A stretch of DNA of 64,000 nucleotides from an uncultured cyanobacterium (GTDB lineage: Bacteria; Cyanobacteriota; Cyanobacteriia; CAKZMO01): NCBI GenBank assembly GCA_963719515.1, contig CAVRCJ010000006.1, positions 435,866 through 499,865 of the forward strand, written 5' to 3'. Positions 1 to 64,000 of the stretch are shown piece by piece. The first letter of the stretch is position 1. Every line of letters starts with the position of its first letter. The translations under genes were made by a program, and so were the position numbers. The notes under the pieces were generated by a model. It was not told the origin of the DNA and ran no database searches. It saw nothing but the letters and a program-made list of their open reading frames with translations.

Positions 1-277
1 GCTCACGGTGCAGGCGGTAGAAGCGCCACCAGCTGAAACAAGCGTGCCGGAAGCGCCACCAGCTGAGACAGAGGCACCAGAAGCACCATCGGCTGAAATA
101 GGCGTGCCAGGCGTGCCGGAAGTGCCACCGGCTGAAACAGAGGAACCAGAGGGACCAGAGGGACCAGAGGAACCAGAGGAACCAGAAGCACCATCAGCTG
201 AAATAGGCGTGCCGGAAACGCTACCGGCTGAAACCGATGCACCGGAAATGCTGCCGGCTGAGACAGAACAGCGCTAG
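1..277 (+). CDS. C-terminal end of a low-complexity acidic Pro/Glu/Ala-repeat protein (5' end outside the window)
   Basis: Open frame from the window edge; EAPPAET/PE(G/E) repeats encoded by ~30-bp and 9-bp tandem units; stop TAG at 275-277. Confidence 0.6.
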   Translation, partial: LTVQAVEAPPAETSVPEAPPAETEAPEAPSAEIGVPGVPEVPPAETEEPEGPEGPEEPEEPEAPSAEIGVPETLPAETDAPEMLPAETEQR

Positions 278-573
278 GAGCTTCAGGAGGTTAGATTCGG
301 GCGATCGCGCTCTTAGCTCAATTCATAGCATCGGCCCCTTCACTGAGGCCATTCCTGGCGTTAAACCAAAAACCCCAAGTGAAGGGGTGCGGCGATCGCC
401 CGTCGATGAGTAAGCTCCAATCTGGGCCGGGTCCCAATCACCCATTGGTCTAGCCTTCAAACCTACGTTTCACAGGTTGGTGGATAGAAAAAGGTATCTT
501 ATCAGATACCCTGATGGGGAAAGCTTGATGCACAACCTCCTCGCCGACAAAGTCCAATCCGACGAGATGGACC

Positions 574-1320
574 ATGACTGACCCCATCCCCACCGACATT
601 CTTCAGGAATGCGATCGCCTCAAAACCCAGCTCGACGCCCTCCGCCCCCTAGACCCCGCCCTCCTCAAAAACCTCCGAGAACTCTACACCGTCCGCCTCA
701 CGCACAACTCCACCGCCATCGAAGGCAACACCCTTACTGAAACCGAAACTCAAATCGTCCTCGAAAAAGGCATCACCATCGGCGGCAAACCCCTTCAAGA
801 CCACCTAGAAGTGGTCAACCACGCCGAAGCCATCGACTACATGCGCGACCTCGCCCAGACCAGCACCCCCATCACCCAATGGGAAGTTCGCCAAATGCAT
901 AGCTTGGTGTGCAAAGGAGATAAGCAGGCGGGAGCCTACCGCACCGTCAATGTCATGGCCGCAGGCACCAACTACCGGTATCCTAACGCCATCCAGGTGC
1001 CCGATCTGATGGCCGACTTCGGCACCTGGCTCGCTCACCCCCACCCCCTACATCCAATTGAAATTGCCACCGAACTCCATGCCCGTTTGGTCACCATTCA
1101 CCCCTTCACCGACGGCAACGGCAGAGTCGCTCGCCTCCTAATGAACCTACACCTGCTGCGAACCGGCTACCCAATTGCCGTTGTCCAAGCCACTGACAGA
1201 GCCGCTTATATTGATGCTGTCGTCGCCTGGCAAGCCGGTCACACCAAACTCTTACTCGGTTTAGTGGCCGACTGCGTAAAAGCCTCAGCGATCGAAATCC
1301 TCGGTCTAGTGAATGGCTAA
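574..1320 (+). CDS. Fic family protein (class II, N-terminal autoinhibitory motif)
   Basis: Canonical HPFTDGNGRVAR Fic motif; STAIEGN matches the (S/T)xxxE(G/N) inhibitory motif. Confidence 0.92.
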   Translation: MTDPIPTDILQECDRLKTQLDALRPLDPALLKNLRELYTVRLTHNSTAIEGNTLTETETQIVLEKGITIGGKPLQDHLEVVNHAEAIDYMRDLAQTSTPITQWEVRQMHSLVCKGDKQAGAYRTVNVMAAGTNYRYPNAIQVPDLMADFGTWLAHPHPLHPIEIATELHARLVTIHPFTDGNGRVARLLMNLHLLRTGYPIAVVQATDRAAYIDAVVAWQAGHTKLLLGLVADCVKASAIEILGLVNG

Positions 1321-1445
1321 CGAATAGCGCTTAAACGAGGCTTAATCGTCTGAAAATGCCCCGACGATATCCCAACAGTGACTGGCGGGACAGCCTTCTC
1401 AGCGGGCACACTGGTCAAGTACAGTGTCACCCAAGGTTCCTGAAC

Positions 1446-1787
1446 ATGAGATTTCTAGTCCAGCTGATTGGGTTCGCCCTCATGCTCCTCGGCGTCTACT
1501 TTCTCGGGCGCAACATCGTCTTCACCACTAACGTCTATCCGTACTTTTGGCGTGGCCTCTCCGCCGATCTGTCGGTACTTTGCCTCGTTCTAGGCGTCGT
1601 CTGGCTGCTGATCATGCCCATCGGCGCGAGACACTTCGGCTGGGTCTTCCTGATCGCCGGTATCGTCTTTGTCTTCGGCAGCAGTCGCGCCATTCTCAAC
1701 CCCACCAGCCTGTGGCAGTTCTTTGTTGCCTTTGCCGCCATGGCGTCAGGCTACAAAATGCTAGCGACCGGGCGATCGCCATTCTAG
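1446..1787 (+). CDS. Small four-helix membrane protein, unknown function
   Basis: Four hydrophobic segments from the ATG at 1446 (MRFLVQLIGF...). Confidence 0.75.
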   Translation: MRFLVQLIGFALMLLGVYFLGRNIVFTTNVYPYFWRGLSADLSVLCLVLGVVWLLIMPIGARHFGWVFLIAGIVFVFGSSRAILNPTSLWQFFVAFAAMASGYKMLATGRSPF

Positions 1788-1940
1788 AAACAGTTAGATT
1801 CGTGGTCCAAAAAGCGATCGCTCAATCGGGAAACTGAGCCAGCAGATCCTTACCGGAGATAATTGTCGAAGTGAACATAAAGTCGCGATTTGACCGGTAG
1901 CGCGGGTCGGTTTTGATCATCGCCGTGTGGCTAGTGCAGC

Positions 1941-4900
1941 CTAGGCGATCGCCGATTCTCGGTCGCCTGTGGAATGCTCGTCTAAGGCCAGTTCGTCCTG
2001 CGCCACAGCCTGGTGCTCCCGCCAATAATCAAACTTCGTAGTATCGATATGCTCCACAATGCCGCCTAGCTGCCGCACCTGCTGCACCATGTCGTCTGTG
2101 CCGCCGGGGCCGTCGCCCCCCTGCCCGTCCCACAGCACAAGCAGCCGCATGCAGTCAATCCGGTGAGTGAGGGCGTTGTACAGCGTCCAGCGGTTGTTGC
2201 GGCTGTAGATATCCTCCCCATCTGGAACCTTGCCCAGCCGCTCGGGCTGTAGGTGAATCGTCGCGTCCGGGTGGTTGGCGATCGCGTAGAAGCGCTCCAC
2301 CCAGCGATCGCCCGCAAAATTCACAGAGTCTTGAATAAAGCCTGGAGGGTCAAAGGGGAGATAGATATCGGCCACCATGCCGCGAGCCAGGCAGGACTCT
2401 AAAAAGAGAATGTCGCCGCCGCAGGCGATGCCGCCGCAGATGGCCCTGCAGCCCGACTGAGCGCCCAAACGCTCTAGCACCGCCTCAATGCGCCGCTTGG
2501 CTTCCGGCTCCATGGTGGCCGGAAAGCGAGGCTTAGGCCGACTGGGGCTATCGATCATGTGGCCGGAGAACATAAATACGGGGGCGGCGGTGTCTCCGTC
2601 GCCCTCCTCAATCGTGGTGCTGTTGAACCGACGCAGCTCTTCGTCTAGTACGGTGCGGCCCGCCTCCACATACTCGGGGCGAAATTCCAGCAGGTGCAGC
2701 AGATACAGCTGATCCAAAATCGATTGGAGGGCAAACTTTTGGTTCCACAGCGCCGTTAGGGCCTTTTTGTAGGCGATCGCCACCTGTATGGGCTCAGACG
2801 CGACGCACACCGCGAGGTCTCCCAGGGACGAGGCCGCCCAAAAGTCCTTGGGGTGGTTTTGCATCTGGCTGCGCAGGCAGAACTCCACCGCCCCCTTGAG
2901 GTCCATCATCTGCTGTCGGTAGGCCGCTTCGTCGGGGTCACCCGTCGGCCCTACCCGCTCCGCTAAGCTGTCCAGCACCGCCGTCAGCATAAAGGCGTTG
3001 ATGCCAGGGTAATAAGAGTTTTGGTTGAGCCGGAAGGCGCGCAGGTAGTTTTCAATCGCCTTTTGCAAAAAGTGGGAGGCGTCGTAGGCGGCTTTGATGC
3101 GCAGCTCGGCCTCTTCTAAATGGAACCACTTGTCTTTCCATAGGTCTTTATAGATCCGAGCCAGATAGGCCATGGCCTGGGTGTGATTGGGCTCGTCCTC
3201 CAGCAGCGCCTCCAGCTTCACGATGGCCTCGTTGGGCTGATGCAGGCGGCTGAGGTGGTAGGCCTCCTCGCAGCGAAACTCGACGTTTTCTGGGTTAATG
3301 TCTAGCCCTTGTCGGTACTGCTTCAGGGCCAAAGCAGAGTTCCCCGTATCCCGCAGCACTTTTCCGGCGTAGGCCAGCACGTCTTCTTTCACCAATGGAT
3401 TTTTCACTTCTTCGGTGAGCAGCAGCACATCGCCGATGCGCTTTTGCCGTTGGGCGACCTGCAGCCGCTGCTGCAGACTGGTGTACTCTTCCCAGTAGCC
3501 GGTGGCTAGAGGGGTGCGCAGGGTCTTGCGGTCAGGCTCTATCAAGCCATCCAGCAGGTTGAAGATGGGGCTGTGAATGGCGTTGCGGTCCGACTCCCAG
3601 GTGGCAAGCAGGGTGCTGATAATGGCCTGCTTATCTTTTTTGAGGTGGGCGGGATCAGGACAGCCGCTGTCATCGCAGTGGTAGGGGATGGTGCGCACGT
3701 TGAAGATGTCGAAGGGCATGTAGGCCCGTCCGGATTGGATGTGGACGATGCCCCGCTTGCGCATGGCGTGGCGGATGCCCAGCTCGTAGTAAACGTTGGC
3801 ATTGTCGATGCTTAGGTCCGCAATCACCAGGTCCGCCAGCAGCAGCTCTTGGAACATATCGGTGAGGATGTCGCCGCTGGCGGATTCTTCGTCGGCGCGA
3901 AAGGGTTCGAATCGCGCCTCTAGCAGAGCGGGTTTGATCAAATCGCTGTAGATGCGGTCGAAGTCAATCCAGCTGCCATCGGCTGCCTGCTTACGGCCAA
4001 AGGGCATCACGACAAAAGCGTGGGGAGCTCCCCGAGGCACGGTGGGCAGCTCTGTAGGCACGGGGGCGGGGACAGGGGCGGGCAGAGGCGCAGGCTCTTC
4101 TACGACCACCGCTGCAGGCACGTTGGGCGGCACCGCATCGACGCTCTTGTCGTCGTCGGCCTGAGGTGGCGCGTCCTCGGTATCGGTGAAGCCGACGTCC
4201 ACCGTGATCGGCGTGATCTCAGGTTCTGTCCCTTGAGGGACCTGGTCAAGTTCAACGGGGGTGGCGGTGGCGGCCTGCAGCAGCGTCTGGTCCGTATCGT
4301 CTAGCTCGGGAATGCCTGAGGGCTGGCCCGTCAGCAGCGCCTCAGTCGCCACAACCAGCTGAAAAAATTGGGAGCCCGTGCGCTCGTCTGGCATCAGCCC
4401 CAGCCAGCGATTGCGAATTAGCATTAGCTCTAGCCGCCGCTGCGTCGCCGCCTCCAGGGTCGCGGTTAGGCCAGAGATGTCAATCCACAGCCCCACCGCC
4501 AGGCTCGCTGCCAGAGGCAAGGCGGCCCACAGCCTGAAGGGACTGGCCAGCACCAGCAGTAAAATGCTGCAGCCCCCCAAGAGCACCACTACCACCCACA
4601 GCACCTGCTGCTGGCGCTGCAGCCCAGCCACCTGCCGCGCCAGCTGAGAAATTTGCGGGTCAAGGCGTTCTGTCAAGTAGCCTTCTGCCAGCAGGTCGGG
4701 GTAGCTCTCGCGGGACGCCGCCTTTGTCATTAGCAGAACTCCGGTGGGAGCCACCTGCTGCTGCACTTGCTCTACCTGGCAAGTTAGCCAATGATGTCGC
4801 TGCGGGATCTTTTGCAGCACGGTACGGTAGAGATAAATAGCCCGCCCTAGGGTCTCGGTAGCGCTCTGCAGGGCTGCCCAGGACCGCCGCTCTCGCATTT

Positions 4901-5183
4901 GGCTGGCGCTGACAAACAGCATTACGGCGGCGATCGCCAGCCCAATCGCGCCCACGCTGAGACCCAACGCCGAAGATGCCTTAGGGGAAGACAGCAGCGC
5001 CAAGAAAATTGCCCCTAACAGCAGCGTCATCCAAGCCGCTTGGACGAGCAGATATTTTCGAAAGGAGTCGCGACCGCTCTTTTGAAGCTGGATATAGAGC
5101 TGCCAAGCATCGGCCAACAGTGAGGAATCGGAGGGGCGATGGCGTTGCGTCATAGGTGTTGAAGGTGAGAAGGGTAGCTGCAT
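1941..5183 (-). CDS. Multidomain conflict protein: two SLATT-like 2TM units, DRHyd/nucleoside-deoxyribosyltransferase-like domain, TPR (DUF4071/TPR-S-like) region, C-terminal SLOG-like domain
   Basis: Four N-terminal TM helices with SLATT-like WAALQSATETLGRAIYLY; AFVVMPFG...ADLVIADLSIDNANVYYELGIRHA; TPR helices with YYPGINA; C-terminal FSGHMID, ACGGDILF and WDGQGGDGPGGT. Confidence 0.8.
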   Translation of the reverse strand: MQLPFSPSTPMTQRHRPSDSSLLADAWQLYIQLQKSGRDSFRKYLLVQAAWMTLLLGAIFLALLSSPKASSALGLSVGAIGLAIAAVMLFVSASQMRERRSWAALQSATETLGRAIYLYRTVLQKIPQRHHWLTCQVEQVQQQVAPTGVLLMTKAASRESYPDLLAEGYLTERLDPQISQLARQVAGLQRQQQVLWVVVVLLGGCSILLLVLASPFRLWAALPLAASLAVGLWIDISGLTATLEAATQRRLELMLIRNRWLGLMPDERTGSQFFQLVVATEALLTGQPSGIPELDDTDQTLLQAATATPVELDQVPQGTEPEITPITVDVGFTDTEDAPPQADDDKSVDAVPPNVPAAVVVEEPAPLPAPVPAPVPTELPTVPRGAPHAFVVMPFGRKQAADGSWIDFDRIYSDLIKPALLEARFEPFRADEESASGDILTDMFQELLLADLVIADLSIDNANVYYELGIRHAMRKRGIVHIQSGRAYMPFDIFNVRTIPYHCDDSGCPDPAHLKKDKQAIISTLLATWESDRNAIHSPIFNLLDGLIEPDRKTLRTPLATGYWEEYTSLQQRLQVAQRQKRIGDVLLLTEEVKNPLVKEDVLAYAGKVLRDTGNSALALKQYRQGLDINPENVEFRCEEAYHLSRLHQPNEAIVKLEALLEDEPNHTQAMAYLARIYKDLWKDKWFHLEEAELRIKAAYDASHFLQKAIENYLRAFRLNQNSYYPGINAFMLTAVLDSLAERVGPTGDPDEAAYRQQMMDLKGAVEFCLRSQMQNHPKDFWAASSLGDLAVCVASEPIQVAIAYKKALTALWNQKFALQSILDQLYLLHLLEFRPEYVEAGRTVLDEELRRFNSTTIEEGDGDTAAPVFMFSGHMIDSPSRPKPRFPATMEPEAKRRIEAVLERLGAQSGCRAICGGIACGGDILFLESCLARGMVADIYLPFDPPGFIQDSVNFAGDRWVERFYAIANHPDATIHLQPERLGKVPDGEDIYSRNNRWTLYNALTHRIDCMRLLVLWDGQGGDGPGGTDDMVQQVRQLGGIVEHIDTTKFDYWREHQAVAQDELALDEHSTGDRESAIA

Positions 5184-5359
5184 AGGGCTGTGGGAGAGCG
5201 GTAGCTCCTATTTAGAGTGCTACTGTTTAGCCCGACCACAGTGACGTTACTGAACTTCTAAGGCGGAGCCTCCCGCAGTTGGGATTCGCCGATAAATTAC
5301 CTGCACCCTTTTCGCTTGTTTGTTAGGACACTGACTTTAGCAGCATCCCCTTAGACCGC

Positions 5360-5542
5360 TTAATGCCCCGCCATCTTTTGAATGACCGACGTTTGCTGCT
5401 CAATCACTGAGGTCTGCTGTTGAGATAGCGCAATCAGAGACGCAATTGATTCCTGCTGCACCAGCTGCAGCGATCGCAGCTCGCTGATCTCTTGCCTTAG
5501 GGACTGAATTTGAGCCTGTACGTCGTCTTGAGAAAATTCCAT
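5360..5542 (-). CDS. 60-aa coiled-coil protein
   Basis: Gln/Leu/Ile heptads; co-oriented between the two SLATT genes. Confidence 0.6.
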   Translation of the reverse strand: MEFSQDDVQAQIQSLRQEISELRSLQLVQQESIASLIALSQQQTSVIEQQTSVIQKMAGH

Positions 5543-5593
5543 AGTTGTCCCAAACCTGTTGGTTATTTTACATAAAGCCAGCGGCGACGCGTG

Positions 5594-7015
5594 CTAAGCC
5601 ACGATGCGCGCCTTGGCCCGGTCGATGTACTTAGAGAATACATCCCAGCCATGGTAGCCGCCATTGACTAGCTTACGTACGCGCCGCCAGTCTCCGGCCC
5701 GGGCCGCTGTCGCGACGCCCCGGTCTTTGAAGTAGCAGGCCAGCACTTTAGCCGAAACTTCAGGATCCATCGCCAGATCGGGGTTGTTTTCTAAGTCAAC
5801 GCCGAGCTTTTTACCGTAGGTGCGGTAGTTTGCCCGGCCCGTCAGCTGAATATAGCCCCGCCCGTGGTAGCGAACCCCATCGCCGGGGTGAATATTCCCC
5901 AGATCTTTGCGGCCTTCGTAGCGTTTCCAGTATTTCTCCCCCCCCCATTCATGAACGGGTTTCATTCCCGAGGTTTCGACGCGGATAGTGGCTAGCATGC
6001 CGATGAGCACGTGTTTGTCGAGGATGTCGTAGTCCTGCAGCGCCGCGAGAATGCCGGGAAGATACTTGCGGCAGTCTTCTAGCGGGCATTCCAGCACTTG
6101 CGACACCTCTTCCGCTGTTGCCAGCTGGGGCACTGAAGCTACGGCCCCATTTCCGCTACGGATTCTCTGGCCGGCTCCATTGCCATTGGCTACTGGCTTT
6201 GTCTGGTTCACAAGCGCCCGAAGCGCGTCGAGATCAACCTCCTCTTCCCAGGGCATCGCCGCAGCCCCCAGTGGCGGCAGCCCCTTCAACGGGTCTAGGC
6301 CATTGGGGGCTGCGGTCCCGTTTGCTACCGGCTCGCTGGCGTCGCCATCAGAAGAATGGGCCAGTCTTTGGCGTTCCTCTAACTGTCGGCGCTCTTCTAG
6401 CTGCTGCGCTCGCTCGAGCTGGACGTTAACGTTTCGCAGGGCGGCCTCGGCATTGAGCTGGGCCTCTTTAGCTGCGAGTTTATCTTCGTCCTGCTTTTCG
6501 TCTAAGCGAGCGAGGAATCCTTGGACATCCTGCTGGATGTATTGCTCGACGCGATTGGCAAAAGCGGTGTAGGCCTCGCTGTGGCTTTCAAACTGGTGAT
6601 AGGGACCGGAGAGCTGGAAAAACTGCCACCCTTCAATCTTCATCCCCTCCGCCGTGTTGCGGTAGTCACGGTATTTGTCGCCGTGGCCGAAGAACTCCTC
6701 CACCGCCGCCGAAACGGCAACGATCTGACTGAGCCCCAAAGCCGTCCATCCGACAGCGTTTTGAAAGCGCTGGTTTTCTTCGCCGGGACTGCGGAAGCTG
6801 ATTAGCGCCGGCACTAAAACGCCGCCGACAATGGTGATCATTCGTAGGGTATGGTGGCGGTTGCGCTCTTTAGTGGCCCGGCCCTCTAGCCACATCAGCT
6901 GATCCAGCCAGCGATTTTTGAGAAACTCTTTGCGCAACTCGGAGATATCTAGACGATCGACGATACCGCCCAGGGTGTTCTTGAGATAGTTTCGGTAGTC
7001 ATTCTTCTTGCCCAT
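5594..7015 (-). CDS. DUF4231/SLATT 2TM domain fused to a C-terminal glycoside hydrolase family 19 (chitinase/endolysin-like) domain
   Basis: N-terminal RWLDQLMWLE, two TM helices and YRNTAEGMKIEGWQFFQLSGPY; C-terminal ATIRVET, YEGRKDLGN, YHGRGYIQLTGRANY, VNGG. Confidence 0.85.
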   Translation of the reverse strand: MGKKNDYRNYLKNTLGGIVDRLDISELRKEFLKNRWLDQLMWLEGRATKERNRHHTLRMITIVGGVLVPALISFRSPGEENQRFQNAVGWTALGLSQIVAVSAAVEEFFGHGDKYRDYRNTAEGMKIEGWQFFQLSGPYHQFESHSEAYTAFANRVEQYIQQDVQGFLARLDEKQDEDKLAAKEAQLNAEAALRNVNVQLERAQQLEERRQLEERQRLAHSSDGDASEPVANGTAAPNGLDPLKGLPPLGAAAMPWEEEVDLDALRALVNQTKPVANGNGAGQRIRSGNGAVASVPQLATAEEVSQVLECPLEDCRKYLPGILAALQDYDILDKHVLIGMLATIRVETSGMKPVHEWGGEKYWKRYEGRKDLGNIHPGDGVRYHGRGYIQLTGRANYRTYGKKLGVDLENNPDLAMDPEVSAKVLACYFKDRGVATAARAGDWRRVRKLVNGGYHGWDVFSKYIDRAKARIVA

Positions 7016-7454
7016 ATGCCTTTAATCCCAAGTGCTTATCGTTAAACTAGCGCAATTGTGAAGGGCGATCGCGCTCCAGCGCGTTTGCGTAGAACATCCG
7101 AGCTGTAGATGGTCCGACGGTTTTCGCCGAACTTCGCAAATACTGCAGGAAAGTCACAAAAATTCACGTCTTCAAAATCTTAAAAAGTGAAACCTGCTTT
7201 AGAGAATCAATACCTAAAAATACGCTGCTCCACTAAAAATCTCAAGCGGCTGCAGATATTTCCATGAACTTACGTTTCGATGCTTTAGGGGTATTTACCA
7301 AAACTTTATTTCGCTCAGGCTATAGTGCAAATATCTTGCTTTGCCTTGAGGCCGCCTTCCTCGAGGCTAGAGCCAGGATTATTGCCCAGAACGGTGTAAT
7401 AAGCCGTGCTAATGCGGGCGATTGTGCAACTACCGCTTAGGCTCCCCAATCGTC

Positions 7455-8648
7455 ATGAATCTTCACCTTAACGTCCTCCAGCCTCAGTACGAGCGAGCGT
7501 TTCTCAACTGCGCTATTCGGTCCGACAGTCAGTCGCAGGTCGAGGCGATCGCCAATCAGATGGTTGGGCTGCGATCGCATTACGAAGCCGTAGAAGCAGA
7601 GACGGGAGTGCCCTGGTGGTTTGCCGGGATTTTGCACTACCGGGAGTGGAATTTTCGGGAGCCTGAGCTGTTTGAGCGTAAAGCAGCAGAGGTTTTGATT
7701 GCCAAAAACTATCATCAGGCCCGTACGCGCACCTTAGGAGCCTACCTGTGGGGCTTTGACCTTTGGAACGGGTTTCGAGACGGCTCGGGTGAAGACTCCT
7801 CCTGGGTGTGGGCGGGCACCAACATTCTTGAAGAGGACACCCAAAAAATTGGGGTTGCCGCCATCCTGGTGTATCTGCAGAAGAGGAATATCATCGACAT
7901 GCCTAAGCCCCAAAAGGGGGCGCGGCTGATAGTGCTTGCAGATACCACCTTTAAGGTCCGGCCCGAGCAGTCCTACCGCCTGAAGTCAGACGAGAAGATG
8001 GTCGTCAAGGCGGGGACTCAGCTCGAGGTGCTAGAAGACGATCCAGCGGAGGGCAACCACACCAAAATTGTGCTCCCCGATGGGGTACTGATGGGGCAGG
8101 ATAGCCGCAGTGACTGGTATGTGTTCAGAGGGCATGTGTCCATGGAGGGCACTGATCCAAAAAATCAGCCCAAGGACGAGCCCGAGGAGCCTGTCGCCTC
8201 GGTGGCTTCTGAAGACAAAGGAAACCCCATTACGGTGCCTAAGCTGGGCACCGTGTATCTCGGCAACCCCATCTTAGAAGGGGGGCATTTTAGCTGGGCT
8301 GAGGCCACTAAAAACGGGGCCCGCATTCCCGTAGACGGGGGGGTTGTGGACGGCATCCTTAAAATTGCTGAGGTGATGGAAGAGGTGCGGGAGCATCTGG
8401 GCGATCGCTCCATTCGGGTTAACTCCTGGTACCGCGACCCGGTAACCAACCGCCGCGTGGGGGGAGCCAGCAAATCGCGCCACCTGAGCGGCGATGCGGT
8501 GGACTTTGTGGTGTCAGGCATCTCTCCGCCTCAGGTGAATCGTCAGCTCGAGTCCTGGTGGAACAGCCAGGGCGGTCTGGCCAGCGCCAGCAGCTTTACC
8601 CACCTCGACGCTCGCGGCTATCGCGCCCGCTGGTCATACGGATTTTAG
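7455..8648 (+). CDS. Lysozyme-like domain + SH3-like linker domain + peptidase M15A (Zn D-Ala-D-Ala carboxypeptidase-like) fusion
   Basis: YEAVEAETGVPWWFAGILHYRE; C-terminal VNSWYR, SRHLSGDAVD and FTHLD zinc-ligand motifs; ATG at 7455. Confidence 0.8.
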   Translation: MNLHLNVLQPQYERAFLNCAIRSDSQSQVEAIANQMVGLRSHYEAVEAETGVPWWFAGILHYREWNFREPELFERKAAEVLIAKNYHQARTRTLGAYLWGFDLWNGFRDGSGEDSSWVWAGTNILEEDTQKIGVAAILVYLQKRNIIDMPKPQKGARLIVLADTTFKVRPEQSYRLKSDEKMVVKAGTQLEVLEDDPAEGNHTKIVLPDGVLMGQDSRSDWYVFRGHVSMEGTDPKNQPKDEPEEPVASVASEDKGNPITVPKLGTVYLGNPILEGGHFSWAEATKNGARIPVDGGVVDGILKIAEVMEEVREHLGDRSIRVNSWYRDPVTNRRVGGASKSRHLSGDAVDFVVSGISPPQVNRQLESWWNSQGGLASASSFTHLDARGYRARWSYGF

Positions 8649-8663
8649 TTAGAAAAAGTAGCC

Positions 8664-11600
8664 ATGAATAGCTTCCAAGATGCGTTTATCTCCTACGGAC
8701 GCAAGGACAGCAAGGCGTTTGTCGCTCGCCTAAATCAGCGGCTGTTGGCGGCGGGGTTAGAGATTTGGTTTGATTTTGACGACATTCCCCTGGGTGTGGA
8801 CTTTCAAAATCAAATCGATGACGGCATTGAAAAATCCCACAACTTTTTGTTTGTCATCTCTCCTCACGCCGTCAACTCTCCCTACTGCCGCAAGGAAATT
8901 GAGCTAGCGCTTCGCCACCGTAAGCGGGTTATCCCGCTACTGCACGTGGAAGAAGTAGACCGGGCAACCTGGGCAGCGCGATCGCCAGACGGTACCAATG
9001 AAGATTGGGACACCTATTGCGCTCAGGGACTGCAGTCTAGCTTTGTCAACATGCACTCCGACATCGCTAAGATCAACTGGGTCTATTTTCGCGAGGGGCA
9101 AGACGACTTTGAGGCTGCGTTTGCAGGGCTGTTGGATATCATCGGCCGCCAGCAGGATTACGTGCATCAGCATACCTATCTGCTCAAGGATGCTCTCACC
9201 TGGGAGCGGCAGCAGCGGCAGCCTACCTACCTGCTGGGCAAAGACGCCGGGCGTGCCCACCAGTGGCTGACGAAGACGTTTGACGAGCAGCCCCCCTGCT
9301 TCGCTACTGATCTGCAGGCGGAGTTCATTACCGAAAGCCTAAAGCGGGTCAACGGGGGGATGACCCAGGTGTTTTTGTCCTACAGCGAGGAGAACCGGCT
9401 GCAGCGGGAAGTAATTCACCGTATTCTCCAGCGTCAGGGCTTCACGGTTTGGGTCAACACCACCGATATTCAGAGCGGTACGGATTTTGAGCAGGCGATT
9501 CGAGAAGGCGTAGAGCGGGCTGACACCGTCGTTTATTTGCTCTCCCCCAATGCTTTGGCCTCCCAATACTGTCAGCAGGAGCTTGGCTTTGCCCAAACCT
9601 ACAACAAGCGGATTATCCCACTGCTGATTCACCCTGTGGATGGGGTGGAGGTGCCCGATGAGCTGCGGGTCATTCAGTTTATCGACTTTCAAATGATTTC
9701 TGGGACTGATGAGGCAGAAGGCAGGGTCGAGGACGAGGCGGCGCAGGGGGCCATCGCCAAGCTGATTCAGGTGCTGCGGCAAGACGAAGACTATTATGAC
9801 TGCCACAAGCGCACCCTAGTCAAGGCGTTGCACTGGGAGCGCAACCGACGCCGCAAGAAGCACCTGCTGCGGGGGAGCGCGTTTGCCGAGGCGGAAACCT
9901 GGCTGACGGCCAGTCGGCACCAGACGCTCCCGCCCACTCGTCTGCAGGAAGCGTTTATCCAGGCTAGCCAGGACATCAACCGCTACTTTGACGCCTTTAT
10001 CTCCTATGGACGCGCCGATAGTCTTCAGTTTGCGGTTCAAGTGCAAGAGCAGCTGAGCCAGCAGGGGCTAAGCGTCTGGCTCGATAAAAGCGACATTCCG
10101 GTGGGGGTCGACTATCAGGCTCAGATCAACGACGGCATCAGCAAGTCCCACAATTTCATTTTCATCATCTCCCCCCATGCGGTCCACTCCCCCTACTGCC
10201 TCAAGGAAATTGAGTTTGCCCTGAAGTTCAACAAGCGCATCGTGCCCCTGATGCACGTTGAAACCATTAGCTACGAGACCTGGCGGCAGCGCAACCCTGA
10301 GGGCACTTCGGCCCAGTGGAAAGATTACCAAGCGGCGGGGCGGCATACCGCACAGGGAAGCGTCCACTCCGAAATCAGCAAAATCAACTGGCTCTTTTTC
10401 CGTGAGGGGGTAGACGAGCCCGAAGCCGCGATCGCCAGCCTCATCGAGCTGCTGCGGCAGCATGAGCCGGTGGTTCATCTGCACACTGAGCTATTGCTCA
10501 AGGCGTTAGCCTGGGATACTCACCAGCGGCAGGCTCAGTATCTGCTCACCGGAGACGATCGGCGGGAGGCGGAAGCCTGGCTGACGGCAGACTTTGCGGA
10601 GGAGCAGCCTCCCTACCGACCCACCGACCTGCAGGCGGCGTTCATCACTGAAAGCATTAAAAGCGTTGACGGGACGACGCAGGTGTTTTTGTGCGCGGCG
10701 GACGAGTATGGGAATGAGGAGCCTTCAGCCTCAGAGGCACCGGCGGCGGACACTCCTATACTCCAGTCAGCTCAGATTCGGCGAGCCCTGCAGCGCTCGG
10801 GCATTCCCGTCTGGAATCCCCAAACAGATGTGCAGGCCGGGGAGAATTTACAGCGGGCGATCGCTCGCGGGGTTGAGGAGACCGACAGCGTTGTGTTTGT
10901 GATATCGCCTCAAGCGCTGGTAGAAACGGTGTGTCTTGAGATTTTAAACCAGGCATTTCAGCTCAACAAGCGCATCATTCCGGTGCAGCTGCAGGCCTTG
11001 GATAATCTGAAGCTGCCCTCGGTGCTCAAGTCGCTGCGGCCCATCGGGCTAGAGCGCGATGGCGGCGGGCTGACGGAACTGAGCGTCCAGCAGCTCGTGG
11101 GAGCTCTGCGTCAAGATGCGGTGTACTACCGCACCCACAAGCTGCTGCTGCGCAAAGCCCTCAAGTGGGAGCGGCAAAAATATAACCCCAGTATCTTACT
11201 GCGGGGCAAAGCGCTGCGGCGCTATGTCACCTGGCTCGACGTGGCGCAGCGCCGTGAGCATTCTCCCATTCCCATTCAGCAGCGCTTTGTCCGCGAAAGC
11301 CTGGACCAGCCCCCTAACCAGACCGTGGACGTGTTTATTGCCTCAGCTCCAGAGGACATCGAGTTTGCCCGCAGACTGAACCAAACCCTCCAGGTTCAAA
11401 GTAAGACCACTTGGTTTGAGCAAGAGCACCAGGCCACCGAGGTCGACGCCCAAGGCGATGTTCGGCAGGCGATAGAAAACGCCGAAAACGTGGTGGTAGT
11501 GGTGTCTCCTAACTCGGTGGGCTCTGCCGCTGGCCTCAAAGAGCTAGAGCATGCAGAAGCCCTCAACAAGCGCGTTATTCCAGTGCTCTATCAAGAGGTG

Positions 11601-13175
11601 CTGATTTCGAAGCTGCCCCCCGTCTTAGAGAAGCGCTCGGCCATCGACTTCCGCGCCAACAGCGGCGACTTTTTGACCAACTTTGGCGAGCTCTACCGGG
11701 CCATTGAGAGCGAGCCCCAGCATATGTATCAGCACACGCGGCTGCTAGTGAAGGCGAAGGAGTGGCACGACGCAGGGCGAGACGACAGCTACCTGCTGCT
11801 GGGACGCGATCGCGATGAGGCGGTGGACTGGCTGGCGGCGGCTGACGCTAAGACCCCCTCGCCTACAGATCTGCACCGAGGCTACGTTAAGGCGAGTCAG
11901 CAGCTGCCGTTTCGCCGTATCAGGCGGCGCTTTGCGGTGCTCACCAGTCTGGCGGCGACCGTCTTGGTGGGCGGGCTGAGGTTGGTGGGCGGCCTGCAGG
12001 CGGCGGAGCTGCAGGCGTTCGATCACCTGCTGACGCTGCGGCCCAGTGAGCCCCAGGACGATCGCTTTTTGACGGTGACGGTGGATCAGTCGAGTGGCTC
12101 CTGGCTGCGGGAGCGCTTGATTGACGGCGACTACGAGCCGGGATTGGGCACGGTGCCCGACCAGGCGCTGGCGGAGGCGATCGCCTATCTCAACGAGCAG
12201 GGGGCGCGGCTGATTGGCATTGACTTCTACCGCGACTTTCCAGCAGAACCAGCGCTCGCCCAGCAGCTTCGGCAGCTCGACAACGTGATGGGCATCTGCA
12301 AAGCGAGCGACGACTTTAGCGAAGGATTTATGGCACCTAGCGACGTGCCTGTTGAGCGGGTTGGCTTCAACGACTATCTCAGCGATGGCGGTAGCGTAAC
12401 TCGTCGCCACTATCTTAAGCAGGACAATGATCCTGAGTTCTGTGACACGGAAGACAGCTTTAGCCTAGTCTTAGCGCGGCGCTACTTGGCTCAGGAGGGC
12501 GTTGACTACGTCGATCCTTGGGACGAGGAGACTTGGCCCCCTGCCCTGAAGTTTGGGGAGACCACCATACCTGAGCTGTATCGCGGCCGCAGTGCGGGGT
12601 ACTCCCTATCTTTGGCCGGTGCCGAGTCAAACAGCTCGGTGAATGGGTTGGGGGGCTACCAAACGATGCTCAACTTCAGAGCCCACAACGGGGATGCAAC
12701 CCAGTTTGCGCCGGTCATCAGCTTAAAAGACGTGCTCACCCGTAGCGCTCCTCGCGACCTAATTGAGGGGCGTGTTGTGCTCATTGGCTATGAGGATTTA
12801 TCGGATCGCAACGCAGATGTGTACAACACGGCTTACCAGGAAATGCCTGGCGTTATGCTTCAAGGACAGATGACGAGTCAGCTGATTAGTGCCGCCCTAG
12901 ATAATCGCCCCTTGATCTGGTATTTCAACCTAGAGTACGACCTTCTGTGGATTGGCGCTTGGTCCCTGGTCGGCGGCTTGGTCTTTTGGGGGTTCGTTCG
13001 TCCATCACGGCTGATTCCAGCCAGTGCTGCTGTCTTAGGTCTCCTTTACGGGAGCTGCTATGTCGCCTTAGCTGGGTCAGGTCTCTGGTTACCGCTTGTT
13101 CCAGCCGCGATCGCATACCTTGTGGCAGGTGCGGGCGTGAGTGCCTTGAGCTATCGCGTCCGTCATCCATCGTAG
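8664..13175 (+). CDS. Five tandem TIR domains + TM + CHASE2 sensor domain + 3 TM
   Basis: TIR starts DAFISYGR, QVFLSYSE, DAFISYGR, QVFLCAAD, DVFIASAP; CHASE2 motifs ELQAFDHL, IGIDFYRD, GRVVLIG, MPGVMLQ followed by three TM helices. Confidence 0.88.
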   Translation: MNSFQDAFISYGRKDSKAFVARLNQRLLAAGLEIWFDFDDIPLGVDFQNQIDDGIEKSHNFLFVISPHAVNSPYCRKEIELALRHRKRVIPLLHVEEVDRATWAARSPDGTNEDWDTYCAQGLQSSFVNMHSDIAKINWVYFREGQDDFEAAFAGLLDIIGRQQDYVHQHTYLLKDALTWERQQRQPTYLLGKDAGRAHQWLTKTFDEQPPCFATDLQAEFITESLKRVNGGMTQVFLSYSEENRLQREVIHRILQRQGFTVWVNTTDIQSGTDFEQAIREGVERADTVVYLLSPNALASQYCQQELGFAQTYNKRIIPLLIHPVDGVEVPDELRVIQFIDFQMISGTDEAEGRVEDEAAQGAIAKLIQVLRQDEDYYDCHKRTLVKALHWERNRRRKKHLLRGSAFAEAETWLTASRHQTLPPTRLQEAFIQASQDINRYFDAFISYGRADSLQFAVQVQEQLSQQGLSVWLDKSDIPVGVDYQAQINDGISKSHNFIFIISPHAVHSPYCLKEIEFALKFNKRIVPLMHVETISYETWRQRNPEGTSAQWKDYQAAGRHTAQGSVHSEISKINWLFFREGVDEPEAAIASLIELLRQHEPVVHLHTELLLKALAWDTHQRQAQYLLTGDDRREAEAWLTADFAEEQPPYRPTDLQAAFITESIKSVDGTTQVFLCAADEYGNEEPSASEAPAADTPILQSAQIRRALQRSGIPVWNPQTDVQAGENLQRAIARGVEETDSVVFVISPQALVETVCLEILNQAFQLNKRIIPVQLQALDNLKLPSVLKSLRPIGLERDGGGLTELSVQQLVGALRQDAVYYRTHKLLLRKALKWERQKYNPSILLRGKALRRYVTWLDVAQRREHSPIPIQQRFVRESLDQPPNQTVDVFIASAPEDIEFARRLNQTLQVQSKTTWFEQEHQATEVDAQGDVRQAIENAENVVVVVSPNSVGSAAGLKELEHAEALNKRVIPVLYQEVLISKLPPVLEKRSAIDFRANSGDFLTNFGELYRAIESEPQHMYQHTRLLVKAKEWHDAGRDDSYLLLGRDRDEAVDWLAAADAKTPSPTDLHRGYVKASQQLPFRRIRRRFAVLTSLAATVLVGGLRLVGGLQAAELQAFDHLLTLRPSEPQDDRFLTVTVDQSSGSWLRERLIDGDYEPGLGTVPDQALAEAIAYLNEQGARLIGIDFYRDFPAEPALAQQLRQLDNVMGICKASDDFSEGFMAPSDVPVERVGFNDYLSDGGSVTRRHYLKQDNDPEFCDTEDSFSLVLARRYLAQEGVDYVDPWDEETWPPALKFGETTIPELYRGRSAGYSLSLAGAESNSSVNGLGGYQTMLNFRAHNGDATQFAPVISLKDVLTRSAPRDLIEGRVVLIGYEDLSDRNADVYNTAYQEMPGVMLQGQMTSQLISAALDNRPLIWYFNLEYDLLWIGAWSLVGGLVFWGFVRPSRLIPASAAVLGLLYGSCYVALAGSGLWLPLVPAAIAYLVAGAGVSALSYRVRHPS

Positions 13176-13265
13176 TGTGATCGCCGCGTACTGAACTGCT
13201 GTCATCTTTGCCTTGGCGAAGACCCAGGCCCTTCCCCCTATAACACCGTCCCACCCCTAGTTTCC

Positions 13266-14225
13266 ATGCCGCAAGCTCTCCGCAAGCTCATACACCGTAC
13301 CCTCGCGATCGCTCTCATCGCCTGGGTACTGGTGCCTCTACAGATTCCAGAAGCTTCTGCCGGTCTATTTGGTTCACCTGGGCGCGGCCCCAGCAGCGCC
13401 TCTGGCCGCAGACGCGGGGGGGGAGTTCGCAGCGGTCGCCTGCTGGGGGGCATCAACCCAGCCATCCCCTACGTGATTTCTCCCCGCCACACCTGGCTAG
13501 AGGACGACACCTTCACCATCGAGTGGAACCCCGTGGCGGAAGCTACCAGCTACACCGTCTCCCTGTGGCGCTGGTCCTACGCCCGCGACGAGCGAGACGC
13601 GCTGATTTGGCAGACCACCACCACCGAGGCCCAGGTGCCCTATGCCGGCAGCCCAGCGCTAGAGCAAGGTCGACATTACTCCATTGAGGTGGTGACCGAC
13701 GGCGGGATTTCGTCTACCGCCGACGCCGGTGACGCCAGGGCCGGGTTCCAGCTGCTGTTTGCCGAAGATCTGAACCTATTGGAGCGCGATCGCCTGCGCA
13801 TTGAGCGGCAAGACCTGTCGCCCACGGAAACGGCGTTTACCCTAGCTGCGCTGTACGCTGAAGACCATCTGTATGACGAAGCTATCGATATCCTGACGCC
13901 CCTTACCGAGGCCGGGACGCGCGACCCCTGGATCCATAAGGCCCTGGGCGACGTACAAAGTTATATCGGGTTGAATCAGCGCGCTCTAGATCACTACCGG
14001 CAGGCCCATCAGCTTGCCGTCGCCGCTAACGACAGAGAGACGCAGGCAATTATCCTAACCAGCTTGGGCGCAGTCAGCGCGACCTCAAACCGGCTAGATG
14101 AGGCTATCGAGTTCTTCGAGGCGGCTCAGCAGCTCTACCGCCTGCAGTCGGTAGACGACAGGGTTGCCCGGCTGCAGCGTCGTATCGACCTGCTTGAAGC
14201 GGCTCGCCAAGCATCAAAATTTTAA
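13266..14225 (+). CDS. Secreted DUF928-like / TPR protein
   Basis: Signal-peptide-like N-terminus, GRRRGGGVR motif, beta-rich segment, LAALYAEDHLYDEAI, C-terminal TPRs; lies next to the CHASE2 and CHAT genes. Confidence 0.65.
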   Translation: MPQALRKLIHRTLAIALIAWVLVPLQIPEASAGLFGSPGRGPSSASGRRRGGGVRSGRLLGGINPAIPYVISPRHTWLEDDTFTIEWNPVAEATSYTVSLWRWSYARDERDALIWQTTTTEAQVPYAGSPALEQGRHYSIEVVTDGGISSTADAGDARAGFQLLFAEDLNLLERDRLRIERQDLSPTETAFTLAALYAEDHLYDEAIDILTPLTEAGTRDPWIHKALGDVQSYIGLNQRALDHYRQAHQLAVAANDRETQAIILTSLGAVSATSNRLDEAIEFFEAAQQLYRLQSVDDRVARLQRRIDLLEAARQASKF

Positions 14226-14303
14226 ACTGTTGGCCCACAGCTATTGGTTCACAGCTCTAAGTCGCGGTCTCCAGAGCGCCTACAAACCTACTGCCTTAAC
14301 CCT

Positions 14304-17300
14304 ATGCCTGCCTACTCTCTTACGCTACGGCTCTCCCTACTGACGGCGGCCCTGATGCTGCTGGGCCAAACCTCAGCCGTGGCTCAGTCCGTCGTCGAGG
14401 CTGACGACGACGTTGGCACCGTGGTGAGGCAGCGCGATCGCACCTTCGATATTGACGGCGGCACCCGCTCGGGCGACGGACACAATCTATTCCACAGCTT
14501 CGAGCAGTTTGGCCTGGACGCGGGCGAAATCGCCAACTTTCTCTCTGACCCGGAGACCCGCAACATTTTGGGCCGGGTAATGGGCGGTGAGGCCTCCCTG
14601 ATTGACGGGCTGCTGCGGGTGAGCGGCAGCGACGCCAACCTGTTTTTGACTCAATCCGGCGGGCGTGATTTTTGGCGAGACTGCTCGCCTAGACGTGGGG
14701 GGAGACTTCACGGCGACCACCGCCACCGGCATTGGGTTTGGTGAGGGGTGGTTCCCGGCTGTGGGAGATGGGGACTACAGCGCCCTGGTGGGCGACCCGA
14801 CGGCGTTCGACTTCGCGGTGGCGACTCCCGGATCTATCGTTAACGCTGGCGCGCTGGCGGTGACGCCGGGAGCGTCTCTCACATTGCTCGGAGGGAGCGT
14901 GCTGAACACCGGCACCCTCACCGCGCCGGGAGGCACCTTGACCATTGCGGCGGTGGAGGGCGATCGCCGGGTGCATATTACCCAAGAGGGGATGCTGCTG
15001 GGGCTGGAGCTGGAAACCCAGGATTCTCCTGCTGCTGAAAATGCGCTGCCCTTCACGCCGCTGGCTCTGCCGGAGCTGCTGACTGGAGGCGGGGTCAGCA
15101 GCGCTAGCGCGGTGCAGGTGAGCGACGGGGAGATCAGGCTGAGCGGCTCGGGGCTGACGGTGCCCAGCGGTGCGGGGACGGCAATCGCCTCAGGCACCCT
15201 AGACGCCTCTGATCCAGGGCGCTCTACGGCGGAAATTAATGTGGTGGGCGATCGCGTAGTGGTCGCAGACGCAGCGCTGGACGCCTCCGGCGCAGAGGGG
15301 GGAACGGTGCGCGTCGGGGGAGATTTGGGCGGTGCTGGGACCATTCCCAACGCCAGGGACACTCTGGTGACTGCCGACAGCGCGATTCACGCCGACGCGC
15401 TCGCGGGAGATGGCGGCACCATAGCGGTCTGGTCTGATGAGACGGCGACCGTGGGCGGGGTGCTGACGGCGCGGGGGGGCGCGATCGCCGGTGACGGGGG
15501 CTTCATCGAAACCTCGGCCAGCACCTTGACCCTCAACAGCACGCCGGATGCCAGCGCCCCCAGCGGCAGCGGCGGCACCTGGCTGATTGACCCTACCGAC
15601 ATCGACATTGTGGCGGGAGCGGGGGCGATCGGCAGCAATACGGTAGGGGCTGACACCATCAGCGCTGCTCTGAATACGGGCACTAGCGTCACTATTACCA
15701 CCGAGATTGGCGGCACCGATGCGGGCAACATTACCCAAGCCGCAGACGCGCCGATCGCCAAGACAGAGGGCGGTGACGCGCAGCTGGCCTTTGAGGCTGC
15801 CGGTGACGTTGCCCTACCTGCAGAAATTACGGCGACCAGCGGGGCGCTAGACGTGACGGTTATTGCCGACGCCGATGGCAACGGCAGCGGGGTCGTTAGC
15901 GTTGGCAACGCCGGAGCGGGGGGTATCACTTCCAACGGCGGGGCTATTGCGATTACCGGCAGCAGCAACAACCCAGCCTCTGACTTCGGAAGCGGCGTCC
16001 GCATTCAGGGGCCGGTCTTCTCCGGCGGCGGGGACATCACGATCGCAGCGGCGACGGCGCTGCCTGATGAGACCCCCATCGATTTGCGATCGCCGGTCGA
16101 CGTCGGGACAGGGACGCTGACGCTTCAAGCCGACCTGCTGCCCCCCGCCTTCGAAACGCTTCAGGGCACCGGCACCTTACAGCTGCAGCCCTTCTCCCCG
16201 GCGATCGCCTTTGACCCCACGGGAATCGACCTAACCGCTGTCCCAGACACCTTCAGCAATGTGATCGTCGGCGACCCCAACAGCACCGCGCCAATTCTTA
16301 TCAGCGACGACTTAGCTTTTAGCAGACCGCTAACGCTGCAGACCACAGGCGATATCACCTTCGATGCGGACGGAGCGCTGATCACGATTGACGGTCCCAG
16401 CCTCAGCGCTATTTCGGGCAATACCATTCGCATCAACTCAGATTTAGATGCAACCGACTTAGCTCTGACCGCTACCAACGACATCGTCTTCAATAGCGCG
16501 ATGGTTGCCGCCCAGAATTTGAGTGCGATCGCCGCCAACAACATTGTGATCGCGCCGGGGGTGTCTCTCACCTTTGGGATTCCCGACGAGCTGTCGGCTG
16601 TGCCGCTGCCGGAGGATGCCGCGATTGTGCTGACTGCCAACGCTGATGGCGTGGCGGGGGGGGACGTGACGATGGACAGTACCGAATCGCTTACGATTCC
16701 TGGCGGACGCGACCTCAGCGCTTCTGGAGAAAATGTGGTCCTTGGCACGCTTTCGGTGGGCGACTTTCTGCAGCCGTTTGATGCTGGTGACGTTATCACC
16801 GGCTTCATCGAACGACCGGCGGCAGATGTGACCTTGAGTGCCGCCGCCGACCTTTCGGTCACTCAGCTCGAATCTAGCGCCAATACAGGCGGAGACCGGT
16901 TTGTACCGACCTTGCCTATCCAGGCTATCCAACAGGGGGGGGACGTCTCCCTGTCGTCTGCGGTAGGCGATATCACCGTCGCGGGCAGCATCCGCGTTGA
17001 AGCTGACCCATCGGGCGCTCAGACCGATCTGCAGGGGGGCAGCGTCACTATCAGCGCAGCTCAGGGCGACGTCACCATTGGCGACAACATCAGCACCTTT
17101 GCGCGGGACAATGCTCCTGGCAGGGATGCCGTAGACGTCGACTTAGTTGGTGGTGATATTGATATTGATGCTCCCAATGGCGAGGTAAGGGTGGGCGGAC
17201 AGCTGGCAACCTTTGCCCGCAACACTATGCCAGGAGAGGTCTCTGTGGGAACGGGGGGGAGTGTCAGCATCGTGGCAGACCGCATCCGCATCGACAATGC

Positions 17301-20300
17301 TGCTGAAGATCGTATCGGTGTCTTCGCTATCGAAGCGCCAAGCGTCGACGAGATCATAGATGCCCCCGGCATAGGTGGGGCGATCGCCCTGACGGCCCCG
17401 GGCGGCGTTCAAGTTGCTGGAGACATCATCACCAGCAACGCCCCGATTACGATTGACGGTCCTGCCATCCTCAGCACTCCGGAGGGAGACCGCGTCAGCG
17501 TCACTAACCAAGGTACGACGGGGGCGATCGCCTTTGGCGACACCCTAGATGCGCCGGACGGCCTGCTGGTAGAGTCTGGGGCGGGAGATGTGACCTTCGA
17601 TGGCGCGGTGGGCTCCAGTACCCCGCTGGACAGCCTCAGCATCGAAAGCAGCGGGGCAACCCGGTTTAACGATGATGTCAGCGCCGTCAGCCTCACCACC
17701 GACGGCGGCGGCAGCACGGACATAGGGCTCAACCCCACCCTGAGCCTTGACGCCCTTTCCCTGGGGGATACGCTGCTGGGCAGCGGCAGCCTGACGCTGC
17801 AGACGCTTTCACCTGGGCTGGCGATCGCCCTGGGAACGCCGATAGGGTCGCTACCGGCAGACTTGGTGTTGAGCGCCGCCGCCACGGGGCAGCTGTCGCA
17901 ATTTTCGGGTCTTGCGGTGGGTCGACCCGACGGCAGCAACGATGTTGGGGTTTTTGCCCCGATCACCGTCAATGGCCCCGTGACGCTGACCGGTGGTGAC
18001 ATCACCGTTGACGCTGCTGCCGCCCTAGAGACGTTGAGGGGAGATATCGCCCTTGACGGCGACGGTGTTGACATCGCTGGAACCCTGGCCTCGAATGGTG
18101 GAGATATTGCGGTGAGCGGTGACGCTGGCGACGGAGGCATCGACGTCGCCCTATCGGGGACGATCGCTGCCGGGAGCGGGGATATCGCTCTGACAGGCAG
18201 CCAAATCGACATTGCCCCGGAGGCTACGGTCAGCGGCAGCAGCCTGCTGCTGGTCCAACCCAACGTCGCCGACCTCGACATTGAGCTGGGGGGCACGGCG
18301 GGGTTCCTCAGCCAGAGCGAGCTGGACGCCCTGGCCGCTGGCTTTGGCGAGATTACCATCGGCCAGCCTGACAGCACGGGCAGCGTTACCCTGAGCAGTG
18401 GCGTACGCGTCAGCAGCCCCCTCACGATCGCAGGCGGGTCTATCCTCATTGGCCCTGACCAAGACACAATATTCACGATCACCGATGGCGATGGCGGCCG
18501 CGTTTCCGGACTGGGGTCCCCCGTTCGGTTCGAGAATTTTGAGGCGATCGCGGCGGGCAGCGGTGACGATACGTTCCGCAACGGCAGCGTCTTTGACGGG
18601 GCGCTGGACGGCGGCGCTGGGTTCGACACCTTTGAGGCGGAAGCTGACGGCACTATCGAGCTTACAACCCTCGATCTGGAGAACATTGAGGCCATTCGCG
18701 GCAACAACAGCAGGCTGCTGGGAACCGCCGGGGCTGATGACTTCTCGGTTACTGCGTCAGATACAGTCGAGGTGCAGGGCTTCAGCATCAGCGAGCTGGC
18801 TCAGGTCGACGGCGGCGCGGGCAGCGATCTGTTCCGAGTTCTGACGGCGGCAGCGCTCGACGATTTTATTCGTGGGGGGGCGGGCGACGATGAAATAAGC
18901 TACGCAGGACTCACTGGGTCCCCTCAGCATCGACTTAACCGCCCTCAACCCCGAGGGCATTGAGACCCTTACGGGCAGCGCTGGCGACGATACGATTCAG
19001 CTGGGCAATAGGTTTGACGGCGCGCTGTTTAGCGGCAGGATTGGGGGCGGCCCTGGCGATCTCACCCTGCGGGGCGGGACGCTCAACCTGGCGGAGCTGA
19101 CCCTCAGGGCAGCTGGCGATCTGACTATTGAGGGCAATGGGGCAGTGACGGTCGGGAACCTAATCAACCCCGGAACCGATATCACTATTACCGGTAGCGC
19201 CATCACCACCGGCACCCTCAACACCAGCGCTGCGGAAGCGGAGGGGGGGGCGATCGCCCTTCGGTCAGACTCATTCATCGAGACCGGCACCCTAATCACC
19301 TCGGGGCTGTCGGGCGGTAACCTACGAGTGGAGGCCACCACTGAAATCACCACGGACCGCATCGACACTAGCGGCGCTCTTGACGACGGTGGCGACGGCG
19401 GCGACGTTTTGCTTGACCCCAGCGGCGATATTCAGGTGACGAGCATCAACGCGCAGGGCGGGCCAGCTGGCATCGGGGGGACGATTGACATTACCACCGA
19501 GAGGTTCTTTCGGGCCACCGGCCAGTTTACGGATCAGACCAACACCCGAGCGAGCATCTCGACAGCTGGGGGCGGGGGGGGCGGTCCGATTACAATTCGC
19601 CACGGCGGAGCGGGACTGATTCCTTTTTCCATCGGTGACGGCGGCGGCGATCTTCTCAACGGCACCTCAGCGGCGATCGCCAGCGGGACTGCTGCCCTAT
19701 TGCCGGTTCAGGCCATTGAAGAGAGCCTCACGGTCGGCAATATTCGGATTTTGACCGACGTGTCAGAACGGGCAGACGTGCTAGATCTCGATCCCTGCCC
19801 TCCGAACTGCGGGGACCTAGAGGCAGATCGTCTCGGTCAGTTTCAAGCCTCAGATCTTGAGGCAGACGTCTCCGACAGCATAGACTCGCCCCTCGTCGAG
19901 ACCCTATCTACCAACATCGGCGAGGTCGCAGCCGCTGTCTCACAGCTAGAGGAGCAGTTCACCGCAGAGTTCTCTGAATACTTGCGGTTGGGCCGTCCGG
20001 ATCGGGTCTCGCTCTCTGAGCTGCAGGCCAGTCTACGGCAGGTCCAAGCGCAAGCCGATATCTCTCCCGCCATTCTCTATGTCACCTTTGAGGATAGGGA
20101 AACGAAACAAAGGCACTTCGATTTCGCAATCCGATCGCCGTCTGGAGCTGATTTTGGTGACGGCAGATGGATTGCCCTTGCACCTCCGCGTACCTGAGGT
20201 AACCCAGCGACAGCTGCAGCTCGAAGCGGCGCGGCTCAGGCGGCAGGTGTCTACCCCAAGCCGGGTGGGGACGACCCTCTATGAGGACTCGGCCCAGCAG

Positions 20301-21161
20301 CTCTATCGCTGGCTGATTGCGCCCGTGAACGACGCATTGGTGTCCCAGGGCATCGACACTGTTGGCGTTGTCACGGATGCCGGGCTGCGATCGCTGCCCT
20401 TTGCGGCCCTCCACGACGGCACCGGCTTTTTGGTTGAGCGCTACGCCCTCACCCTGGTCCCCAGCGCCAGCTTGACCTACCTAGAGTATGAAAATCTTCA
20501 GCAGACGGGGGTTTTGCTGGGAGGGGCGAGTCAGTTCGCTAACCAGTCGCCTCTGCCGTTTGTGCCCGTCGAACTCGATCGCATTCAGGCCCTTTGGGGG
20601 GGCGATCGCTTCCAGGGGGATGAGTTTACCCGCAAAGCTCTCGCGGACCAGGTGCAGCAAGACTACAGCATTATTCATCTGGCCACCCACGGGGAGTTTC
20701 AGCCCGGCAGCACTGAAAACTCATACATTCAGTTCTCCGATGGTCGGCTGCAGGTTGACGAACTCAAGGCCCTCGACTGGCAGCCTGACGATATCCGGTT
20801 GGTGACCCTCAGCGCCTGCCAAACGGCCCTTGGTAACCGCGAAGCCGAGCTGGGATTCGCCGGGCTGGCCGTGGCCGCTGGAGCCCAGTCCGCTCTAGCC
20901 AGTTTGTGGAGCGTCAGCGATGCGGCTACCACAGGCTTAATGATAGAGTTCTATGAAAACCTACAATCTATCTCAACTAAGGCCCAAGCGCTGAGGGCGG
21001 CACAGTTGGCTCTAATTGAGGGTAGTCTACCGATAGATGAGTTGCTTTTGGAACAAGGCAGCTCAGCTTTGGACGTTTCAGAAGCTTTTTCCTCCGGAAG
21101 TCAGTCTTTTGAACACCCCTTCTACTGGTCTGCCTTCACCCTAGTCGGTAGTCCTTGGTAA
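14304..21161 (+). pseudogene. Filamentous haemagglutinin N-terminal (TPS) domain + beta-helix + CHAT (caspase-like) protease; about 2284 aa if repaired, split by three +1 frameshifts (real or assembly error)
   Basis: NLFHSFEQF and split NLFL/xNPAGVIFG TPS motif; WLIDP; GGAGxD repeats; CHAT dyad IIHLATHGEF / LSACQTA and HPFYWSAF; frame changes at ~14650, ~18920, ~20100. Confidence 0.85.
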
Positions 21162-21223
21162 TTAAAGCTGCTATTTGTAGGTAGAGTTGATAGACTATCC
21201 CGCCGACAGTGTTTATTTAAACT

Positions 21224-21547
21224 ATGGCCAATAGAACCGTTTCCTTTCGGCTCCCCGAGACCCTAATTCGCGCGATTGAAGCAGAGGCAGAGCGCACGGG
21301 CCGTAGTAAAACTGAGGTGGTGATCGAAGCCCTGACGCATCAAGATAGCCCCCTCGATGCCCTGCCCGCTATTACCAAGCCCAGAAGCCAGCTAGAGCGT
21401 CAAATCGACACCATCCGCTCTCAGGTTGAAGACATCCACGGCACGTCCAATATCCACGTTGAGCAGCAGCTGGCCATTCTCATTAAAGCTGTTGAGGACG
21501 TTGCGTTGCGGGTTCAATCTATTGAATCACGGCTCAACTCGCCATAG
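21224..21547 (+). CDS. Ribbon-helix-helix (CopG-like) DNA-binding protein with coiled-coil tail
   Basis: TVSFRLPETLIRAIEAEAERTGRSKTEVVIEAL. Confidence 0.8.
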   Translation: MANRTVSFRLPETLIRAIEAEAERTGRSKTEVVIEALTHQDSPLDALPAITKPRSQLERQIDTIRSQVEDIHGTSNIHVEQQLAILIKAVEDVALRVQSIESRLNSP

Positions 21548-21647
21548 CGTAGCGCTAGGCAGAAAGCCAAAGACACAGGCGATAGGGCACAAGCAGTGGA
21601 TACAGGCGCAATAGGTATAGACGCAAACTACACCAGCGCAGTCCACT

Positions 21648-23531
21648 TCAGTCCCTTGCAGTTGCTGAAAGATAGTGCTGAAACCGCGATCGCAGGTCGG
21701 TAGCGTTCCCGGTCCAGTACTCCACTAGGGCTTGTCCAACCGCCCAGGCATTAGTCTGAGGTACACCGCTCATGTCGACCATTAGGGGCCAGAGGGTCAT
21801 AAGTTCAAACCGCTGCTCGTCTTGACTCAGCAAAGAAAACAAATCGTAGGCCATTTGCAGCTTCCCCAGCACTAGGGGCAGTTGCTCTACGGGAATTTGC
21901 TGGGCTAGCACCTGAGCTAGGGTCGGCGATCCGGTGGACAGGGTGGCGAGGTAGCTAAGGATGGGGCTTTTGAGCAGGGCAGTGATGCCTTGGGTGGTGG
22001 TCATGCGATCGCTGTAGCGCTGAATAATCTCTGCCGCTGCCGCTGCCCGCGACTGGCGACTGCGCAGCGCCCGGGCCAGCCGCAGCCGCTTGGCCGGACT
22101 GGCGACGTTCAGCAGCACCTCGGAAAGGGCGTCAAGGTTCCACGGATCTCGCTCTACTCCCTGCGTCACCAAGGGAACAACCCGCTGGCACCGAGGCAGC
22201 TGCTCCTCTCGGTAGGCTACCGCCGCTCGAATGGACTGCTCTTTGGGGCGATCGCCGCCTTGCCAGTCGTAGGGGGGCGACCACTCTCGCACGGGCCGCA
22301 GCCGGTCGACCTGCGTCACAAGCGCGATGACGGGGAGGTCAGCGATGGAGGCGGCCTCGGACGGGTCCAGCAGGGCGTCGTCTAGCATCTCTGCGAGCCG
22401 GTCAGCGTCCATCTGAAGGGCCGGATCGGTAGCGGGGGTGACGAGCAGCACAATGTCAGCGTCCCCCAGCCCAAAAGCGTCCTCGCGATCGACCTGTTCG
22501 TACCCCGGTGTATCCCACAGCTTCACGCTTTCTCCCGCGTCGGTTTGCCACCGATAGCTGCGAATCTCTTCGGTGTTAGGAAGTAAATCGACCTCGGCGC
22601 GCTCTACCCGGAATAGACTATTGATGACGCTGCTCTTGCCTGCTCCTGTGCGCCCAACGATCCAAATATTTAGCGGAGCCCGCTCCACCTGGTCAAGCGG
22701 CTTTGCCTCAGAGAGAATCTCCTGCAGCGTCGCTGACTTCTGCTTGAGGGCCGGAGGCGGTACCGCTTCTACGAGAGGCATCTCGGCCCCACCTTCACGT
22801 CCGCCGTACAGGTTTGCGGCCTGTTGGGCCAAGTTACGCAGCGCCACTTCCCGCAGCATCTGGCCCATATTTCCCAGCAGCTCCTGGTTGGCCCGCTCAC
22901 TGTAGGGCTGGCTCGTCTGCCGGACCACGGCCGCTGCTGGATTGGTAACCCACTGCACCCAGCCCCACAGGCGGCGGAGCTGGCGGGCACTGGGTTCGAG
23001 CTTTTGATAGATGCGATAGCCCTGGTAGCCCTGACCCACGGTAACCCGCCCTAAGACGGGAGAGAGCTGCTGCATCCAGCGGTCAACGTCGTCAACAGTG
23101 CCTCGAATCAGCCCGTAGGCTTGAGGGATATATATGTTGAGTAGGGGGTACTTGGCAGTTGGGTGGTAGATTTGGGCGATCGCCACTACAAGCTCCTGGC
23201 ACCGTTGCCAAAAGCGCTCCCAATCTTCCCACAGCGGCAGGTCGGCTTGGGCGGCCGCCAACACCTCTGTAAGCACATCCTGAATAGCTTGGGCTTCATC
23301 GGCGACTGGTGCCGTAATCTCGTTGGCCAAAGATGTTGTGGGTACCACCTTGGGCCGGGTCCACAACACCAAAAGCCATCGCCAGGCCACCAGTCCCAAA
23401 ATAATAATGGCCCATATCCAGCTGATACCCCAGCGCTGAATTTGCCAGCCGGCGGCAAACAGCACAAATCCTACAACCAAGGCGATAGGCGCGATGAGCC
23501 CTGCCCATTGCCAGCGCGTTAGTTTTACCAT
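21648..23531 (-). CDS. Membrane-anchored GTPase family protein (Era/YfjP-like)
   Basis: Two N-terminal TM helices; G1 GRTGAGKSS, G3 DTPG, G4-like TQVD. Confidence 0.85.
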   Translation of the reverse strand: MVKLTRWQWAGLIAPIALVVGFVLFAAGWQIQRWGISWIWAIIILGLVAWRWLLVLWTRPKVVPTTSLANEITAPVADEAQAIQDVLTEVLAAAQADLPLWEDWERFWQRCQELVVAIAQIYHPTAKYPLLNIYIPQAYGLIRGTVDDVDRWMQQLSPVLGRVTVGQGYQGYRIYQKLEPSARQLRRLWGWVQWVTNPAAAVVRQTSQPYSERANQELLGNMGQMLREVALRNLAQQAANLYGGREGGAEMPLVEAVPPPALKQKSATLQEILSEAKPLDQVERAPLNIWIVGRTGAGKSSVINSLFRVERAEVDLLPNTEEIRSYRWQTDAGESVKLWDTPGYEQVDREDAFGLGDADIVLLVTPATDPALQMDADRLAEMLDDALLDPSEAASIADLPVIALVTQVDRLRPVREWSPPYDWQGGDRPKEQSIRAAVAYREEQLPRCQRVVPLVTQGVERDPWNLDALSEVLLNVASPAKRLRLARALRSRQSRAAAAAEIIQRYSDRMTTTQGITALLKSPILSYLATLSTGSPTLAQVLAQQIPVEQLPLVLGKLQMAYDLFSLLSQDEQRFELMTLWPLMVDMSGVPQTNAWAVGQALVEYWTGNATDLRSRFQHYLSATARD

Positions 23532-23598
23532 GACGCTACCGTGATCCTCTGCGGAGATCTCTGGGGACAGTTTAGCGCCTTGGTAACAATGCCGTCTG

Positions 23599-24246
23599 TT
23601 ACATCAAGTCCTCCTCCAAAATTAAGCTGGGCAGTAGAGCTGAATGCGGGGTAACCGAACAGACGACAGAATTCCAAAAGCCAGGCAGACCGCCCACTAG
23701 CCTCAAATAGGGATCGCCGTAGCCCTCGTCCTGGAGCAGCCGAAACAGCGCATTGACCGAGAACGCTTTTGGTGCCAAACCGCAAGGGCCTGTGGATGGC
23801 CCCATTCCCAGGCTCTTTTGTAAGACCGTGACAAAGCTAGCTTGGTACGGGGCCACAATAATGAGCCGACCCTGGCGCTTGAGCTGCAGCCTGAGCTGAT
23901 CTAACAGCGTCTGCGTTAGGGCAAACTGTGGGTCAACAAGGAGAACGATGGCGTCAAATTCCGCCTGTTCAGCGGCCGGCAGCGACTGGACCTGAACGAG
24001 GGTCTCGCGGGTTTTGTATGTAAATCGACAGCTGAGCGGTTTGAAGAGGCGGTCGGCAATCAGTCCGGGAATCAAATCACTGTCTTGACCAAGGCACAAG
24101 ACCTTAGGTCGAGCGCCGCTGGTTAAATGCTCAATTGGGCCAATTAGCGCCTGAAGAGCGGTAATTAAGGACGTGTTGAATAAGAAGCTAGGCTGCTGAG
24201 TACGGGGTTTGGTTCGAGCTGAAACTGGTGTGAGCTGGCTGATCAT
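23599..24246 (-). CDS. Hypothetical protein with a degenerate class I methyltransferase-like fold
   Basis: EFDAIVLL and LKRQGRLII resemble MTase motifs II/III; glycine loop degenerate (VLCLGQDSD). Confidence 0.45.
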   Translation of the reverse strand: MISQLTPVSARTKPRTQQPSFLFNTSLITALQALIGPIEHLTSGARPKVLCLGQDSDLIPGLIADRLFKPLSCRFTYKTRETLVQVQSLPAAEQAEFDAIVLLVDPQFALTQTLLDQLRLQLKRQGRLIIVAPYQASFVTVLQKSLGMGPSTGPCGLAPKAFSVNALFRLLQDEGYGDPYLRLVGGLPGFWNSVVCSVTPHSALLPSLILEEDLM

Positions 24247-24539
24247 GTTGTCGTCCTTTAAAACTTTGGAAACTGAGAAGATTAACGGCAGGAGAGCTGC
24301 ATTGACTGACGCTCAGCGGGGCGTAGCGCCATGCAAAAGCCCGCCCAACTGATAAACCTAGCTGGTACTGAAAGTCAGTAAGACCAAGGAGACAGGCTTG
24401 GCGTGCGGTCTGAGAAATTTATCTTTAGAGATAAGTTAATAGTATTCGAGGCTGAGAAGGCTTGGCCTAAGTTGTTCCTTCCCTAAATGATTTCTTTAAG
24501 GAAAACGTACCAACAATGAAGATCTACGGCGGCAAAATG

Positions 24540-25256
24540 CTAAAGCAGGAACTTTCCTAGTCCAATTCCTATCGCCGTCAGCGTCAGATTGTCGATATCT
24601 TTAAACGGCAGCGCTTCTACTAACGTTGCCGCTAAGGCGATCGCCCCCACCTTGAGCGCCGACTCCCCCGTCAGCGGAAACGCAAAGTACCCCAGGGCGT
24701 CAAACCACCCCAGCATTGCCAGGCTAAAGGTGAAGCTACCCAAGAACATTGCCCCAGAGCCCACCCAGCTTTTTTGAGGGCTGAACGGCAGCTTATGTTT
24801 GCCCCACCGCCGTCCTACAATGTCGGCCAGACCGTCCCCGCCACACAAAATCATCAGCGCCAAAATTCCCACCGGAGAAGACCGCCAAAACGCTAGGGTA
24901 CAGACCACAAAAGAAAGCCCGTAGTACAGCGGCCCCCGCAAAATCTCTCGCGGCTCGCCGTGGCGGGTCATGGCGGCAACAGCGGCCTTGTCCTCTACCC
25001 AGCCAAACCCTACTGCTGCAAACTGCAGGGCGATCGCCAGGGGAATCAAAGCGGCCCACCAGCGAGCGGCGGCGGTTTCGGCGAACAGCGGCCAGCACAA
25101 GATAAACAGCGGCCCGGTGCCGGTGTGGATGATCTTGCGGCTGAGGGTTTGGGGCACTAGGCCTCGGTGGGCCAGGGTGTCCATGACGCGCAGCCATCCC
25201 ACCGCTAGCCCCAACACAACGAGAGTTACTAGGCCATTGCGCAACTCGCTATTCAC
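24540..25256 (-). CDS. Phytol/polyprenol kinase family (cytidylyltransferase-like) membrane protein
   Basis: SRKIIH, GPLYYG, GDGLADIVGRRWG, KSWVGS, DNLT motifs. Confidence 0.88.
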   Translation of the reverse strand: MNSELRNGLVTLVVLGLAVGWLRVMDTLAHRGLVPQTLSRKIIHTGTGPLFILCWPLFAETAAARWWAALIPLAIALQFAAVGFGWVEDKAAVAAMTRHGEPREILRGPLYYGLSFVVCTLAFWRSSPVGILALMILCGGDGLADIVGRRWGKHKLPFSPQKSWVGSGAMFLGSFTFSLAMLGWFDALGYFAFPLTGESALKVGAIALAATLVEALPFKDIDNLTLTAIGIGLGKFLL

Positions 25257-25261
25257 TGGGG

Positions 25262-28153
25262 CTACTCGCTGGCTGCGCCATCACCAGGCGCATCAGTCCC
25301 GCCCGCTGAGGACTGCAGCCGCTCTAGCCGCTGTCTCAGCTCCTGCTGGTAGCGACCATATTCCGCCCAGTCGCCGGCCCGTAGGGCATTCTGAGCGTTT
25401 TCGTAGGCCTCGATAGCGGCCTGAACGTCACTTACCGAGGGCGTAGCTACTGAGGGCGTAACGCCTGTCTCGGGGCGGGGTGCGGCAGCCGTCGCTGGTT
25501 CTGCAGGGGCTGTGGTGGGAGGCGCGGGCTGGGGCGCTCCAGTATCAGGGCTAGACCCGTCAGCACCGGCCAGGACGCCCTCCCCGAAGATGGTCTGCAG
25601 CGCCTCTTCTAAGGACGGCTCCATCACCGTCTGGTTGCCGTAGGCCACAATCACCCGCCGCAGCTCCGGCAGTTCGCCCTGCTCAGCCCGCAGATAAATC
25701 GGCTCGACGTACAGCAGCGATTGATCGATGGGAATAACCAACAGATCGCCGCGAATTACCCGTGAGCCTTCCTGGCTCCACAGAGTTAGCTGCTGAGAGA
25801 TCTCGGGGTTCTGGTCGATGCGGGCCTCGATTTGGCTGGGGCCATAGATCAGCTCCTGCTTAGGAAACTCGTACAGCAGCACATTGCCGTACTGGTCGCC
25901 GTCCGAGCGGGCCGCCATCCAGGCAATCATGTTGTCCTTATTGACGGGGGTGAACGGCAGAATCAAAATAAACTCGTCCTCCTCTGATTCCGGCAGGCGC
26001 ATGTTGACGTAGTAAGGCTGCATCACCTGCTGACCTTCCCCGTCTTGCTCCAGCGGAAAGCGCCACAGGTCTTCCCTGTTGTAAAATTCCTCCGAGTCGA
26101 CCATGTGGTAGGACAAGTACATCTGGGCCTGAATCTTGAACAGGTCCACCGGGTAGCGGAAGTGGGCTCGAATATCAGGGGGAATGTCGCCCGACTCGAA
26201 CAGGGTCGGAAAGATATTTTGGTAGGTGGCCAGCACCGGGTCGGTGGCGTCCACAACTAAAAACCGCATGGTGCCGTCATAGGCGTCGATCACTACTTTC
26301 ACCGAGTTGCGCAGGTAGTTGACCCCACCGCGAAGAATCTGCTGCACGTTGCCCTCGCGGAAGACCGCTCCCGCCTCAGCGCTCTGGCGCACGGGCTGGG
26401 CGTAGGGAAAGCGATCGCTCACGGTGTAGGCGTCCAGAATCCACTGTAGTCGCCCATCAATGAGCGTGATGTACGGATCGTCGTCGAAGCGCAGGAAGGG
26501 GGCCACCTGCTTCACCCGCTCTAAAATTGGGCGGTGATAGTGGATGCGGGAGTCGGGGGTGAAGTAGTTAGAGATCAAGATCTTGATGCTGCCCAAATCG
26601 TAGGCGTAGGCCAACTTGTGCAGCAGCGAGGGCATGGGCACCCCGCCGGCCCCGTCGTAGTTAGTGAGGGCATTTTTGTCGGCGCGGGGGTAGTCAAACT
26701 CCTGGGTGGTGGTGCCGGTAAACACATAGGTGTCCGTTGCCTCGCCGTAGTAGATACCGGGCTGGGTGACCTCGCGGTCGATGGTGGAGACAGGGGGGAT
26801 GTCTTGAATGTAGAACTCCGGTAGGCCGTTGTCCGTCACCCGGTTCACCGGGCTCATGGCCACGCCGTAGCCGTGGGTATATTTGAGCCGCTGATTAACC
26901 CAGGTTTGAGCGGCGGCGGGCACTTCGCTGTAGTCCAGCTCTCGGGGCGCGATCATCACCTGCTGGTCGTTGCCGTTTAGGGTGTAGCGATCGACGTCGA
27001 CATCCGGAAAGCTGTAGTAGGGCCGAATTTCCTGCAGCTGCCGGTAGGTGCTCAGCAGCGGGCGGTAGTCCCACAGACGAATATTTTTGATGGTGGCCGA
27101 GTTGCGATCGATGTCGGCGGCGCTCAGGTTTGCCTCTGCCGGATAGTCCCGACTTTCAATGGGGGTCAGTCCGTAGGCGGCGCGGGTGAATTCGATGTTG
27201 TGCTTGATATAGGGCGTTTCCTTTACCAGCTCGTTGGGCTCGACGATGAACGATTGCTGAAACCAGGGGTAGAGGCCGCCCACTACAACCAGCACACCGA
27301 CGTAAACCGCAGTACCCACGATGGGAAGCATGACCGTCTGCTGCCACAGGGATAGCAGCAGCAGGCCCGCCAGCACCAGGGTGGCCGCCGCCATGATCCA
27401 GTAAGACTGCAGCCGCGCGTTCACATCCGTAAATCCGGGGCCGAACACCACGCCCTCCGAGGAATAGAGCAGGTCGTAGCGCTCTAGCCAAAAGCCAAAG
27501 GCGGAGAGTAGCGCAATGCCCATCAGCAATAGTCCGAGGTGAGCTCTTGCCCCCCCAACCACCACGTTGCGCCAGCCGCGGCCGGGGGTGATTTCTCCCT
27601 TGAAGCCATACACTAACGTCGCCGCCAGCAATCCCCACACCAGCAGGCTCAAGAGCCAGTCTCGCGCGAGCTGGAGCACCGGGAGCCGAAAGACGTAGAA
27701 GCCGACGTCCTGGCCGTAAATCGGGTCGGTGAGGTCGAACGACGTGGCGTTGAAAAACTTGAGCAGCGTCTCCCACTCGCCCACGGTTGAGCCCACAGAG
27801 ATGAGGGCGATCGCCACCGCTAACGCTAGCGCAATCAGCCCTGGCAAAGACTGGGGAATAGTCTGCCAGCGCCCCCCTTCAACCAAAACCCGAAAGATGC
27901 GGTGGCGGGTCAGCCGCATTGCTAACCAGTAGTTGCCCAGGATAAACAATCCATAGACCAGCGCCGTGACGATGCCGATGCCCCACTGCCAGGCCAGCCG
28001 AGTTTGAAATACGGGGCTAAAGCCTACAGCGTCAAACCACCAGTATTCTGTGACGAGGTGGACTAGGCCACCCAACATCGAGAGCAGGGCGATCGCAGCG
28101 AACAGCAGCAGGGGGAGCAGACGAGTCGAGGACGATTTCAGCTGGGGGGTCAT
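25262..28153 (-). CDS. UPF0182 family membrane protein
   Basis: TEYWWF, DVGFYVFRLP, NIRLWD, YTHGYG, NYLRNSVK, LLYVEPIY motifs. Confidence 0.92.
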   Translation of the reverse strand: MTPQLKSSSTRLLPLLLFAAIALLSMLGGLVHLVTEYWWFDAVGFSPVFQTRLAWQWGIGIVTALVYGLFILGNYWLAMRLTRHRIFRVLVEGGRWQTIPQSLPGLIALALAVAIALISVGSTVGEWETLLKFFNATSFDLTDPIYGQDVGFYVFRLPVLQLARDWLLSLLVWGLLAATLVYGFKGEITPGRGWRNVVVGGARAHLGLLLMGIALLSAFGFWLERYDLLYSSEGVVFGPGFTDVNARLQSYWIMAAATLVLAGLLLLSLWQQTVMLPIVGTAVYVGVLVVVGGLYPWFQQSFIVEPNELVKETPYIKHNIEFTRAAYGLTPIESRDYPAEANLSAADIDRNSATIKNIRLWDYRPLLSTYRQLQEIRPYYSFPDVDVDRYTLNGNDQQVMIAPRELDYSEVPAAAQTWVNQRLKYTHGYGVAMSPVNRVTDNGLPEFYIQDIPPVSTIDREVTQPGIYYGEATDTYVFTGTTTQEFDYPRADKNALTNYDGAGGVPMPSLLHKLAYAYDLGSIKILISNYFTPDSRIHYHRPILERVKQVAPFLRFDDDPYITLIDGRLQWILDAYTVSDRFPYAQPVRQSAEAGAVFREGNVQQILRGGVNYLRNSVKVVIDAYDGTMRFLVVDATDPVLATYQNIFPTLFESGDIPPDIRAHFRYPVDLFKIQAQMYLSYHMVDSEEFYNREDLWRFPLEQDGEGQQVMQPYYVNMRLPESEEDEFILILPFTPVNKDNMIAWMAARSDGDQYGNVLLYEFPKQELIYGPSQIEARIDQNPEISQQLTLWSQEGSRVIRGDLLVIPIDQSLLYVEPIYLRAEQGELPELRRVIVAYGNQTVMEPSLEEALQTIFGEGVLAGADGSSPDTGAPQPAPPTTAPAEPATAAAPRPETGVTPSVATPSVSDVQAAIEAYENAQNALRAGDWAEYGRYQQELRQRLERLQSSAGGTDAPGDGAASE

Positions 28154-28564
28154 AGCGCTCGTGACGAGTTTTTGGGGCTGGATTGGGGTACGCCATACTT
28201 TGGGGCACTGGGATTTAGCGCCTTAGAGCTTGGCGGCCTAAATTTCGGGATACCGCTCCACGCTTGTGGGTTCTCCGAACTTCACTCAGATTAAAAAGCG
28301 CGGTAGGGTTGTACCTATAGCGATAACGGCAGATGCCAATCGATACAGTCTGTCCGTTTAGTGCTAGATACGGTCTGACCATGTCACTCCGGCGCAGCAG
28401 ATGTGGAGATGACGCTGCGATTTCATTTTCAGTTGACGGCCTGGGTGGTTCGCTCTAAGGAGTTTCACTTCGTTGTCTATTCTGAACCTTCATTCAGTGT
28501 ATCGTGCCACGTCAATCGACTTTCAGAACCGCTCACTTTCACTTAGCAAGAGGTAAATTTCTCA

Positions 28565-28807
28565 ATGACGACCCCTACCGTAGACCCCATCACCAATAAT
28601 CAAAATGAGCTGCATGCCGCGATCGCCACGGCTCGTGATGCCTGCCAGACCAACGCTGATTCCCCTGAGTGCGCTGTCGCTTGGGACACTGTGGAAGAGC
28701 TTCAGGCTGAGCTTGCTCATCGGCGTCAGGCTAGGCCTAAGAGCAGTCTAGACACCTACTGCGACGAGAACCCCAGCGCGCTGGAGTGCCGCGTCTACGA
28801 CGATTAG
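28565..28807 (+). CDS. cp12: Calvin cycle protein CP12 (both cysteine pairs)
   Basis: AWDTVEEL core; N-terminal C-x8-C and C-terminal YCDENPSALECRVYDD. Confidence 0.95.
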   Translation: MTTPTVDPITNNQNELHAAIATARDACQTNADSPECAVAWDTVEELQAELAHRRQARPKSSLDTYCDENPSALECRVYDD

Positions 28808-28922
28808 AAAAGGGCGCTAACGCGCCGCTTTCTAGACATAAGGTCCCCCTGTAGAGGGGGAGCCTCTCTTTGGGCCTCAGGCCTAACCATCGGTTTTCTT
28901 TTGCTGAGCTGGGCTACAAGCC

Positions 28923-29519
28923 TCAATAGCACTGCGCGAGCTGGTCGTAAAAATCGTATTCTCCTACCCAAACGAGGGCGAGCAGCCGCAGCCCTTGCTC
29001 TGAAACAAATATTGTGGCGTCTTCAACGCAGTAGTCAGACTCACTTCCTCCCGCGGCCATGATCAAATCGCTAATCCACGCGCTGCAAGGCTCTGCAATA
29101 TGAGAATTTTGCAGTAGATAGCACACCCGGGCTTGGTCCCCCCAGCTTAGACGTAGCTTTAGCTGACTGTAGATGCAGATGCCGGTGCGCTCTTCGACAC
29201 CGCCAAGCATTTCCTGCAGGTACCAGGCGGCTTGCCCTTCACTGAGCTGGTCGAGGCGATGTGCGATGCGCGATAGGAGGCGTTCAGTAAAGTCAACGCC
29301 CAGGCAGCGATGCACCGCCTCGACAGCACTCTGGGGCTTACTGCTGCTGAGCGTCTCGACGTAGGGACGGGCGCCCGGAAACTGCTGCTTTAGGAGGGCG
29401 TATCCGCGCTCGCTTAGCTGTAAACTATCGCTATTGCCCCCAACCGAAACGTCTAGCCCAGGAACGGCTCCAGCCCTGACTAAGGTTACGAATAGGGTAG
29501 CAGCACTAGGATTTTTCAT
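28923..29519 (-). CDS. Hypothetical protein
   Basis: 198-aa ATG ORF filling the gap between cp12 and ftsH; no motif recognised. Confidence 0.6.
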   Translation of the reverse strand: MKNPSAATLFVTLVRAGAVPGLDVSVGGNSDSLQLSERGYALLKQQFPGARPYVETLSSSKPQSAVEAVHRCLGVDFTERLLSRIAHRLDQLSEGQAAWYLQEMLGGVEERTGICIYSQLKLRLSWGDQARVCYLLQNSHIAEPCSAWISDLIMAAGGSESDYCVEDATIFVSEQGLRLLALVWVGEYDFYDQLAQCY

Positions 29520-29670
29520 AGCATAGGCTCTTCAGAGGCATCGTCATTCTTGTTAAAAGTTAACATCCTCGTTTTCCTAGCGCGTCACTACAAGGTAAGA
29601 GATGTGATGAGAGATGGGGCTATGGCAACGCCGCTGCGCCACGCGAATTTGCGCCATTTCTGCTAATCGG

Positions 29671-29688
29671 GTTAAATTTAGTTAAGAT
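29671..29688 (+). promoter_or_regulatory. Possible HLR1-like (RpaB) imperfect direct repeat upstream of ftsH2
   Basis: GTTAAATT-TA-GTTAAGAT resembles the 8-2-8 HLR1 arrangement; imperfect match. Confidence 0.3.
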
Positions 29689-29804
29689 TTTCTAAGGTAG
29701 ACGTATTGACTCCGTGAGGTGGCGATCGCGAGCTTACAGCCGCAGTGAGCCAGATTCTTCGCAGGGGAGGCCGTCCGCCGTCGCACTAAGAGGCTGTTAC
29801 AACA

Positions 29805-31691
29805 ATGAAATTTTCCTGGAGAACGGTTATCCTCTGGGCATTGCCGATCTTGATCATCGGCTTCTTTATCTGGCAGAGCGCGTTTGCAGCGGGTTCGCCG
29901 GATACAGGACGTAATGCTGCTAACACCCGCATGACCTATGGCCGGTTCCTAGATCGCCTAGATGCGGGTCAAATTTCTAGCGTCGACTTCTACGATTACG
30001 GTCGGACCGCGATCGTCGACGTCGTAGATTCTAACTTGGGCACCGGCGTCACGCGCTCTCGCGTTGACCTACCCGGCAATGCCCCAGAGCTGGTCTCCAG
30101 GCTAAAGAATGAAGGGATTAGCTTTGACACCCACGCCCCCCGCAACGATGGGGCAATCTGGGGTTTCCTAGGTAACCTGATTTTCCCACTCCTGCTGATT
30201 GGTGGCCTGTTCTTGCTGTTCCGTCGCTCCGGCAACGTCGGCGGTGGTCCTGGGCAAGCCATGAACTTTGGCAAGTCGAAAGCCCGCTTCCAAATGGAGG
30301 CCAAAACCGGCGTCAAGTTTGACGATGTGGCCGGTATTGACGAGGCCAAAGAAGAGCTGCAAGAGGTGGTTACCTTCTTGAAGAAGCCCGAGCGCTTCAC
30401 TGCTGTCGGCGCCCGCATCCCTAAAGGTGTACTGCTGGTGGGTCCGCCGGGAACGGGTAAAACCCTACTGGCTAAAGCGATCGCTGGCGAAGCCGGGGTG
30501 CCTTTCTTCTCCATCTCCGGCTCTGAGTTTGTAGAAATGTTCGTCGGTGTAGGAGCCTCCCGCGTTCGCGATTTGTTTAAGAAAGCGAAAGAGAATGCCC
30601 CCTGCATCATCTTTATCGACGAGATTGACGCCGTAGGTCGCCAGCGGGGCGCGGGCATCGGCGGTGGCAATGACGAGCGCGAGCAAACCCTTAACCAGCT
30701 GCTCACCGAGATGGACGGTTTTGAAGGCAACACCGGCATCATCATCATCGCGGCCACCAACCGAGCCGACGTTCTAGACTCAGCGCTGCTGCGTCCCGGT
30801 CGCTTTGACCGTCAGGTGAGCGTTGACCCGCCCGATATCAAAGGCCGCCTAGAGGTTCTAGAAGTCCACGCCCGCGATAAAAAGCTGGGCAAGGATATTT
30901 CTCTCGACACCATCGCCCGCCGCACCCCCGGATTCACGGGAGCTGATTTGGCCAACTTGCTCAACGAAGCGGCCATTCTCACCGCCCGTCGCCGGAAGGA
31001 AGCCATCACCATGGCGGAAATCAACGACGCCGTGGACCGCGTGGTAGCGGGTATGGAAGGCACGCCGCTGATTGACAGCAAGAGCAAGCGCCTGATTGCC
31101 TACCACGAGATCGGTCACGCCATTATTGGCACCCTAGTCAAGGGCCACGACCCCGTCCAAAAGGTAACCCTTGTGCCTCGGGGTCAGGCCCGTGGTTTGA
31201 CCTGGTTTACCCCCAACGAAGAGCAGTCGCTGATTTCGCGATCGCAGCTGCTAGCCCGCATCACGGGTGCGCTGGGGGGACGGGCCGCTGAGCAGGTGGT
31301 CTTTGGCGACTCTGAGGTGACCACTGGCGCAGGCAACGACCTGCAGCAGGTAACCGGCATGGCCCGTCAGATGGTCACGCGGTTTGGCATGTCAAACTTG
31401 GGGCCGCTGTCCTTAGAAGGTCAGCAGAGCGAGGTGTTCCTGGGCAACAACTTGATGACCCGCTCTGAGTACTCTGAGGAGATTGCCGCTCGCATCGACG
31501 CGCAGGTGCGCAGCATTGTTGAGCACTGCTATGAGGATTCTTGCCACATCATTGAGGACAATCGGGTGGTCATCGATCGTCTGGTGGACTTGCTGATTGA
31601 GAAAGAGACCATCGATGGCGATGAGTTTCGTCAAATTGTGGCTGAGTATGCCGATATTCCTGAGAAGGAGCAGTTTGTGCCCCAACTGTAG
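29805..31691 (+). CDS. ftsH2: ATP-dependent zinc metalloprotease FtsH (FtsH2 type)
   Basis: MKFSWR N-terminus, [25 protein letters not shown]. Confidence 0.95.
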
Positions 31692-31747
31692 GGCCTCAAG
31701 CCTAAAAGCTTGAGCTGCATGTCGAGTCACTCATGAGTGACTCAGTA

Positions 31748-31775
31748 GGGATGTGACGACGTCACATCCCTTTTT
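31748..31775 (+). terminator. Intrinsic terminator of ftsH2
   Basis: GGGATGTGAC-GAC-GTCACATCCC followed by TTTTT. Confidence 0.8.
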
Positions 31776-31796
31776 GCGGTGTAGACGTTTCGCCAA

Positions 31797-31838
31797 CACA
31801 GCGCTTCTGGCACAGCGCTTTTGGCACAGCGCTCTTGT
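31797..31838. repeat. Three 14-bp direct repeats
   Basis: CACAGCGCTTCTGG / CACAGCGCTTTTGG / CACAGCGCTCTTGT. Confidence 0.8.
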
Positions 31839-31933
31839 AGGGCTTCGGTCTAAGCAAAAACACCTCTCGCGCTAGAAGAAACGCGGATCACTATTTGCTA
31901 CCTTAAAGCCTGATACCCACGACTACAATCACT

Positions 31934-32440
31934 ATGTCTGACGCAAAGACTCAGTCCCAGCAGCTCAATAAGCTGAGGGAGCTCATTAAAGATATTGAAA
32001 TTGCCATGCTGACTACAGTTGCCGAAGACGGCAGCCTTCACAGCCGGCCTATGTCGTCAAACGGCCATATCGACGCTGATTTTGGCCTCTGGTTCTTTAC
32101 CTACGCCGACTCAGTCAAGGTTGACGAGGTTGACCAAGAGCACCAGGTCAACGTCAGCTTTTCCTGCCCTGAAAAGCAGAAATATGTTTCTGTTTCAGGC
32201 AAGGCCTCCCTAGTCACAGATCACGGTAAGATCGAATCTCTGTGGAGCCCTGAGCAGCAGGCCTGGTTCCCCAAGGGCCTCGAGGAGCCGGGGCTGGCGC
32301 TGCTAAAGGTCGTACCGCATACGGCGGAATATTGGGACGCACCGTCCAGCCTTGTTGCCCACACCATTGGTCTTGTCAAATCGGTGACTACGGGTGAGCA
32401 AGCTAGCCCCGGCGAGAACGAGACAGTCGTCTTCAACTGA
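31934..32440 (+). CDS. Pyridoxamine 5'-phosphate oxidase-like / general stress protein 26 family
   Basis: IAMLTT..DGSLHSRPM, LWFFT, YVSVSG, AWFPKG, AEYWD. Confidence 0.88.
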   Translation: MSDAKTQSQQLNKLRELIKDIEIAMLTTVAEDGSLHSRPMSSNGHIDADFGLWFFTYADSVKVDEVDQEHQVNVSFSCPEKQKYVSVSGKASLVTDHGKIESLWSPEQQAWFPKGLEEPGLALLKVVPHTAEYWDAPSSLVAHTIGLVKSVTTGEQASPGENETVVFN

Positions 32441-32503
32441 TTCCGACCGCTCTTAACTTTGGATGGTGCTGGGCTGCAGTACGCTGGACGCCAGTATCAA
32501 GAC

Positions 32504-32533
32504 ATAGGGGGCACAGCATGCTGTGCCCCCTAT
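32504..32533. terminator. Perfect 30-bp palindrome between convergent genes (REP-like, probable bidirectional terminator)
   Basis: ATAGGGGGCACAGCA|TGCTGTGCCCCCTAT; the same core recurs at 46435-46540. Confidence 0.7.
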
Positions 32534-32575
32534 CTTTTCGCTGTTCTGTACCCAGCTGCGAGGCCTCGATAGACT

Positions 32576-34291
32576 TTAAGGTTGGCTTACCTGCTCATTA
32601 AACTGAGAGACGCCAACGGCGGGCAGCAGGGCGGCTGCCTGTGTCGTTGAGTACTGAGCGATCGCCTGCACCGCTGCGCCGATAAGCCGGGTTGGCTGTA
32701 GATCATCTTTCACAAGCTCCCACAGTCGGGCGACTTCCTCGGTATGGAGACGGTCGTCTTCTACCAGGGCAAGCAGCACCTGCCGCCGCAAGAATTCCCC
32801 TTCTTCTGAGAGCAGGTAGGTTGCTCCCATACGGGCCGTGGGCAGCAGGTCAAAGGTTGAGCTACTGCGGGCGATACTGATTAGATTTTCCAGGCGGTGC
32901 CACTGAAATCTATCATCTTTGAACAAAATCTGTAGCAGTCGCCTGCGGAAGGCCGGAGACTCCTCGCTCAGCAGGCGACGAGCCACGTAGGGATAGGCCA
33001 CCTCGACAATGCGAAAGTCGGGGTTGAGGCTGAGGGCTAGCCCCTCTTGGGTTACCAGTGAGCGAATAATTAGGGCAAACTTGGCGGGGACGCGAAAGGG
33101 ATACTGATACATCAGTTCGGAGAACTGATCGGTAATACTCTTGAAGTTAAAGTCGCGTACGCTCTCACCGATGGCGTTGTCAAACACTGCCTCTAGGGCG
33201 GGAATGATGGGCTGGATATCAGTGTCGGGCGTTAAGAAGCCAAGCCTAACAAAGTCACCGGCAAGGTCGGCGTAGTCCTTGTTTATCAAATGAACTACTG
33301 CATCTACTAAGGTTTCTTTAGTGTGCTGATCAAGCTGGTCCATCATGCCAAAGTCGATGTAGGCCATACGACCATCACCCAAGGCAAACAGATTGCCAGG
33401 GTGGGGATCAGCGTGGAAGAAGCCGTGCTCTAGCAGCTGCCGCAGCCCTGAGGTGACGCCGACCTCAATGAGCGTGTCGGTATCGAGCCCAGTCTCTTGA
33501 ATCCGGGCCGTGTCCGTAAGCTTGAATCCGTCAATCCACTCCAGGGTCAGGACGTGGGTGCTGCAGTAGGGCCAATAGATGGCCGGCACCTTCACCTCCG
33601 GATCTCCCTCAAAGTTGGCCGCAAATTTTTCGGCGTTCTGCCCCTCGTGCAGGTAGTCCACCTCTTCAAAGAGTTTGGTGCCAAACTCGTCGACAATTAG
33701 CTGTAGGTCAAACCCCAAGTTGAGGGGAAGCCAGGGGGCAATCCAGCCCGCTGCCCAGCGCAGCAGATAGAGATCGAGGGAGATTTTAGGGGTCAAGTTA
33801 GGCCGCTGCACCTTGATCGCCACGGTTTCACCGCTGTGGAGCATTGCCTTATAGACTTGACCCAGGCTAGCCGCCGCGACTGGGGCCTGAGGAAATTCGC
33901 GGTACAGGCTGCTGATAGGCTGACCTAGCTCAGCCTCGACAATCGCCCGAGCTTTGGGAGTAGGAAAGGGAGGGAGCTGGTCCTGCAGCTTGATCAGCTC
34001 TTCGAGGTAGTCCAGTCTCACCAGGTCGGGCCGAGTTGAGAGCGCTTGCCCGACCTTAATAAAGGTTGGCCCCAGGCGGGTTAAGATACGGCGCAGCTGC
34101 GCCGCCCGCAAGAGGCTGGCGGCTGCAGGGCGACGTAGCCACTTGTCTAGCTTGACGCTGATGAGGAGGCTTAGAAATGGCAAAAGGATAGCTAAAGTTC
34201 GCCAGATAGTTTGCCACGGGCGACGGCCATAGTAGCGGGCGATCGCCCTCGAGTCGTAGAAGGTCAGCTGGTCTAGCGGGTGCTTCCTCAC
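32576..34291 (-). CDS. AarF/ABC1/UbiB family kinase
   Basis: LGPTFIKVGQ, AAASLGQVY, VAIKVQRP, FFHADPHPGN, YIDFGM. Confidence 0.93.
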   Translation of the reverse strand: MRKHPLDQLTFYDSRAIARYYGRRPWQTIWRTLAILLPFLSLLISVKLDKWLRRPAAASLLRAAQLRRILTRLGPTFIKVGQALSTRPDLVRLDYLEELIKLQDQLPPFPTPKARAIVEAELGQPISSLYREFPQAPVAAASLGQVYKAMLHSGETVAIKVQRPNLTPKISLDLYLLRWAAGWIAPWLPLNLGFDLQLIVDEFGTKLFEEVDYLHEGQNAEKFAANFEGDPEVKVPAIYWPYCSTHVLTLEWIDGFKLTDTARIQETGLDTDTLIEVGVTSGLRQLLEHGFFHADPHPGNLFALGDGRMAYIDFGMMDQLDQHTKETLVDAVVHLINKDYADLAGDFVRLGFLTPDTDIQPIIPALEAVFDNAIGESVRDFNFKSITDQFSELMYQYPFRVPAKFALIIRSLVTQEGLALSLNPDFRIVEVAYPYVARRLLSEESPAFRRRLLQILFKDDRFQWHRLENLISIARSSSTFDLLPTARMGATYLLSEEGEFLRRQVLLALVEDDRLHTEEVARLWELVKDDLQPTRLIGAAVQAIAQYSTTQAAALLPAVGVSQFNEQVSQP

Positions 34292-34575
34292 GCGTCAATC
34301 CCCTTGATAGTCGGACAGCAAGACACCTAAACTCATCTTTCCTAGGCGTATGTCCTTAGGGCATCGGCACCTCAGACGCTGATCTCTAGGGCATTGACCC
34401 TAATAAGGGCCGTTCGAATCAGGCCGAGAAGGTTAGACTTTTGAGAGGTATCTTACAATTAGTATAATAAAGTACAAGTTTTTTTACACCTGTCTTGACG
34501 AAAGTTATTGTTTTAGGTTAGGACAGGGCGATCGCCTCAGCACTAGCGGCGGCAGCGCTATTCCCCCCGGCAGCG

Positions 34576-35958
34576 CTACTTTTCCGGTAGCTCTAGCACC
34601 TCCTGATAGAGCTGCACATACTTCTGTGCCGACTTATCCCAGCTGAAGTCTACCCCCATGCCCCGCTGCTGCAGCGCTTGCCAATCTGCCTTGTGCCGGT
34701 AGCCCTCCCAAGCTCGCACCATGCAGGTGTATAGGTCCAGCGGCTCATAGCGATCGAAGCTGTAGCCTGTCCCAGCCTTGCCGACCGGATCGTGGTGCTG
34801 CACCGTGTCCACCAGGCCGCCCGTCCGCCGCACGACCGGAACGCAGCCGTAGCGCAGCGCAATCATCTGGCTGATGCCGCAGGGTTCAAACCGCGAGGGC
34901 ATCAAGAAGGCGTCAGACCCGGCATAGATGCGGCGAGACAGACCGTCGTTGTAGAGCAAGTAGGCTGACATCCGCCCTGGAAACTTAGAGGCGATTTGCC
35001 ACAGCTGGGTTTCGTAGTAGCGATCGCCCGTCCCCAGCACGATGAACTGGGCATTGGAGTATGCCAAAAACCGCTCAACGGTTTGCAAAATTAGGTCTAG
35101 GCCTTTTTGCTCCACGAGGCGCGACACCATACCCATGAGAAAGGCCCCCGAGTTCACCTCTAGACCCACCTCTTCTTGGATCGCCACCTTGTTTTTGCGG
35201 CGCTGATCGAGGGTGTCGGGGCCGAAGGTAGCGGCAATCTGCTTGTCGGTTTCGGGGTTAAACGAAGTCAAGTCGATGCCGTTTACGATGCCTACTAGCT
35301 TTTCGCTAATAAAGGAGAGGAGACCCTCTAGGGTTTCGCCATAGGCTGCCGTTTGGATCTGCTGAGCGTAGGTGGGCGATACCGTATTGACCCTATCTGC
35401 GAACTGAACCGCAGCGGCCATAGTGTTGTGTCCCTGCATGTACCAGGGGCACCAAGTCATTTTCTCTAGCTTCCAGCGCCACGGACCTTGATACGCTAGG
35501 TTGTGAATGGTAAATACCGTTGAGATGTCGGGCGTTTGGTGCATCCAGACCGGAATCATGCCGGTGTGCCAGTCGTGGCAATGCATGATTTGAGGCTTCC
35601 AGTGGTTCCAGGAAAATTCAGCCGCCCCGTTGGCAAACAGCGTGAACCGCCAGTCTTCGTTGTCACCCCCGTACACCCGTCGGGGTGCAAAGGCTGGGTG
35701 GCCAAAAAGATAGACGGGAACGTCGGAGCTAGGTAACGTAGTTTGATAGACGGCAAAAGATTCAAACATCGCTGAGCCGCGCCATACGGGCTCTTTGGGA
35801 ATGTCGACTTTGTCAGGCAAGAAGCCGTAGTAAGGCATGAATATGCGGACGTCGTGCCCCATGGCGCGGAGCACTTTTGGAAGTGAGCCTACGACATCCC
35901 CCATGCCGCCGATTTTGGCCAGCGGCGCCGCCTCAGCTGCGACAAATAAAATGCGCAT
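34576..35958 (-). CDS. glgA: Glycogen synthase
   Basis: [39 protein letters not shown]. Confidence 0.96.
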
Positions 35959-36196
35959 TCTCTCTTGCCTATCCCCCAGTTAGAATTTCTCTAAGACAAG
36001 TCTAATGGCCTCTGGTCACCGTGCATAGTAGCTGATTGGAAGCAGGCTCGTCGCGCATACGTCAGCCAAGTGGGAGAGGCAAACTCTCTCAACTGTCAGT
36101 TAAATTGAGTTACCCAGTTTCCCGGTGCCGATCTGCTTTGATGCCCTCTTGCTGCACACTGGGCTTACACTTCAGTCGTTTGGAGAGTTTTAAACT

Positions 36197-36535
36197 ATGC
36201 TCAAGCGGATTGAGGAGGCTTACCCCGACTATCAGCAGCGCTTTTTCGATGGCCGCGATGTCGTAGGCTTCAAAGTCGTCACAAACGGCGATCTCGTCAC
36301 CATCGGCACTGTCGACACCGTTTTGGTCGACGGTGAGGGACAGCTGAAGGCGCTTGTACTTAACCTGGGTCTGCTATCAACGACTCAGCGCCTGCTGTCG
36401 ATGAAGCACTCCCGTATCGATCTCGATTCGCAGTGCATCACCACAGCCTACATTCAGCAGCAGGAGCAGGTGGACAGCTTGCCTGTTTTCGATGCAGATG
36501 ATCTGGCCGCTGTGGACCAGGCTGATTTGGCCTAA
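36197..36535 (+). CDS. PRC-barrel domain protein
   Basis: VVGFKV...IGTVDTVLVDGEGQLKALV pattern. Confidence 0.7.
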   Translation: MLKRIEEAYPDYQQRFFDGRDVVGFKVVTNGDLVTIGTVDTVLVDGEGQLKALVLNLGLLSTTQRLLSMKHSRIDLDSQCITTAYIQQQEQVDSLPVFDADDLAAVDQADLA

Positions 36536-36603
36536 GCTACTTAGTTCAGGCCGATCTGACATAAGCCCCACTGACCTTAACTATTGAGCCGCGAGCTACC
36601 ACC

Positions 36604-37566
36604 ATGATTCAAACGGCCTACCTTATTTTTAATCCCGTCGCGGGCCAGGGCAACCCTGAGGCAGATTTAGCGCTCATTCGCTCCACCCTAGAGCCCAAAA
36701 TCGACCTGGATATTCACGAGACGACCAAAGAGATCGGTGCCGATAAGCTCGCTAATCAAGCGCTAGAGGCCGGTGTAGAGGCGATTTTCGTATCCGGCGG
36801 TGACGGCACCATCTCCTCAGCGGCCAATGCACTGATCGGCACCAGCATACCTCTAGGCATCATTTCTCGGGGAACGGCGAATGCCTTTGCCAATGCGCTA
36901 GGCCTACCGGATGGCATTGAGCAGGCCTGTCAAACAATTTTGCAGGGCAAGACAAAGCAGATTGACGTTGCCACTTGTAACGACAAACCGATGGTGCTGC
37001 TAGCGGGCATCGGGTTTGAGGCGGAGGCCATCGAAAAGGCCGATCGCACCCTTAAGAATCGCCTGGGCCGTCTGGCCTACGTATTTTCCAGCTTTCGCGA
37101 GCTGAGAAACATCGAGAAATTTGAAGCGACGATTGAAACAGACGACAAGACTATCGAGCTAGACGCCACCGCAATCACTATCGCCAATGCGGCTCCTCCC
37201 ACCTCAATTTTGGCTCAAGGTCCTGCTGGCGTTTTGGTCGACGACGGCTACCTCGACCTAACGGTAATGACCACTGAGGGATTCACAAACGCCCTGTCCG
37301 CAGGGTTTAGGCTGCTGCGCTCCGCTATGAACAACGACGCGGTAGACGACCGCGATGACATTGGCTTTCTGCGATCGCGCCACATCAAGGTCAAAGCCGA
37401 GCCCCCCCAAAAGGTCGTCTTGGATGGTGAAATCATCGGCTACACCCCCATTGACATCGAATGTGTCCCCCTAGGGCTAACGATCTTTGTGCCAGGTGAG
37501 CAGGCGCCGCAGCCCAGCGAAGGGATTGAGCAGATGCCCAACGCGACGGTGACGGAGAAGACTTAA
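36604..37566 (+). CDS. YegS/BmrU family lipid (diacylglycerol) kinase
   Basis: FNPVAG, GGDGT, GTANAFA, LDGE. Confidence 0.92.
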   Translation: MIQTAYLIFNPVAGQGNPEADLALIRSTLEPKIDLDIHETTKEIGADKLANQALEAGVEAIFVSGGDGTISSAANALIGTSIPLGIISRGTANAFANALGLPDGIEQACQTILQGKTKQIDVATCNDKPMVLLAGIGFEAEAIEKADRTLKNRLGRLAYVFSSFRELRNIEKFEATIETDDKTIELDATAITIANAAPPTSILAQGPAGVLVDDGYLDLTVMTTEGFTNALSAGFRLLRSAMNNDAVDDRDDIGFLRSRHIKVKAEPPQKVVLDGEIIGYTPIDIECVPLGLTIFVPGEQAPQPSEGIEQMPNATVTEKT

Positions 37567-37688
37567 GGCTTCGGCTTGACATCGCGTAGGCTGGCATCGC
37601 GTAGACCCCCAAGCGCTACAGCCAGTACATAGCGCTGCACAGACCCCAAGACGCGCTACTCTAGGCTTGACGCTACTCAATTTTCTGT

Positions 37689-38333
37689 ATGCTAACCGTT
37701 GCTCTTCCCAAAGGGGCGCTCCTCAAAGATAGCGTTGCGCTATTTAAGCAGGTTGGTCTCGATTTCGAGATCTTGCTCGATAAGGCCAACCGCCAGCTTG
37801 AGGTGTGGGATCCCACCCACAGCGCGAGGGCGCTGCTGGTGCGCAACTCTGACGTTCCGGTCTATGTAGAGTATGGACAGGCCCAGCTTGGCGTTGTAGG
37901 CTACGACGTGCTGCGGGAAAAGCAGTCTGCGGTGGCCCACCTTGTAGACCTTAGGTTCGGCTACTGCCGCATGTGCGTCGCGGTGAAGCAAGATAGTTCC
38001 TACCGCCGCACTCTTGACCTCCCTCCCCACTGCCGTATCGCGTCCAAGTTTGTCTCCTGCGCCCGCGAGTATTTCGACCAGCTGGATATGTCAGTGGAGG
38101 TCGTCCCGCTCCACGGCTCTGTTGAGCTAGGTCCCATTACCGGTATGTCAGAGGCGATCGTCGATCTCGTAGCGACGGGAACAACCTTGAGAGAGAATAA
38201 CCTAATCGAGATTGAACAGCTGTTCGAGAGCACGGCGCGGCTGATTGCTAATCCGGTGAGCTACCGTCTGGACCAGGCCGGCATGCACAGTCATATCGAC
38301 CACATTCGCCAGCAGGTCCTTGCGGCGGCGTGA
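37689..38333 (+). CDS. hisG: ATP phosphoribosyltransferase (short form)
   Basis: [37 protein letters not shown]. Confidence 0.95.
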
Positions 38334-38544
38334 TTTCTTAACCTTGCGCCTGCCTTTGACGCACACCCTACAGCCAAAATTCGCGGTTGGAGAGTTCAAT
38401 AGGGGCAACAGTTCTGCCTATACTAAGTCAAGTTGCCTTAGCTGTGATTTATGATTGCTAGGCGATCGCTCTTTAAAGCGATACCCCAGCCGATACTTCA
38501 GCTCGTTTTTCCCAATCCGGTTAGCACCGTAACTTAGACCAGCA

Positions 38545-38796
38545 ATGCCAAGAAAACCCAGCGAATACGCCGTTCACCTGTTTATGGAAGGGGGGCACCG
38601 AGAAGAGGTGCGCTTCAATGAGATTCAGGACTTTCAAAAGTGGTACAGCACTGAGTTTGTCAGCAAGTCAAACTCAGACGACTTTATCAGCGTTCCTTTG
38701 AAGACAATTCAGGGAGAGCATATGGTGGTGCGGCCTTCCCGAGTCGTTGCGATTCGCATTGAGCCTATCTTTTCCTCTAGCGTCGAACGGTTTTAG
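38545..38796 (+). CDS. Small hypothetical protein
   Basis: 83-aa ATG ORF, globular composition, fills the intergenic gap. Confidence 0.75.
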   Translation: MPRKPSEYAVHLFMEGGHREEVRFNEIQDFQKWYSTEFVSKSNSDDFISVPLKTIQGEHMVVRPSRVVAIRIEPIFSSSVERF

Positions 38797-38823
38797 CCTT
38801 GGCCACGATGAGGCCCACTGCGC

Positions 38824-39819
38824 TTACGTCAAAGCGATGACCTCGCGGGCGATCGCCGACCGTCTTGCTGCGTCTGCCACCCGCAGCGCATAGAGGCTTT
38901 GGGCGGCTGTAACGTAGAGCTGGCTTTGATTAGGGTTGAGAACCGCATCTAGCACCAAAGCCGTATCTCGAGCGAACAGGCCGCGGCGGCTGCCCACGGT
39001 CAAGGGTCGCCTTTCCGCTTCCAAAAGCAGCTCACCCGCTTCTCGGTCAACCCGCAGCCGCCCCTTTTCACCCTGCACGTCTAACCGCCGCTGGCTATCC
39101 CAGATGGCCTGCCCCTTGCCGTAAACGACATCCGCCAAAAGCCCGCTGGCAAACCGCAGCTGGGCGCTACAGAGCACCGCGCCGAATCTGTCTTGGGTCT
39201 CTGGCGGCAAAGGGCTACCGCTGGGCGACCAGATTTGACTGCTGCAGGTGACCGTCGCGACCTGACCAAATAGGTCGACCAGCCGGTGGATACGAGACAA
39301 CGCACCGACTAGCGGAAACCCTAGCAGCTCAGACGAATAGCTCCAGCGCTGCGGGGCGGGGCGCTGCGGGGCCATGCTGACATAGCGGGCGTAGAATGGC
39401 GCTCCAATTTCCGGCAGCGCCTCTCGAAGGGTGTGATGGATGCCGCTGAGCAGCTCTATGTGCTCTACGTGCAGCAGCGTGCCCTGACGCTGGGCTGCCT
39501 CGACAATAGCGATCGCTTCCTGGAGATCGATGGCGAGCGGGTACTCAACAACGGTTGCCTTGCCGCAATCTACCGCCGCCCTAGCAACCGGACCGTGGTC
39601 GCGATTGACGGTAGCTACCACAACCAGGTCAATGTCCTGGCGCTGCACCAGCTCAGGCCAAGGCAGTACCTCTGCGCCGTAAGACTGGGCGAACGTCGCT
39701 GTGCGCTCCGGAGAACCTCCAGCTACAGCAGTCAGCTGCGCTCTCGAGTCTGACAAAACAGCCTCCGCCCGCTGGCGAGCGGCGTATCCGGTTCCAACTA
39801 ACCCAACGCGGATTGTCAA
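38824..39819 (-). CDS. bvdR: Gfo/Idh/MocA oxidoreductase, probable biliverdin reductase
   Basis: VGTGYAA Rossmann loop, VVEYP, HVEHIELL, SRRGLF. Confidence 0.75.
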   Translation of the reverse strand: MTIRVGLVGTGYAARQRAEAVLSDSRAQLTAVAGGSPERTATFAQSYGAEVLPWPELVQRQDIDLVVVATVNRDHGPVARAAVDCGKATVVEYPLAIDLQEAIAIVEAAQRQGTLLHVEHIELLSGIHHTLREALPEIGAPFYARYVSMAPQRPAPQRWSYSSELLGFPLVGALSRIHRLVDLFGQVATVTCSSQIWSPSGSPLPPETQDRFGAVLCSAQLRFASGLLADVVYGKGQAIWDSQRRLDVQGEKGRLRVDREAGELLLEAERRPLTVGSRRGLFARDTALVLDAVLNPNQSQLYVTAAQSLYALRVADAARRSAIAREVIALT

Positions 39820-39824
39820 TCGCT

Positions 39825-42011
39825 CTATTGCCCAGAAAGCATGGCTACAGGGTTGATAGCACCTTGGTCGGGTAGGTGAAGCTCGAAATGCACGTGGGGG
39901 CCAGTGCTGTAGCCTGTGCTGCCCATCTCGGCAATCTGTTCACCCTGACGCACCTTTTGACCTACGCGCACCAAGTTGCGGCTGTTGTGGGCGTACCGAG
40001 TTTTGTTGCCGTCGGGGTGGCGAATATCAACCATGTTGCCATAGCCCCCCGAGTTCCAGCCGGAGAACTCAATCACGCCAGGCGCAGCGGCAACAATAGG
40101 TGTTCCCACAGGGGCAGCAACGTCAATTCCTTTATGCATGCGGCCCCAGCGCCAGCCATATCCTGAGGTCAGAAGACCTTGGGCAGGCCACAGGTAGCCG
40201 TTGAACGGCATTGAGGCATCTGGAAGATGATTTTCTGGGTCAGAGAGCGGCGGCAGCTCCGGAGAGACCATCCGTCCCGTTACGGGCTCGGCTAGAGGCG
40301 CGTAGTTGGCTGAACCTAGAGGCGCAGCGGCGACTAAAGCCTCTGGCTCCACGGCCTCTGGCTCGTTCGCAGCCTCTGGCTGGCTCACAGCCTCCGACGT
40401 TGACGTCTGAACGGCGGTGCGGGTGGAAGGAGCGCTGCCAAGCTGGCGGGAGGCCACAAATTCTGGGTTAACGCTGTCGTTAACCTGGTCCGACACCGTT
40501 GAGTCTAATGCCGTTGAGGTGGGCTCATTCAGCGTTGCCGGAGCGTCTTGCGCTGCTAAAGCCCTGGGAGCCTCGTCAGAAGTCGCCTCAATCTCACCGT
40601 CCTCTGCGATTTCCTCAATGTCGCTGATCAGGTCTTCAGCATAGGGATTAGAGGCTGCGATCGCGGCTTCTCTTTCAGCTGAAGCGCTATTCACAGGCTC
40701 ATCGACGGAGGGCGCTAGACTTTCGGCGGCGCTGATCGCTGTAGCTTGATCCGAACTAGGAGTCGGCTGCTCTAGGAGGGCCTCAGGCTGAACGGCTGGT
40801 TCAGCAGAGTTACGCACAGCGGCGGGAAACCGAGACGCCTCGGCGGTCGGGATGGAGACCGGTCGCGCTGCCGCTAGCTGAACGGGCTCGTCGGGAATCT
40901 GGGGCAAAGACGCTGCTGCAGGCTGCGGCGCTGCCGGAACCTTTAGCGTTTGTCCAACAAAAATTCGGTTGGGGTCGCGCAGGCCATTGAGCTCAATCAG
41001 CTCTCGGGTCGAGAGGCCGTAGGTTTGAGCGATAGAAGAAACCGTCTCGCCAAGACCAATGGTGTGAGTTGACGCCCCTATAGCGCCGATGCCATGCGCC
41101 GTTGGCAGCGCAGAGACGACAGACGCATCAGCAATCAGCTGCTCGCGCTGCCCTTCTGCCTGCAGCGCTTCCGTCTCGACAGCCCCCGGAACGACCAAAG
41201 AGGGCGCATTTGACTGCCCAACGTCTACTTTGTCCTTCTGGGCAGTTAAGGCTTTACTGATCTCAGGCGAGGCAAGCAGGGCTTCTTCCTTCTGAAAGTC
41301 GCGTAAGGCGGCAGCGGCCTCAACGGAAGCCCCTACGGCAGTGGCGGCCTGTTGAACTTGGATCTGGGCCAAATTACGGGAAGCTTTAGCGGTGGAGCGG
41401 GGCTCAGCGACGGCCCGAGGCGTCTGCTTCGAAATCTGGCGTCTGTGCGCTGTCGTCAAAATTTCAATGGTTTGTCCCACGCGCAGGCTATCGGCGTCAA
41501 CACCGTTGTTGCGCGCAATATCTCCTGGGGACACTTGGTATAGCTGTGCCAGATTCCAAAGTGTCTCGCCCTCGCGGACGACGTGCTTAACTGCGATCGC
41601 ACGAGCGCTTGAGGCCGGCATGGGCACAGCTGCCGCAGAGGGTCTGCTCGGAGCGGCGACTTCGGTAGCGACCGGCCGGTCAGCCGCTGTCTCGACGACC
41701 ATCGTCTCAGAAGCAATCGCTTCGGTAACCGCTTCCTCTGCGGTAGCCGCTGCCTCCACGTCAAGATCGCTTTGCCGCGTCAGGGATGGTGCAATCGCAC
41801 CCACAACTTTGGCCTTATCCCCCGCTGCAGATGCTGGCTGATGCGGGACAAGTGCAGCCGATGCTCCCACAGAAAATGCTAACCCTAGCACCGTCATCGC
41901 TGATGCTCTAGCTTTAGCGGGCATAGACCCGCTGCGCTTGGACGAATGTGCCATGGCAGACTCTGGTAATTCCATAGGAAACTCTTCCTCTTGCCGAAAT
42001 ACGCGTTTCAA
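39825..42011 (-). CDS. LysM x2 + M23 peptidoglycan DD-metalloendopeptidase (NlpD-like)
   Basis: Two LysM motifs; HKGIDV, RYAH, GPHVHFE; TTG start at 42011 lies 7 nt after an AGGAGG RBS. Confidence 0.9.
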   Translation of the reverse strand: MKRVFRQEEEFPMELPESAMAHSSKRSGSMPAKARASAMTVLGLAFSVGASAALVPHQPASAAGDKAKVVGAIAPSLTRQSDLDVEAAATAEEAVTEAIASETMVVETAADRPVATEVAAPSRPSAAAVPMPASSARAIAVKHVVREGETLWNLAQLYQVSPGDIARNNGVDADSLRVGQTIEILTTAHRRQISKQTPRAVAEPRSTAKASRNLAQIQVQQAATAVGASVEAAAALRDFQKEEALLASPEISKALTAQKDKVDVGQSNAPSLVVPGAVETEALQAEGQREQLIADASVVSALPTAHGIGAIGASTHTIGLGETVSSIAQTYGLSTRELIELNGLRDPNRIFVGQTLKVPAAPQPAAASLPQIPDEPVQLAAARPVSIPTAEASRFPAAVRNSAEPAVQPEALLEQPTPSSDQATAISAAESLAPSVDEPVNSASAEREAAIAASNPYAEDLISDIEEIAEDGEIEATSDEAPRALAAQDAPATLNEPTSTALDSTVSDQVNDSVNPEFVASRQLGSAPSTRTAVQTSTSEAVSQPEAANEPEAVEPEALVAAAPLGSANYAPLAEPVTGRMVSPELPPLSDPENHLPDASMPFNGYLWPAQGLLTSGYGWRWGRMHKGIDVAAPVGTPIVAAAPGVIEFSGWNSGGYGNMVDIRHPDGNKTRYAHNSRNLVRVGQKVRQGEQIAEMGSTGYSTGPHVHFELHLPDQGAINPVAMLSGQ

Positions 42012-42680
42012 ACAGCGACCTCCTAGTGTAACCATCGCCTGATTTCCGGGAGCGATTACGCTCCTATATGTCAGTCAATGATATGGATCACATAGACCAA
42101 GACATAACGTCACCGACGGGTCTAGTTATCGTAGGTTAGATTACCTTGCTTTACCAAAATACACAAGATAGTTCCCTCGCCTCAGCAGTCTGAACGATTA
42201 GATTTTGAAATCGAGCCTTTTGAGGTCCGAGTAGACCGTTTTTGGTGCTGTCTAAGGGACCTAACCTGGTCGGCCAAAGCCTTATATAAGGGGAATCTAA
42301 CGCCCAGAGACTACTAAGCAGCACTGGGGTGCTTAGCCCAGCAAACAGTCTAGCTTAGATCGCCTGAAATGTAATCCGAGGCGAATTGTGCATAAAAGTG
42401 AGCCATCCGTTCTAATAGCAAGACTTATACAGGGCAAGTACCGTTAGATGGAGAAGTGCCGCTGCGCCAAATTTCACCCGAAATTCACCTATATCAAGGA
42501 ACATCCCAATTAGCGGGAAGCGCAGGCGTTTGATATTAGCGTTGATATCAGCGCTGCTTCTGCAGCAGTTACAGGCGCTTTGTAAAGATCCGCATAGGGA
42601 TTTCTTATGAGAGAGTCAAGATAAACTAGACGCGCAAAAAATTCTCGTTCCCCGCCTCGGGCAAGGTTTTCTGACCCCGC

Positions 42681-43145
42681 TCACGGTTCCAAGTAGCCGA
42701 GCTGCCGCCGGGCTTCGAACAGCCCTAAGGCGGCGCTAACGGAAAGATTAAGACTGCGAACGTGTGACTGCGACATCGGGATGTGGACCGTTTCGTCGCA
42801 GGCCTCCAGTACGGCGGCGGGGAGCCCTTGGGTCTCGCAGCCAAACAAAAGCCAGTCGTCAGGGTGAAACTGAAACGTGCTGTAGTTCAGGGCTCCGGAG
42901 GTGCTGAATCCTACCCAGCGTCCTGGCTCGGTCTGTCTAATCGCTGAAAACTCGTCCAAAGAATCGTGGCAGTGCAAATCGACGTGGGGCCAATAGTCTA
43001 AACCCGCCCTCTTGAGATAGCGATCGCTCAGCTCAAAGCCCAGGGGACCGACTAGGTGAAGCGCTGTCTCCGTCGCCGCACAGGTGCGGGCAATGTTGCC
43101 GGTGTTGGGCGGAATCTCTGGATGGACTAGTACCACACAAGGCAT
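42681..43145 (-). CDS. trmL: tRNA (cytidine(34)-2'-O)-methyltransferase
   Basis: PEIPPNTGNIAR, RAGLDYW, FGCETQGLP, RSLNLS. Confidence 0.93.
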   Translation of the reverse strand: MPCVVLVHPEIPPNTGNIARTCAATETALHLVGPLGFELSDRYLKRAGLDYWPHVDLHCHDSLDEFSAIRQTEPGRWVGFSTSGALNYSTFQFHPDDWLLFGCETQGLPAAVLEACDETVHIPMSQSHVRSLNLSVSAALGLFEARRQLGYLEP

Positions 43146-43198
43146 AACTGATTATCCTGATCATCAAAGCAGCAGGCACGTTACCCGGATTGCCTGCA

Positions 43199-44350
43199 TT
43201 ACGCCGCCAGCTGCTGGCACAGCTGGTCTTCCAGCATCTGCTCCTGCTGAATCATATCTTCTATGCTGTGCTGCAGAACGACCTGAGTATCCTGCACCTG
43301 AGCGTAGTGGCTCAGCCACTGCTGGGCCGTGTTCCCCCGCTTTAGAAGAGCCTGAATGGGCAGCAAAAAGCAGCCGATACCTTGGGCTTTCGCCGTCGGC
43401 CACACCTCCTGATAGAGCTCTTGGATCCAGTCGCGGGCAAGGATTGGGCGACCCTCTTGCCAGCGCCGCAGCTGAGCGTCCAAGCTGCTGTGGGCTGCGG
43501 CCAGCTCGTTTTCGTTGGTTAGGGTCACCAAATCCTCAGCGCGGCTAGCCTCGGGGAGCTGGCTGGCCTGTAGCGGGTCAAGACTCGGGTCGGCGATCGC
43601 CTGGGTGATGCGCGACTCTAGCAGGGCGGTGATGGCAAGTAGGGAAATGGGGTCGGTGACCAAGTCACAAATTCTCAGCTCCAGCCGGTTGAGCTGATAG
43701 GGACGGCGATCGCCGTTGGGGCGCACAGAATCCCAGAGGTGGCGAACGTTTTGCATGGTGCCCGCCTCAAGCTGGGCTTTGGTCCACTCTATATAATGAC
43801 GGTGATTTTCAAACAGGGGGACGTGGGCCGGGGTCTTGGGGAAGGTGTACCACCGGGAGGAGTGATGGCCCGTTGGTTTGCCGTCTATAAAAGGAGACGA
43901 AGCGCTGAGGGCAAGATAGAGGGGCCCCTCGACCCGGACTAGGCGGCAGGCCCGCATCAGCACTTCGGGGTCTTCGATGCCGATATTGATGTGGATGCTG
44001 GCGGTGACGACTGAGGTGCCGTAGGTCTGCTCAATGTAGTCGTGGTAGGGATTATTAGGGTCGGAGCGGTGGAAGCGATCGCTGCCGCCCAGGGAGAGGG
44101 TGCTGCCCGGGATGAGGGTATAGTCTCCCAGGCTTTTGAGATACTTCCGCAGCTTTAGCCGGGGCTGCACGAGTTCGCACAGCAGTCGCTCGTAGCGGCA
44201 GAAGGGGGCGGTGGTGTATTCGACGTTGCGGCTGTCGGGCTCCCGCACAAATCCGCTCAGGTCTCTGACGATGCGGTCGGATAGGCCCACCACCTGGCCG
44301 TCGGGAGTACCGGTGTAGACCTCGACCTCAAACCCTTTTGTCAGCAGCAC
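43199..44350 (-). CDS. gshA: Glutamate--cysteine ligase (cyanobacterial type)
   Basis: KGFEVE, EPDSRNVEY, ASIHINIG, SASSPF, RLELRICD. Confidence 0.9.
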   Translation of the reverse strand: MLLTKGFEVEVYTGTPDGQVVGLSDRIVRDLSGFVREPDSRNVEYTTAPFCRYERLLCELVQPRLKLRKYLKSLGDYTLIPGSTLSLGGSDRFHRSDPNNPYHDYIEQTYGTSVVTASIHINIGIEDPEVLMRACRLVRVEGPLYLALSASSPFIDGKPTGHHSSRWYTFPKTPAHVPLFENHRHYIEWTKAQLEAGTMQNVRHLWDSVRPNGDRRPYQLNRLELRICDLVTDPISLLAITALLESRITQAIADPSLDPLQASQLPEASRAEDLVTLTNENELAAAHSSLDAQLRRWQEGRPILARDWIQELYQEVWPTAKAQGIGCFLLPIQALLKRGNTAQQWLSHYAQVQDTQVVLQHSIEDMIQQEQMLEDQLCQQLAA

Positions 44351-44430
44351 GGTATTACCTCGGGGGACTCAATTATCTACGTTACGCCAGTGGGGGAATT
44401 GGGGAAATACCTTTAGGCGGGTATCGGCAA

Positions 44431-44478
44431 GGTGGTCTGTATTAGGGGTGGTCTGCATTAGGGGTCGTCTGCATTAGG
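44431..44478. repeat. Three 16-bp tandem repeats between ilvD and gshA
   Basis: GGTGGTCTGTATTAGG / GGTGGTCTGCATTAGG / GGTCGTCTGCATTAGG. Confidence 0.85.
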
Positions 44479-44536
44479 GAAGGACATGGCATTGCCATGT
44501 CCCTACCGTACGTTTGCACCCTTTCTACAAAGGATT

Positions 44537-46219
44537 CTATAGGTTGCAATCGGTGACGGCCCCGACGCTGCTGGAGGACACCAGCTTGGCATACTTGGCC
44601 AAAACGCCGCGCGTGTAGCGCGGTGCGGGGGGCTGCCACTGGGCGCGGCGCTGGGCTAGCTCGTCGTCGGACACCTCTAGGTGCAAGCGGCGCTCGTCGG
44701 CGTCGATGGTAATCGTGTCGCCGTCTTTGACGAGGGCGATCGCCCCGCCCACCGCCGCTTCCGGGGCCACGTGGCCCACCACCATGCCGTAGGTGCCACC
44801 GGAGAAGCGCCCGTCGGTAATCAAGCCTACCGAATCGCCCAGCCCCGCGCCGATGATGGCGGAGGTGGGGGCCAGCATTTCTCGCATGCCGGGGCCGCCT
44901 TTAGGACCTTCGTAGCGCACCACGATCACGTCCCCGGCGCTGATTTGGCCGTCTAAAATGGCGGCGAGACAGTCTTCTTCAGACTCAAACACCCGGGCCG
45001 GACCGCTGATGGATCGCTGCTTGATGCCGGTGAGCTTGGCCACTGCCCCTTCGGAGGCCAAGTTTCCTTTGAGGATGCCCAGGTGACCAGCGGGGTACAT
45101 GGGGTTGTCCCAGGGGCGGATAACGTCTTGGTCGGAGCGAGGCTCGTCGGGGATATCTGCCAACAGCTCGCTGACGGTTTGCCCATTGATGGTGGGACAG
45201 TCGCCGTGAAGCAGACCATGGGCCAGCAGCATTTTCATCACCTGGGGGATGCCGCCCGCTTTATGCAGGTCGGTGGCCACGTAGCGGCCTGAGGGCTTCA
45301 GGTCGCAGAGTACGGGCACCCGGGCGCGGATAGTCTCGAAGTCGTCTAGGGTCAAGGGCACTTCGGCAGTGTGGGCGATCGCCAGGAAGTGCAGCACGGC
45401 GTTGGTAGAGCCGCCCACCGCCATAATGACTGAAAGGGCGTTCTCAATGGATTTGCGGGTAATAATGTCGCGGGGCAGGCGCTGCTCGCGGATGGCGTCC
45501 AGCAGGACGTAGGCCGATTTCTCGGTGCTCTCCAGCTTCTCGGCATCTTCTGCCGCCATGGTGGAGGAATACATGAGGCTCATGCCCATGGCCTCAAAGG
45601 CCGACGACATGGTGTTGGCGGTGAACATGCCGCCGCAGGAGCCCGCGCCGGGGCAGGCGTTTTGCTCTACCGCCGTCAGCTCGGCCTCGTCAATTTTGCC
45701 GGCGCTGTGCTGACCTACAGCCTCGAAGGCGCTCACCACTGTTAGGTCTTGGCCGTTGAGGTGCCCCGGCTTGATGGTGCCGCCGTAGACGAACACGGCC
45801 GGGATATTCATGCGGGCCATGGCGATCATCGCGCCGGGCATATTCTTGTCGCAGCCCCCCACCGCAATCACGCCGTCCATGCTCTGGGCGGTGGTGGCGG
45901 TCTCGATGGCGTCGGCAATTACCTCGCGGGAGACGAGGGAGTATTTCATGCCCTCGGTGCCCATGGAAATGCCGTCGCTGACGGTGATGGTGCCGAACAT
46001 CTGGGGCATGCCGCCGGCTTCCCGCAGGCTAGCGTCGGCTTTTAAGGCCAGGTCGTTGAGCCCCATGTTGCAGGGGGTGATGGTGCTGTAGCCGTTGGCA
46101 ACGCCGACAATGGGCTTGGTGAAGTCGCCATCTTCAAACCCGACGGCCCGCAGCATGGCGCGGTTGGGGCTGCGCTGTACGCCCTGGGTGATGGCTTGGC
46201 TTCTGCGATTGTCCGGCAT
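44537..46219 (-). CDS. ilvD: Dihydroxy-acid dehydratase
   Basis: [37 protein letters not shown]. Confidence 0.97.
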
Positions 46220-46327
46220 GCTTGGCTGTCCTGAAGTTGAGGCGGGATAACCTATTTATTTTTGCAAACCGCTGCTGGGAATGGGGGGCTTCGTTGACAA
46301 TCTGTATCGTTTTCTATGAAGTACGTC

Positions 46328-46569
46328 GGGGCGAGCGTTTTGGGGTTTAGGTTGGGTTGGGGCACAGCATGTACGGGGGGTAGGGGCGATCGCTTTTTGG
46401 ATGGGGGCGATCGTTTTGGGATTTGGGTTGGGTTGGGGCACAGCGTGCTGTGCCCGTACGGGGGGTAGGGGCGATCGCTTTTTGGATGGGGGCGATCGTT
46501 TTGGGGTTTAGGTTGGGTTGGGGCACAGCATGCTGTGCCCGTACGGGGGGTAGGGGCGATCGCTTTTGG
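46328..46569. repeat. Three ~85-bp G-rich tandem units containing a REP-like palindrome and HIP1
   Basis: Unit GGGGCGATCGTTTTGGG..GGTTGGGTTGGGGCACAGC(A/G)TGCTGTGCCCGTACGGGGGGTAGGGGCGATCGC; first copy lacks 9 bp. Confidence 0.9.
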
Positions 46570-46571
46570 CG

Positions 46572-46922
46572 CTATTCTTTGGGGCGCTGCTGGATTAGGT
46601 AGCTGATGACCTGGCCTTGAGCGGGGGTGATGTGGATGCCGACTTCTCGCACGGCAATCAGCGGGGTCCAGCGGTGACGCTCTATTCGGTGGCCGAGGTG
46701 CAGGCGGTTTATGGCATCGGTGACGCCTTGGGGGGAGCCGATGAGGATGTAGTGGATGTAGTCGTAGTTGGCGTCGGGGTCAGGGGTGGTGAGATTGAGG
46801 GTGGGAGCCTCGTTGGGGCTGGAGGCCCCCAAACCCCCAATTCTGGGGGCTTCAGAGCTAGATACACTGGCCTGTGCCGCCTCATCAGCGGGATGAGACG
46901 ACGGGCGGTATTGGGTTGTCAT
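46572..46922 (-). CDS. Hypothetical protein (cyanobacterial GSPxxV...LH...W.P type)
   Basis: ATG with AAGGA RBS; C-terminal YILIGSPQGVTDAINRLH...WTPL domain. Confidence 0.7.
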   Translation of the reverse strand: MTTQYRPSSHPADEAAQASVSSSEAPRIGGLGASSPNEAPTLNLTTPDPDANYDYIHYILIGSPQGVTDAINRLHLGHRIERHRWTPLIAVREVGIHITPAQGQVISYLIQQRPKE

Positions 46923-47150
46923 TCTTGGATTCCTTTTTATAGATATGGGTTAAGGAAGCCAAGAATTCAGCCATCCCTTGAGCATCATGTGTTTCGGGAT
47001 GGCTGTCGGAATCGCTTATGCTACCGATAGCCGCCGAAGCAGGGATTGTCTGCTGAGGGGGTTAGGGGGCAGTTGTCGGGGCTAACGGCAACCGCCTCCG
47101 TTGAAAGGCCAAATTCTTGGGAGCCAAGCTGCGGAGGGCAGCTCTTAAGA
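46921..47150 (-). ncRNA. Candidate structured cis-regulatory leader RNA
   Basis: At least five hairpins plus alternative pairings that cover the RBS/ATG; follows a sigma70-like promoter. Confidence 0.5.
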
Positions 47151-47154
47151 AAAG

Positions 47155-47193
47155 ACAATAGCGTACTGATGAACGGGCTGCAAGAGTAGTACG
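47155..47193 (-). promoter_or_regulatory. Sigma70-like promoter with a flanking inverted repeat
   Basis: TTGCAG-N17-TATTGT on the minus strand; CGTACT...AGTACG inverted pair straddles the -35. Confidence 0.45.
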
Positions 47194-47214
47194 GATTTTT
47201 TTGGGCGATCGCTA

Positions 47215-47764
47215 CTAGGGTGGATGTCGCCCAATCGCGTAAAGCACTTGCCGCAAATTGACCGCCCCAATGCGGTTGAGCTGCAGTTTCTCGACGGTTG
47301 CTCGTCCTGTTAGCGTTAGTCCTACGACGGTCGAAGAATCAGGACTCCAAGTAAAGTGCTCCCTCCATGAGTTCTGGCGAGAGTGATAGAGGGCAACAAG
47401 TCGCCCCTGAACCGGATCGTGAGCAGTGACATTGTTATATTTATGGCCGTTACAGCCTTGGCAGGCCAGCGCCAAATTGTCCTGGTCGTTAGTTCCGCTC
47501 TCAAAGAGCGGAATAATGTGCTCGATCGAGAATCAATAGTCCGGACACTTTTCTGGACAAGTGCTGAAACCCTCGATTTCTCGTTGGCCAAGCTGCCGTG
47601 GAAGAGGCCTGAAACCCGCATTCCACCGTTAGCCATCAAAAACTGTCCGGAGTGTTGGAGAATGGATCAGGGGAGAAGCGGGCTTGACTCTGACAGTACT
47701 CGCAGCAGCCGTTTGCGCGTTGAGCGACGTAGTTTCGCTGAGCGGCGGAGATGCGATTAGCCAT
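47215..47764 (-). pseudogene. HNH endonuclease interrupted by a MITE (139 aa when repaired)
   Basis: MANRISAAQRNYVAQRANGCCEYC...DPFS | IEHIIP...NLALACQGCNGHK; removing 130 bp restores the frame. Confidence 0.92.
47534..47657. mobile_element. 124-bp MITE with 19-bp terminal inverted repeats and 6-bp TSD
   Basis: CAATAGTCCGGACACTTTT ... AAAACTGTCCGGAGTGTTG (3 mismatches), flanked by GAGAAT at 47528-47533 and 47658-47663. Confidence 0.92.
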
Positions 47765-48152
47765 AGGCAAGGGTTTCAATGCCTAGATTCGCCATCAGAG
47801 TCTCAAGGCTGACCCCTCGATGCTCTGACAAATTAATTAGAGCTTGAATACGGCGAACGTTGGCTTGCTCAATCTGCTCAGAGATGATGACTAGCTCCGT
47901 CTGCTCGGCTTTTGTCAGGGTCTCAGCCTGACGCTCTGCAATTAGCGTATGGTAGCGTTCCCAAGTATTTTGCGAAAGCCCGATGTTGACCTGCTCCAAC
48001 AGCTCGGCTTCTACGGTAGTGGAAGTCGGCGGGCTAAGGCGCTGCTGCAATAGATTGAGGATGTAGCTGGTGGGGTCAATGCCTTGCTGTGTTGCAGCTT
48101 CTCACAGACGTTGCTCTAGTTCTGGAGTGAGGGTGAGGGTTAGCGTCGCCAT
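47757..48152 (-). pseudogene. Antitoxin-like partner gene of the HNH nuclease with an in-frame TGA at codon 17
   Basis: MATLTLTLTPELEQRL*EAATQQGIDPTSYILNLL continues in frame into the 97-aa ORF; its stop overlaps the HNH start. Confidence 0.75.
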
Positions 48153-48222
48153 AGTACTGACGGGATTAGATTTCCTCTATTGTAGTGGCGAGTTTTTTAG
48201 GCGATCGCTTTTATGGTGTTTA

Positions 48223-48453
48223 GTTTTGCTCAAGCGTTTGCTGCTGTCGTTTAAGCGTTAAAGGGTTTTGCTGAAGCAATGATAAGTTTCCTTTAAGCAC
48301 TTGTTGTATACCTATAAGCGGCAAGGGGTTTTGCTTGAGCGGTTATCGCGATCGCTTGAGCTGCTGTTGGTTTCGCTGAAGCGGTACGGGGTTTTGCTGA
48401 AGCGATCGCGGCTCACCAGTAAGCGTTTGTTGGTTTTGCTTGAGCGGTGGCGG
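48223..48453. repeat. Eleven degenerate 21-bp tandem units
   Basis: Exact 21-bp register, invariant AGC at unit positions 11-13, consensus GTTTTGCTn(A/G)AGCG. Confidence 0.85.
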
Positions 48454-48561
48454 TGGCGTTGCGTGAGGCGGCAGCTTCAGTGGGCTGAAGAGGGCGATCG
48501 CGTTGTGGCTATATTAAGCGATTGAAATTAAAGTGGGGATATTCAGCATAGCCCCATAGTT

Positions 48562-50820
48562 ATGGCAGACCCCATCAGCAGCACGATTGTTGGCGCGATC
48601 GCAGGCCCCGTATTTGAGCAGCTTTGGAAGGCGGGCGGCAGCGCCGTACAAAGTATCAAAAGCGAGTACAGCCGGGTAGAGACAATTGATAAGCTTCGTG
48701 CGGCGAGCGCCGAGTACGAGCAACGCTACCGTAAGCGTCATGGGCTGATTCGTGTAATGCCAGGACTGATGAAAGAGCCGGTACCGCTAGAGAACATCTA
48801 CACGGCGGTGAAGCTTCTGGATGACCGAGACATTCGCTACTTCCGGACAGAGCAGGATTTGGAAGAAGCCTACCGGCAGACGAGGCGGCGCAGCTTTCAG
48901 CTTGGAAGCGACAGGCGGCGGGATGGGATTGCGATCGCTAATGAGAAGCAGTATCTGATGGTGTTGGGGGGACCGGGCATTGGTAAATCCACGTTCTTGC
49001 GAAAGCTAGGAATTGAGGCGCTGAAGGGGGAGGCGGGGCAACTCACGCACAGGCGGATTCCAGTGTTGCTGGAGTTGAAGGAGATGCGGGACGCTGAGGT
49101 TGATTTGGTGGGAGCGATCGCCCGCGAGTTTGAGGTTTGTGGTTTTCCAGCGGCGGCGGCGTTCGCACTCAAGGCGCTGGAGGGGGGCGATCTGCTGGTA
49201 CTGTTTGATGGGCTAGATGAGGTGCCAAAGCAGAACCTTAACCGGGTCATTGAGGCGATCGAGAATTTTGTAGACCAGTACGACAAAAACTGCTTTGTGG
49301 CCTCTTGCCGAATTGCCGCCTATAACAGCGGCTTTCGGCGGTTCACGGATGTGACGATCGCGGAGTTTGACGATGAGCAGATTGAGCAGTTTATCAACCG
49401 CTGGTTTAGGTCTGAATTGGACCAGAGTAACCAGACGGCTGAAAAGTATTGGGAACTACTGGCTAAGCCAGATCATAAGGCAACTAAAGAATTGGCCCAG
49501 ACGCCACTGCTGTTGACATTTTTATGCTTGGTGTATGACCGCGAGCAGACGCTGCCTAACACCCGTAGCACGCTTTACGGACGTGCACTGAATATTTTGC
49601 TGACGGAATGGACAGCACAGAAGCGGCTGGAGAGAGACCCGATCTACGAGGGCTTTAATCCGGATTTAGAAGAAGTGCTGCTTGCGCAGATCGCCTATGG
49701 CACCTTTGAACAAGACAAATTATTCTTCTCAAAAGCTGAAGTTACCAGGAGAATTGCGGAATTTTTGTCTGACACTTTAAACGCACCAAAACACCTCAAC
49801 AGCAGCACGGTACTAGAAGCCATAGAGAGCCATCAAGGGCTTTTAGTTGAGCGAGCAACTGATACTTACTCATTTTCTCATCTGACGATTCAAGAGCATT
49901 TAGCTGCTCACTATATTGTTAGAGTTTCTGGAAAAGAATTAGTCGAAAAAATAGTTTCTCAGCATATACTAGATAATAGATGGAGGGAAGTATTCTTGTT
50001 AATAGCTGGGCTTTTAGGAGAAAATCTTCAACTATTACTGACTTCCTTGGAAAGAAAAGCGGCCTCCTGCATTGAAAAAGATCAAAAATTCAATGAGCTT
50101 TTTCAATGGGTCGAAGAGATTACTAATACTGAAAAAAAGTGCTACAGCACCAAGGCAATGGCACTTTATATTGCTTTTGGAAATGCTGTCAATGTTGTCA
50201 ATAAAAAGAAAGAGCAGTCTATTGATGACTTCGAAGTTTTGGGGAACACTGGGAAGAAGAAGAAGCTTGAGATTGTAGAAGATGCAAATTCTATTATCAC
50301 AGCTAAAAATAGCCTGAACGGGCTCATAGAAGGTAATTTTACTGGCTCTATGCAAGATATTTACAACGCCTCTGATGCTATTAATAAGGCTATTATCGTA
50401 GCGGTTTATATTTCCAGCTTCACTACTACCGCTACGAATACAGCCAGCGAAATAAAAATCGAGATCAATGCTGCTATCTCCGCAGCAAATAAAATCGAGC
50501 AGGCAAACATATTCGACTCTAAAAATCTTCGTAAACTTCCATTAGAGCTAGACTCTCTCAGCAAGAACATTCCACATAATAATGCACCAGAATCAGAGTG
50601 GGGAATATGGAAAGACAAGCTTGCGAACGTTTGGCTTTCCAGCTTTGATTTAACAAATGACATTGTTTCCTTTTCATGGTCGAGTGTAGAATCAATCGCT
50701 AACTATCTATATATTAATGAGTTGATTATTCTTTGTAAGAACTCCGCTGTGCGCGTTTCTAAAAAAGAGTGGGAAGCCCTAGAAGCGCGGCTGTTGACTC
50801 TGCCAGAAAGCCATTCTTAG
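48562..50820 (+). CDS. NACHT (STAND) NTPase protein
   Basis: GGPGIGKST Walker A, LVLFDGLDE Walker B, ASCR, TPLLL, YSFSHLTIQEHLAA, RWREVFLL. Confidence 0.93.
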   Translation: MADPISSTIVGAIAGPVFEQLWKAGGSAVQSIKSEYSRVETIDKLRAASAEYEQRYRKRHGLIRVMPGLMKEPVPLENIYTAVKLLDDRDIRYFRTEQDLEEAYRQTRRRSFQLGSDRRRDGIAIANEKQYLMVLGGPGIGKSTFLRKLGIEALKGEAGQLTHRRIPVLLELKEMRDAEVDLVGAIAREFEVCGFPAAAAFALKALEGGDLLVLFDGLDEVPKQNLNRVIEAIENFVDQYDKNCFVASCRIAAYNSGFRRFTDVTIAEFDDEQIEQFINRWFRSELDQSNQTAEKYWELLAKPDHKATKELAQTPLLLTFLCLVYDREQTLPNTRSTLYGRALNILLTEWTAQKRLERDPIYEGFNPDLEEVLLAQIAYGTFEQDKLFFSKAEVTRRIAEFLSDTLNAPKHLNSSTVLEAIESHQGLLVERATDTYSFSHLTIQEHLAAHYIVRVSGKELVEKIVSQHILDNRWREVFLLIAGLLGENLQLLLTSLERKAASCIEKDQKFNELFQWVEEITNTEKKCYSTKAMALYIAFGNAVNVVNKKKEQSIDDFEVLGNTGKKKKLEIVEDANSIITAKNSLNGLIEGNFTGSMQDIYNASDAINKAIIVAVYISSFTTTATNTASEIKIEINAAISAANKIEQANIFDSKNLRKLPLELDSLSKNIPHNNAPESEWGIWKDKLANVWLSSFDLTNDIVSFSWSSVESIANYLYINELIILCKNSAVRVSKKEWEALEARLLTLPESHS

Positions 50821-50886
50821 GCTGGATAAAACTGACGCAAATAAACTATTTCTTGCCCGTCTTGCGACCCTCCCGTCAGCGGCACT

Positions 50887-51293
50887 CCCCTTATCAAGAT
50901 GCCGCTGGCGAAATATTTCGTAACCGAGTTACACAATCTAGAGGCCCCCTCCGCCCCCAATCCTGGGGGAACCAGATTAAAAGCTAAAACACTTGCTGTT
51001 GATAGGTTTTAGCCAGTAAATCCGTAAATCTTGCTCCCCCAGAATTGGGGGTTGGGGGGCCTTCTTCGAGGCGTAAAATAGCTGAAACATTACAGGACAT
51101 GAATATCGCCAGCAGTATCGTATCAAGGGGGAACCAGATTAAAAGCTAAAACACTTGCTGTTGATAGGTTTTAGCCAGTAAATCCGTAAATCTTGCTCCC
51201 CCAGGATTGGGGGTTGGGAGTCCTTCTTCGAGGCGCAAAATAGCCGAAATATTACAGAACATGAATATCGCCAGCAGTATCGTATCAAGGGGG
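50887..51293. repeat. Nested MITE/REP-like structure with a 162-bp tandem duplication
   Basis: Copies at 50965-51126 and 51127-51288; outer IR GATGCCGCTGGCGAAAT / ATATCGCCAGCAGTATC; inner CCCCCAATCCTGGGGG / CCCCCAGAATTGGGGG. Confidence 0.8.
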
Positions 51294-51398
51294 CAGGGGG
51301 GCTCCCTACGCTGAATATGGCAGCAAATACTTTTTGCGCGTCAATGCGTAATGATTTCGGTACTCATCGCGTTAGCCTAACTGCATCTACGAACCCAA

Positions 51399-52007
51399 TC
51401 AAACCCGCCCTGCTGCAAACACCGCCCCAACATTCAACCGCAGCTCCGAAAACGTCGCCGATGTCAGAATATCGCTGCCCTTAAGCGATCGCTTCTCATA
51501 CCGGTCCCCCACCAGCTCACACGCCGTAACCGCTGGCTGCTTAGGACTGCCAACATAATCCCTACCACCCAATCCCAAATAATCCACAATCCAATACTCC
51601 GGCACTCCGAGCAGCGCGTAGTCTTCCGTTTTACGGGCATAATCGTTTTGCCAGTTGGTGCTGACCACCTCAGCAATTAACTTAATCGCCCCGTTAGAGG
51701 TAATCACCGGCTGCTGACGCCACAGCGGCTCGTGTACAAGCTGGGTTTGGTCCAGCACAATTAGATCTGGCCTAAACGCCGTGTTGTCTGAGGCCCGAAC
51801 CAAGCAGCGATGGGGAATGGTGTATGGCAGATTGAGGCGATCGATTTCAACGTTGAGCTTTCTAGCGATGAAGGCAATAACTAATTCATGCAATCCAGTC
51901 GGCTCCAAATTGACTAGCTCCCCATCAATCAGCTCATACTCGTCGCGATCGCCATACTCCGCAACAAAGCTATCTGCGGTCAATAGGTTGGAATTTAGCT
52001 GGACCAT
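51399..52007 (-). CDS. Uma2 family (DUF820) endonuclease
   Basis: YELIDG, FRPDLIV, IAEVVS, K..DYALLGVPEYWIVD. Confidence 0.93.
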   Translation of the reverse strand: MVQLNSNLLTADSFVAEYGDRDEYELIDGELVNLEPTGLHELVIAFIARKLNVEIDRLNLPYTIPHRCLVRASDNTAFRPDLIVLDQTQLVHEPLWRQQPVITSNGAIKLIAEVVSTNWQNDYARKTEDYALLGVPEYWIVDYLGLGGRDYVGSPKQPAVTACELVGDRYEKRSLKGSDILTSATFSELRLNVGAVFAAGRV

Positions 52008-52045
52008 TTCCCTTCCCTAATCCACGACTTCAGAACAACATTCAC

Positions 52046-52183
52046 TTACCCGTTCAGCAACCGCGCCACCTCAACCTCCGGAAACGCCAGTGGTCTCACC
52101 ACACCGCCTGAAAAAGTTTCTTGAGATTCATATCCCTCAGCAGTCGGCGATCGCATCACCACCAGCACCATCGTCTGTAGGTC
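52046..52183 (-). pseudogene. C-terminal fragment of a second Uma2 gene
   Basis: DLQTMVLVVMRSPTAEGYESQETFSGGVVRPLAFPEVEVARLLNG*; no upstream catalytic part. Confidence 0.65.
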
Positions 52184-52265
52184 GTCGTTAGGGCTATCCC
52201 TCTGTGGGTAACCTGCTTTTAATCATAGCTGCGCGTGATTCTGTGGGTTGAAAGACGGGCTGCTC

Positions 52266-52324
52266 GGGGGCTTGGCCCCCAAACCCCCGACTGGGGGACA
52301 AGTTGTCTCCCCCAGACCCCCTGC
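52266..52324. repeat. G/C-tract double-hairpin dispersed repeat
   Basis: GGGGG-CTTGG-CCCCC and CTGGGGGA-N9-TCCCCCAG hairpins. Confidence 0.6.
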
Positions 52325-52422
52325 AAACGACGGGATCTGTGGGGGATTTGGGTTCTGGCGCGGCAGCTTTTCGCGCTAGTAACGACACCCTGTGGTTGGG
52401 TGCGCTTCGCTTAACGACCAGC

Positions 52423-53484
52423 CTACGAGCTTATGGCGTCTATCAACGAGTCTCCGCCAAAGCGCACCACGTCTGAGCAGGGTAGACCCGTCTCCCGGTG
52501 AACCTGAGCGATCGCCTCGCGGGCGGCCTCATCACTCAGCCCCCAAGTATTGAGGGCGATCGCCGCCACCTTGGCCCCCGAAAACGATGGACTCGCCGCC
52601 GCCACGGTCTCGTAGAGCCAAATTGCCTCGGGCAAAGGCGGCAGCGCGAACTCGGGAAAGTGGTGGATGTGGGTCTGCCCCACGCGATGGACCAAGACTA
52701 AGTGGGTGGGCTGACTCCCCCGCATCAGCGGCAGGGTAGCGGTGGAGCCGGGGTGAATGAGAGACCCTTGGCCCTCTATAAATAGGACGTCCTGTTCAGC
52801 GCCCCACCGCATCACCTGCGCCTCCACCGCCCCCGCCGCAAAGTCGATGCGCACCGCGTCTAGGGCCACCCCATCGTGGCCCAGCATCAGGCCCGTCTGC
52901 CCCGTGGCGATGAACTTGGCGCGCAGGCCCTTTTCTTGAGCAGCCCGGTGCAGCTCCAGCGCCGTAGACATCTTGCCCACGGCCATGTCGGTGCCGACGG
53001 TAAGCACCCGGCGACAGGGGAGCGATCGCGCTTTGCCGCTGCCGATGCCCAGCCCTTCTGGCTCCCGGCGCACGTCCCAGACCCACTGGCCTTCTGTGAG
53101 TAGATCGGCAAACATCGGCTGCATGGGTGTGTGCAGACCGTTGACTACCGACAGCCCTGCTTCCACCCCCTGTCGCACCTCCTGTTGCCAAGGCTCGGGG
53201 AGTGCGCCTCCCGAGGGGGCGATACCAATGGCGAGCACGGTTGGGTTGAAGGCCAAAGCATCGTTTACCGAGGCAACGATGGGGATGTCTCGGGGAATGC
53301 CGGTCAGCGCCTCGACGCTCTCGCCGGGGCAGTCTTGGTCCACCACCGCCACAATAGGGTAGTCGCCGTAGCGCAGTAGGGAAATGCCAGTTTTGCCGCT
53401 GACCTCTTTCAGGCCGCCGTGGAGCAAAATGGCGAGGCGATGATTCCCAAGGGCCGGCGTGTGGCCATCGCTGAGCTTAGTCAT
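52423..53484 (-). CDS. DUF1611 domain protein (DgcN-like putative D-glutamate N-acetyltransferase)
   Basis: GKT, IGIAPSGG, NGLH, VGTDMAVGK, ATGQTG, IEGQGSL. Confidence 0.88.
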   Translation of the reverse strand: MTKLSDGHTPALGNHRLAILLHGGLKEVSGKTGISLLRYGDYPIVAVVDQDCPGESVEALTGIPRDIPIVASVNDALAFNPTVLAIGIAPSGGALPEPWQQEVRQGVEAGLSVVNGLHTPMQPMFADLLTEGQWVWDVRREPEGLGIGSGKARSLPCRRVLTVGTDMAVGKMSTALELHRAAQEKGLRAKFIATGQTGLMLGHDGVALDAVRIDFAAGAVEAQVMRWGAEQDVLFIEGQGSLIHPGSTATLPLMRGSQPTHLVLVHRVGQTHIHHFPEFALPPLPEAIWLYETVAAASPSFSGAKVAAIALNTWGLSDEAAREAIAQVHRETGLPCSDVVRFGGDSLIDAISS

Positions 53485-54526
53485 CCTGCCGCCTCACGCC
53501 AAGACCGGGGGCGTCGCTGGGCCAGGGCCGCCCCTGATTGAGGGCTGCGCCGATGAACGGGTCGTCTATTAAATTTAGGTGGCTGTCGAGGTCCAGGTAG
53601 TCGGCAAAGGGGGCCAGCTGCGCCGCCGCCGCGTTGGATAGAGCGCTATCGGAGTAGCACCCAAACATAACTTTGAGCCCATGGGCTTGAGCCGTGTGAA
53701 CCATACGCAGCGCCTCCGATAGTCCGCCTGATTTCATTAGCTTAATATTAATGCCGTGGACCCGGCCCGCCAATGTCGGAATATCTTGACTGGTGAAACA
53801 GCTCTCGTCTACCACAATGGGCAGGGGCGATCGCCGGTAAAGCGCCGACAAATCTTCCTCTTGCCCGTGGGCCAGCGGCTGCTCGATGTAGGTCACCCCC
53901 CGGTCCGCGAGCCAAGAAATCATGGTGAGCGCCTCTGCAGAGGTCCAGCCGCCGTTGGCGTCGACGCTGACGTTTGCCCCTTCCGGCACCTCCTCTCGGA
54001 CGGCCTCGAACATCGCCTGGTCAATCTCCAGGCCCTGAGGACTGCCCAGCTTAATTTTCACCGCTTTAACATTGTCAGCCCCCAGCTGCTCTTTCCACAG
54101 CCGCAGCCGCTCTTGGGCTTTCTCCGGTGAGTTGATGCCTATCGTAAAAGAGGTGGGCACGATGCGATCGCGATCGCCTCCCCACAGTTTCCAGAGCGGC
54201 ACGTTTAGCGCTTTGCCAATCCAGTCGTGAACGGCCATATCTAGCGCCGTCCGCGCGGCAGAAGGGGCCGCTGTCGCCAGCTGCTGAATCTTCTGGGTCT
54301 CAAATGGAGAGAGGGCGGATAAGGCCGGGGCCAACTGCTGCAGCGCCGCGAGGGCCGTTTCGCTCGTCTGCCGCTGGCCCACCGCAAAGGGAGAGGCTTC
54401 TCCCCAGCCCTCCACATCGCCATGACGCAGCCTCACCCAGAGGTTGGTGCTTTGGGCCGTGGTGCCGCGACTGATGGTGAGGGCGACGCGCTTTTTGAGC
54501 GTGAATGACTCGAAATAAAGTTGCAT
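53477..54526 (-). CDS. Dipeptide epimerase (enolase superfamily, L-Ala-D/L-Glu epimerase / DgcA-like)
   Basis: GWGEA, KIKLG, VDANGGW, IEQP, VDES, NIKLMK, DLD. Confidence 0.9.
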   Translation of the reverse strand: MQLYFESFTLKKRVALTISRGTTAQSTNLWVRLRHGDVEGWGEASPFAVGQRQTSETALAALQQLAPALSALSPFETQKIQQLATAAPSAARTALDMAVHDWIGKALNVPLWKLWGGDRDRIVPTSFTIGINSPEKAQERLRLWKEQLGADNVKAVKIKLGSPQGLEIDQAMFEAVREEVPEGANVSVDANGGWTSAEALTMISWLADRGVTYIEQPLAHGQEEDLSALYRRSPLPIVVDESCFTSQDIPTLAGRVHGINIKLMKSGGLSEALRMVHTAQAHGLKVMFGCYSDSALSNAAAAQLAPFADYLDLDSHLNLIDDPFIGAALNQGRPWPSDAPGLGVRRQDD

Positions 54527-54653
54527 ACTGCACGAGGCGTAATCTTGATGATAGTTAAAGTTATCTCCTGCGGTGGAGCATTCGGGCTAGTAATAGGCCA
54601 ACACCGCTATGGTAAAATCGCGATTAAGACAATGTAGGCTAAGGATATTAGGC

Positions 54654-54983
54654 ATGTCAGCAGCAGCCCCAGTTACGGATTCCAGCTTCGAAAAAGAGGT
54701 CTTGGAGAGCGAAGTTCCTGTTCTAGTTGATTTTTGGGCTCCTTGGTGTGGACCATGTCGGATGGTTGCTCCAGTTGTCGAAGAAATTGCCGAGCAGTAT
54801 GACGGTAAGGTTAAGGTCGTCAAGGTCAACACTGACGAGAATCCAAGCGTTGCCAGCACCTATGGCATCCGCAGCATTCCCACTTTGATGATTTTCAAAG
54901 GGGGACAGCGCGTTGACATGGTGGTGGGCGCTGTTCCTAAGACGACGTTGGCGAATACGCTAGAGAAGCACATCGCATCGTAA
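54654..54983 (+). CDS. trxA: Thioredoxin (m-type)
   Basis: [21 protein letters not shown] at 54654. Confidence 0.96.
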
Positions 54984-55167
54984 ACACATTGCATCATAGC
55001 CAAGTCTAGAGCGAGTTTGGCTTGAGGGCAGCGTCTACAGACGCTGCTTTTGTTTTGGCAATGCGGACGGGTACGCCGCGGTGCGGTGCGGTTAACATCA
55101 CGCAACACTCGTAGGGCGGTCAATAGAGATGCCGCTAGAATAGGGTGCTGTCAGTTTTGTCAAACCT

Positions 55168-56232
55168 ATGGTTTCCTCATCTTCGGCCCTGGAATCTCTT
55201 CGCGCAGAGGCCAATGAGCTCCTTGACCAACTTCCTACAATGCGCCATGGACAAGTGATTCAGCAGGCGCTGACAACGCTGGTTCGCATGGCAGAGGTGG
55301 AGGCCGATCGCCTTGACTGGAAGCTCTTGACCGCCGCTATGCAGGATATGGAGCGAGCGTTTCGGGTGTTCTACCCCTACCGCCACACGCGAAAAATCAC
55401 GATCTTTGGCTCGGCCCGCACCGATCGCAAAACTGGTGAATACCAGATGGCCACTGACTTCGCCCGCGCTATTGTTCAGCGTGGCTTCATGGTGATGACG
55501 GGAGCCGGAGGGGGGATCATGCAGGCGGGGAATGAGGGGGCAACGGCTGAACATTCCTTTGGTCTCAATATTCAGCTGCCCTTTGAGCAGGGCGCTAACG
55601 GCTACATCCAAGACGATCCGAAGCTGATTGACTTTAAGTACTTTTTCACCCGCAAGCTTTTCTTTTTGCGGGAGACCGACGCTCTGGCCCTGTTTCCCGG
55701 AGGCTTTGGCACCCAAGACGAAGCCTTTGAATGTCTGACGCTGATTCAAACCGGTAAGTCAGACCCCATTCCCCTCGTGCTCATCGACGAGCCAGGGCGA
55801 GACTACTGGCGCAATTGGGACGGCTACATTCGGGAGAATTTGCTGGCGGCGGGGTTAGTCAGCCCTGGCGATCCCGACCTCTACACCATCACAACCAGCA
55901 TCGACGAGGCCTGTGAGACGATCGCCAACTTCTACCGGGTGTATCACTCTAGCCGCTACGTGGGCGATCGCCTGGTAATGCGGCTGAAATGCGGCCTGAC
56001 GGATGAGTCGCTGGCCTACCTGAACGACACGTTCAGCGACCTGCTGGTTACAGGGAAAATTCTGCAGGGCGGTCTGCTGCCGGAGGAAAAAGACGAAGAG
56101 ACGCCCGAGCTGCCGCGCCTAGTGCTGCACTTCAATCAGCGAGAGTTTGGGCGGCTGAACCAGTTTATTAAAGTACTCAACGAGATGGAGACAGAGAGTC
56201 CCAAGTCCGTGACCCACCCTGAGAAAAAGTAG
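55168..56232 (+). CDS. LOG family nucleotide phosphoribohydrolase
   Basis: TIFGSAR, TGAGGGIM, YFFTRK, PGGFGTQDE. Confidence 0.92.
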   Translation: MVSSSSALESLRAEANELLDQLPTMRHGQVIQQALTTLVRMAEVEADRLDWKLLTAAMQDMERAFRVFYPYRHTRKITIFGSARTDRKTGEYQMATDFARAIVQRGFMVMTGAGGGIMQAGNEGATAEHSFGLNIQLPFEQGANGYIQDDPKLIDFKYFFTRKLFFLRETDALALFPGGFGTQDEAFECLTLIQTGKSDPIPLVLIDEPGRDYWRNWDGYIRENLLAAGLVSPGDPDLYTITTSIDEACETIANFYRVYHSSRYVGDRLVMRLKCGLTDESLAYLNDTFSDLLVTGKILQGGLLPEEKDEETPELPRLVLHFNQREFGRLNQFIKVLNEMETESPKSVTHPEKK

Positions 56233-56420
56233 GCAAAGCTTGCCGGCGGGGTTGAGGCTTTAAGTTAAAGGGTGACGATCGCTGCTGCCTGCCGGTGGCG
56301 GCGATCGCCAGTCCTGATAGCTTGCCGGTAAGGCCGCAAAGCAAATAAGACTGTAGAATTGAGCAGGCTTGCAGAAAATAAACTTTTGTTGCGAGCCGAT
56401 GTTCGTATACCCGCGCCAAG

Positions 56421-57263
56421 ATGCTTGTCAAAAAGAAGATTGATTATTACCCTGTTACAGTCATTTTGCTGGTTCTAGGGATCGACCTCGCCGTCGTCTT
56501 GTTCAGCCCTTCCCCCGTCATCCCCCTTCTCTGGACGCTCGTCAGCCTCAATATCAAAGGGTGGATTTGCAGCTGGAACCATCACCATCAACACGTTAAG
56601 TTCTTCACCCTCCCCTGGGCCAACCGCGTCATTGAGCTGGCCATGGGGCTACAGACGGGCATCGTGGGGGAAGCGTGGGTGCTGCACCATACGCTAGGTC
56701 ACCACCTCAACTACTTGGACCAATCTAAAGACGAATCGGCCTGGAAAACTAAAAGTGGAAGGTTGATGACTCGCCTAGAATATACTTTCAAGGTAGCAAT
56801 TATGGCGTATCCCAAGGCCCTGGGCGTGGGTAAGCGTCATCCCAAAGCGCGCACCAGGCTTGTGCAAAATATTGCCGTGACGGTACTGCTGCTGGGAATG
56901 CTTGCCTGGGTCAGCTGGATGAATACGCTGATTGTGTTTGTTATTCCCATGGTCGTGCTGCTGTTGATGACCGCCCACGAGACCTACTATCACCATGCGG
57001 GTTTAGAGGACGATGACCCCTACAGAGCGACCTACAACATCACCGATCGCTGGTACAACTTCTTCACCTGCAACCTGGGCTACCACACCGCTCACCACCT
57101 TCAGTGCGGTCGCCACTGGAGCGAGCTGCCCCAGCTGCACGCAGAGATAGAAGAAAAGATTCCTGCCCATCTCTATCGGGACGCTGGCTTCCCGTTTTCT
57201 TTGATGACGCGAGTGGAGCAGGGGCTGTCTCGCCAGTTCGGGAAGGTGCCTAACTTTCAGTAA
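56421..57263 (+). CDS. Membrane fatty acid desaturase family protein
   Basis: His boxes HHHQH, HHTLGHH, HTAHH; TM segments. Confidence 0.85.
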   Translation: MLVKKKIDYYPVTVILLVLGIDLAVVLFSPSPVIPLLWTLVSLNIKGWICSWNHHHQHVKFFTLPWANRVIELAMGLQTGIVGEAWVLHHTLGHHLNYLDQSKDESAWKTKSGRLMTRLEYTFKVAIMAYPKALGVGKRHPKARTRLVQNIAVTVLLLGMLAWVSWMNTLIVFVIPMVVLLLMTAHETYYHHAGLEDDDPYRATYNITDRWYNFFTCNLGYHTAHHLQCGRHWSELPQLHAEIEEKIPAHLYRDAGFPFSLMTRVEQGLSRQFGKVPNFQ

Positions 57264-57266
57264 CCG

Positions 57267-59090
57267 CTAGGAGGCTCCATGCGCCCGAATCTCTGCCACA
57301 AACTGCGGCCCGTAGCGCTCTAGCTTGCGGCTTCCAACCCCCGGCACCTCGGCAAAGGTCTCTAGCGTTACCGGGCGCGTCTGGGCCATAACCCGTAGAC
57401 TAGAATCGGCAAACACCACGTAGGGCGGCACTGACTGGGCGTCTGCCAGCCGCTTGCGCAATGCCCGCAGCGCTTGAAATAGGGCCTCTGCCTCTTCCGG
57501 AATCGCTCGCTCTGTTGCCACCGCTGGGGTTTTTGGCATTGCGATCTCCACCTGTCGCTGCTTGCGCAGCACCTCCCAGCTGAGAGCGTTGAGCCGCAGC
57601 ACCGGGTAGCCATCGGCGGTCTCGTCCACCAGCCGCTGGTGCAGTAGCGATCGCCCCAGCGTTCGCCAAGCCTCCATTGAGCGATCGCGCCCGATGCCGT
57701 AGGTGGACAGCTGGTGGTGGCCGTTTTGGATTACCTTCTGTTTCTTAGAGCCGCGCAGCACGTCGATGATATGGGCCATGCCAAAACGCTCGCGGCAGCG
57801 GGCTACGCAAGAGAGAAACTTTTGCGCCTCAACGGTCCAGTCTTCTGTCGGTACGGGGTTGAGGCAATTGTCGCAGCTGCCGCAGCTGCCTCCAAACTCC
57901 TCGCCAAAGTAGGCGAGCTGAATGGTGCGCCGACAGATAGTGCCCTCTGCGTAGTCCAGCACCTGCCGCAGCTGCTGCCGCCCGATGCGCTGCTCTTGGG
58001 GGTCAGACTTTTGGTCGATTAAATACTCAATGGTGCGAATGTCGCCGTAGCCCAAAAACAGCGTACATTGGGCGGGCTCCCCATCTCGCCCTGCCCGCCC
58101 CGCCTCCTGATAGTAGCTCTCCAGGTTGCGGGGCAGGTCGTAGTGCACCACAAAGCGTACGTCGGGCTTGTTGATGCCCATACCAAAGGCCACCGTGGCC
58201 ACAATCACCTGCACATCGTCCCGCACAAACCGCTTTTGGTTTTGCGATCGCACGACGTCACTCAACCCTGCGTGGTAGGGCAGCGCCGAGATATTATCCT
58301 CCTGAAGCTTTTGGGTGAGCTCATCGACGCGGCGACGGCTGAGGCAGTAAACAATGCCCGACTCGCCATTGGCCTTGCGAATGAGCTTCAACAGGTCGTA
58401 GTAAATCAGCCGCTGCTTGGGGCGCACCTCATAGTAAAGGTTGGGGCGGTTGAAGCTAGCCACATGCACCACGGGCTGGCGCAGCTCTAGCTGGGTGATA
58501 ATGTCTTCCCTCACCCGCTCAGTTGCTGTCGCGGTGAGGGCCATAAAGGACACCTCCGGGTAGCGCTGCCGCAGCCGCCGCAGCTGCCGGTATTCTGGGC
58601 GAAAGTCGTGCCCCCAGTCGGAGACACAGTGGGCTTCGTCGATGGCGATTCCGGCCAGCCCCACGTCTTCTCGCACCTCGTCTAAAAACATTAGGAACCG
58701 CTCCTGCAGAAGCCGCTCCGGGGCCATGTAGAGCAGCTTAATTTTTCCGGAGAGCACTGCCTGCTGCCGCTGCCGCACCGTTTGTCCATCTAGACTGCTG
58801 TTGAGGAAGGTGGCTTCAATGCCGTTGTCCTGCAGGGCGTCTACCTGGTCCTGCATCAGAGCGATGAGAGGAGAGACCACCAGCGTTACGCCGCGTTTGA
58901 GCAGGGCGGGCAGCTGAAAGCACAGAGACTTCCCTCCCCCAGTAGGCATTACGACCAGCACATCCTGGTTTTGCAGCTTGGCCTCAATGATGTCGGCCTG
59001 GCCAGGGCGGAACCGTTCGTAGCCAAAATATTGCTTTAGCGCTGTGAGCGGAGACTGCGAGATTGAGACCTGGGAAAACGAATCGACCAT
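57267..59090 (-). CDS. recQ: DNA helicase RecQ
   Basis: PTGGGKS, DEAHC, QEAGRAGRDG, RQC Zn cluster, HRDC domain. Confidence 0.97.
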   Translation of the reverse strand: MVDSFSQVSISQSPLTALKQYFGYERFRPGQADIIEAKLQNQDVLVVMPTGGGKSLCFQLPALLKRGVTLVVSPLIALMQDQVDALQDNGIEATFLNSSLDGQTVRQRQQAVLSGKIKLLYMAPERLLQERFLMFLDEVREDVGLAGIAIDEAHCVSDWGHDFRPEYRQLRRLRQRYPEVSFMALTATATERVREDIITQLELRQPVVHVASFNRPNLYYEVRPKQRLIYYDLLKLIRKANGESGIVYCLSRRRVDELTQKLQEDNISALPYHAGLSDVVRSQNQKRFVRDDVQVIVATVAFGMGINKPDVRFVVHYDLPRNLESYYQEAGRAGRDGEPAQCTLFLGYGDIRTIEYLIDQKSDPQEQRIGRQQLRQVLDYAEGTICRRTIQLAYFGEEFGGSCGSCDNCLNPVPTEDWTVEAQKFLSCVARCRERFGMAHIIDVLRGSKKQKVIQNGHHQLSTYGIGRDRSMEAWRTLGRSLLHQRLVDETADGYPVLRLNALSWEVLRKQRQVEIAMPKTPAVATERAIPEEAEALFQALRALRKRLADAQSVPPYVVFADSSLRVMAQTRPVTLETFAEVPGVGSRKLERYGPQFVAEIRAHGAS

Positions 59091-59755
59091 AGGTTCCGTC
59101 AGACTATATTCCGTCAGACTGTATAGAGTTGGGCCTTAGCGCCCGGGACAAAGTTCATAGCTTGTAGCGCTGAGGCACAGGCATACCCTGCGCCACTGTT
59201 GTCCCCCTACTAGCCTACCGAGTTCTGCCCGCTGCGTTAACGGTGCGGGCAGGTAAGAGCAGAGCGCTACGGCTGATGGCTCCCTCCACATTAAACGTCG
59301 GTTTAACTCGGGTAATAGACGTAATCTTTAGGGAGATTCTTAACGAATTTTAATGTTCGAGAGCTATGGCCAAAGGTAGGTGCCTTGAGCAAATCCCTTC
59401 AGTACTATAGGAATGTAACTAAATACAAGGCTGTATGGGTGTTGTGTCGCTTGACCCAGAGCTGAACCTCGAAGGAGAACGATGTCAGAGGGGACGGCAG
59501 TCAACTAATACAGAGCGGTTGCAGAGTTTTTATCGTTTCCTCTGCTTAGTTCCCATCAGGGGGAGGTTCAACCCTCCATCAGAGCGATCCGAGATGGGAA
59601 CCAATTTGTATTGATCAATTATGTTCGCAGCTATGCTGATGCAGGCTGTCGAGGCATGTATTATTAGAACTTGCGTGATATCGGACTGTGCGTCTGATGT
59701 TGCGCTGTTTTTTTGGCGCATTTTGCTTGTCCCTTTTAAACCGCTGCCTCGGATT

Positions 59756-60505
59756 ATGCAGACCCAGCCCAAGCCCGCTACCCCAGACCCCGCCGCGGCT
59801 ACGCTTCTTCAAGTGCGCGGCCTCGATGTCTACTACGGTGAGAGTCACATTCTTCGAAACGTGGACCTCAGCGTCCCCGCAGGCAAAATGGTCTGCTTGA
59901 TCGGCCGCAACGGCGTCGGCAAAACCACGCTGCTCAAGACCGTCATCGGGTTGCTGGCACCCCGGCAAGGGCAGGTGATCTTTGACGATCGCCCCATTAC
60001 TGGTCTTTCCCCCGACCGCCGTGCCCGCTTGGGCATCGCCTATGTGCCCCAGGGCCGAGAGATTATTCCTCGGCTCACCGTTCAGGATAATTTATTGTTG
60101 GGGTTAGAGGCGCTGCCTGCTTCAAAGCGCAGCGAGCGCGCTATTCCTGAGGAGATTTTCGAGCTGTTCCCGGTTCTAAAGTCCATGCTCTCCCGGATGG
60201 GAGGAGACCTGAGCGGCGGACAGCAGCAGCAGCTGGCGATCGCCCGCGCCCTGATGGGACAGCCTCGACTTTTGGTGCTTGATGAGCCCACTGAAGGCAT
60301 CCAGCCCTCCATTATTTTGGACATTGAAGCAGCGGTGCGGCGCATTATTGAGGCCAAGGGTATCTCAGTGCTGCTGGTGGAGCAGCACCTTCATTTTGTC
60401 CGGCAGGCCGACTATTATTACGCGATGCAGAAGGGGGGCATCGTCGCTTCTGGAGAAACGCAGTCGTTGAGCAACGAAATTATCCAGTCGTTTCTGGCTG
60501 TGTAG
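59756..60505 (+). CDS. urtE: Urea ABC transporter ATP-binding subunit
   Basis: YYGESHILR, GRNGVGKTT, YVPQGREI, LSGGQQQQLAIAR, DEPTEGIQPS; start placed at ATG 59756. Confidence 0.9.
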   Translation: MQTQPKPATPDPAAATLLQVRGLDVYYGESHILRNVDLSVPAGKMVCLIGRNGVGKTTLLKTVIGLLAPRQGQVIFDDRPITGLSPDRRARLGIAYVPQGREIIPRLTVQDNLLLGLEALPASKRSERAIPEEIFELFPVLKSMLSRMGGDLSGGQQQQLAIARALMGQPRLLVLDEPTEGIQPSIILDIEAAVRRIIEAKGISVLLVEQHLHFVRQADYYYAMQKGGIVASGETQSLSNEIIQSFLAV

Positions 60506-60536
60506 CGCTGGTTGTGTAATGCTAGCCCGCTAGAGC

Positions 60537-61544
60537 CTACGTGGCGCTACCGGTCCCGCTGGGCTGGGAAAGTCGCCTGGTCTGCTTCTCGTTAATGATT
60601 CGCTGGACCCGCTTTTCCCACGCTCTGAGCTTCAGCTTGCGGGCCAAAAAGTCAGCCGCAAAGAGACCCACACCATACTGGCGCGCTCTGTAGGTAGCGC
60701 GAGAGGCCCAGCTTTGCACCCGCAGGTATTCTTGGAGAAGCGGCGTCACCGTCATGACGGGGAGACCGCTCAGCTCATAGTCCCGCTGCACAAGAAGGTC
60801 TGAAATCCGAGACTCTACTAAACGAATTTGCTGGTTCGACAGCTTTTTTCGCCATTGCTGAATGCGCTTTGGATCGGGATAGCGGTAGCTTGTGCGCTCG
60901 ATGTAGCTCATCATGGCCGGGTCATAGGACACTCCTACAAACTCACAGAGCCGGGTCAGCTCCTGCTCGGGGTGCACGATCAGGTTCTCGTAGCGCAGCT
61001 CAGTCCACTGCTCGTCCGGCAAGGCTGGCTTGAGGCGTCGCCAGTCGTTTTCCACTTCTATCCAGCGCCGGGAGCCCGACCAGACGTTCCCGGCCCAGCC
61101 CATGCCAATGTTCGAGCGCGCCACGTCGCGGCCATCCCGCAGAATATAGATGAGCCGAGCGTTGGGCCAAAGCGAGAGCAGACGATCGAAATGGCGGTGG
61201 ACCGTTGCCCCCACAATGGGCTTGCTGTGGCGATCGCATTTTTGCAGTAAAAAGCTCTTCAACAGGTCCCGATAGCTCAGGCTTTTGTCTACTGAAAATT
61301 GGTTGGCTAAAAAGATGCGGTGCGTCTCAAGCCAGTCGTGATACTCCTCTAGGTCAGGCCACTCTCCCGCATCAGAGACCTGATCGACGGCGTACTCAAA
61401 CTCGTGACACCAGGAAACCTGGGGATGACCGTCGAGCATCAGGCGAAGCAACGTTGTCCCCGATCGTTCTGCCCCAATAAGAAAAATAGGTGCTTCTGCG
61501 GTATTAGCGGCTGCAGCGGTCATAGTTGTGTCTGTAAGAGTCAT
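60537..61544 (-). CDS. Sulfotransferase family protein
   Basis: 5'-PSB motif GAERSGTTLL, RDGRDV, RYENL; start placed at ATG 61544. Confidence 0.88.
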   Translation of the reverse strand: MTLTDTTMTAAAANTAEAPIFLIGAERSGTTLLRLMLDGHPQVSWCHEFEYAVDQVSDAGEWPDLEEYHDWLETHRIFLANQFSVDKSLSYRDLLKSFLLQKCDRHSKPIVGATVHRHFDRLLSLWPNARLIYILRDGRDVARSNIGMGWAGNVWSGSRRWIEVENDWRRLKPALPDEQWTELRYENLIVHPEQELTRLCEFVGVSYDPAMMSYIERTSYRYPDPKRIQQWRKKLSNQQIRLVESRISDLLVQRDYELSGLPVMTVTPLLQEYLRVQSWASRATYRARQYGVGLFAADFLARKLKLRAWEKRVQRIINEKQTRRLSQPSGTGSAT

Positions 61545-61919
61545 GAGTTTTTCAGTAAAAACACGCTGTTGATAAGAACTTGACTTAGCGGCTGCAGCGC
61601 TTTGCCCTTGAGAACGCTGAGGTGAATCAGCCGGGGTTGAACCCTGACTCAAAGTATTGCAGCAGTGCCTGTAAGTACGCTTGAATTTTAAGGCGTCTTT
61701 ACTGAAGTCGGGCATAAAGATTTTGTAAATGCGGTGATTTTCAACGATGACGATATCGCCTAGAATATGTTTATGGCGGACTTTTTGACGGCGGCGTTGT
61801 CCGGCAGAGCTGCCTCGGCTGTGCTTCTTTAAGGGAAGATGCACAATTAAGAAACAAGGTGCACTCTGTGAGATGAAGGCAATGATCTGGTCGCCTCAAA
61901 TTCGCTTTGCTAATCGCTA

Positions 61920-62516
61920 ATGCGGTCCGGTAAACAGGCTCTCCGCCGGCGTTTGCTTGCTCAGCGCCGTGCCCTACCCGCGGCCCAGTGGCTGGAAAAA
62001 AGCGATCGCCTCTGTCAGCAGCTTCGCCAATCAGGAGTTTTGCCCTCTGCGGCATCGGAGCCTGCAACCCTATTGGCCTACTTCAGCACTAAGCAAGAGC
62101 CTGATCTCGCGCCCTTGTTTACCCCTGTATCCAATGACACCAGCTATCGCTGGGGGTTCCCGCGCTGTCACGGAAAAGTGCTGCGCTGGCATCTTTGGTC
62201 CCCAGGCGATCGCCTGCCCCTGCAAACCAACCGCTACGGTATTCTCGAACCGCACCCCGACGCCCCCCAAGTTGAGGCAGCGGCAGTAGACTTAATTCTG
62301 GTGCCGGCGATCGCCTGCGACATACGGGGCTACCGCCTGGGCTACGGCGGCGGCTTTTACGATCGACTGCTGGCCCAGCCAGACTGGGCAGAGGTGCCGA
62401 CGGTGGGAATTGTGTTCGCAGAAGCGCTGCTGCCCCAAGTCCCCGTAGAGCCGTGGGACAGGCCCCTACAGATGGTCTGTACCGATAGAGGGTCTCGTAT
62501 TGTCCGACCTAAGTGA
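61920..62516 (+). CDS. 5-formyltetrahydrofolate cyclo-ligase
   Basis: KQALRR, YGILEP, DLILVP, RLGYGGGFYDR, EPWD. Confidence 0.93.
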   Translation: MRSGKQALRRRLLAQRRALPAAQWLEKSDRLCQQLRQSGVLPSAASEPATLLAYFSTKQEPDLAPLFTPVSNDTSYRWGFPRCHGKVLRWHLWSPGDRLPLQTNRYGILEPHPDAPQVEAAAVDLILVPAIACDIRGYRLGYGGGFYDRLLAQPDWAEVPTVGIVFAEALLPQVPVEPWDRPLQMVCTDRGSRIVRPK

Positions 62517-62558
62517 CATCCTCCCGACGCTGATGCTACGCGTACAGCGCGGGCTTCC

Positions 62559-63755
62559 TCAGTGACTCCCAGCTACCGCTGAGACATTCCCTGAGAGATT
62601 AAGGGCTTGATGTCCCACAGCCCTATTCAATAGGTTGATAGCCGCGTTGTGGTCGCGACAGATCGTTAAGCCGCATGACGGGCAACTATGGACCCGATCG
62701 GCCAGCGTCTTTGGTGCCCGCTCACCACAACCCGAGCAATCAATGCTGGTTCCGCGTGGGTTCTCAGCGATGGTCATCTTTCCAGCTTTCGCGGCTTTGA
62801 AAGAGCCTATCTCCAAGAATGTACCCCATGCGGCATCAGCGATTGACTTTGCCAGTCTGGTTCGAGCAAGTCCTTTGATGTTGAGCTTTTCATGAGCGAC
62901 AACATCGTACTTTGAAAACAGCCAATCCCACACCTTAGAAAAGAAATCACGACGCTGACGCGATATCTTTAGGTGTAGTTTGGCTATACGATTCGCCTGC
63001 TTACGCCAGCGGTTAGAGCCCTTCTTCTGTCTCGATAGCTGCCGCTGCAGCTTGGATAGCTGCCGCTCTGAGCGTCGAAAGAACTGAGGGATAGGAACGC
63101 TCTCACCGTCACTGGTAACCAAGAAATCCTTCAGCCCAACGTCAACACCGACAGACTTAGCCCTATCGACATCCGGAGTAAGCATCGGAACGGCATTGTT
63201 TTCCAGTAACAGGCTCACATACCAACCATCTGCTTTGCGAGTCACCTTGGCCGTTTTGACAGTAAACCCATCAGGTATCGGGCGATGAAGGATTAGCTTC
63301 ACCTGGCCAATCTTAGGCAGGGTAATACGACTTCCATCGATGCAGTCAGGTTTCATCTGAGGGAACGTGAACGTCCTGTAGCGCCCCGCGCCTTTGAACC
63401 GAGGCTTGCCGCTACGCTTACCGTTTTTATCACCTTTGATGAAACGCTCGAACGTCTGCTTTACCTGCTTCGTCACCTCCTGAAGCACCTGCGAATGCAA
63501 ATCTTTGTACCAGGGTCGCTCTCGCTTGAGAGGTACTAGGCTAGCCTTCTGGCTGTAGTAATTAGGATTATCTTTGAGTGGCGCAAGGCTACAGGTGAGT
63601 GGGCAGGCGTTGACCGAACAGCGGTTCATCTCCCACCAGTCGAAGCGCTCAGCCAGCAACCAGTTGTACTGTGCCCGAAGCATGTCTAGCCATCGGGTCA
63701 TGGTAACCGTTTGCTCAGCCGCTGGACGCAACTTGTACTGATGAGTGACTTTCAT
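62559..63755 (-). CDS. tnpB: RNA-guided endonuclease TnpB
   Basis: HQYKLRP N-terminus; RuvC D (GVDVG), E (AHEKL), D (RDHNAA); CSGC...CPSC zinc finger. Confidence 0.95.
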   Translation of the reverse strand: MKVTHQYKLRPAAEQTVTMTRWLDMLRAQYNWLLAERFDWWEMNRCSVNACPLTCSLAPLKDNPNYYSQKASLVPLKRERPWYKDLHSQVLQEVTKQVKQTFERFIKGDKNGKRSGKPRFKGAGRYRTFTFPQMKPDCIDGSRITLPKIGQVKLILHRPIPDGFTVKTAKVTRKADGWYVSLLLENNAVPMLTPDVDRAKSVGVDVGLKDFLVTSDGESVPIPQFFRRSERQLSKLQRQLSRQKKGSNRWRKQANRIAKLHLKISRQRRDFFSKVWDWLFSKYDVVAHEKLNIKGLARTRLAKSIADAAWGTFLEIGSFKAAKAGKMTIAENPRGTSIDCSGCGERAPKTLADRVHSCPSCGLTICRDHNAAINLLNRAVGHQALNLSGNVSAVAGSH

Positions 63756-63788
63756 GCAATAATGATAGCATATTGACATCAGAATGAT

Positions 63789-63971
63789 ATGCAGCAAATA
63801 ACTATTAGAGCCGCTGACAGAGAAAAGCAGCATCTTGACAAGTATTGTGAGATGACCGAAAGAACTATCAACGATGTCCTTAGGGAGTACATCCGAAGTT
63901 TGGCCGTCTCCGGGGCATTGAGCCCCATCGACGACCGCGACTCTCATCCCGACGCTCACCCTGACGGGTAG
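63789..63971 (+). CDS. Small ribbon-helix-helix protein inside the IS element
   Basis: QITIR..DREKQHLDKYCEMTERTINDVLREYIRSL; divergent from tnpB. Confidence 0.75.
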   Translation: MQQITIRAADREKQHLDKYCEMTERTINDVLREYIRSLAVSGALSPIDDRDSHPDAHPDG

Positions 63972-64000
63972 AGCGCGGGGCTTCCTGTCTAGTAGCTAAA

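Follow-up and report, generated by a model that had tools for sequence, protein, structure and literature searches.

The DNA analysed here, referred to throughout as the window, is a stretch of 64,000 nt from an uncultured cyanobacterium (Cyanobacteriia; CAKZMO01; GCA_963719515.1, CAVRCJ010000006.1, 435,866-499,865, forward strand) in which two divergent gene arms face away from a shared intergenic region of about 440 bp (Table 1). The genes exist, and the description that an earlier note on this DNA gave of them mostly holds. The same note had called the intergenic region AT-richer: its GC content is 0.458 against 0.598 for the region, but this is ordinary, because positions 24247-24539 of the window are equally low (0.457). 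No BLASTN match to the region was found in the other loci surveyed, and promoter-like sites within it occur at chance level and lend no support to co-regulation of the arms.

Table 1. Features of the two divergent arms, with positions counted from the first letter of the window.
Feature	Position	Strand	Basis
1080-aa SLATT x2/DRHyd/TPR-S/SLOG protein	1941..5183	-	Pfam, hydropathy, AlphaFold
60-aa Gln-rich predicted coil	5360..5542	-	ORF conservation
473-aa SLATT (DUF4231)-GH19 protein	5594..7015	-	Pfam/NCBIfam, structure matches
Divergent intergenic region (439 bp)	7016..7454	none	
397-aa lysozyme-fold and Peptidase_M15_3 protein	7455..8648	+	Pfam, model
1503-aa TIR x5-CHASE2 receptor	8664..13175	+	Pfam TIR_2 x5, CHASE2
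319-aa TPR protein at the DUF928 position	13266..14225	+	TPRs, hydrophobic segment
Two-partner-secretion (FHA-like) protein with C-terminal CHAT	14304..21161	+	Pfam TPS, CHAT
107-aa ribbon-helix-helix (RHH) protein	21224..21547	+	Pfam RHH_1

In the left arm, next to the intergenic region, a fusion of SLATT and GH19 is present as claimed: the DUF4231 helices span residues 56-75 and 87-105, the protein scores 98.6 bits against NCBIfam SLATT_1 (cut-off 41), and the GH19 glutamates, Glu347 and Glu356, are each kept in at least 95% of 58 rows. The nearest solved structures to the GH19 domain are phage endolysins (9ms7, E 4.6e-23; 4ok7, E 1.7e-15), with the best chitinase match weaker at 1.9e-8; judged by both glutamates and the structure matches, the domain is closer to endolysin-type muramidases than to chitinases. 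Both hydrolases of the locus had been taken for signal-peptide-less enzymes, which holds for the 397-aa M15 protein, lacking any hydrophobic segment or export signal, but SLATT-GH19, with its two hydrophobic helices, is predicted to be tethered to the membrane and not soluble. Amongst the best 120 SLATT homologues, GH19 is fused in 59 and GH24 in 27, and C39 and M15 are also found, so that wall hydrolases of four kinds are joined to SLATT. Hydrolase-free SLATT is common in the loci surveyed, and lysis is therefore not a universal output. Directly downstream of SLATT-GH19, the 60-aa ORF described as a coil is conserved in several lineages, with 28 matches in the loci surveyed (duplicates included; motif QQESI.SLIALSQQQT) and a single copy in the source genome; it was not found in the Adonisia/Leptothoe-type and SLATT-GH24 loci surveyed and matches no Pfam or NCBIfam family. 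Immunity genes often sit directly behind an effector gene, and the position of this conserved ORF would suit a reading of the hydrolases as weapons, in which a signalled cell lyses or leaks and GH19 and M15 attack neighbouring bacteria and not its own wall; interchangeable hydrolases on a constant N-terminus resemble polymorphic effectors, and the M15 protein carries no export signal. We consider this very improbable, as GH19 comes joined to a two-helix membrane anchor, neither a secretion marker nor an immunity family was recognised by Pfam or NCBIfam, and many loci yielded no 60-aa ORF.

The outermost left-arm protein, for which the database start is the second Met at residue 11 (giving 1070 aa), bears out the SLATT2-DRHyd-TPR-SLOG architecture assigned to it. 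Pfam SLATT_1 and hydropathy mark two SLATT-type units with four hydrophobic segments, the middle is a MilB-like nucleoside glycosidase (DRHyd) with the motif N-A-N-x3-E at 461-467, and an ASK1-like TPR-S region (Pfam) precedes a C-terminal YpsA-type SLOG domain identified by structure comparison. The N-x-N-x3-E motif is invariant in 60 alignment rows. In an AlphaFold model covering aa 382-1060 only (pLDDT 81.9), the SLOG domain matches YpsA 2nx2 (Z 15.3, rmsd 3.7 over 164), the TPR-S region ASK1 5ulm (Z 14.8, rmsd 3.7 over 261) and the glycosidase MilB 4ohr (Z 11.1, rmsd 3.8 over 137), the last tied with the SARM1 TIR (Z 11.3).

The right arm opens with the M15 gene, which ends 15 bp ahead of the receptor start, as had been noted, and is transcribed away from SLATT-GH19 in 22 of 33 loci. 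The protein is modelled with pLDDT 92.7; its C-terminus is an M15 zinc peptidase (Pfam Peptidase_M15_3; His343, Asp350, His383) and its N-terminus a lysozyme-superfamily domain that, by alignment, keeps HYRE and is without the loop found in one longer homologue. Lytic transglycosylases head the list of matches to this domain (MltF, Z 6.7, rmsd 3.3 over 106; MltE, Z 6.6), and against a phage protein it reaches TM 0.72. That structural matches reach Z 6-7 only and that the loop is missing count against the lytic reading of the locus preferred below.

Further along the right arm, more of the initial description needs qualification. The 319-aa protein, called DUF928-like with TPRs, carries TPRs at its C-terminus and a hydrophobic segment at its N-terminus; Pfam gave no DUF928 match, and profile comparison aligned the N-terminal segment only; DUF928 occupies its position in 11 of the 12 other TIR-CHASE2 loci scanned, and homologues 34-41% identical stand at the same place in Adonisia/Leptothoe-type loci. 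The FHA-CHAT gene has its TPS and CHAT domains, including the CHAT dyad (His204 and Cys247 of the last piece), but does not form one ORF in the window: frameshifts near 14650, 18915 and 20105 divide it over four frames. These shifts are likely assembly error, because frame-restoring indels occur at all three in contigs of runs X1-X4 (one study), a relative is intact at 2380 aa, and 3 of the 81 other conserved genes checked in this assembly are frameshifted; in the organism the gene is likely intact. The RHH gene, recognised by Pfam RHH_1 and previously counted in the right arm, is likely a flanking bystander outside the system: it was seen only in the same genus (in none of five distant genomes searched), and G004 retains it although it lacks the M15-to-CHAT block. 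The CHASE2/DUF928/FHA/CHAT arm itself is a common multi-copy module, with DUF928 in 170 of 221 sampled genomes, four to seven close CHAT paralogues each in four of five genomes, and further CHASE2/DUF928/FHA/CHAT-type copies in the source genome. A protease trigger is therefore only one possible input.

Between these genes lies the receptor, whose claimed five TIR and one CHASE2 domains are all recovered by Pfam: five repeats of TIR and helical linker, a membrane helix at 1090-1111, CHASE2 and three C-terminal helices. A glutamate fills the catalytic position in repeats 1, 2, 3 and 5 of the window protein, with Ile in repeat 4; in homologues it is kept in repeats 1 (21/21), 2 (20/21) and 3 (21/21), and in repeat 5 in 5/21 only. 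Across the TIR-repeat family, hydropathy places a membrane helix after the last TIR in 132 of 150 proteins (internal control, 0/358), and Lys/Arg are richer before than after that helix in 121 of the 132. C-terminal domains found include WD40, CHASE2, Cache, TPR, FGS and LRR, with WD40 or CHASE2 in most and LRR in one of the 34 proteins scanned. The TIR-CHASE2 protein is thus one member of a predicted family of single-pass TIR-repeat receptors with swapped C-terminal domains. Four such receptors are encoded in the source genome, which also holds a second divergent TIR-repeat/SLATT pair on contig C11.

The earlier note treated the two arms as one system and gave, as one refutation, that they never co-occur in other genomes. 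They do co-occur, so that refutation fails: among 28 full-length SLATT-GH19 loci with at least 7 kb upstream, 17 show this divergent arrangement (two lineages in effect, one of them a second cyanobacterial lineage), and operons that run TIR-repeat > SLOG > SLATT in one direction are found in Microcystis-, Xenococcus- and Pleurocapsa-labelled records and in G116, G132, G146 and G221. In the 221-genome sample, 23 genomes have both a TIR-repeat gene and SLATT; in 8 of them, from six families, the two are no more than 10 kb apart, against 0.24 expected. Catalytic residues of the TIR, GH19, M15, CHAT and glycosidase domains are kept. The linkage is real but looser than a single locus would imply: SLATT, SLOG and hydrolase genes are all missing from the available flank of 16 of 20 other TIR-CHASE2 loci and of 16 of 19 TIR-WD40 loci, and in G050 both arms are present on separate contigs. 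Two of the locus samples used here partly overlap, and the co-occurrence statistics overstate because the genomes are kin. One must also consider that the two full-order lineages fall in one clade that holds non-adjacent copies too, so that one old event could explain both. Inherited synteny of two independent modules, a CHASE2/DUF928/FHA/CHAT signalling cluster beside a SLATT/SLOG/wall-hydrolase cluster, would fit that history, the many TIR-CHASE2 loci standing apart and the multi-copy nature of the right arm. We nevertheless judge it improbable, given that TIR-repeat genes join SLOG/SLATT in several gene orders and with different C-terminal domains, that the source genome has its second TIR-repeat/SLATT pair, and that a further gene, LSDAT, accompanies the receptors throughout.

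LSDAT, which encodes a TRPM2-like SLOG protein, was found in all 36 TIR-repeat genomes, all 24 TIR-CHASE2 genomes and 42 of 43 SLATT genomes, against 61 of 221 overall; as a control, at most 61 of the 170 DUF928 genomes encode it. The earlier note had cast the left arm's SLOG protein as the partner of the receptor. SLOG linkage was upheld, but the constant partner is LSDAT and not this YpsA-type protein, the close form of which occurs in 7 of 221 sampled genomes. The source genome has a single LSDAT, on contig C11 and away from the window locus. The best solved match of LSDAT is the ADPR-binding region of TRPM2 (E 6e-21), with equivalents of Y295 and R358 kept and that of R302 not kept. Amongst metagenomic LSDAT loci of at least 5 kb, 17/44 include a TIR gene and 20/44 a SLATT; LSDAT adjoins SLATT in 13 of 20 loci of one set and in many of another, and LSDAT-SLATT fusions occur in metagenomes. 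Patatin takes the place of SLATT beside LSDAT in two genomes (G078, G137). Thirteen of the 36 TIR-repeat genomes gave no match to the DUF4231 query, and 8 of 12 LSDAT loci from those genomes have no SLATT or patatin beside LSDAT, three of these contigs being shorter than 7 kb.

Comparison with described systems suggests that this one would work like Thoeris VII/VIII, of which it is not a member. Thoeris VII (ThsB with the SLATT effector ThsH), present in Cyanobacteriota, and Thoeris VIII are reported to respond to cADPR, with SLATT and glycosidase-TPR proteins as toxic effectors (10.64898/2025.12.03.692087); the main text of that source makes no mention of CHASE2, LSDAT, WD40, lysozyme or peptidoglycan. 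Thoeris VII shares a TIR gene with a SLATT effector (SLATT_1 is over cut-off here; ThsH is compared by description only), whereas here a 1503-aa membrane protein carries five TIRs and CHASE2, an endolysin-type domain sits on SLATT, there are SLOG genes as well, and the two arms are divergent. The catalytic TIR glutamate of types VII/VIII is matched in repeats 1, 2, 3 and 5; their TIR-effector operon is not, as the arms diverge with the M15 gene between them and are co-directional in relatives only. Thoeris VIII (ThsI, CMP-hydrolase and TPR) and BcTpr resemble the 1080-aa protein in its MilB-like glycosidase and TPRs, its N-x-N-x3-E matching BcTpr N80/N82/E86, and YpsA and LSDAT neighbours of BcTpr-like proteins have been reported (10.1101/2023.05.26.542521); unlike them, it includes two SLATT units and a YpsA-type SLOG in the same chain, and its partner is a membrane receptor and not a small TIR protein. 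Membership of Thoeris types I-III was rejected: PADLOC found no ThsA match among 12 window proteins, and the ThcB4 model scored 124 bits, below its cut-off of 220. Burroughs et al. in 2015 reportedly predicted the LSDAT-SLATT pair to be a ligand-gated membrane effector. Such LSDAT_prok and SLATT pairs (Pfam PF18171, PF14015, PF18181) are adjacent in relatives, with LSDAT on another contig in the source genome; neither the tie to TIR-repeat membrane receptors nor the hydrolase fusions were found in the literature searched. The phage holin-endolysin cassette combines a small two-helix membrane protein with a GH19 or GH24 endolysin-type enzyme, whereas here both are one polypeptide, in a chromosomal housekeeping context and linked to nucleotide-signalling genes. 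The right arm shares gene order, CHASE2 receptor, TPS/FHA protein and CHAT protease with CHASE2-DUF928-FHA-CHAT clusters (a CHASE2-DUF928-WD40 cluster is noted in PMC5587647), differing in that a TIR array supplies its output where a kinase or another kind of signalling domain would stand (compare L051). Toll-like/IL-1 receptors have one membrane helix between sensor domain and cytoplasmic TIR (PMC7075850), as predicted for the receptor family, to which the window protein adds three C-terminal helices. Membership was rejected: the TIRs are N-terminal and repeated (two to seven per chain, with catalytic Glu) and CHASE2 is predicted to lie outside, whereas Toll-like receptors have LRRs as their N-terminal ectodomain and one TIR at the C-terminus.

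The co-occurrence of these gene families across genomes suggests that the cluster likely turns an outside cue into a lysis-causing chemical signal. Charge bias and domain types would place the TIRs inside and CHASE2 outside; by analogy, ligand-driven clustering of the receptor may trigger NAD cleavage by the TIRs, the five-TIR receptor probably making an NAD-derived signal, either ADP-ribose or a cyclic form. LSDAT, the YpsA-type SLOG/TPR protein or SLATT itself may bind the product, as TRPM2 (to whose ADPR-binding region LSDAT is homologous, without a TRP pore) and Thoeris VII/VIII suggest. SLATT would then open or breach the membrane and give the cytoplasm-facing GH19 and the M15 protein access to the wall, in the manner of an endolysin with its own holin attached, putatively to kill a threatened cell and excise it from its filament. 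This one receptor likely takes its input from the FHA-CHAT and DUF928-position proteins, and the several receptors of a genome, four here, may share few effectors. That the locus is one of a cyanobacterial network running from receptor through NAD-derived signal and SLOG/SLATT to membrane breach and wall lysis we rate as evenly balanced between right and wrong. Alternatively, the TIR array could itself be the effector, depleting NAD+ on clustering whilst the SLOG and glycosidase proteins remove or buffer products: with three to seven TIRs, a single chain could be a powerful NADase, the BcTir/BcTpr signal is made by the glycosidase-TPR protein and not the TIR (10.1101/2023.05.26.542521), and SLOG domains are reported to be capable of acting as enzymes on N-glycosidic bonds (PMC9503650). 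Such an arrangement would leave the SLATT, patatin and hydrolase partners unexplained, and of the readings weighed we find it the least likely.

The surroundings of the locus bear on whether the outcome is lethal. Whilst Thoeris types were discovered via a defence-island setting, the neighbours in the cyanobacterial loci scanned are mostly housekeeping genes (carB, rpsU, RRM, recG, leuA), stable across Adonisia/Leptothoe-type loci, and Pfam found no phage structural families among 17 proteins at 0.5-28 kb in the window. The window copy alone is flanked by a Fic gene with PADLOC matches. The same chain of receptor, nucleotide and SLOG-SLATT might end in local remodelling of the wall or a flux of ions, serving filament breakage, hormogonium release, motility or the stress response, with SLATT a gated channel or hydrolase anchor; CHASE2 and Cache are small-molecule sensor domains, LSDAT is homologous to an ion-channel gate, and many SLATTs have no hydrolase. 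We think this unlikely, though deserving of serious attention, in view of the patchy presence of the genes (LSDAT in 61, SLATT in 43 and TIR-repeat in 36 of 221 genomes, with the M15-to-CHAT block missing from G004), the effector swap to patatin, the phage-endolysin-type hydrolases and the toxicity reported for the Thoeris VII/VIII effectors. A more specific form of the lytic reading is tentative and on balance doubtful: a Toll-like family of surface receptors with swappable sensors would act through an ADP-ribose-type messenger on a free-standing, TRPM2-like LSDAT, filament-forming lineages having bolted endolysins onto the SLATT pore. If true, a single signalled cell would burst and be excised from its filament; this would amount to a bacterial immune death pathway set off at the cell surface, and necridia would have a candidate genetic basis.

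The locus is real, conserved and wider than the first reading had it, and is likely to represent a TIR second-messenger system with a predicted surface receptor as its input and a pore-endolysin fusion as its output. It lies on contig C6 of a 5.28 Mb genome (G000), and the genes that the earlier note had placed on its two divergent arms were all recovered by open reading frame (ORF) calling and Pfam.

Genes of the two divergent arms, with positions in the window and the basis of each assignment
Feature	Position	Strand	Basis or remark
1080-aa protein	1941-5183	-	ORF calling, Pfam, model
60-aa ORF	5360-5542	-	ORF calling
SLATT-GH19	5594-7015	-	ORF calling and Pfam
M15 protein	7455-8648	+	ORF calling and Pfam
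TIRx5-CHASE2	8664-13175	+	Pfam; starts 15 bp after M15 gene
319-aa TPR protein, then FHA-CHAT, then RHH		+	rest of right arm

Pfam returned neither a DRHyd nor a SLOG match on the 1080-aa protein; a wide structural search with a model of residues 382-1060 (pLDDT 81.9) matched the C-terminus to YpsA (Z 15.3), the middle to the TPR region of ASK1 (Z 14.8) and the N-terminus to the CMP hydrolase MilB (Z 11.1), tied with the TIR domain of SARM1 (11.3). The glycosidase-TPR-SLOG profile, compared with solved structures, and Foldseek of the model returned TPR proteins only. The closest named-record homologue of SLATT-GH19 is 77% identical and labelled Elainellaceae cyanobacterium, and the GH19 domain of the window's protein is nearest to phage endolysins. 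A confident model of the N-terminal domain of the M15 protein (pLDDT 92.7) has lysozyme-superfamily enzymes as its best matches, at middling Z of 6.7 and 6.6. For the 319-aa gene, read earlier as DUF928-like-TPR, the TPR part stood, and Pfam and profile comparison did not bear out the DUF928 identity; 11 of the 12 further loci scanned have DUF928 in its position. Nor is the divergent intergenic region special in its AT-richness, since another intergenic stretch of the window is equally AT-rich; it has no match in the other loci compared, and a promoter/terminator scan of the locus gave results at chance level (6 against 5.2 expected; 11 against 16.9 expected). The RHH gene, formerly counted into the system, is set aside as its regulator: among the loci compared it is restricted to genomes G002 and G004, and it occurs in none of five distant genomes.

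FHA-CHAT was present as claimed, but spread over four frames of the assembly rather than in a single ORF. Frame-restoring indels occur at all three breaks in contigs from four runs, each indel resting on single contigs at depth 2-6 and the runs belonging to one study that may include the source sample. Because these contigs restore the frame, the pseudogene reading is the less likely one and is set aside; the breaks are likely to be assembly errors. The gene is unbroken in G002, at 2380 aa. Besides FHA-CHAT, 3 of 81 conserved genes tested in our assembly carry frameshifts, and broken genes in it therefore call for a read check. TIR-repeat genes are frequently broken (G000:C7:68060-72043, G000:C1:151528-155590 and, in a further locus, L130:165-6054): among these three, one is apparently split, by eye, by a transposase-like ORF pair and another lies in two ORFs, and a relative's TIR-CHASE2 gene, the third, is interrupted by a 434-aa insert.

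The anatomy and gene linkage of the wider network are matters of observation. A SLATT-GH19 scan of species-representative genomes gave 66 loci, 39 of them full-length. The M15 gene is divergent from SLATT-GH19 in 22 of 33 loci with at least 2.5 kb upstream; with at least 7 kb upstream, TIR-CHASE2 follows the M15 gene in 17 of 28 (one split by an insertion), and 21 of these 28 have a TIR-repeat gene of some kind. Among 30 loci with 1.5 kb to either side, 23 have a SLOG gene. Since 16 of the 17 full-order loci, from Adonisia, Leptothoe, Leptolyngbya PCC 7375 and records related to these, form a single group with TIR-CHASE2 at about 48% identity, in which LSDAT, a TRPM2-like SLOG protein, replaces the 1080-aa gene, the full divergent order amounts in effect to two lineages. 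In a tree of 23 TIR-CHASE2 C-terminal halves these two adjacent-arm lineages are not sisters and the branches joining them are unstarred, so that ancestral synteny and repeated assembly look alike. Other arrangements were also found: TIRx3 protein, then (glycosidase-TPR-)SLOG, then SLATT in Microcystis-, Xenococcus- and Pleurocapsa-labelled records; TIRx3 genes flanking SLATT-GH19 in Moorena, PCC 6406 and Spirulinaceae records; SLATT-TPR-SLOG, LSDAT and SLATT-GH19 in that order, without a TIR gene, in Coleofasciculus; and M15 and SLATT-GH19 only in Sphaerothrix. In a locus of the same genus (L009, G004:C734) RHH is directly divergent from SLATT-GH19 and the M15-to-CHAT block is absent; in G004 (93% complete, 980 contigs) the TIR-repeat search was negative and LSDAT matched only in part.

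Seen from the SLATT-GH19 side the arms co-occur, but 16 of 20 TIR-CHASE2 loci (19 of the 25 matches in the genome sample described below, plus one other piece) have no partner in the flank examined. The same is true of 16 of 19 TIR-WD40 loci, taken one per genome, and in one genome (G050) both arms are present on different contigs. That the two arms are independent modules is nonetheless improbable. Among 221 genomes of the class at least 90% complete, our own included, SLATT and a TIR repeat lie within 10 kb of each other in 8 of the 23 genomes with both, across six families; the expected number is 0.24, or 0.7 on a threefold undercount of TIR genes. Counting LSDAT and the YpsA-type SLOG as well, adjacency is seen in 11 of 36 TIR-repeat genomes.

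Within this sample SLATT occurs in 43 genomes, the TIR repeat in 36, TIR-CHASE2 in 24, DUF928 in 170 and LSDAT in 61 (and in 0 of 14 control genomes). Compared genome by genome, LSDAT accompanies the TIR repeat in 36 of 36 cases, TIR-CHASE2 in 24 of 24 and SLATT in 42 of 43; a hypergeometric calculation gives 3e-25, or 9e-10 within six families, both overstating the tie because the genomes are kin. LSDAT can occur in no more than 61 of the 170 DUF928 genomes; what it goes with is therefore the TIR repeat, rather than the CHASE2 module. A one- or two-TIR relative stands beside SLATT or LSDAT in five examined of the 25 other LSDAT genomes (G051, G105, G151, G162, G172). Of 20 SLATT loci of the sample, three of them picked because adjacency was already known, 13 have an adjacent LSDAT and 7 an adjacent TIR gene, and 6 have a wall hydrolase fused or nearby. 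The best 80 metagenome LSDAT loci include a TIR gene in 20 and SLATT in 26, rising to 17 and 20 of the 44 that reach at least 5 kb; some of these loci have 67-69% GC and are probably not cyanobacterial. Of the 20 TIR genes in these metagenome loci, 11 have a helix (hydropathy at least 1.6) after the last repeat.

The window's TIRx5-CHASE2 protein belongs to a family of TIR-repeat receptors for which a full-library search gave 436 representatives at E 1e-30 or better. The repeat unit is a TIR domain with a helical linker, and its catalytic-position Glu is retained, for repeats 1-5 in turn, in 21, 20, 21, 18 and 5 of 21 five-repeat proteins, and in 12, 12 and 11 of 12 three-repeat proteins. In 132 of the best 150, a hydrophobic helix follows the last repeat within 60 residues, as it does after 0 of 358 internal repeats; the TIRs are predicted to lie inside the cell, since Lys/Arg are more numerous before than after the helix in 121 of the 132. 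At the C-terminus, 75 of the best 150 have WD40 and 16 have CHASE2, 10 are short and 49 have something else; a Pfam scan of 34 from this last class added further WD40, Cache, TPR, FGS and WG repeats and one LRR. In three proteins (P0366, P0312, P0284) the membrane helix is followed by LRR or Cache domains, and the LRR-bearing one is nearest to a Toll-like make-up. Because the receptors keep the catalytic residue, swap the outside domain (WD40, CHASE2, Cache, LRR) and always accompany LSDAT in the sample, the family would carry TIR second-messenger signalling out to the cell surface; direct NAD depletion by the TIRs is the least probable of the readings weighed here. An FHA-CHAT protease may be the trigger of the window's receptor; the family at large does not need one. 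Our genome has four TIR-repeat receptors, one LSDAT, one DUF4231 SLATT (the form in SLATT-GH19), two two-unit SLATTs (the form at the N-terminus of the 1080-aa protein) and two YpsA-type SLOGs. On its contig C11 (G000:C11:196543-201732) a TIRx2-membrane-helix-WD40 gene (1239 aa) is divergent from a 373-aa two-unit SLATT gene (E 9e-49 against the profile of the 1080-aa N-terminus), the second such pair in this genome.

The best solved match of the LSDAT profile is the MHR1/2 region of TRPM2 (E 6e-21), with TRPM8 at 7e-15. Human TRPM2 contacts ADPR through Y295, R302 and R358, as the relevant passage of PMC6759353 has it; by alignment, Y295 maps to an invariant Trp of LSDAT (W138 in our genome) and R358 to an invariant Arg (R191), and an equivalent of R302 is not kept, the residues being counted on a zebrafish alignment with human and fish positions equated from equal spacing. 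The TIR-repeat receptors would provide a likely source of signal for prokaryotic LSDAT, a point relevant to how ADPR-gated TRPM channels arose. The sole LSDAT of our genome (G000:C11:160780-161493) stands alone, downstream of genes whose translations, judged by eye, resemble those for lipid A synthesis. In four metagenome loci (L217, L219, L244, L250) a single polypeptide combines LSDAT with SLATT; two of these loci have 67-68% GC. YpsA-type SLOG regions occur among FHA-like genes in proteins of 666 aa (L128:12008-14008; TPR-S by Pfam) and 737 aa (L189:5931-8144), one beside TIR-CHASE2 and one directly after LSDAT.

On the output side, the 120 best listed SLATT homologues of 260-828 aa, a range that leaves shorter stand-alone forms aside, carry GH19 in 59 cases and GH24 in 27, with catalytic residues kept; C39 and M15 fusions were also found. 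GH19 is less likely to be a chitinase against fungal parasites, as it is much closer to endolysins and its place is taken in other fusions by GH24, C39 or M15. With two helices, SLATT-GH19 would have its hydrolase on the same membrane face as the basic N-terminus, predicted to be cytoplasmic, where it would be kept off the wall until the membrane fails; that the hydrolases are released weapons is very improbable. By record labels, and over few lineages, the fusions are mostly from genera that we take to be filamentous, and stand-alone SLATTs from Microcystis, Xenococcus and Pleurocapsa. Thirteen TIR-repeat genomes have no DUF4231 match; beside LSDAT in 12 of them we found a two-unit SLATT in G187 and G212, a patatin in G078 and G137, and neither in the other 8. 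The signalling chain might have a non-lethal output, which we regard as rather unlikely. A patatin phospholipase follows LSDAT in place of SLATT at L162:6984-8965, L166:6017-7925, L210 and L216, with TIR genes adjoining in three of the four.

Taken as a lytic chain, an outside cue would cluster the TIR-repeat receptor, the clustered TIRs would produce an ADPR-type signal to be bound by SLOG proteins or by SLATT, SLATT would breach the membrane, and the hydrolases would lyse the cell and so excise it from the filament. We infer these biochemical steps, and give the chain, the likeliest of the readings, an even chance. SLATT-endolysin fusions would then single out concrete candidate genes for the controlled death of one cell in a filament; experimental proof tying cell-death pathways to hormogonia and necridia is said, in the part of a review concerned with it, to be still needed (PMC7965980). 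Records of SLATT-GH24 include Trichormus variabilis and Nostoc punctiforme, so the idea is testable in laboratory strains.

Among best-ranked full-text matches, with the LSDAT- and SLATT-defining papers and preprint supplements outside the scope, neither TIR-repeat membrane receptors with LSDAT nor SLATT-hydrolase fusions were found, and DUF4231 was absent from the matches of one search. Burroughs et al. (2015) and Burroughs and Aravind (2020) reportedly defined LSDAT, SLATT and TPR-S, and part of the network may already be in those papers or in preprint supplements. The nearest relatives are Thoeris VII (TIR and SLATT) and VIII (TIR and CMP-hydrolase-TPR), both described as cADPR-driven in the sections concerned of bioRxiv 10.64898/2025.12.03.692087, and the BcTir/BcTpr system (bioRxiv 10.1101/2023.05.26.542521); related accounts are PMC9503650, PMC7159879, PMC8195603, PMC13143021, PMC7075850 and PMC5587647. 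In the passages of these papers that treat them, Thoeris systems are TIR-effector operons responding to phage infection. Our locus would work alike, but it differs in that the operon test and the ThsA/ThcB4 models were negative, and it is therefore not filed as Thoeris.

Near the locus, the window has a Fic-domain gene (574-1320; PADLOC SoFic and PDC-S04 matches near 1e-29), on the side occupied by leuA in G002, and a membrane GTPase gene (21648-23531; weak PADLOC LeoA/LeoBC matches, ~6e-9), which adjoins RHH in G002 and G004 too. Farther along, 46001-51000 shows strong positive GC skew (up to 0.30), with GC falling to 0.41 at 50-51 kb.
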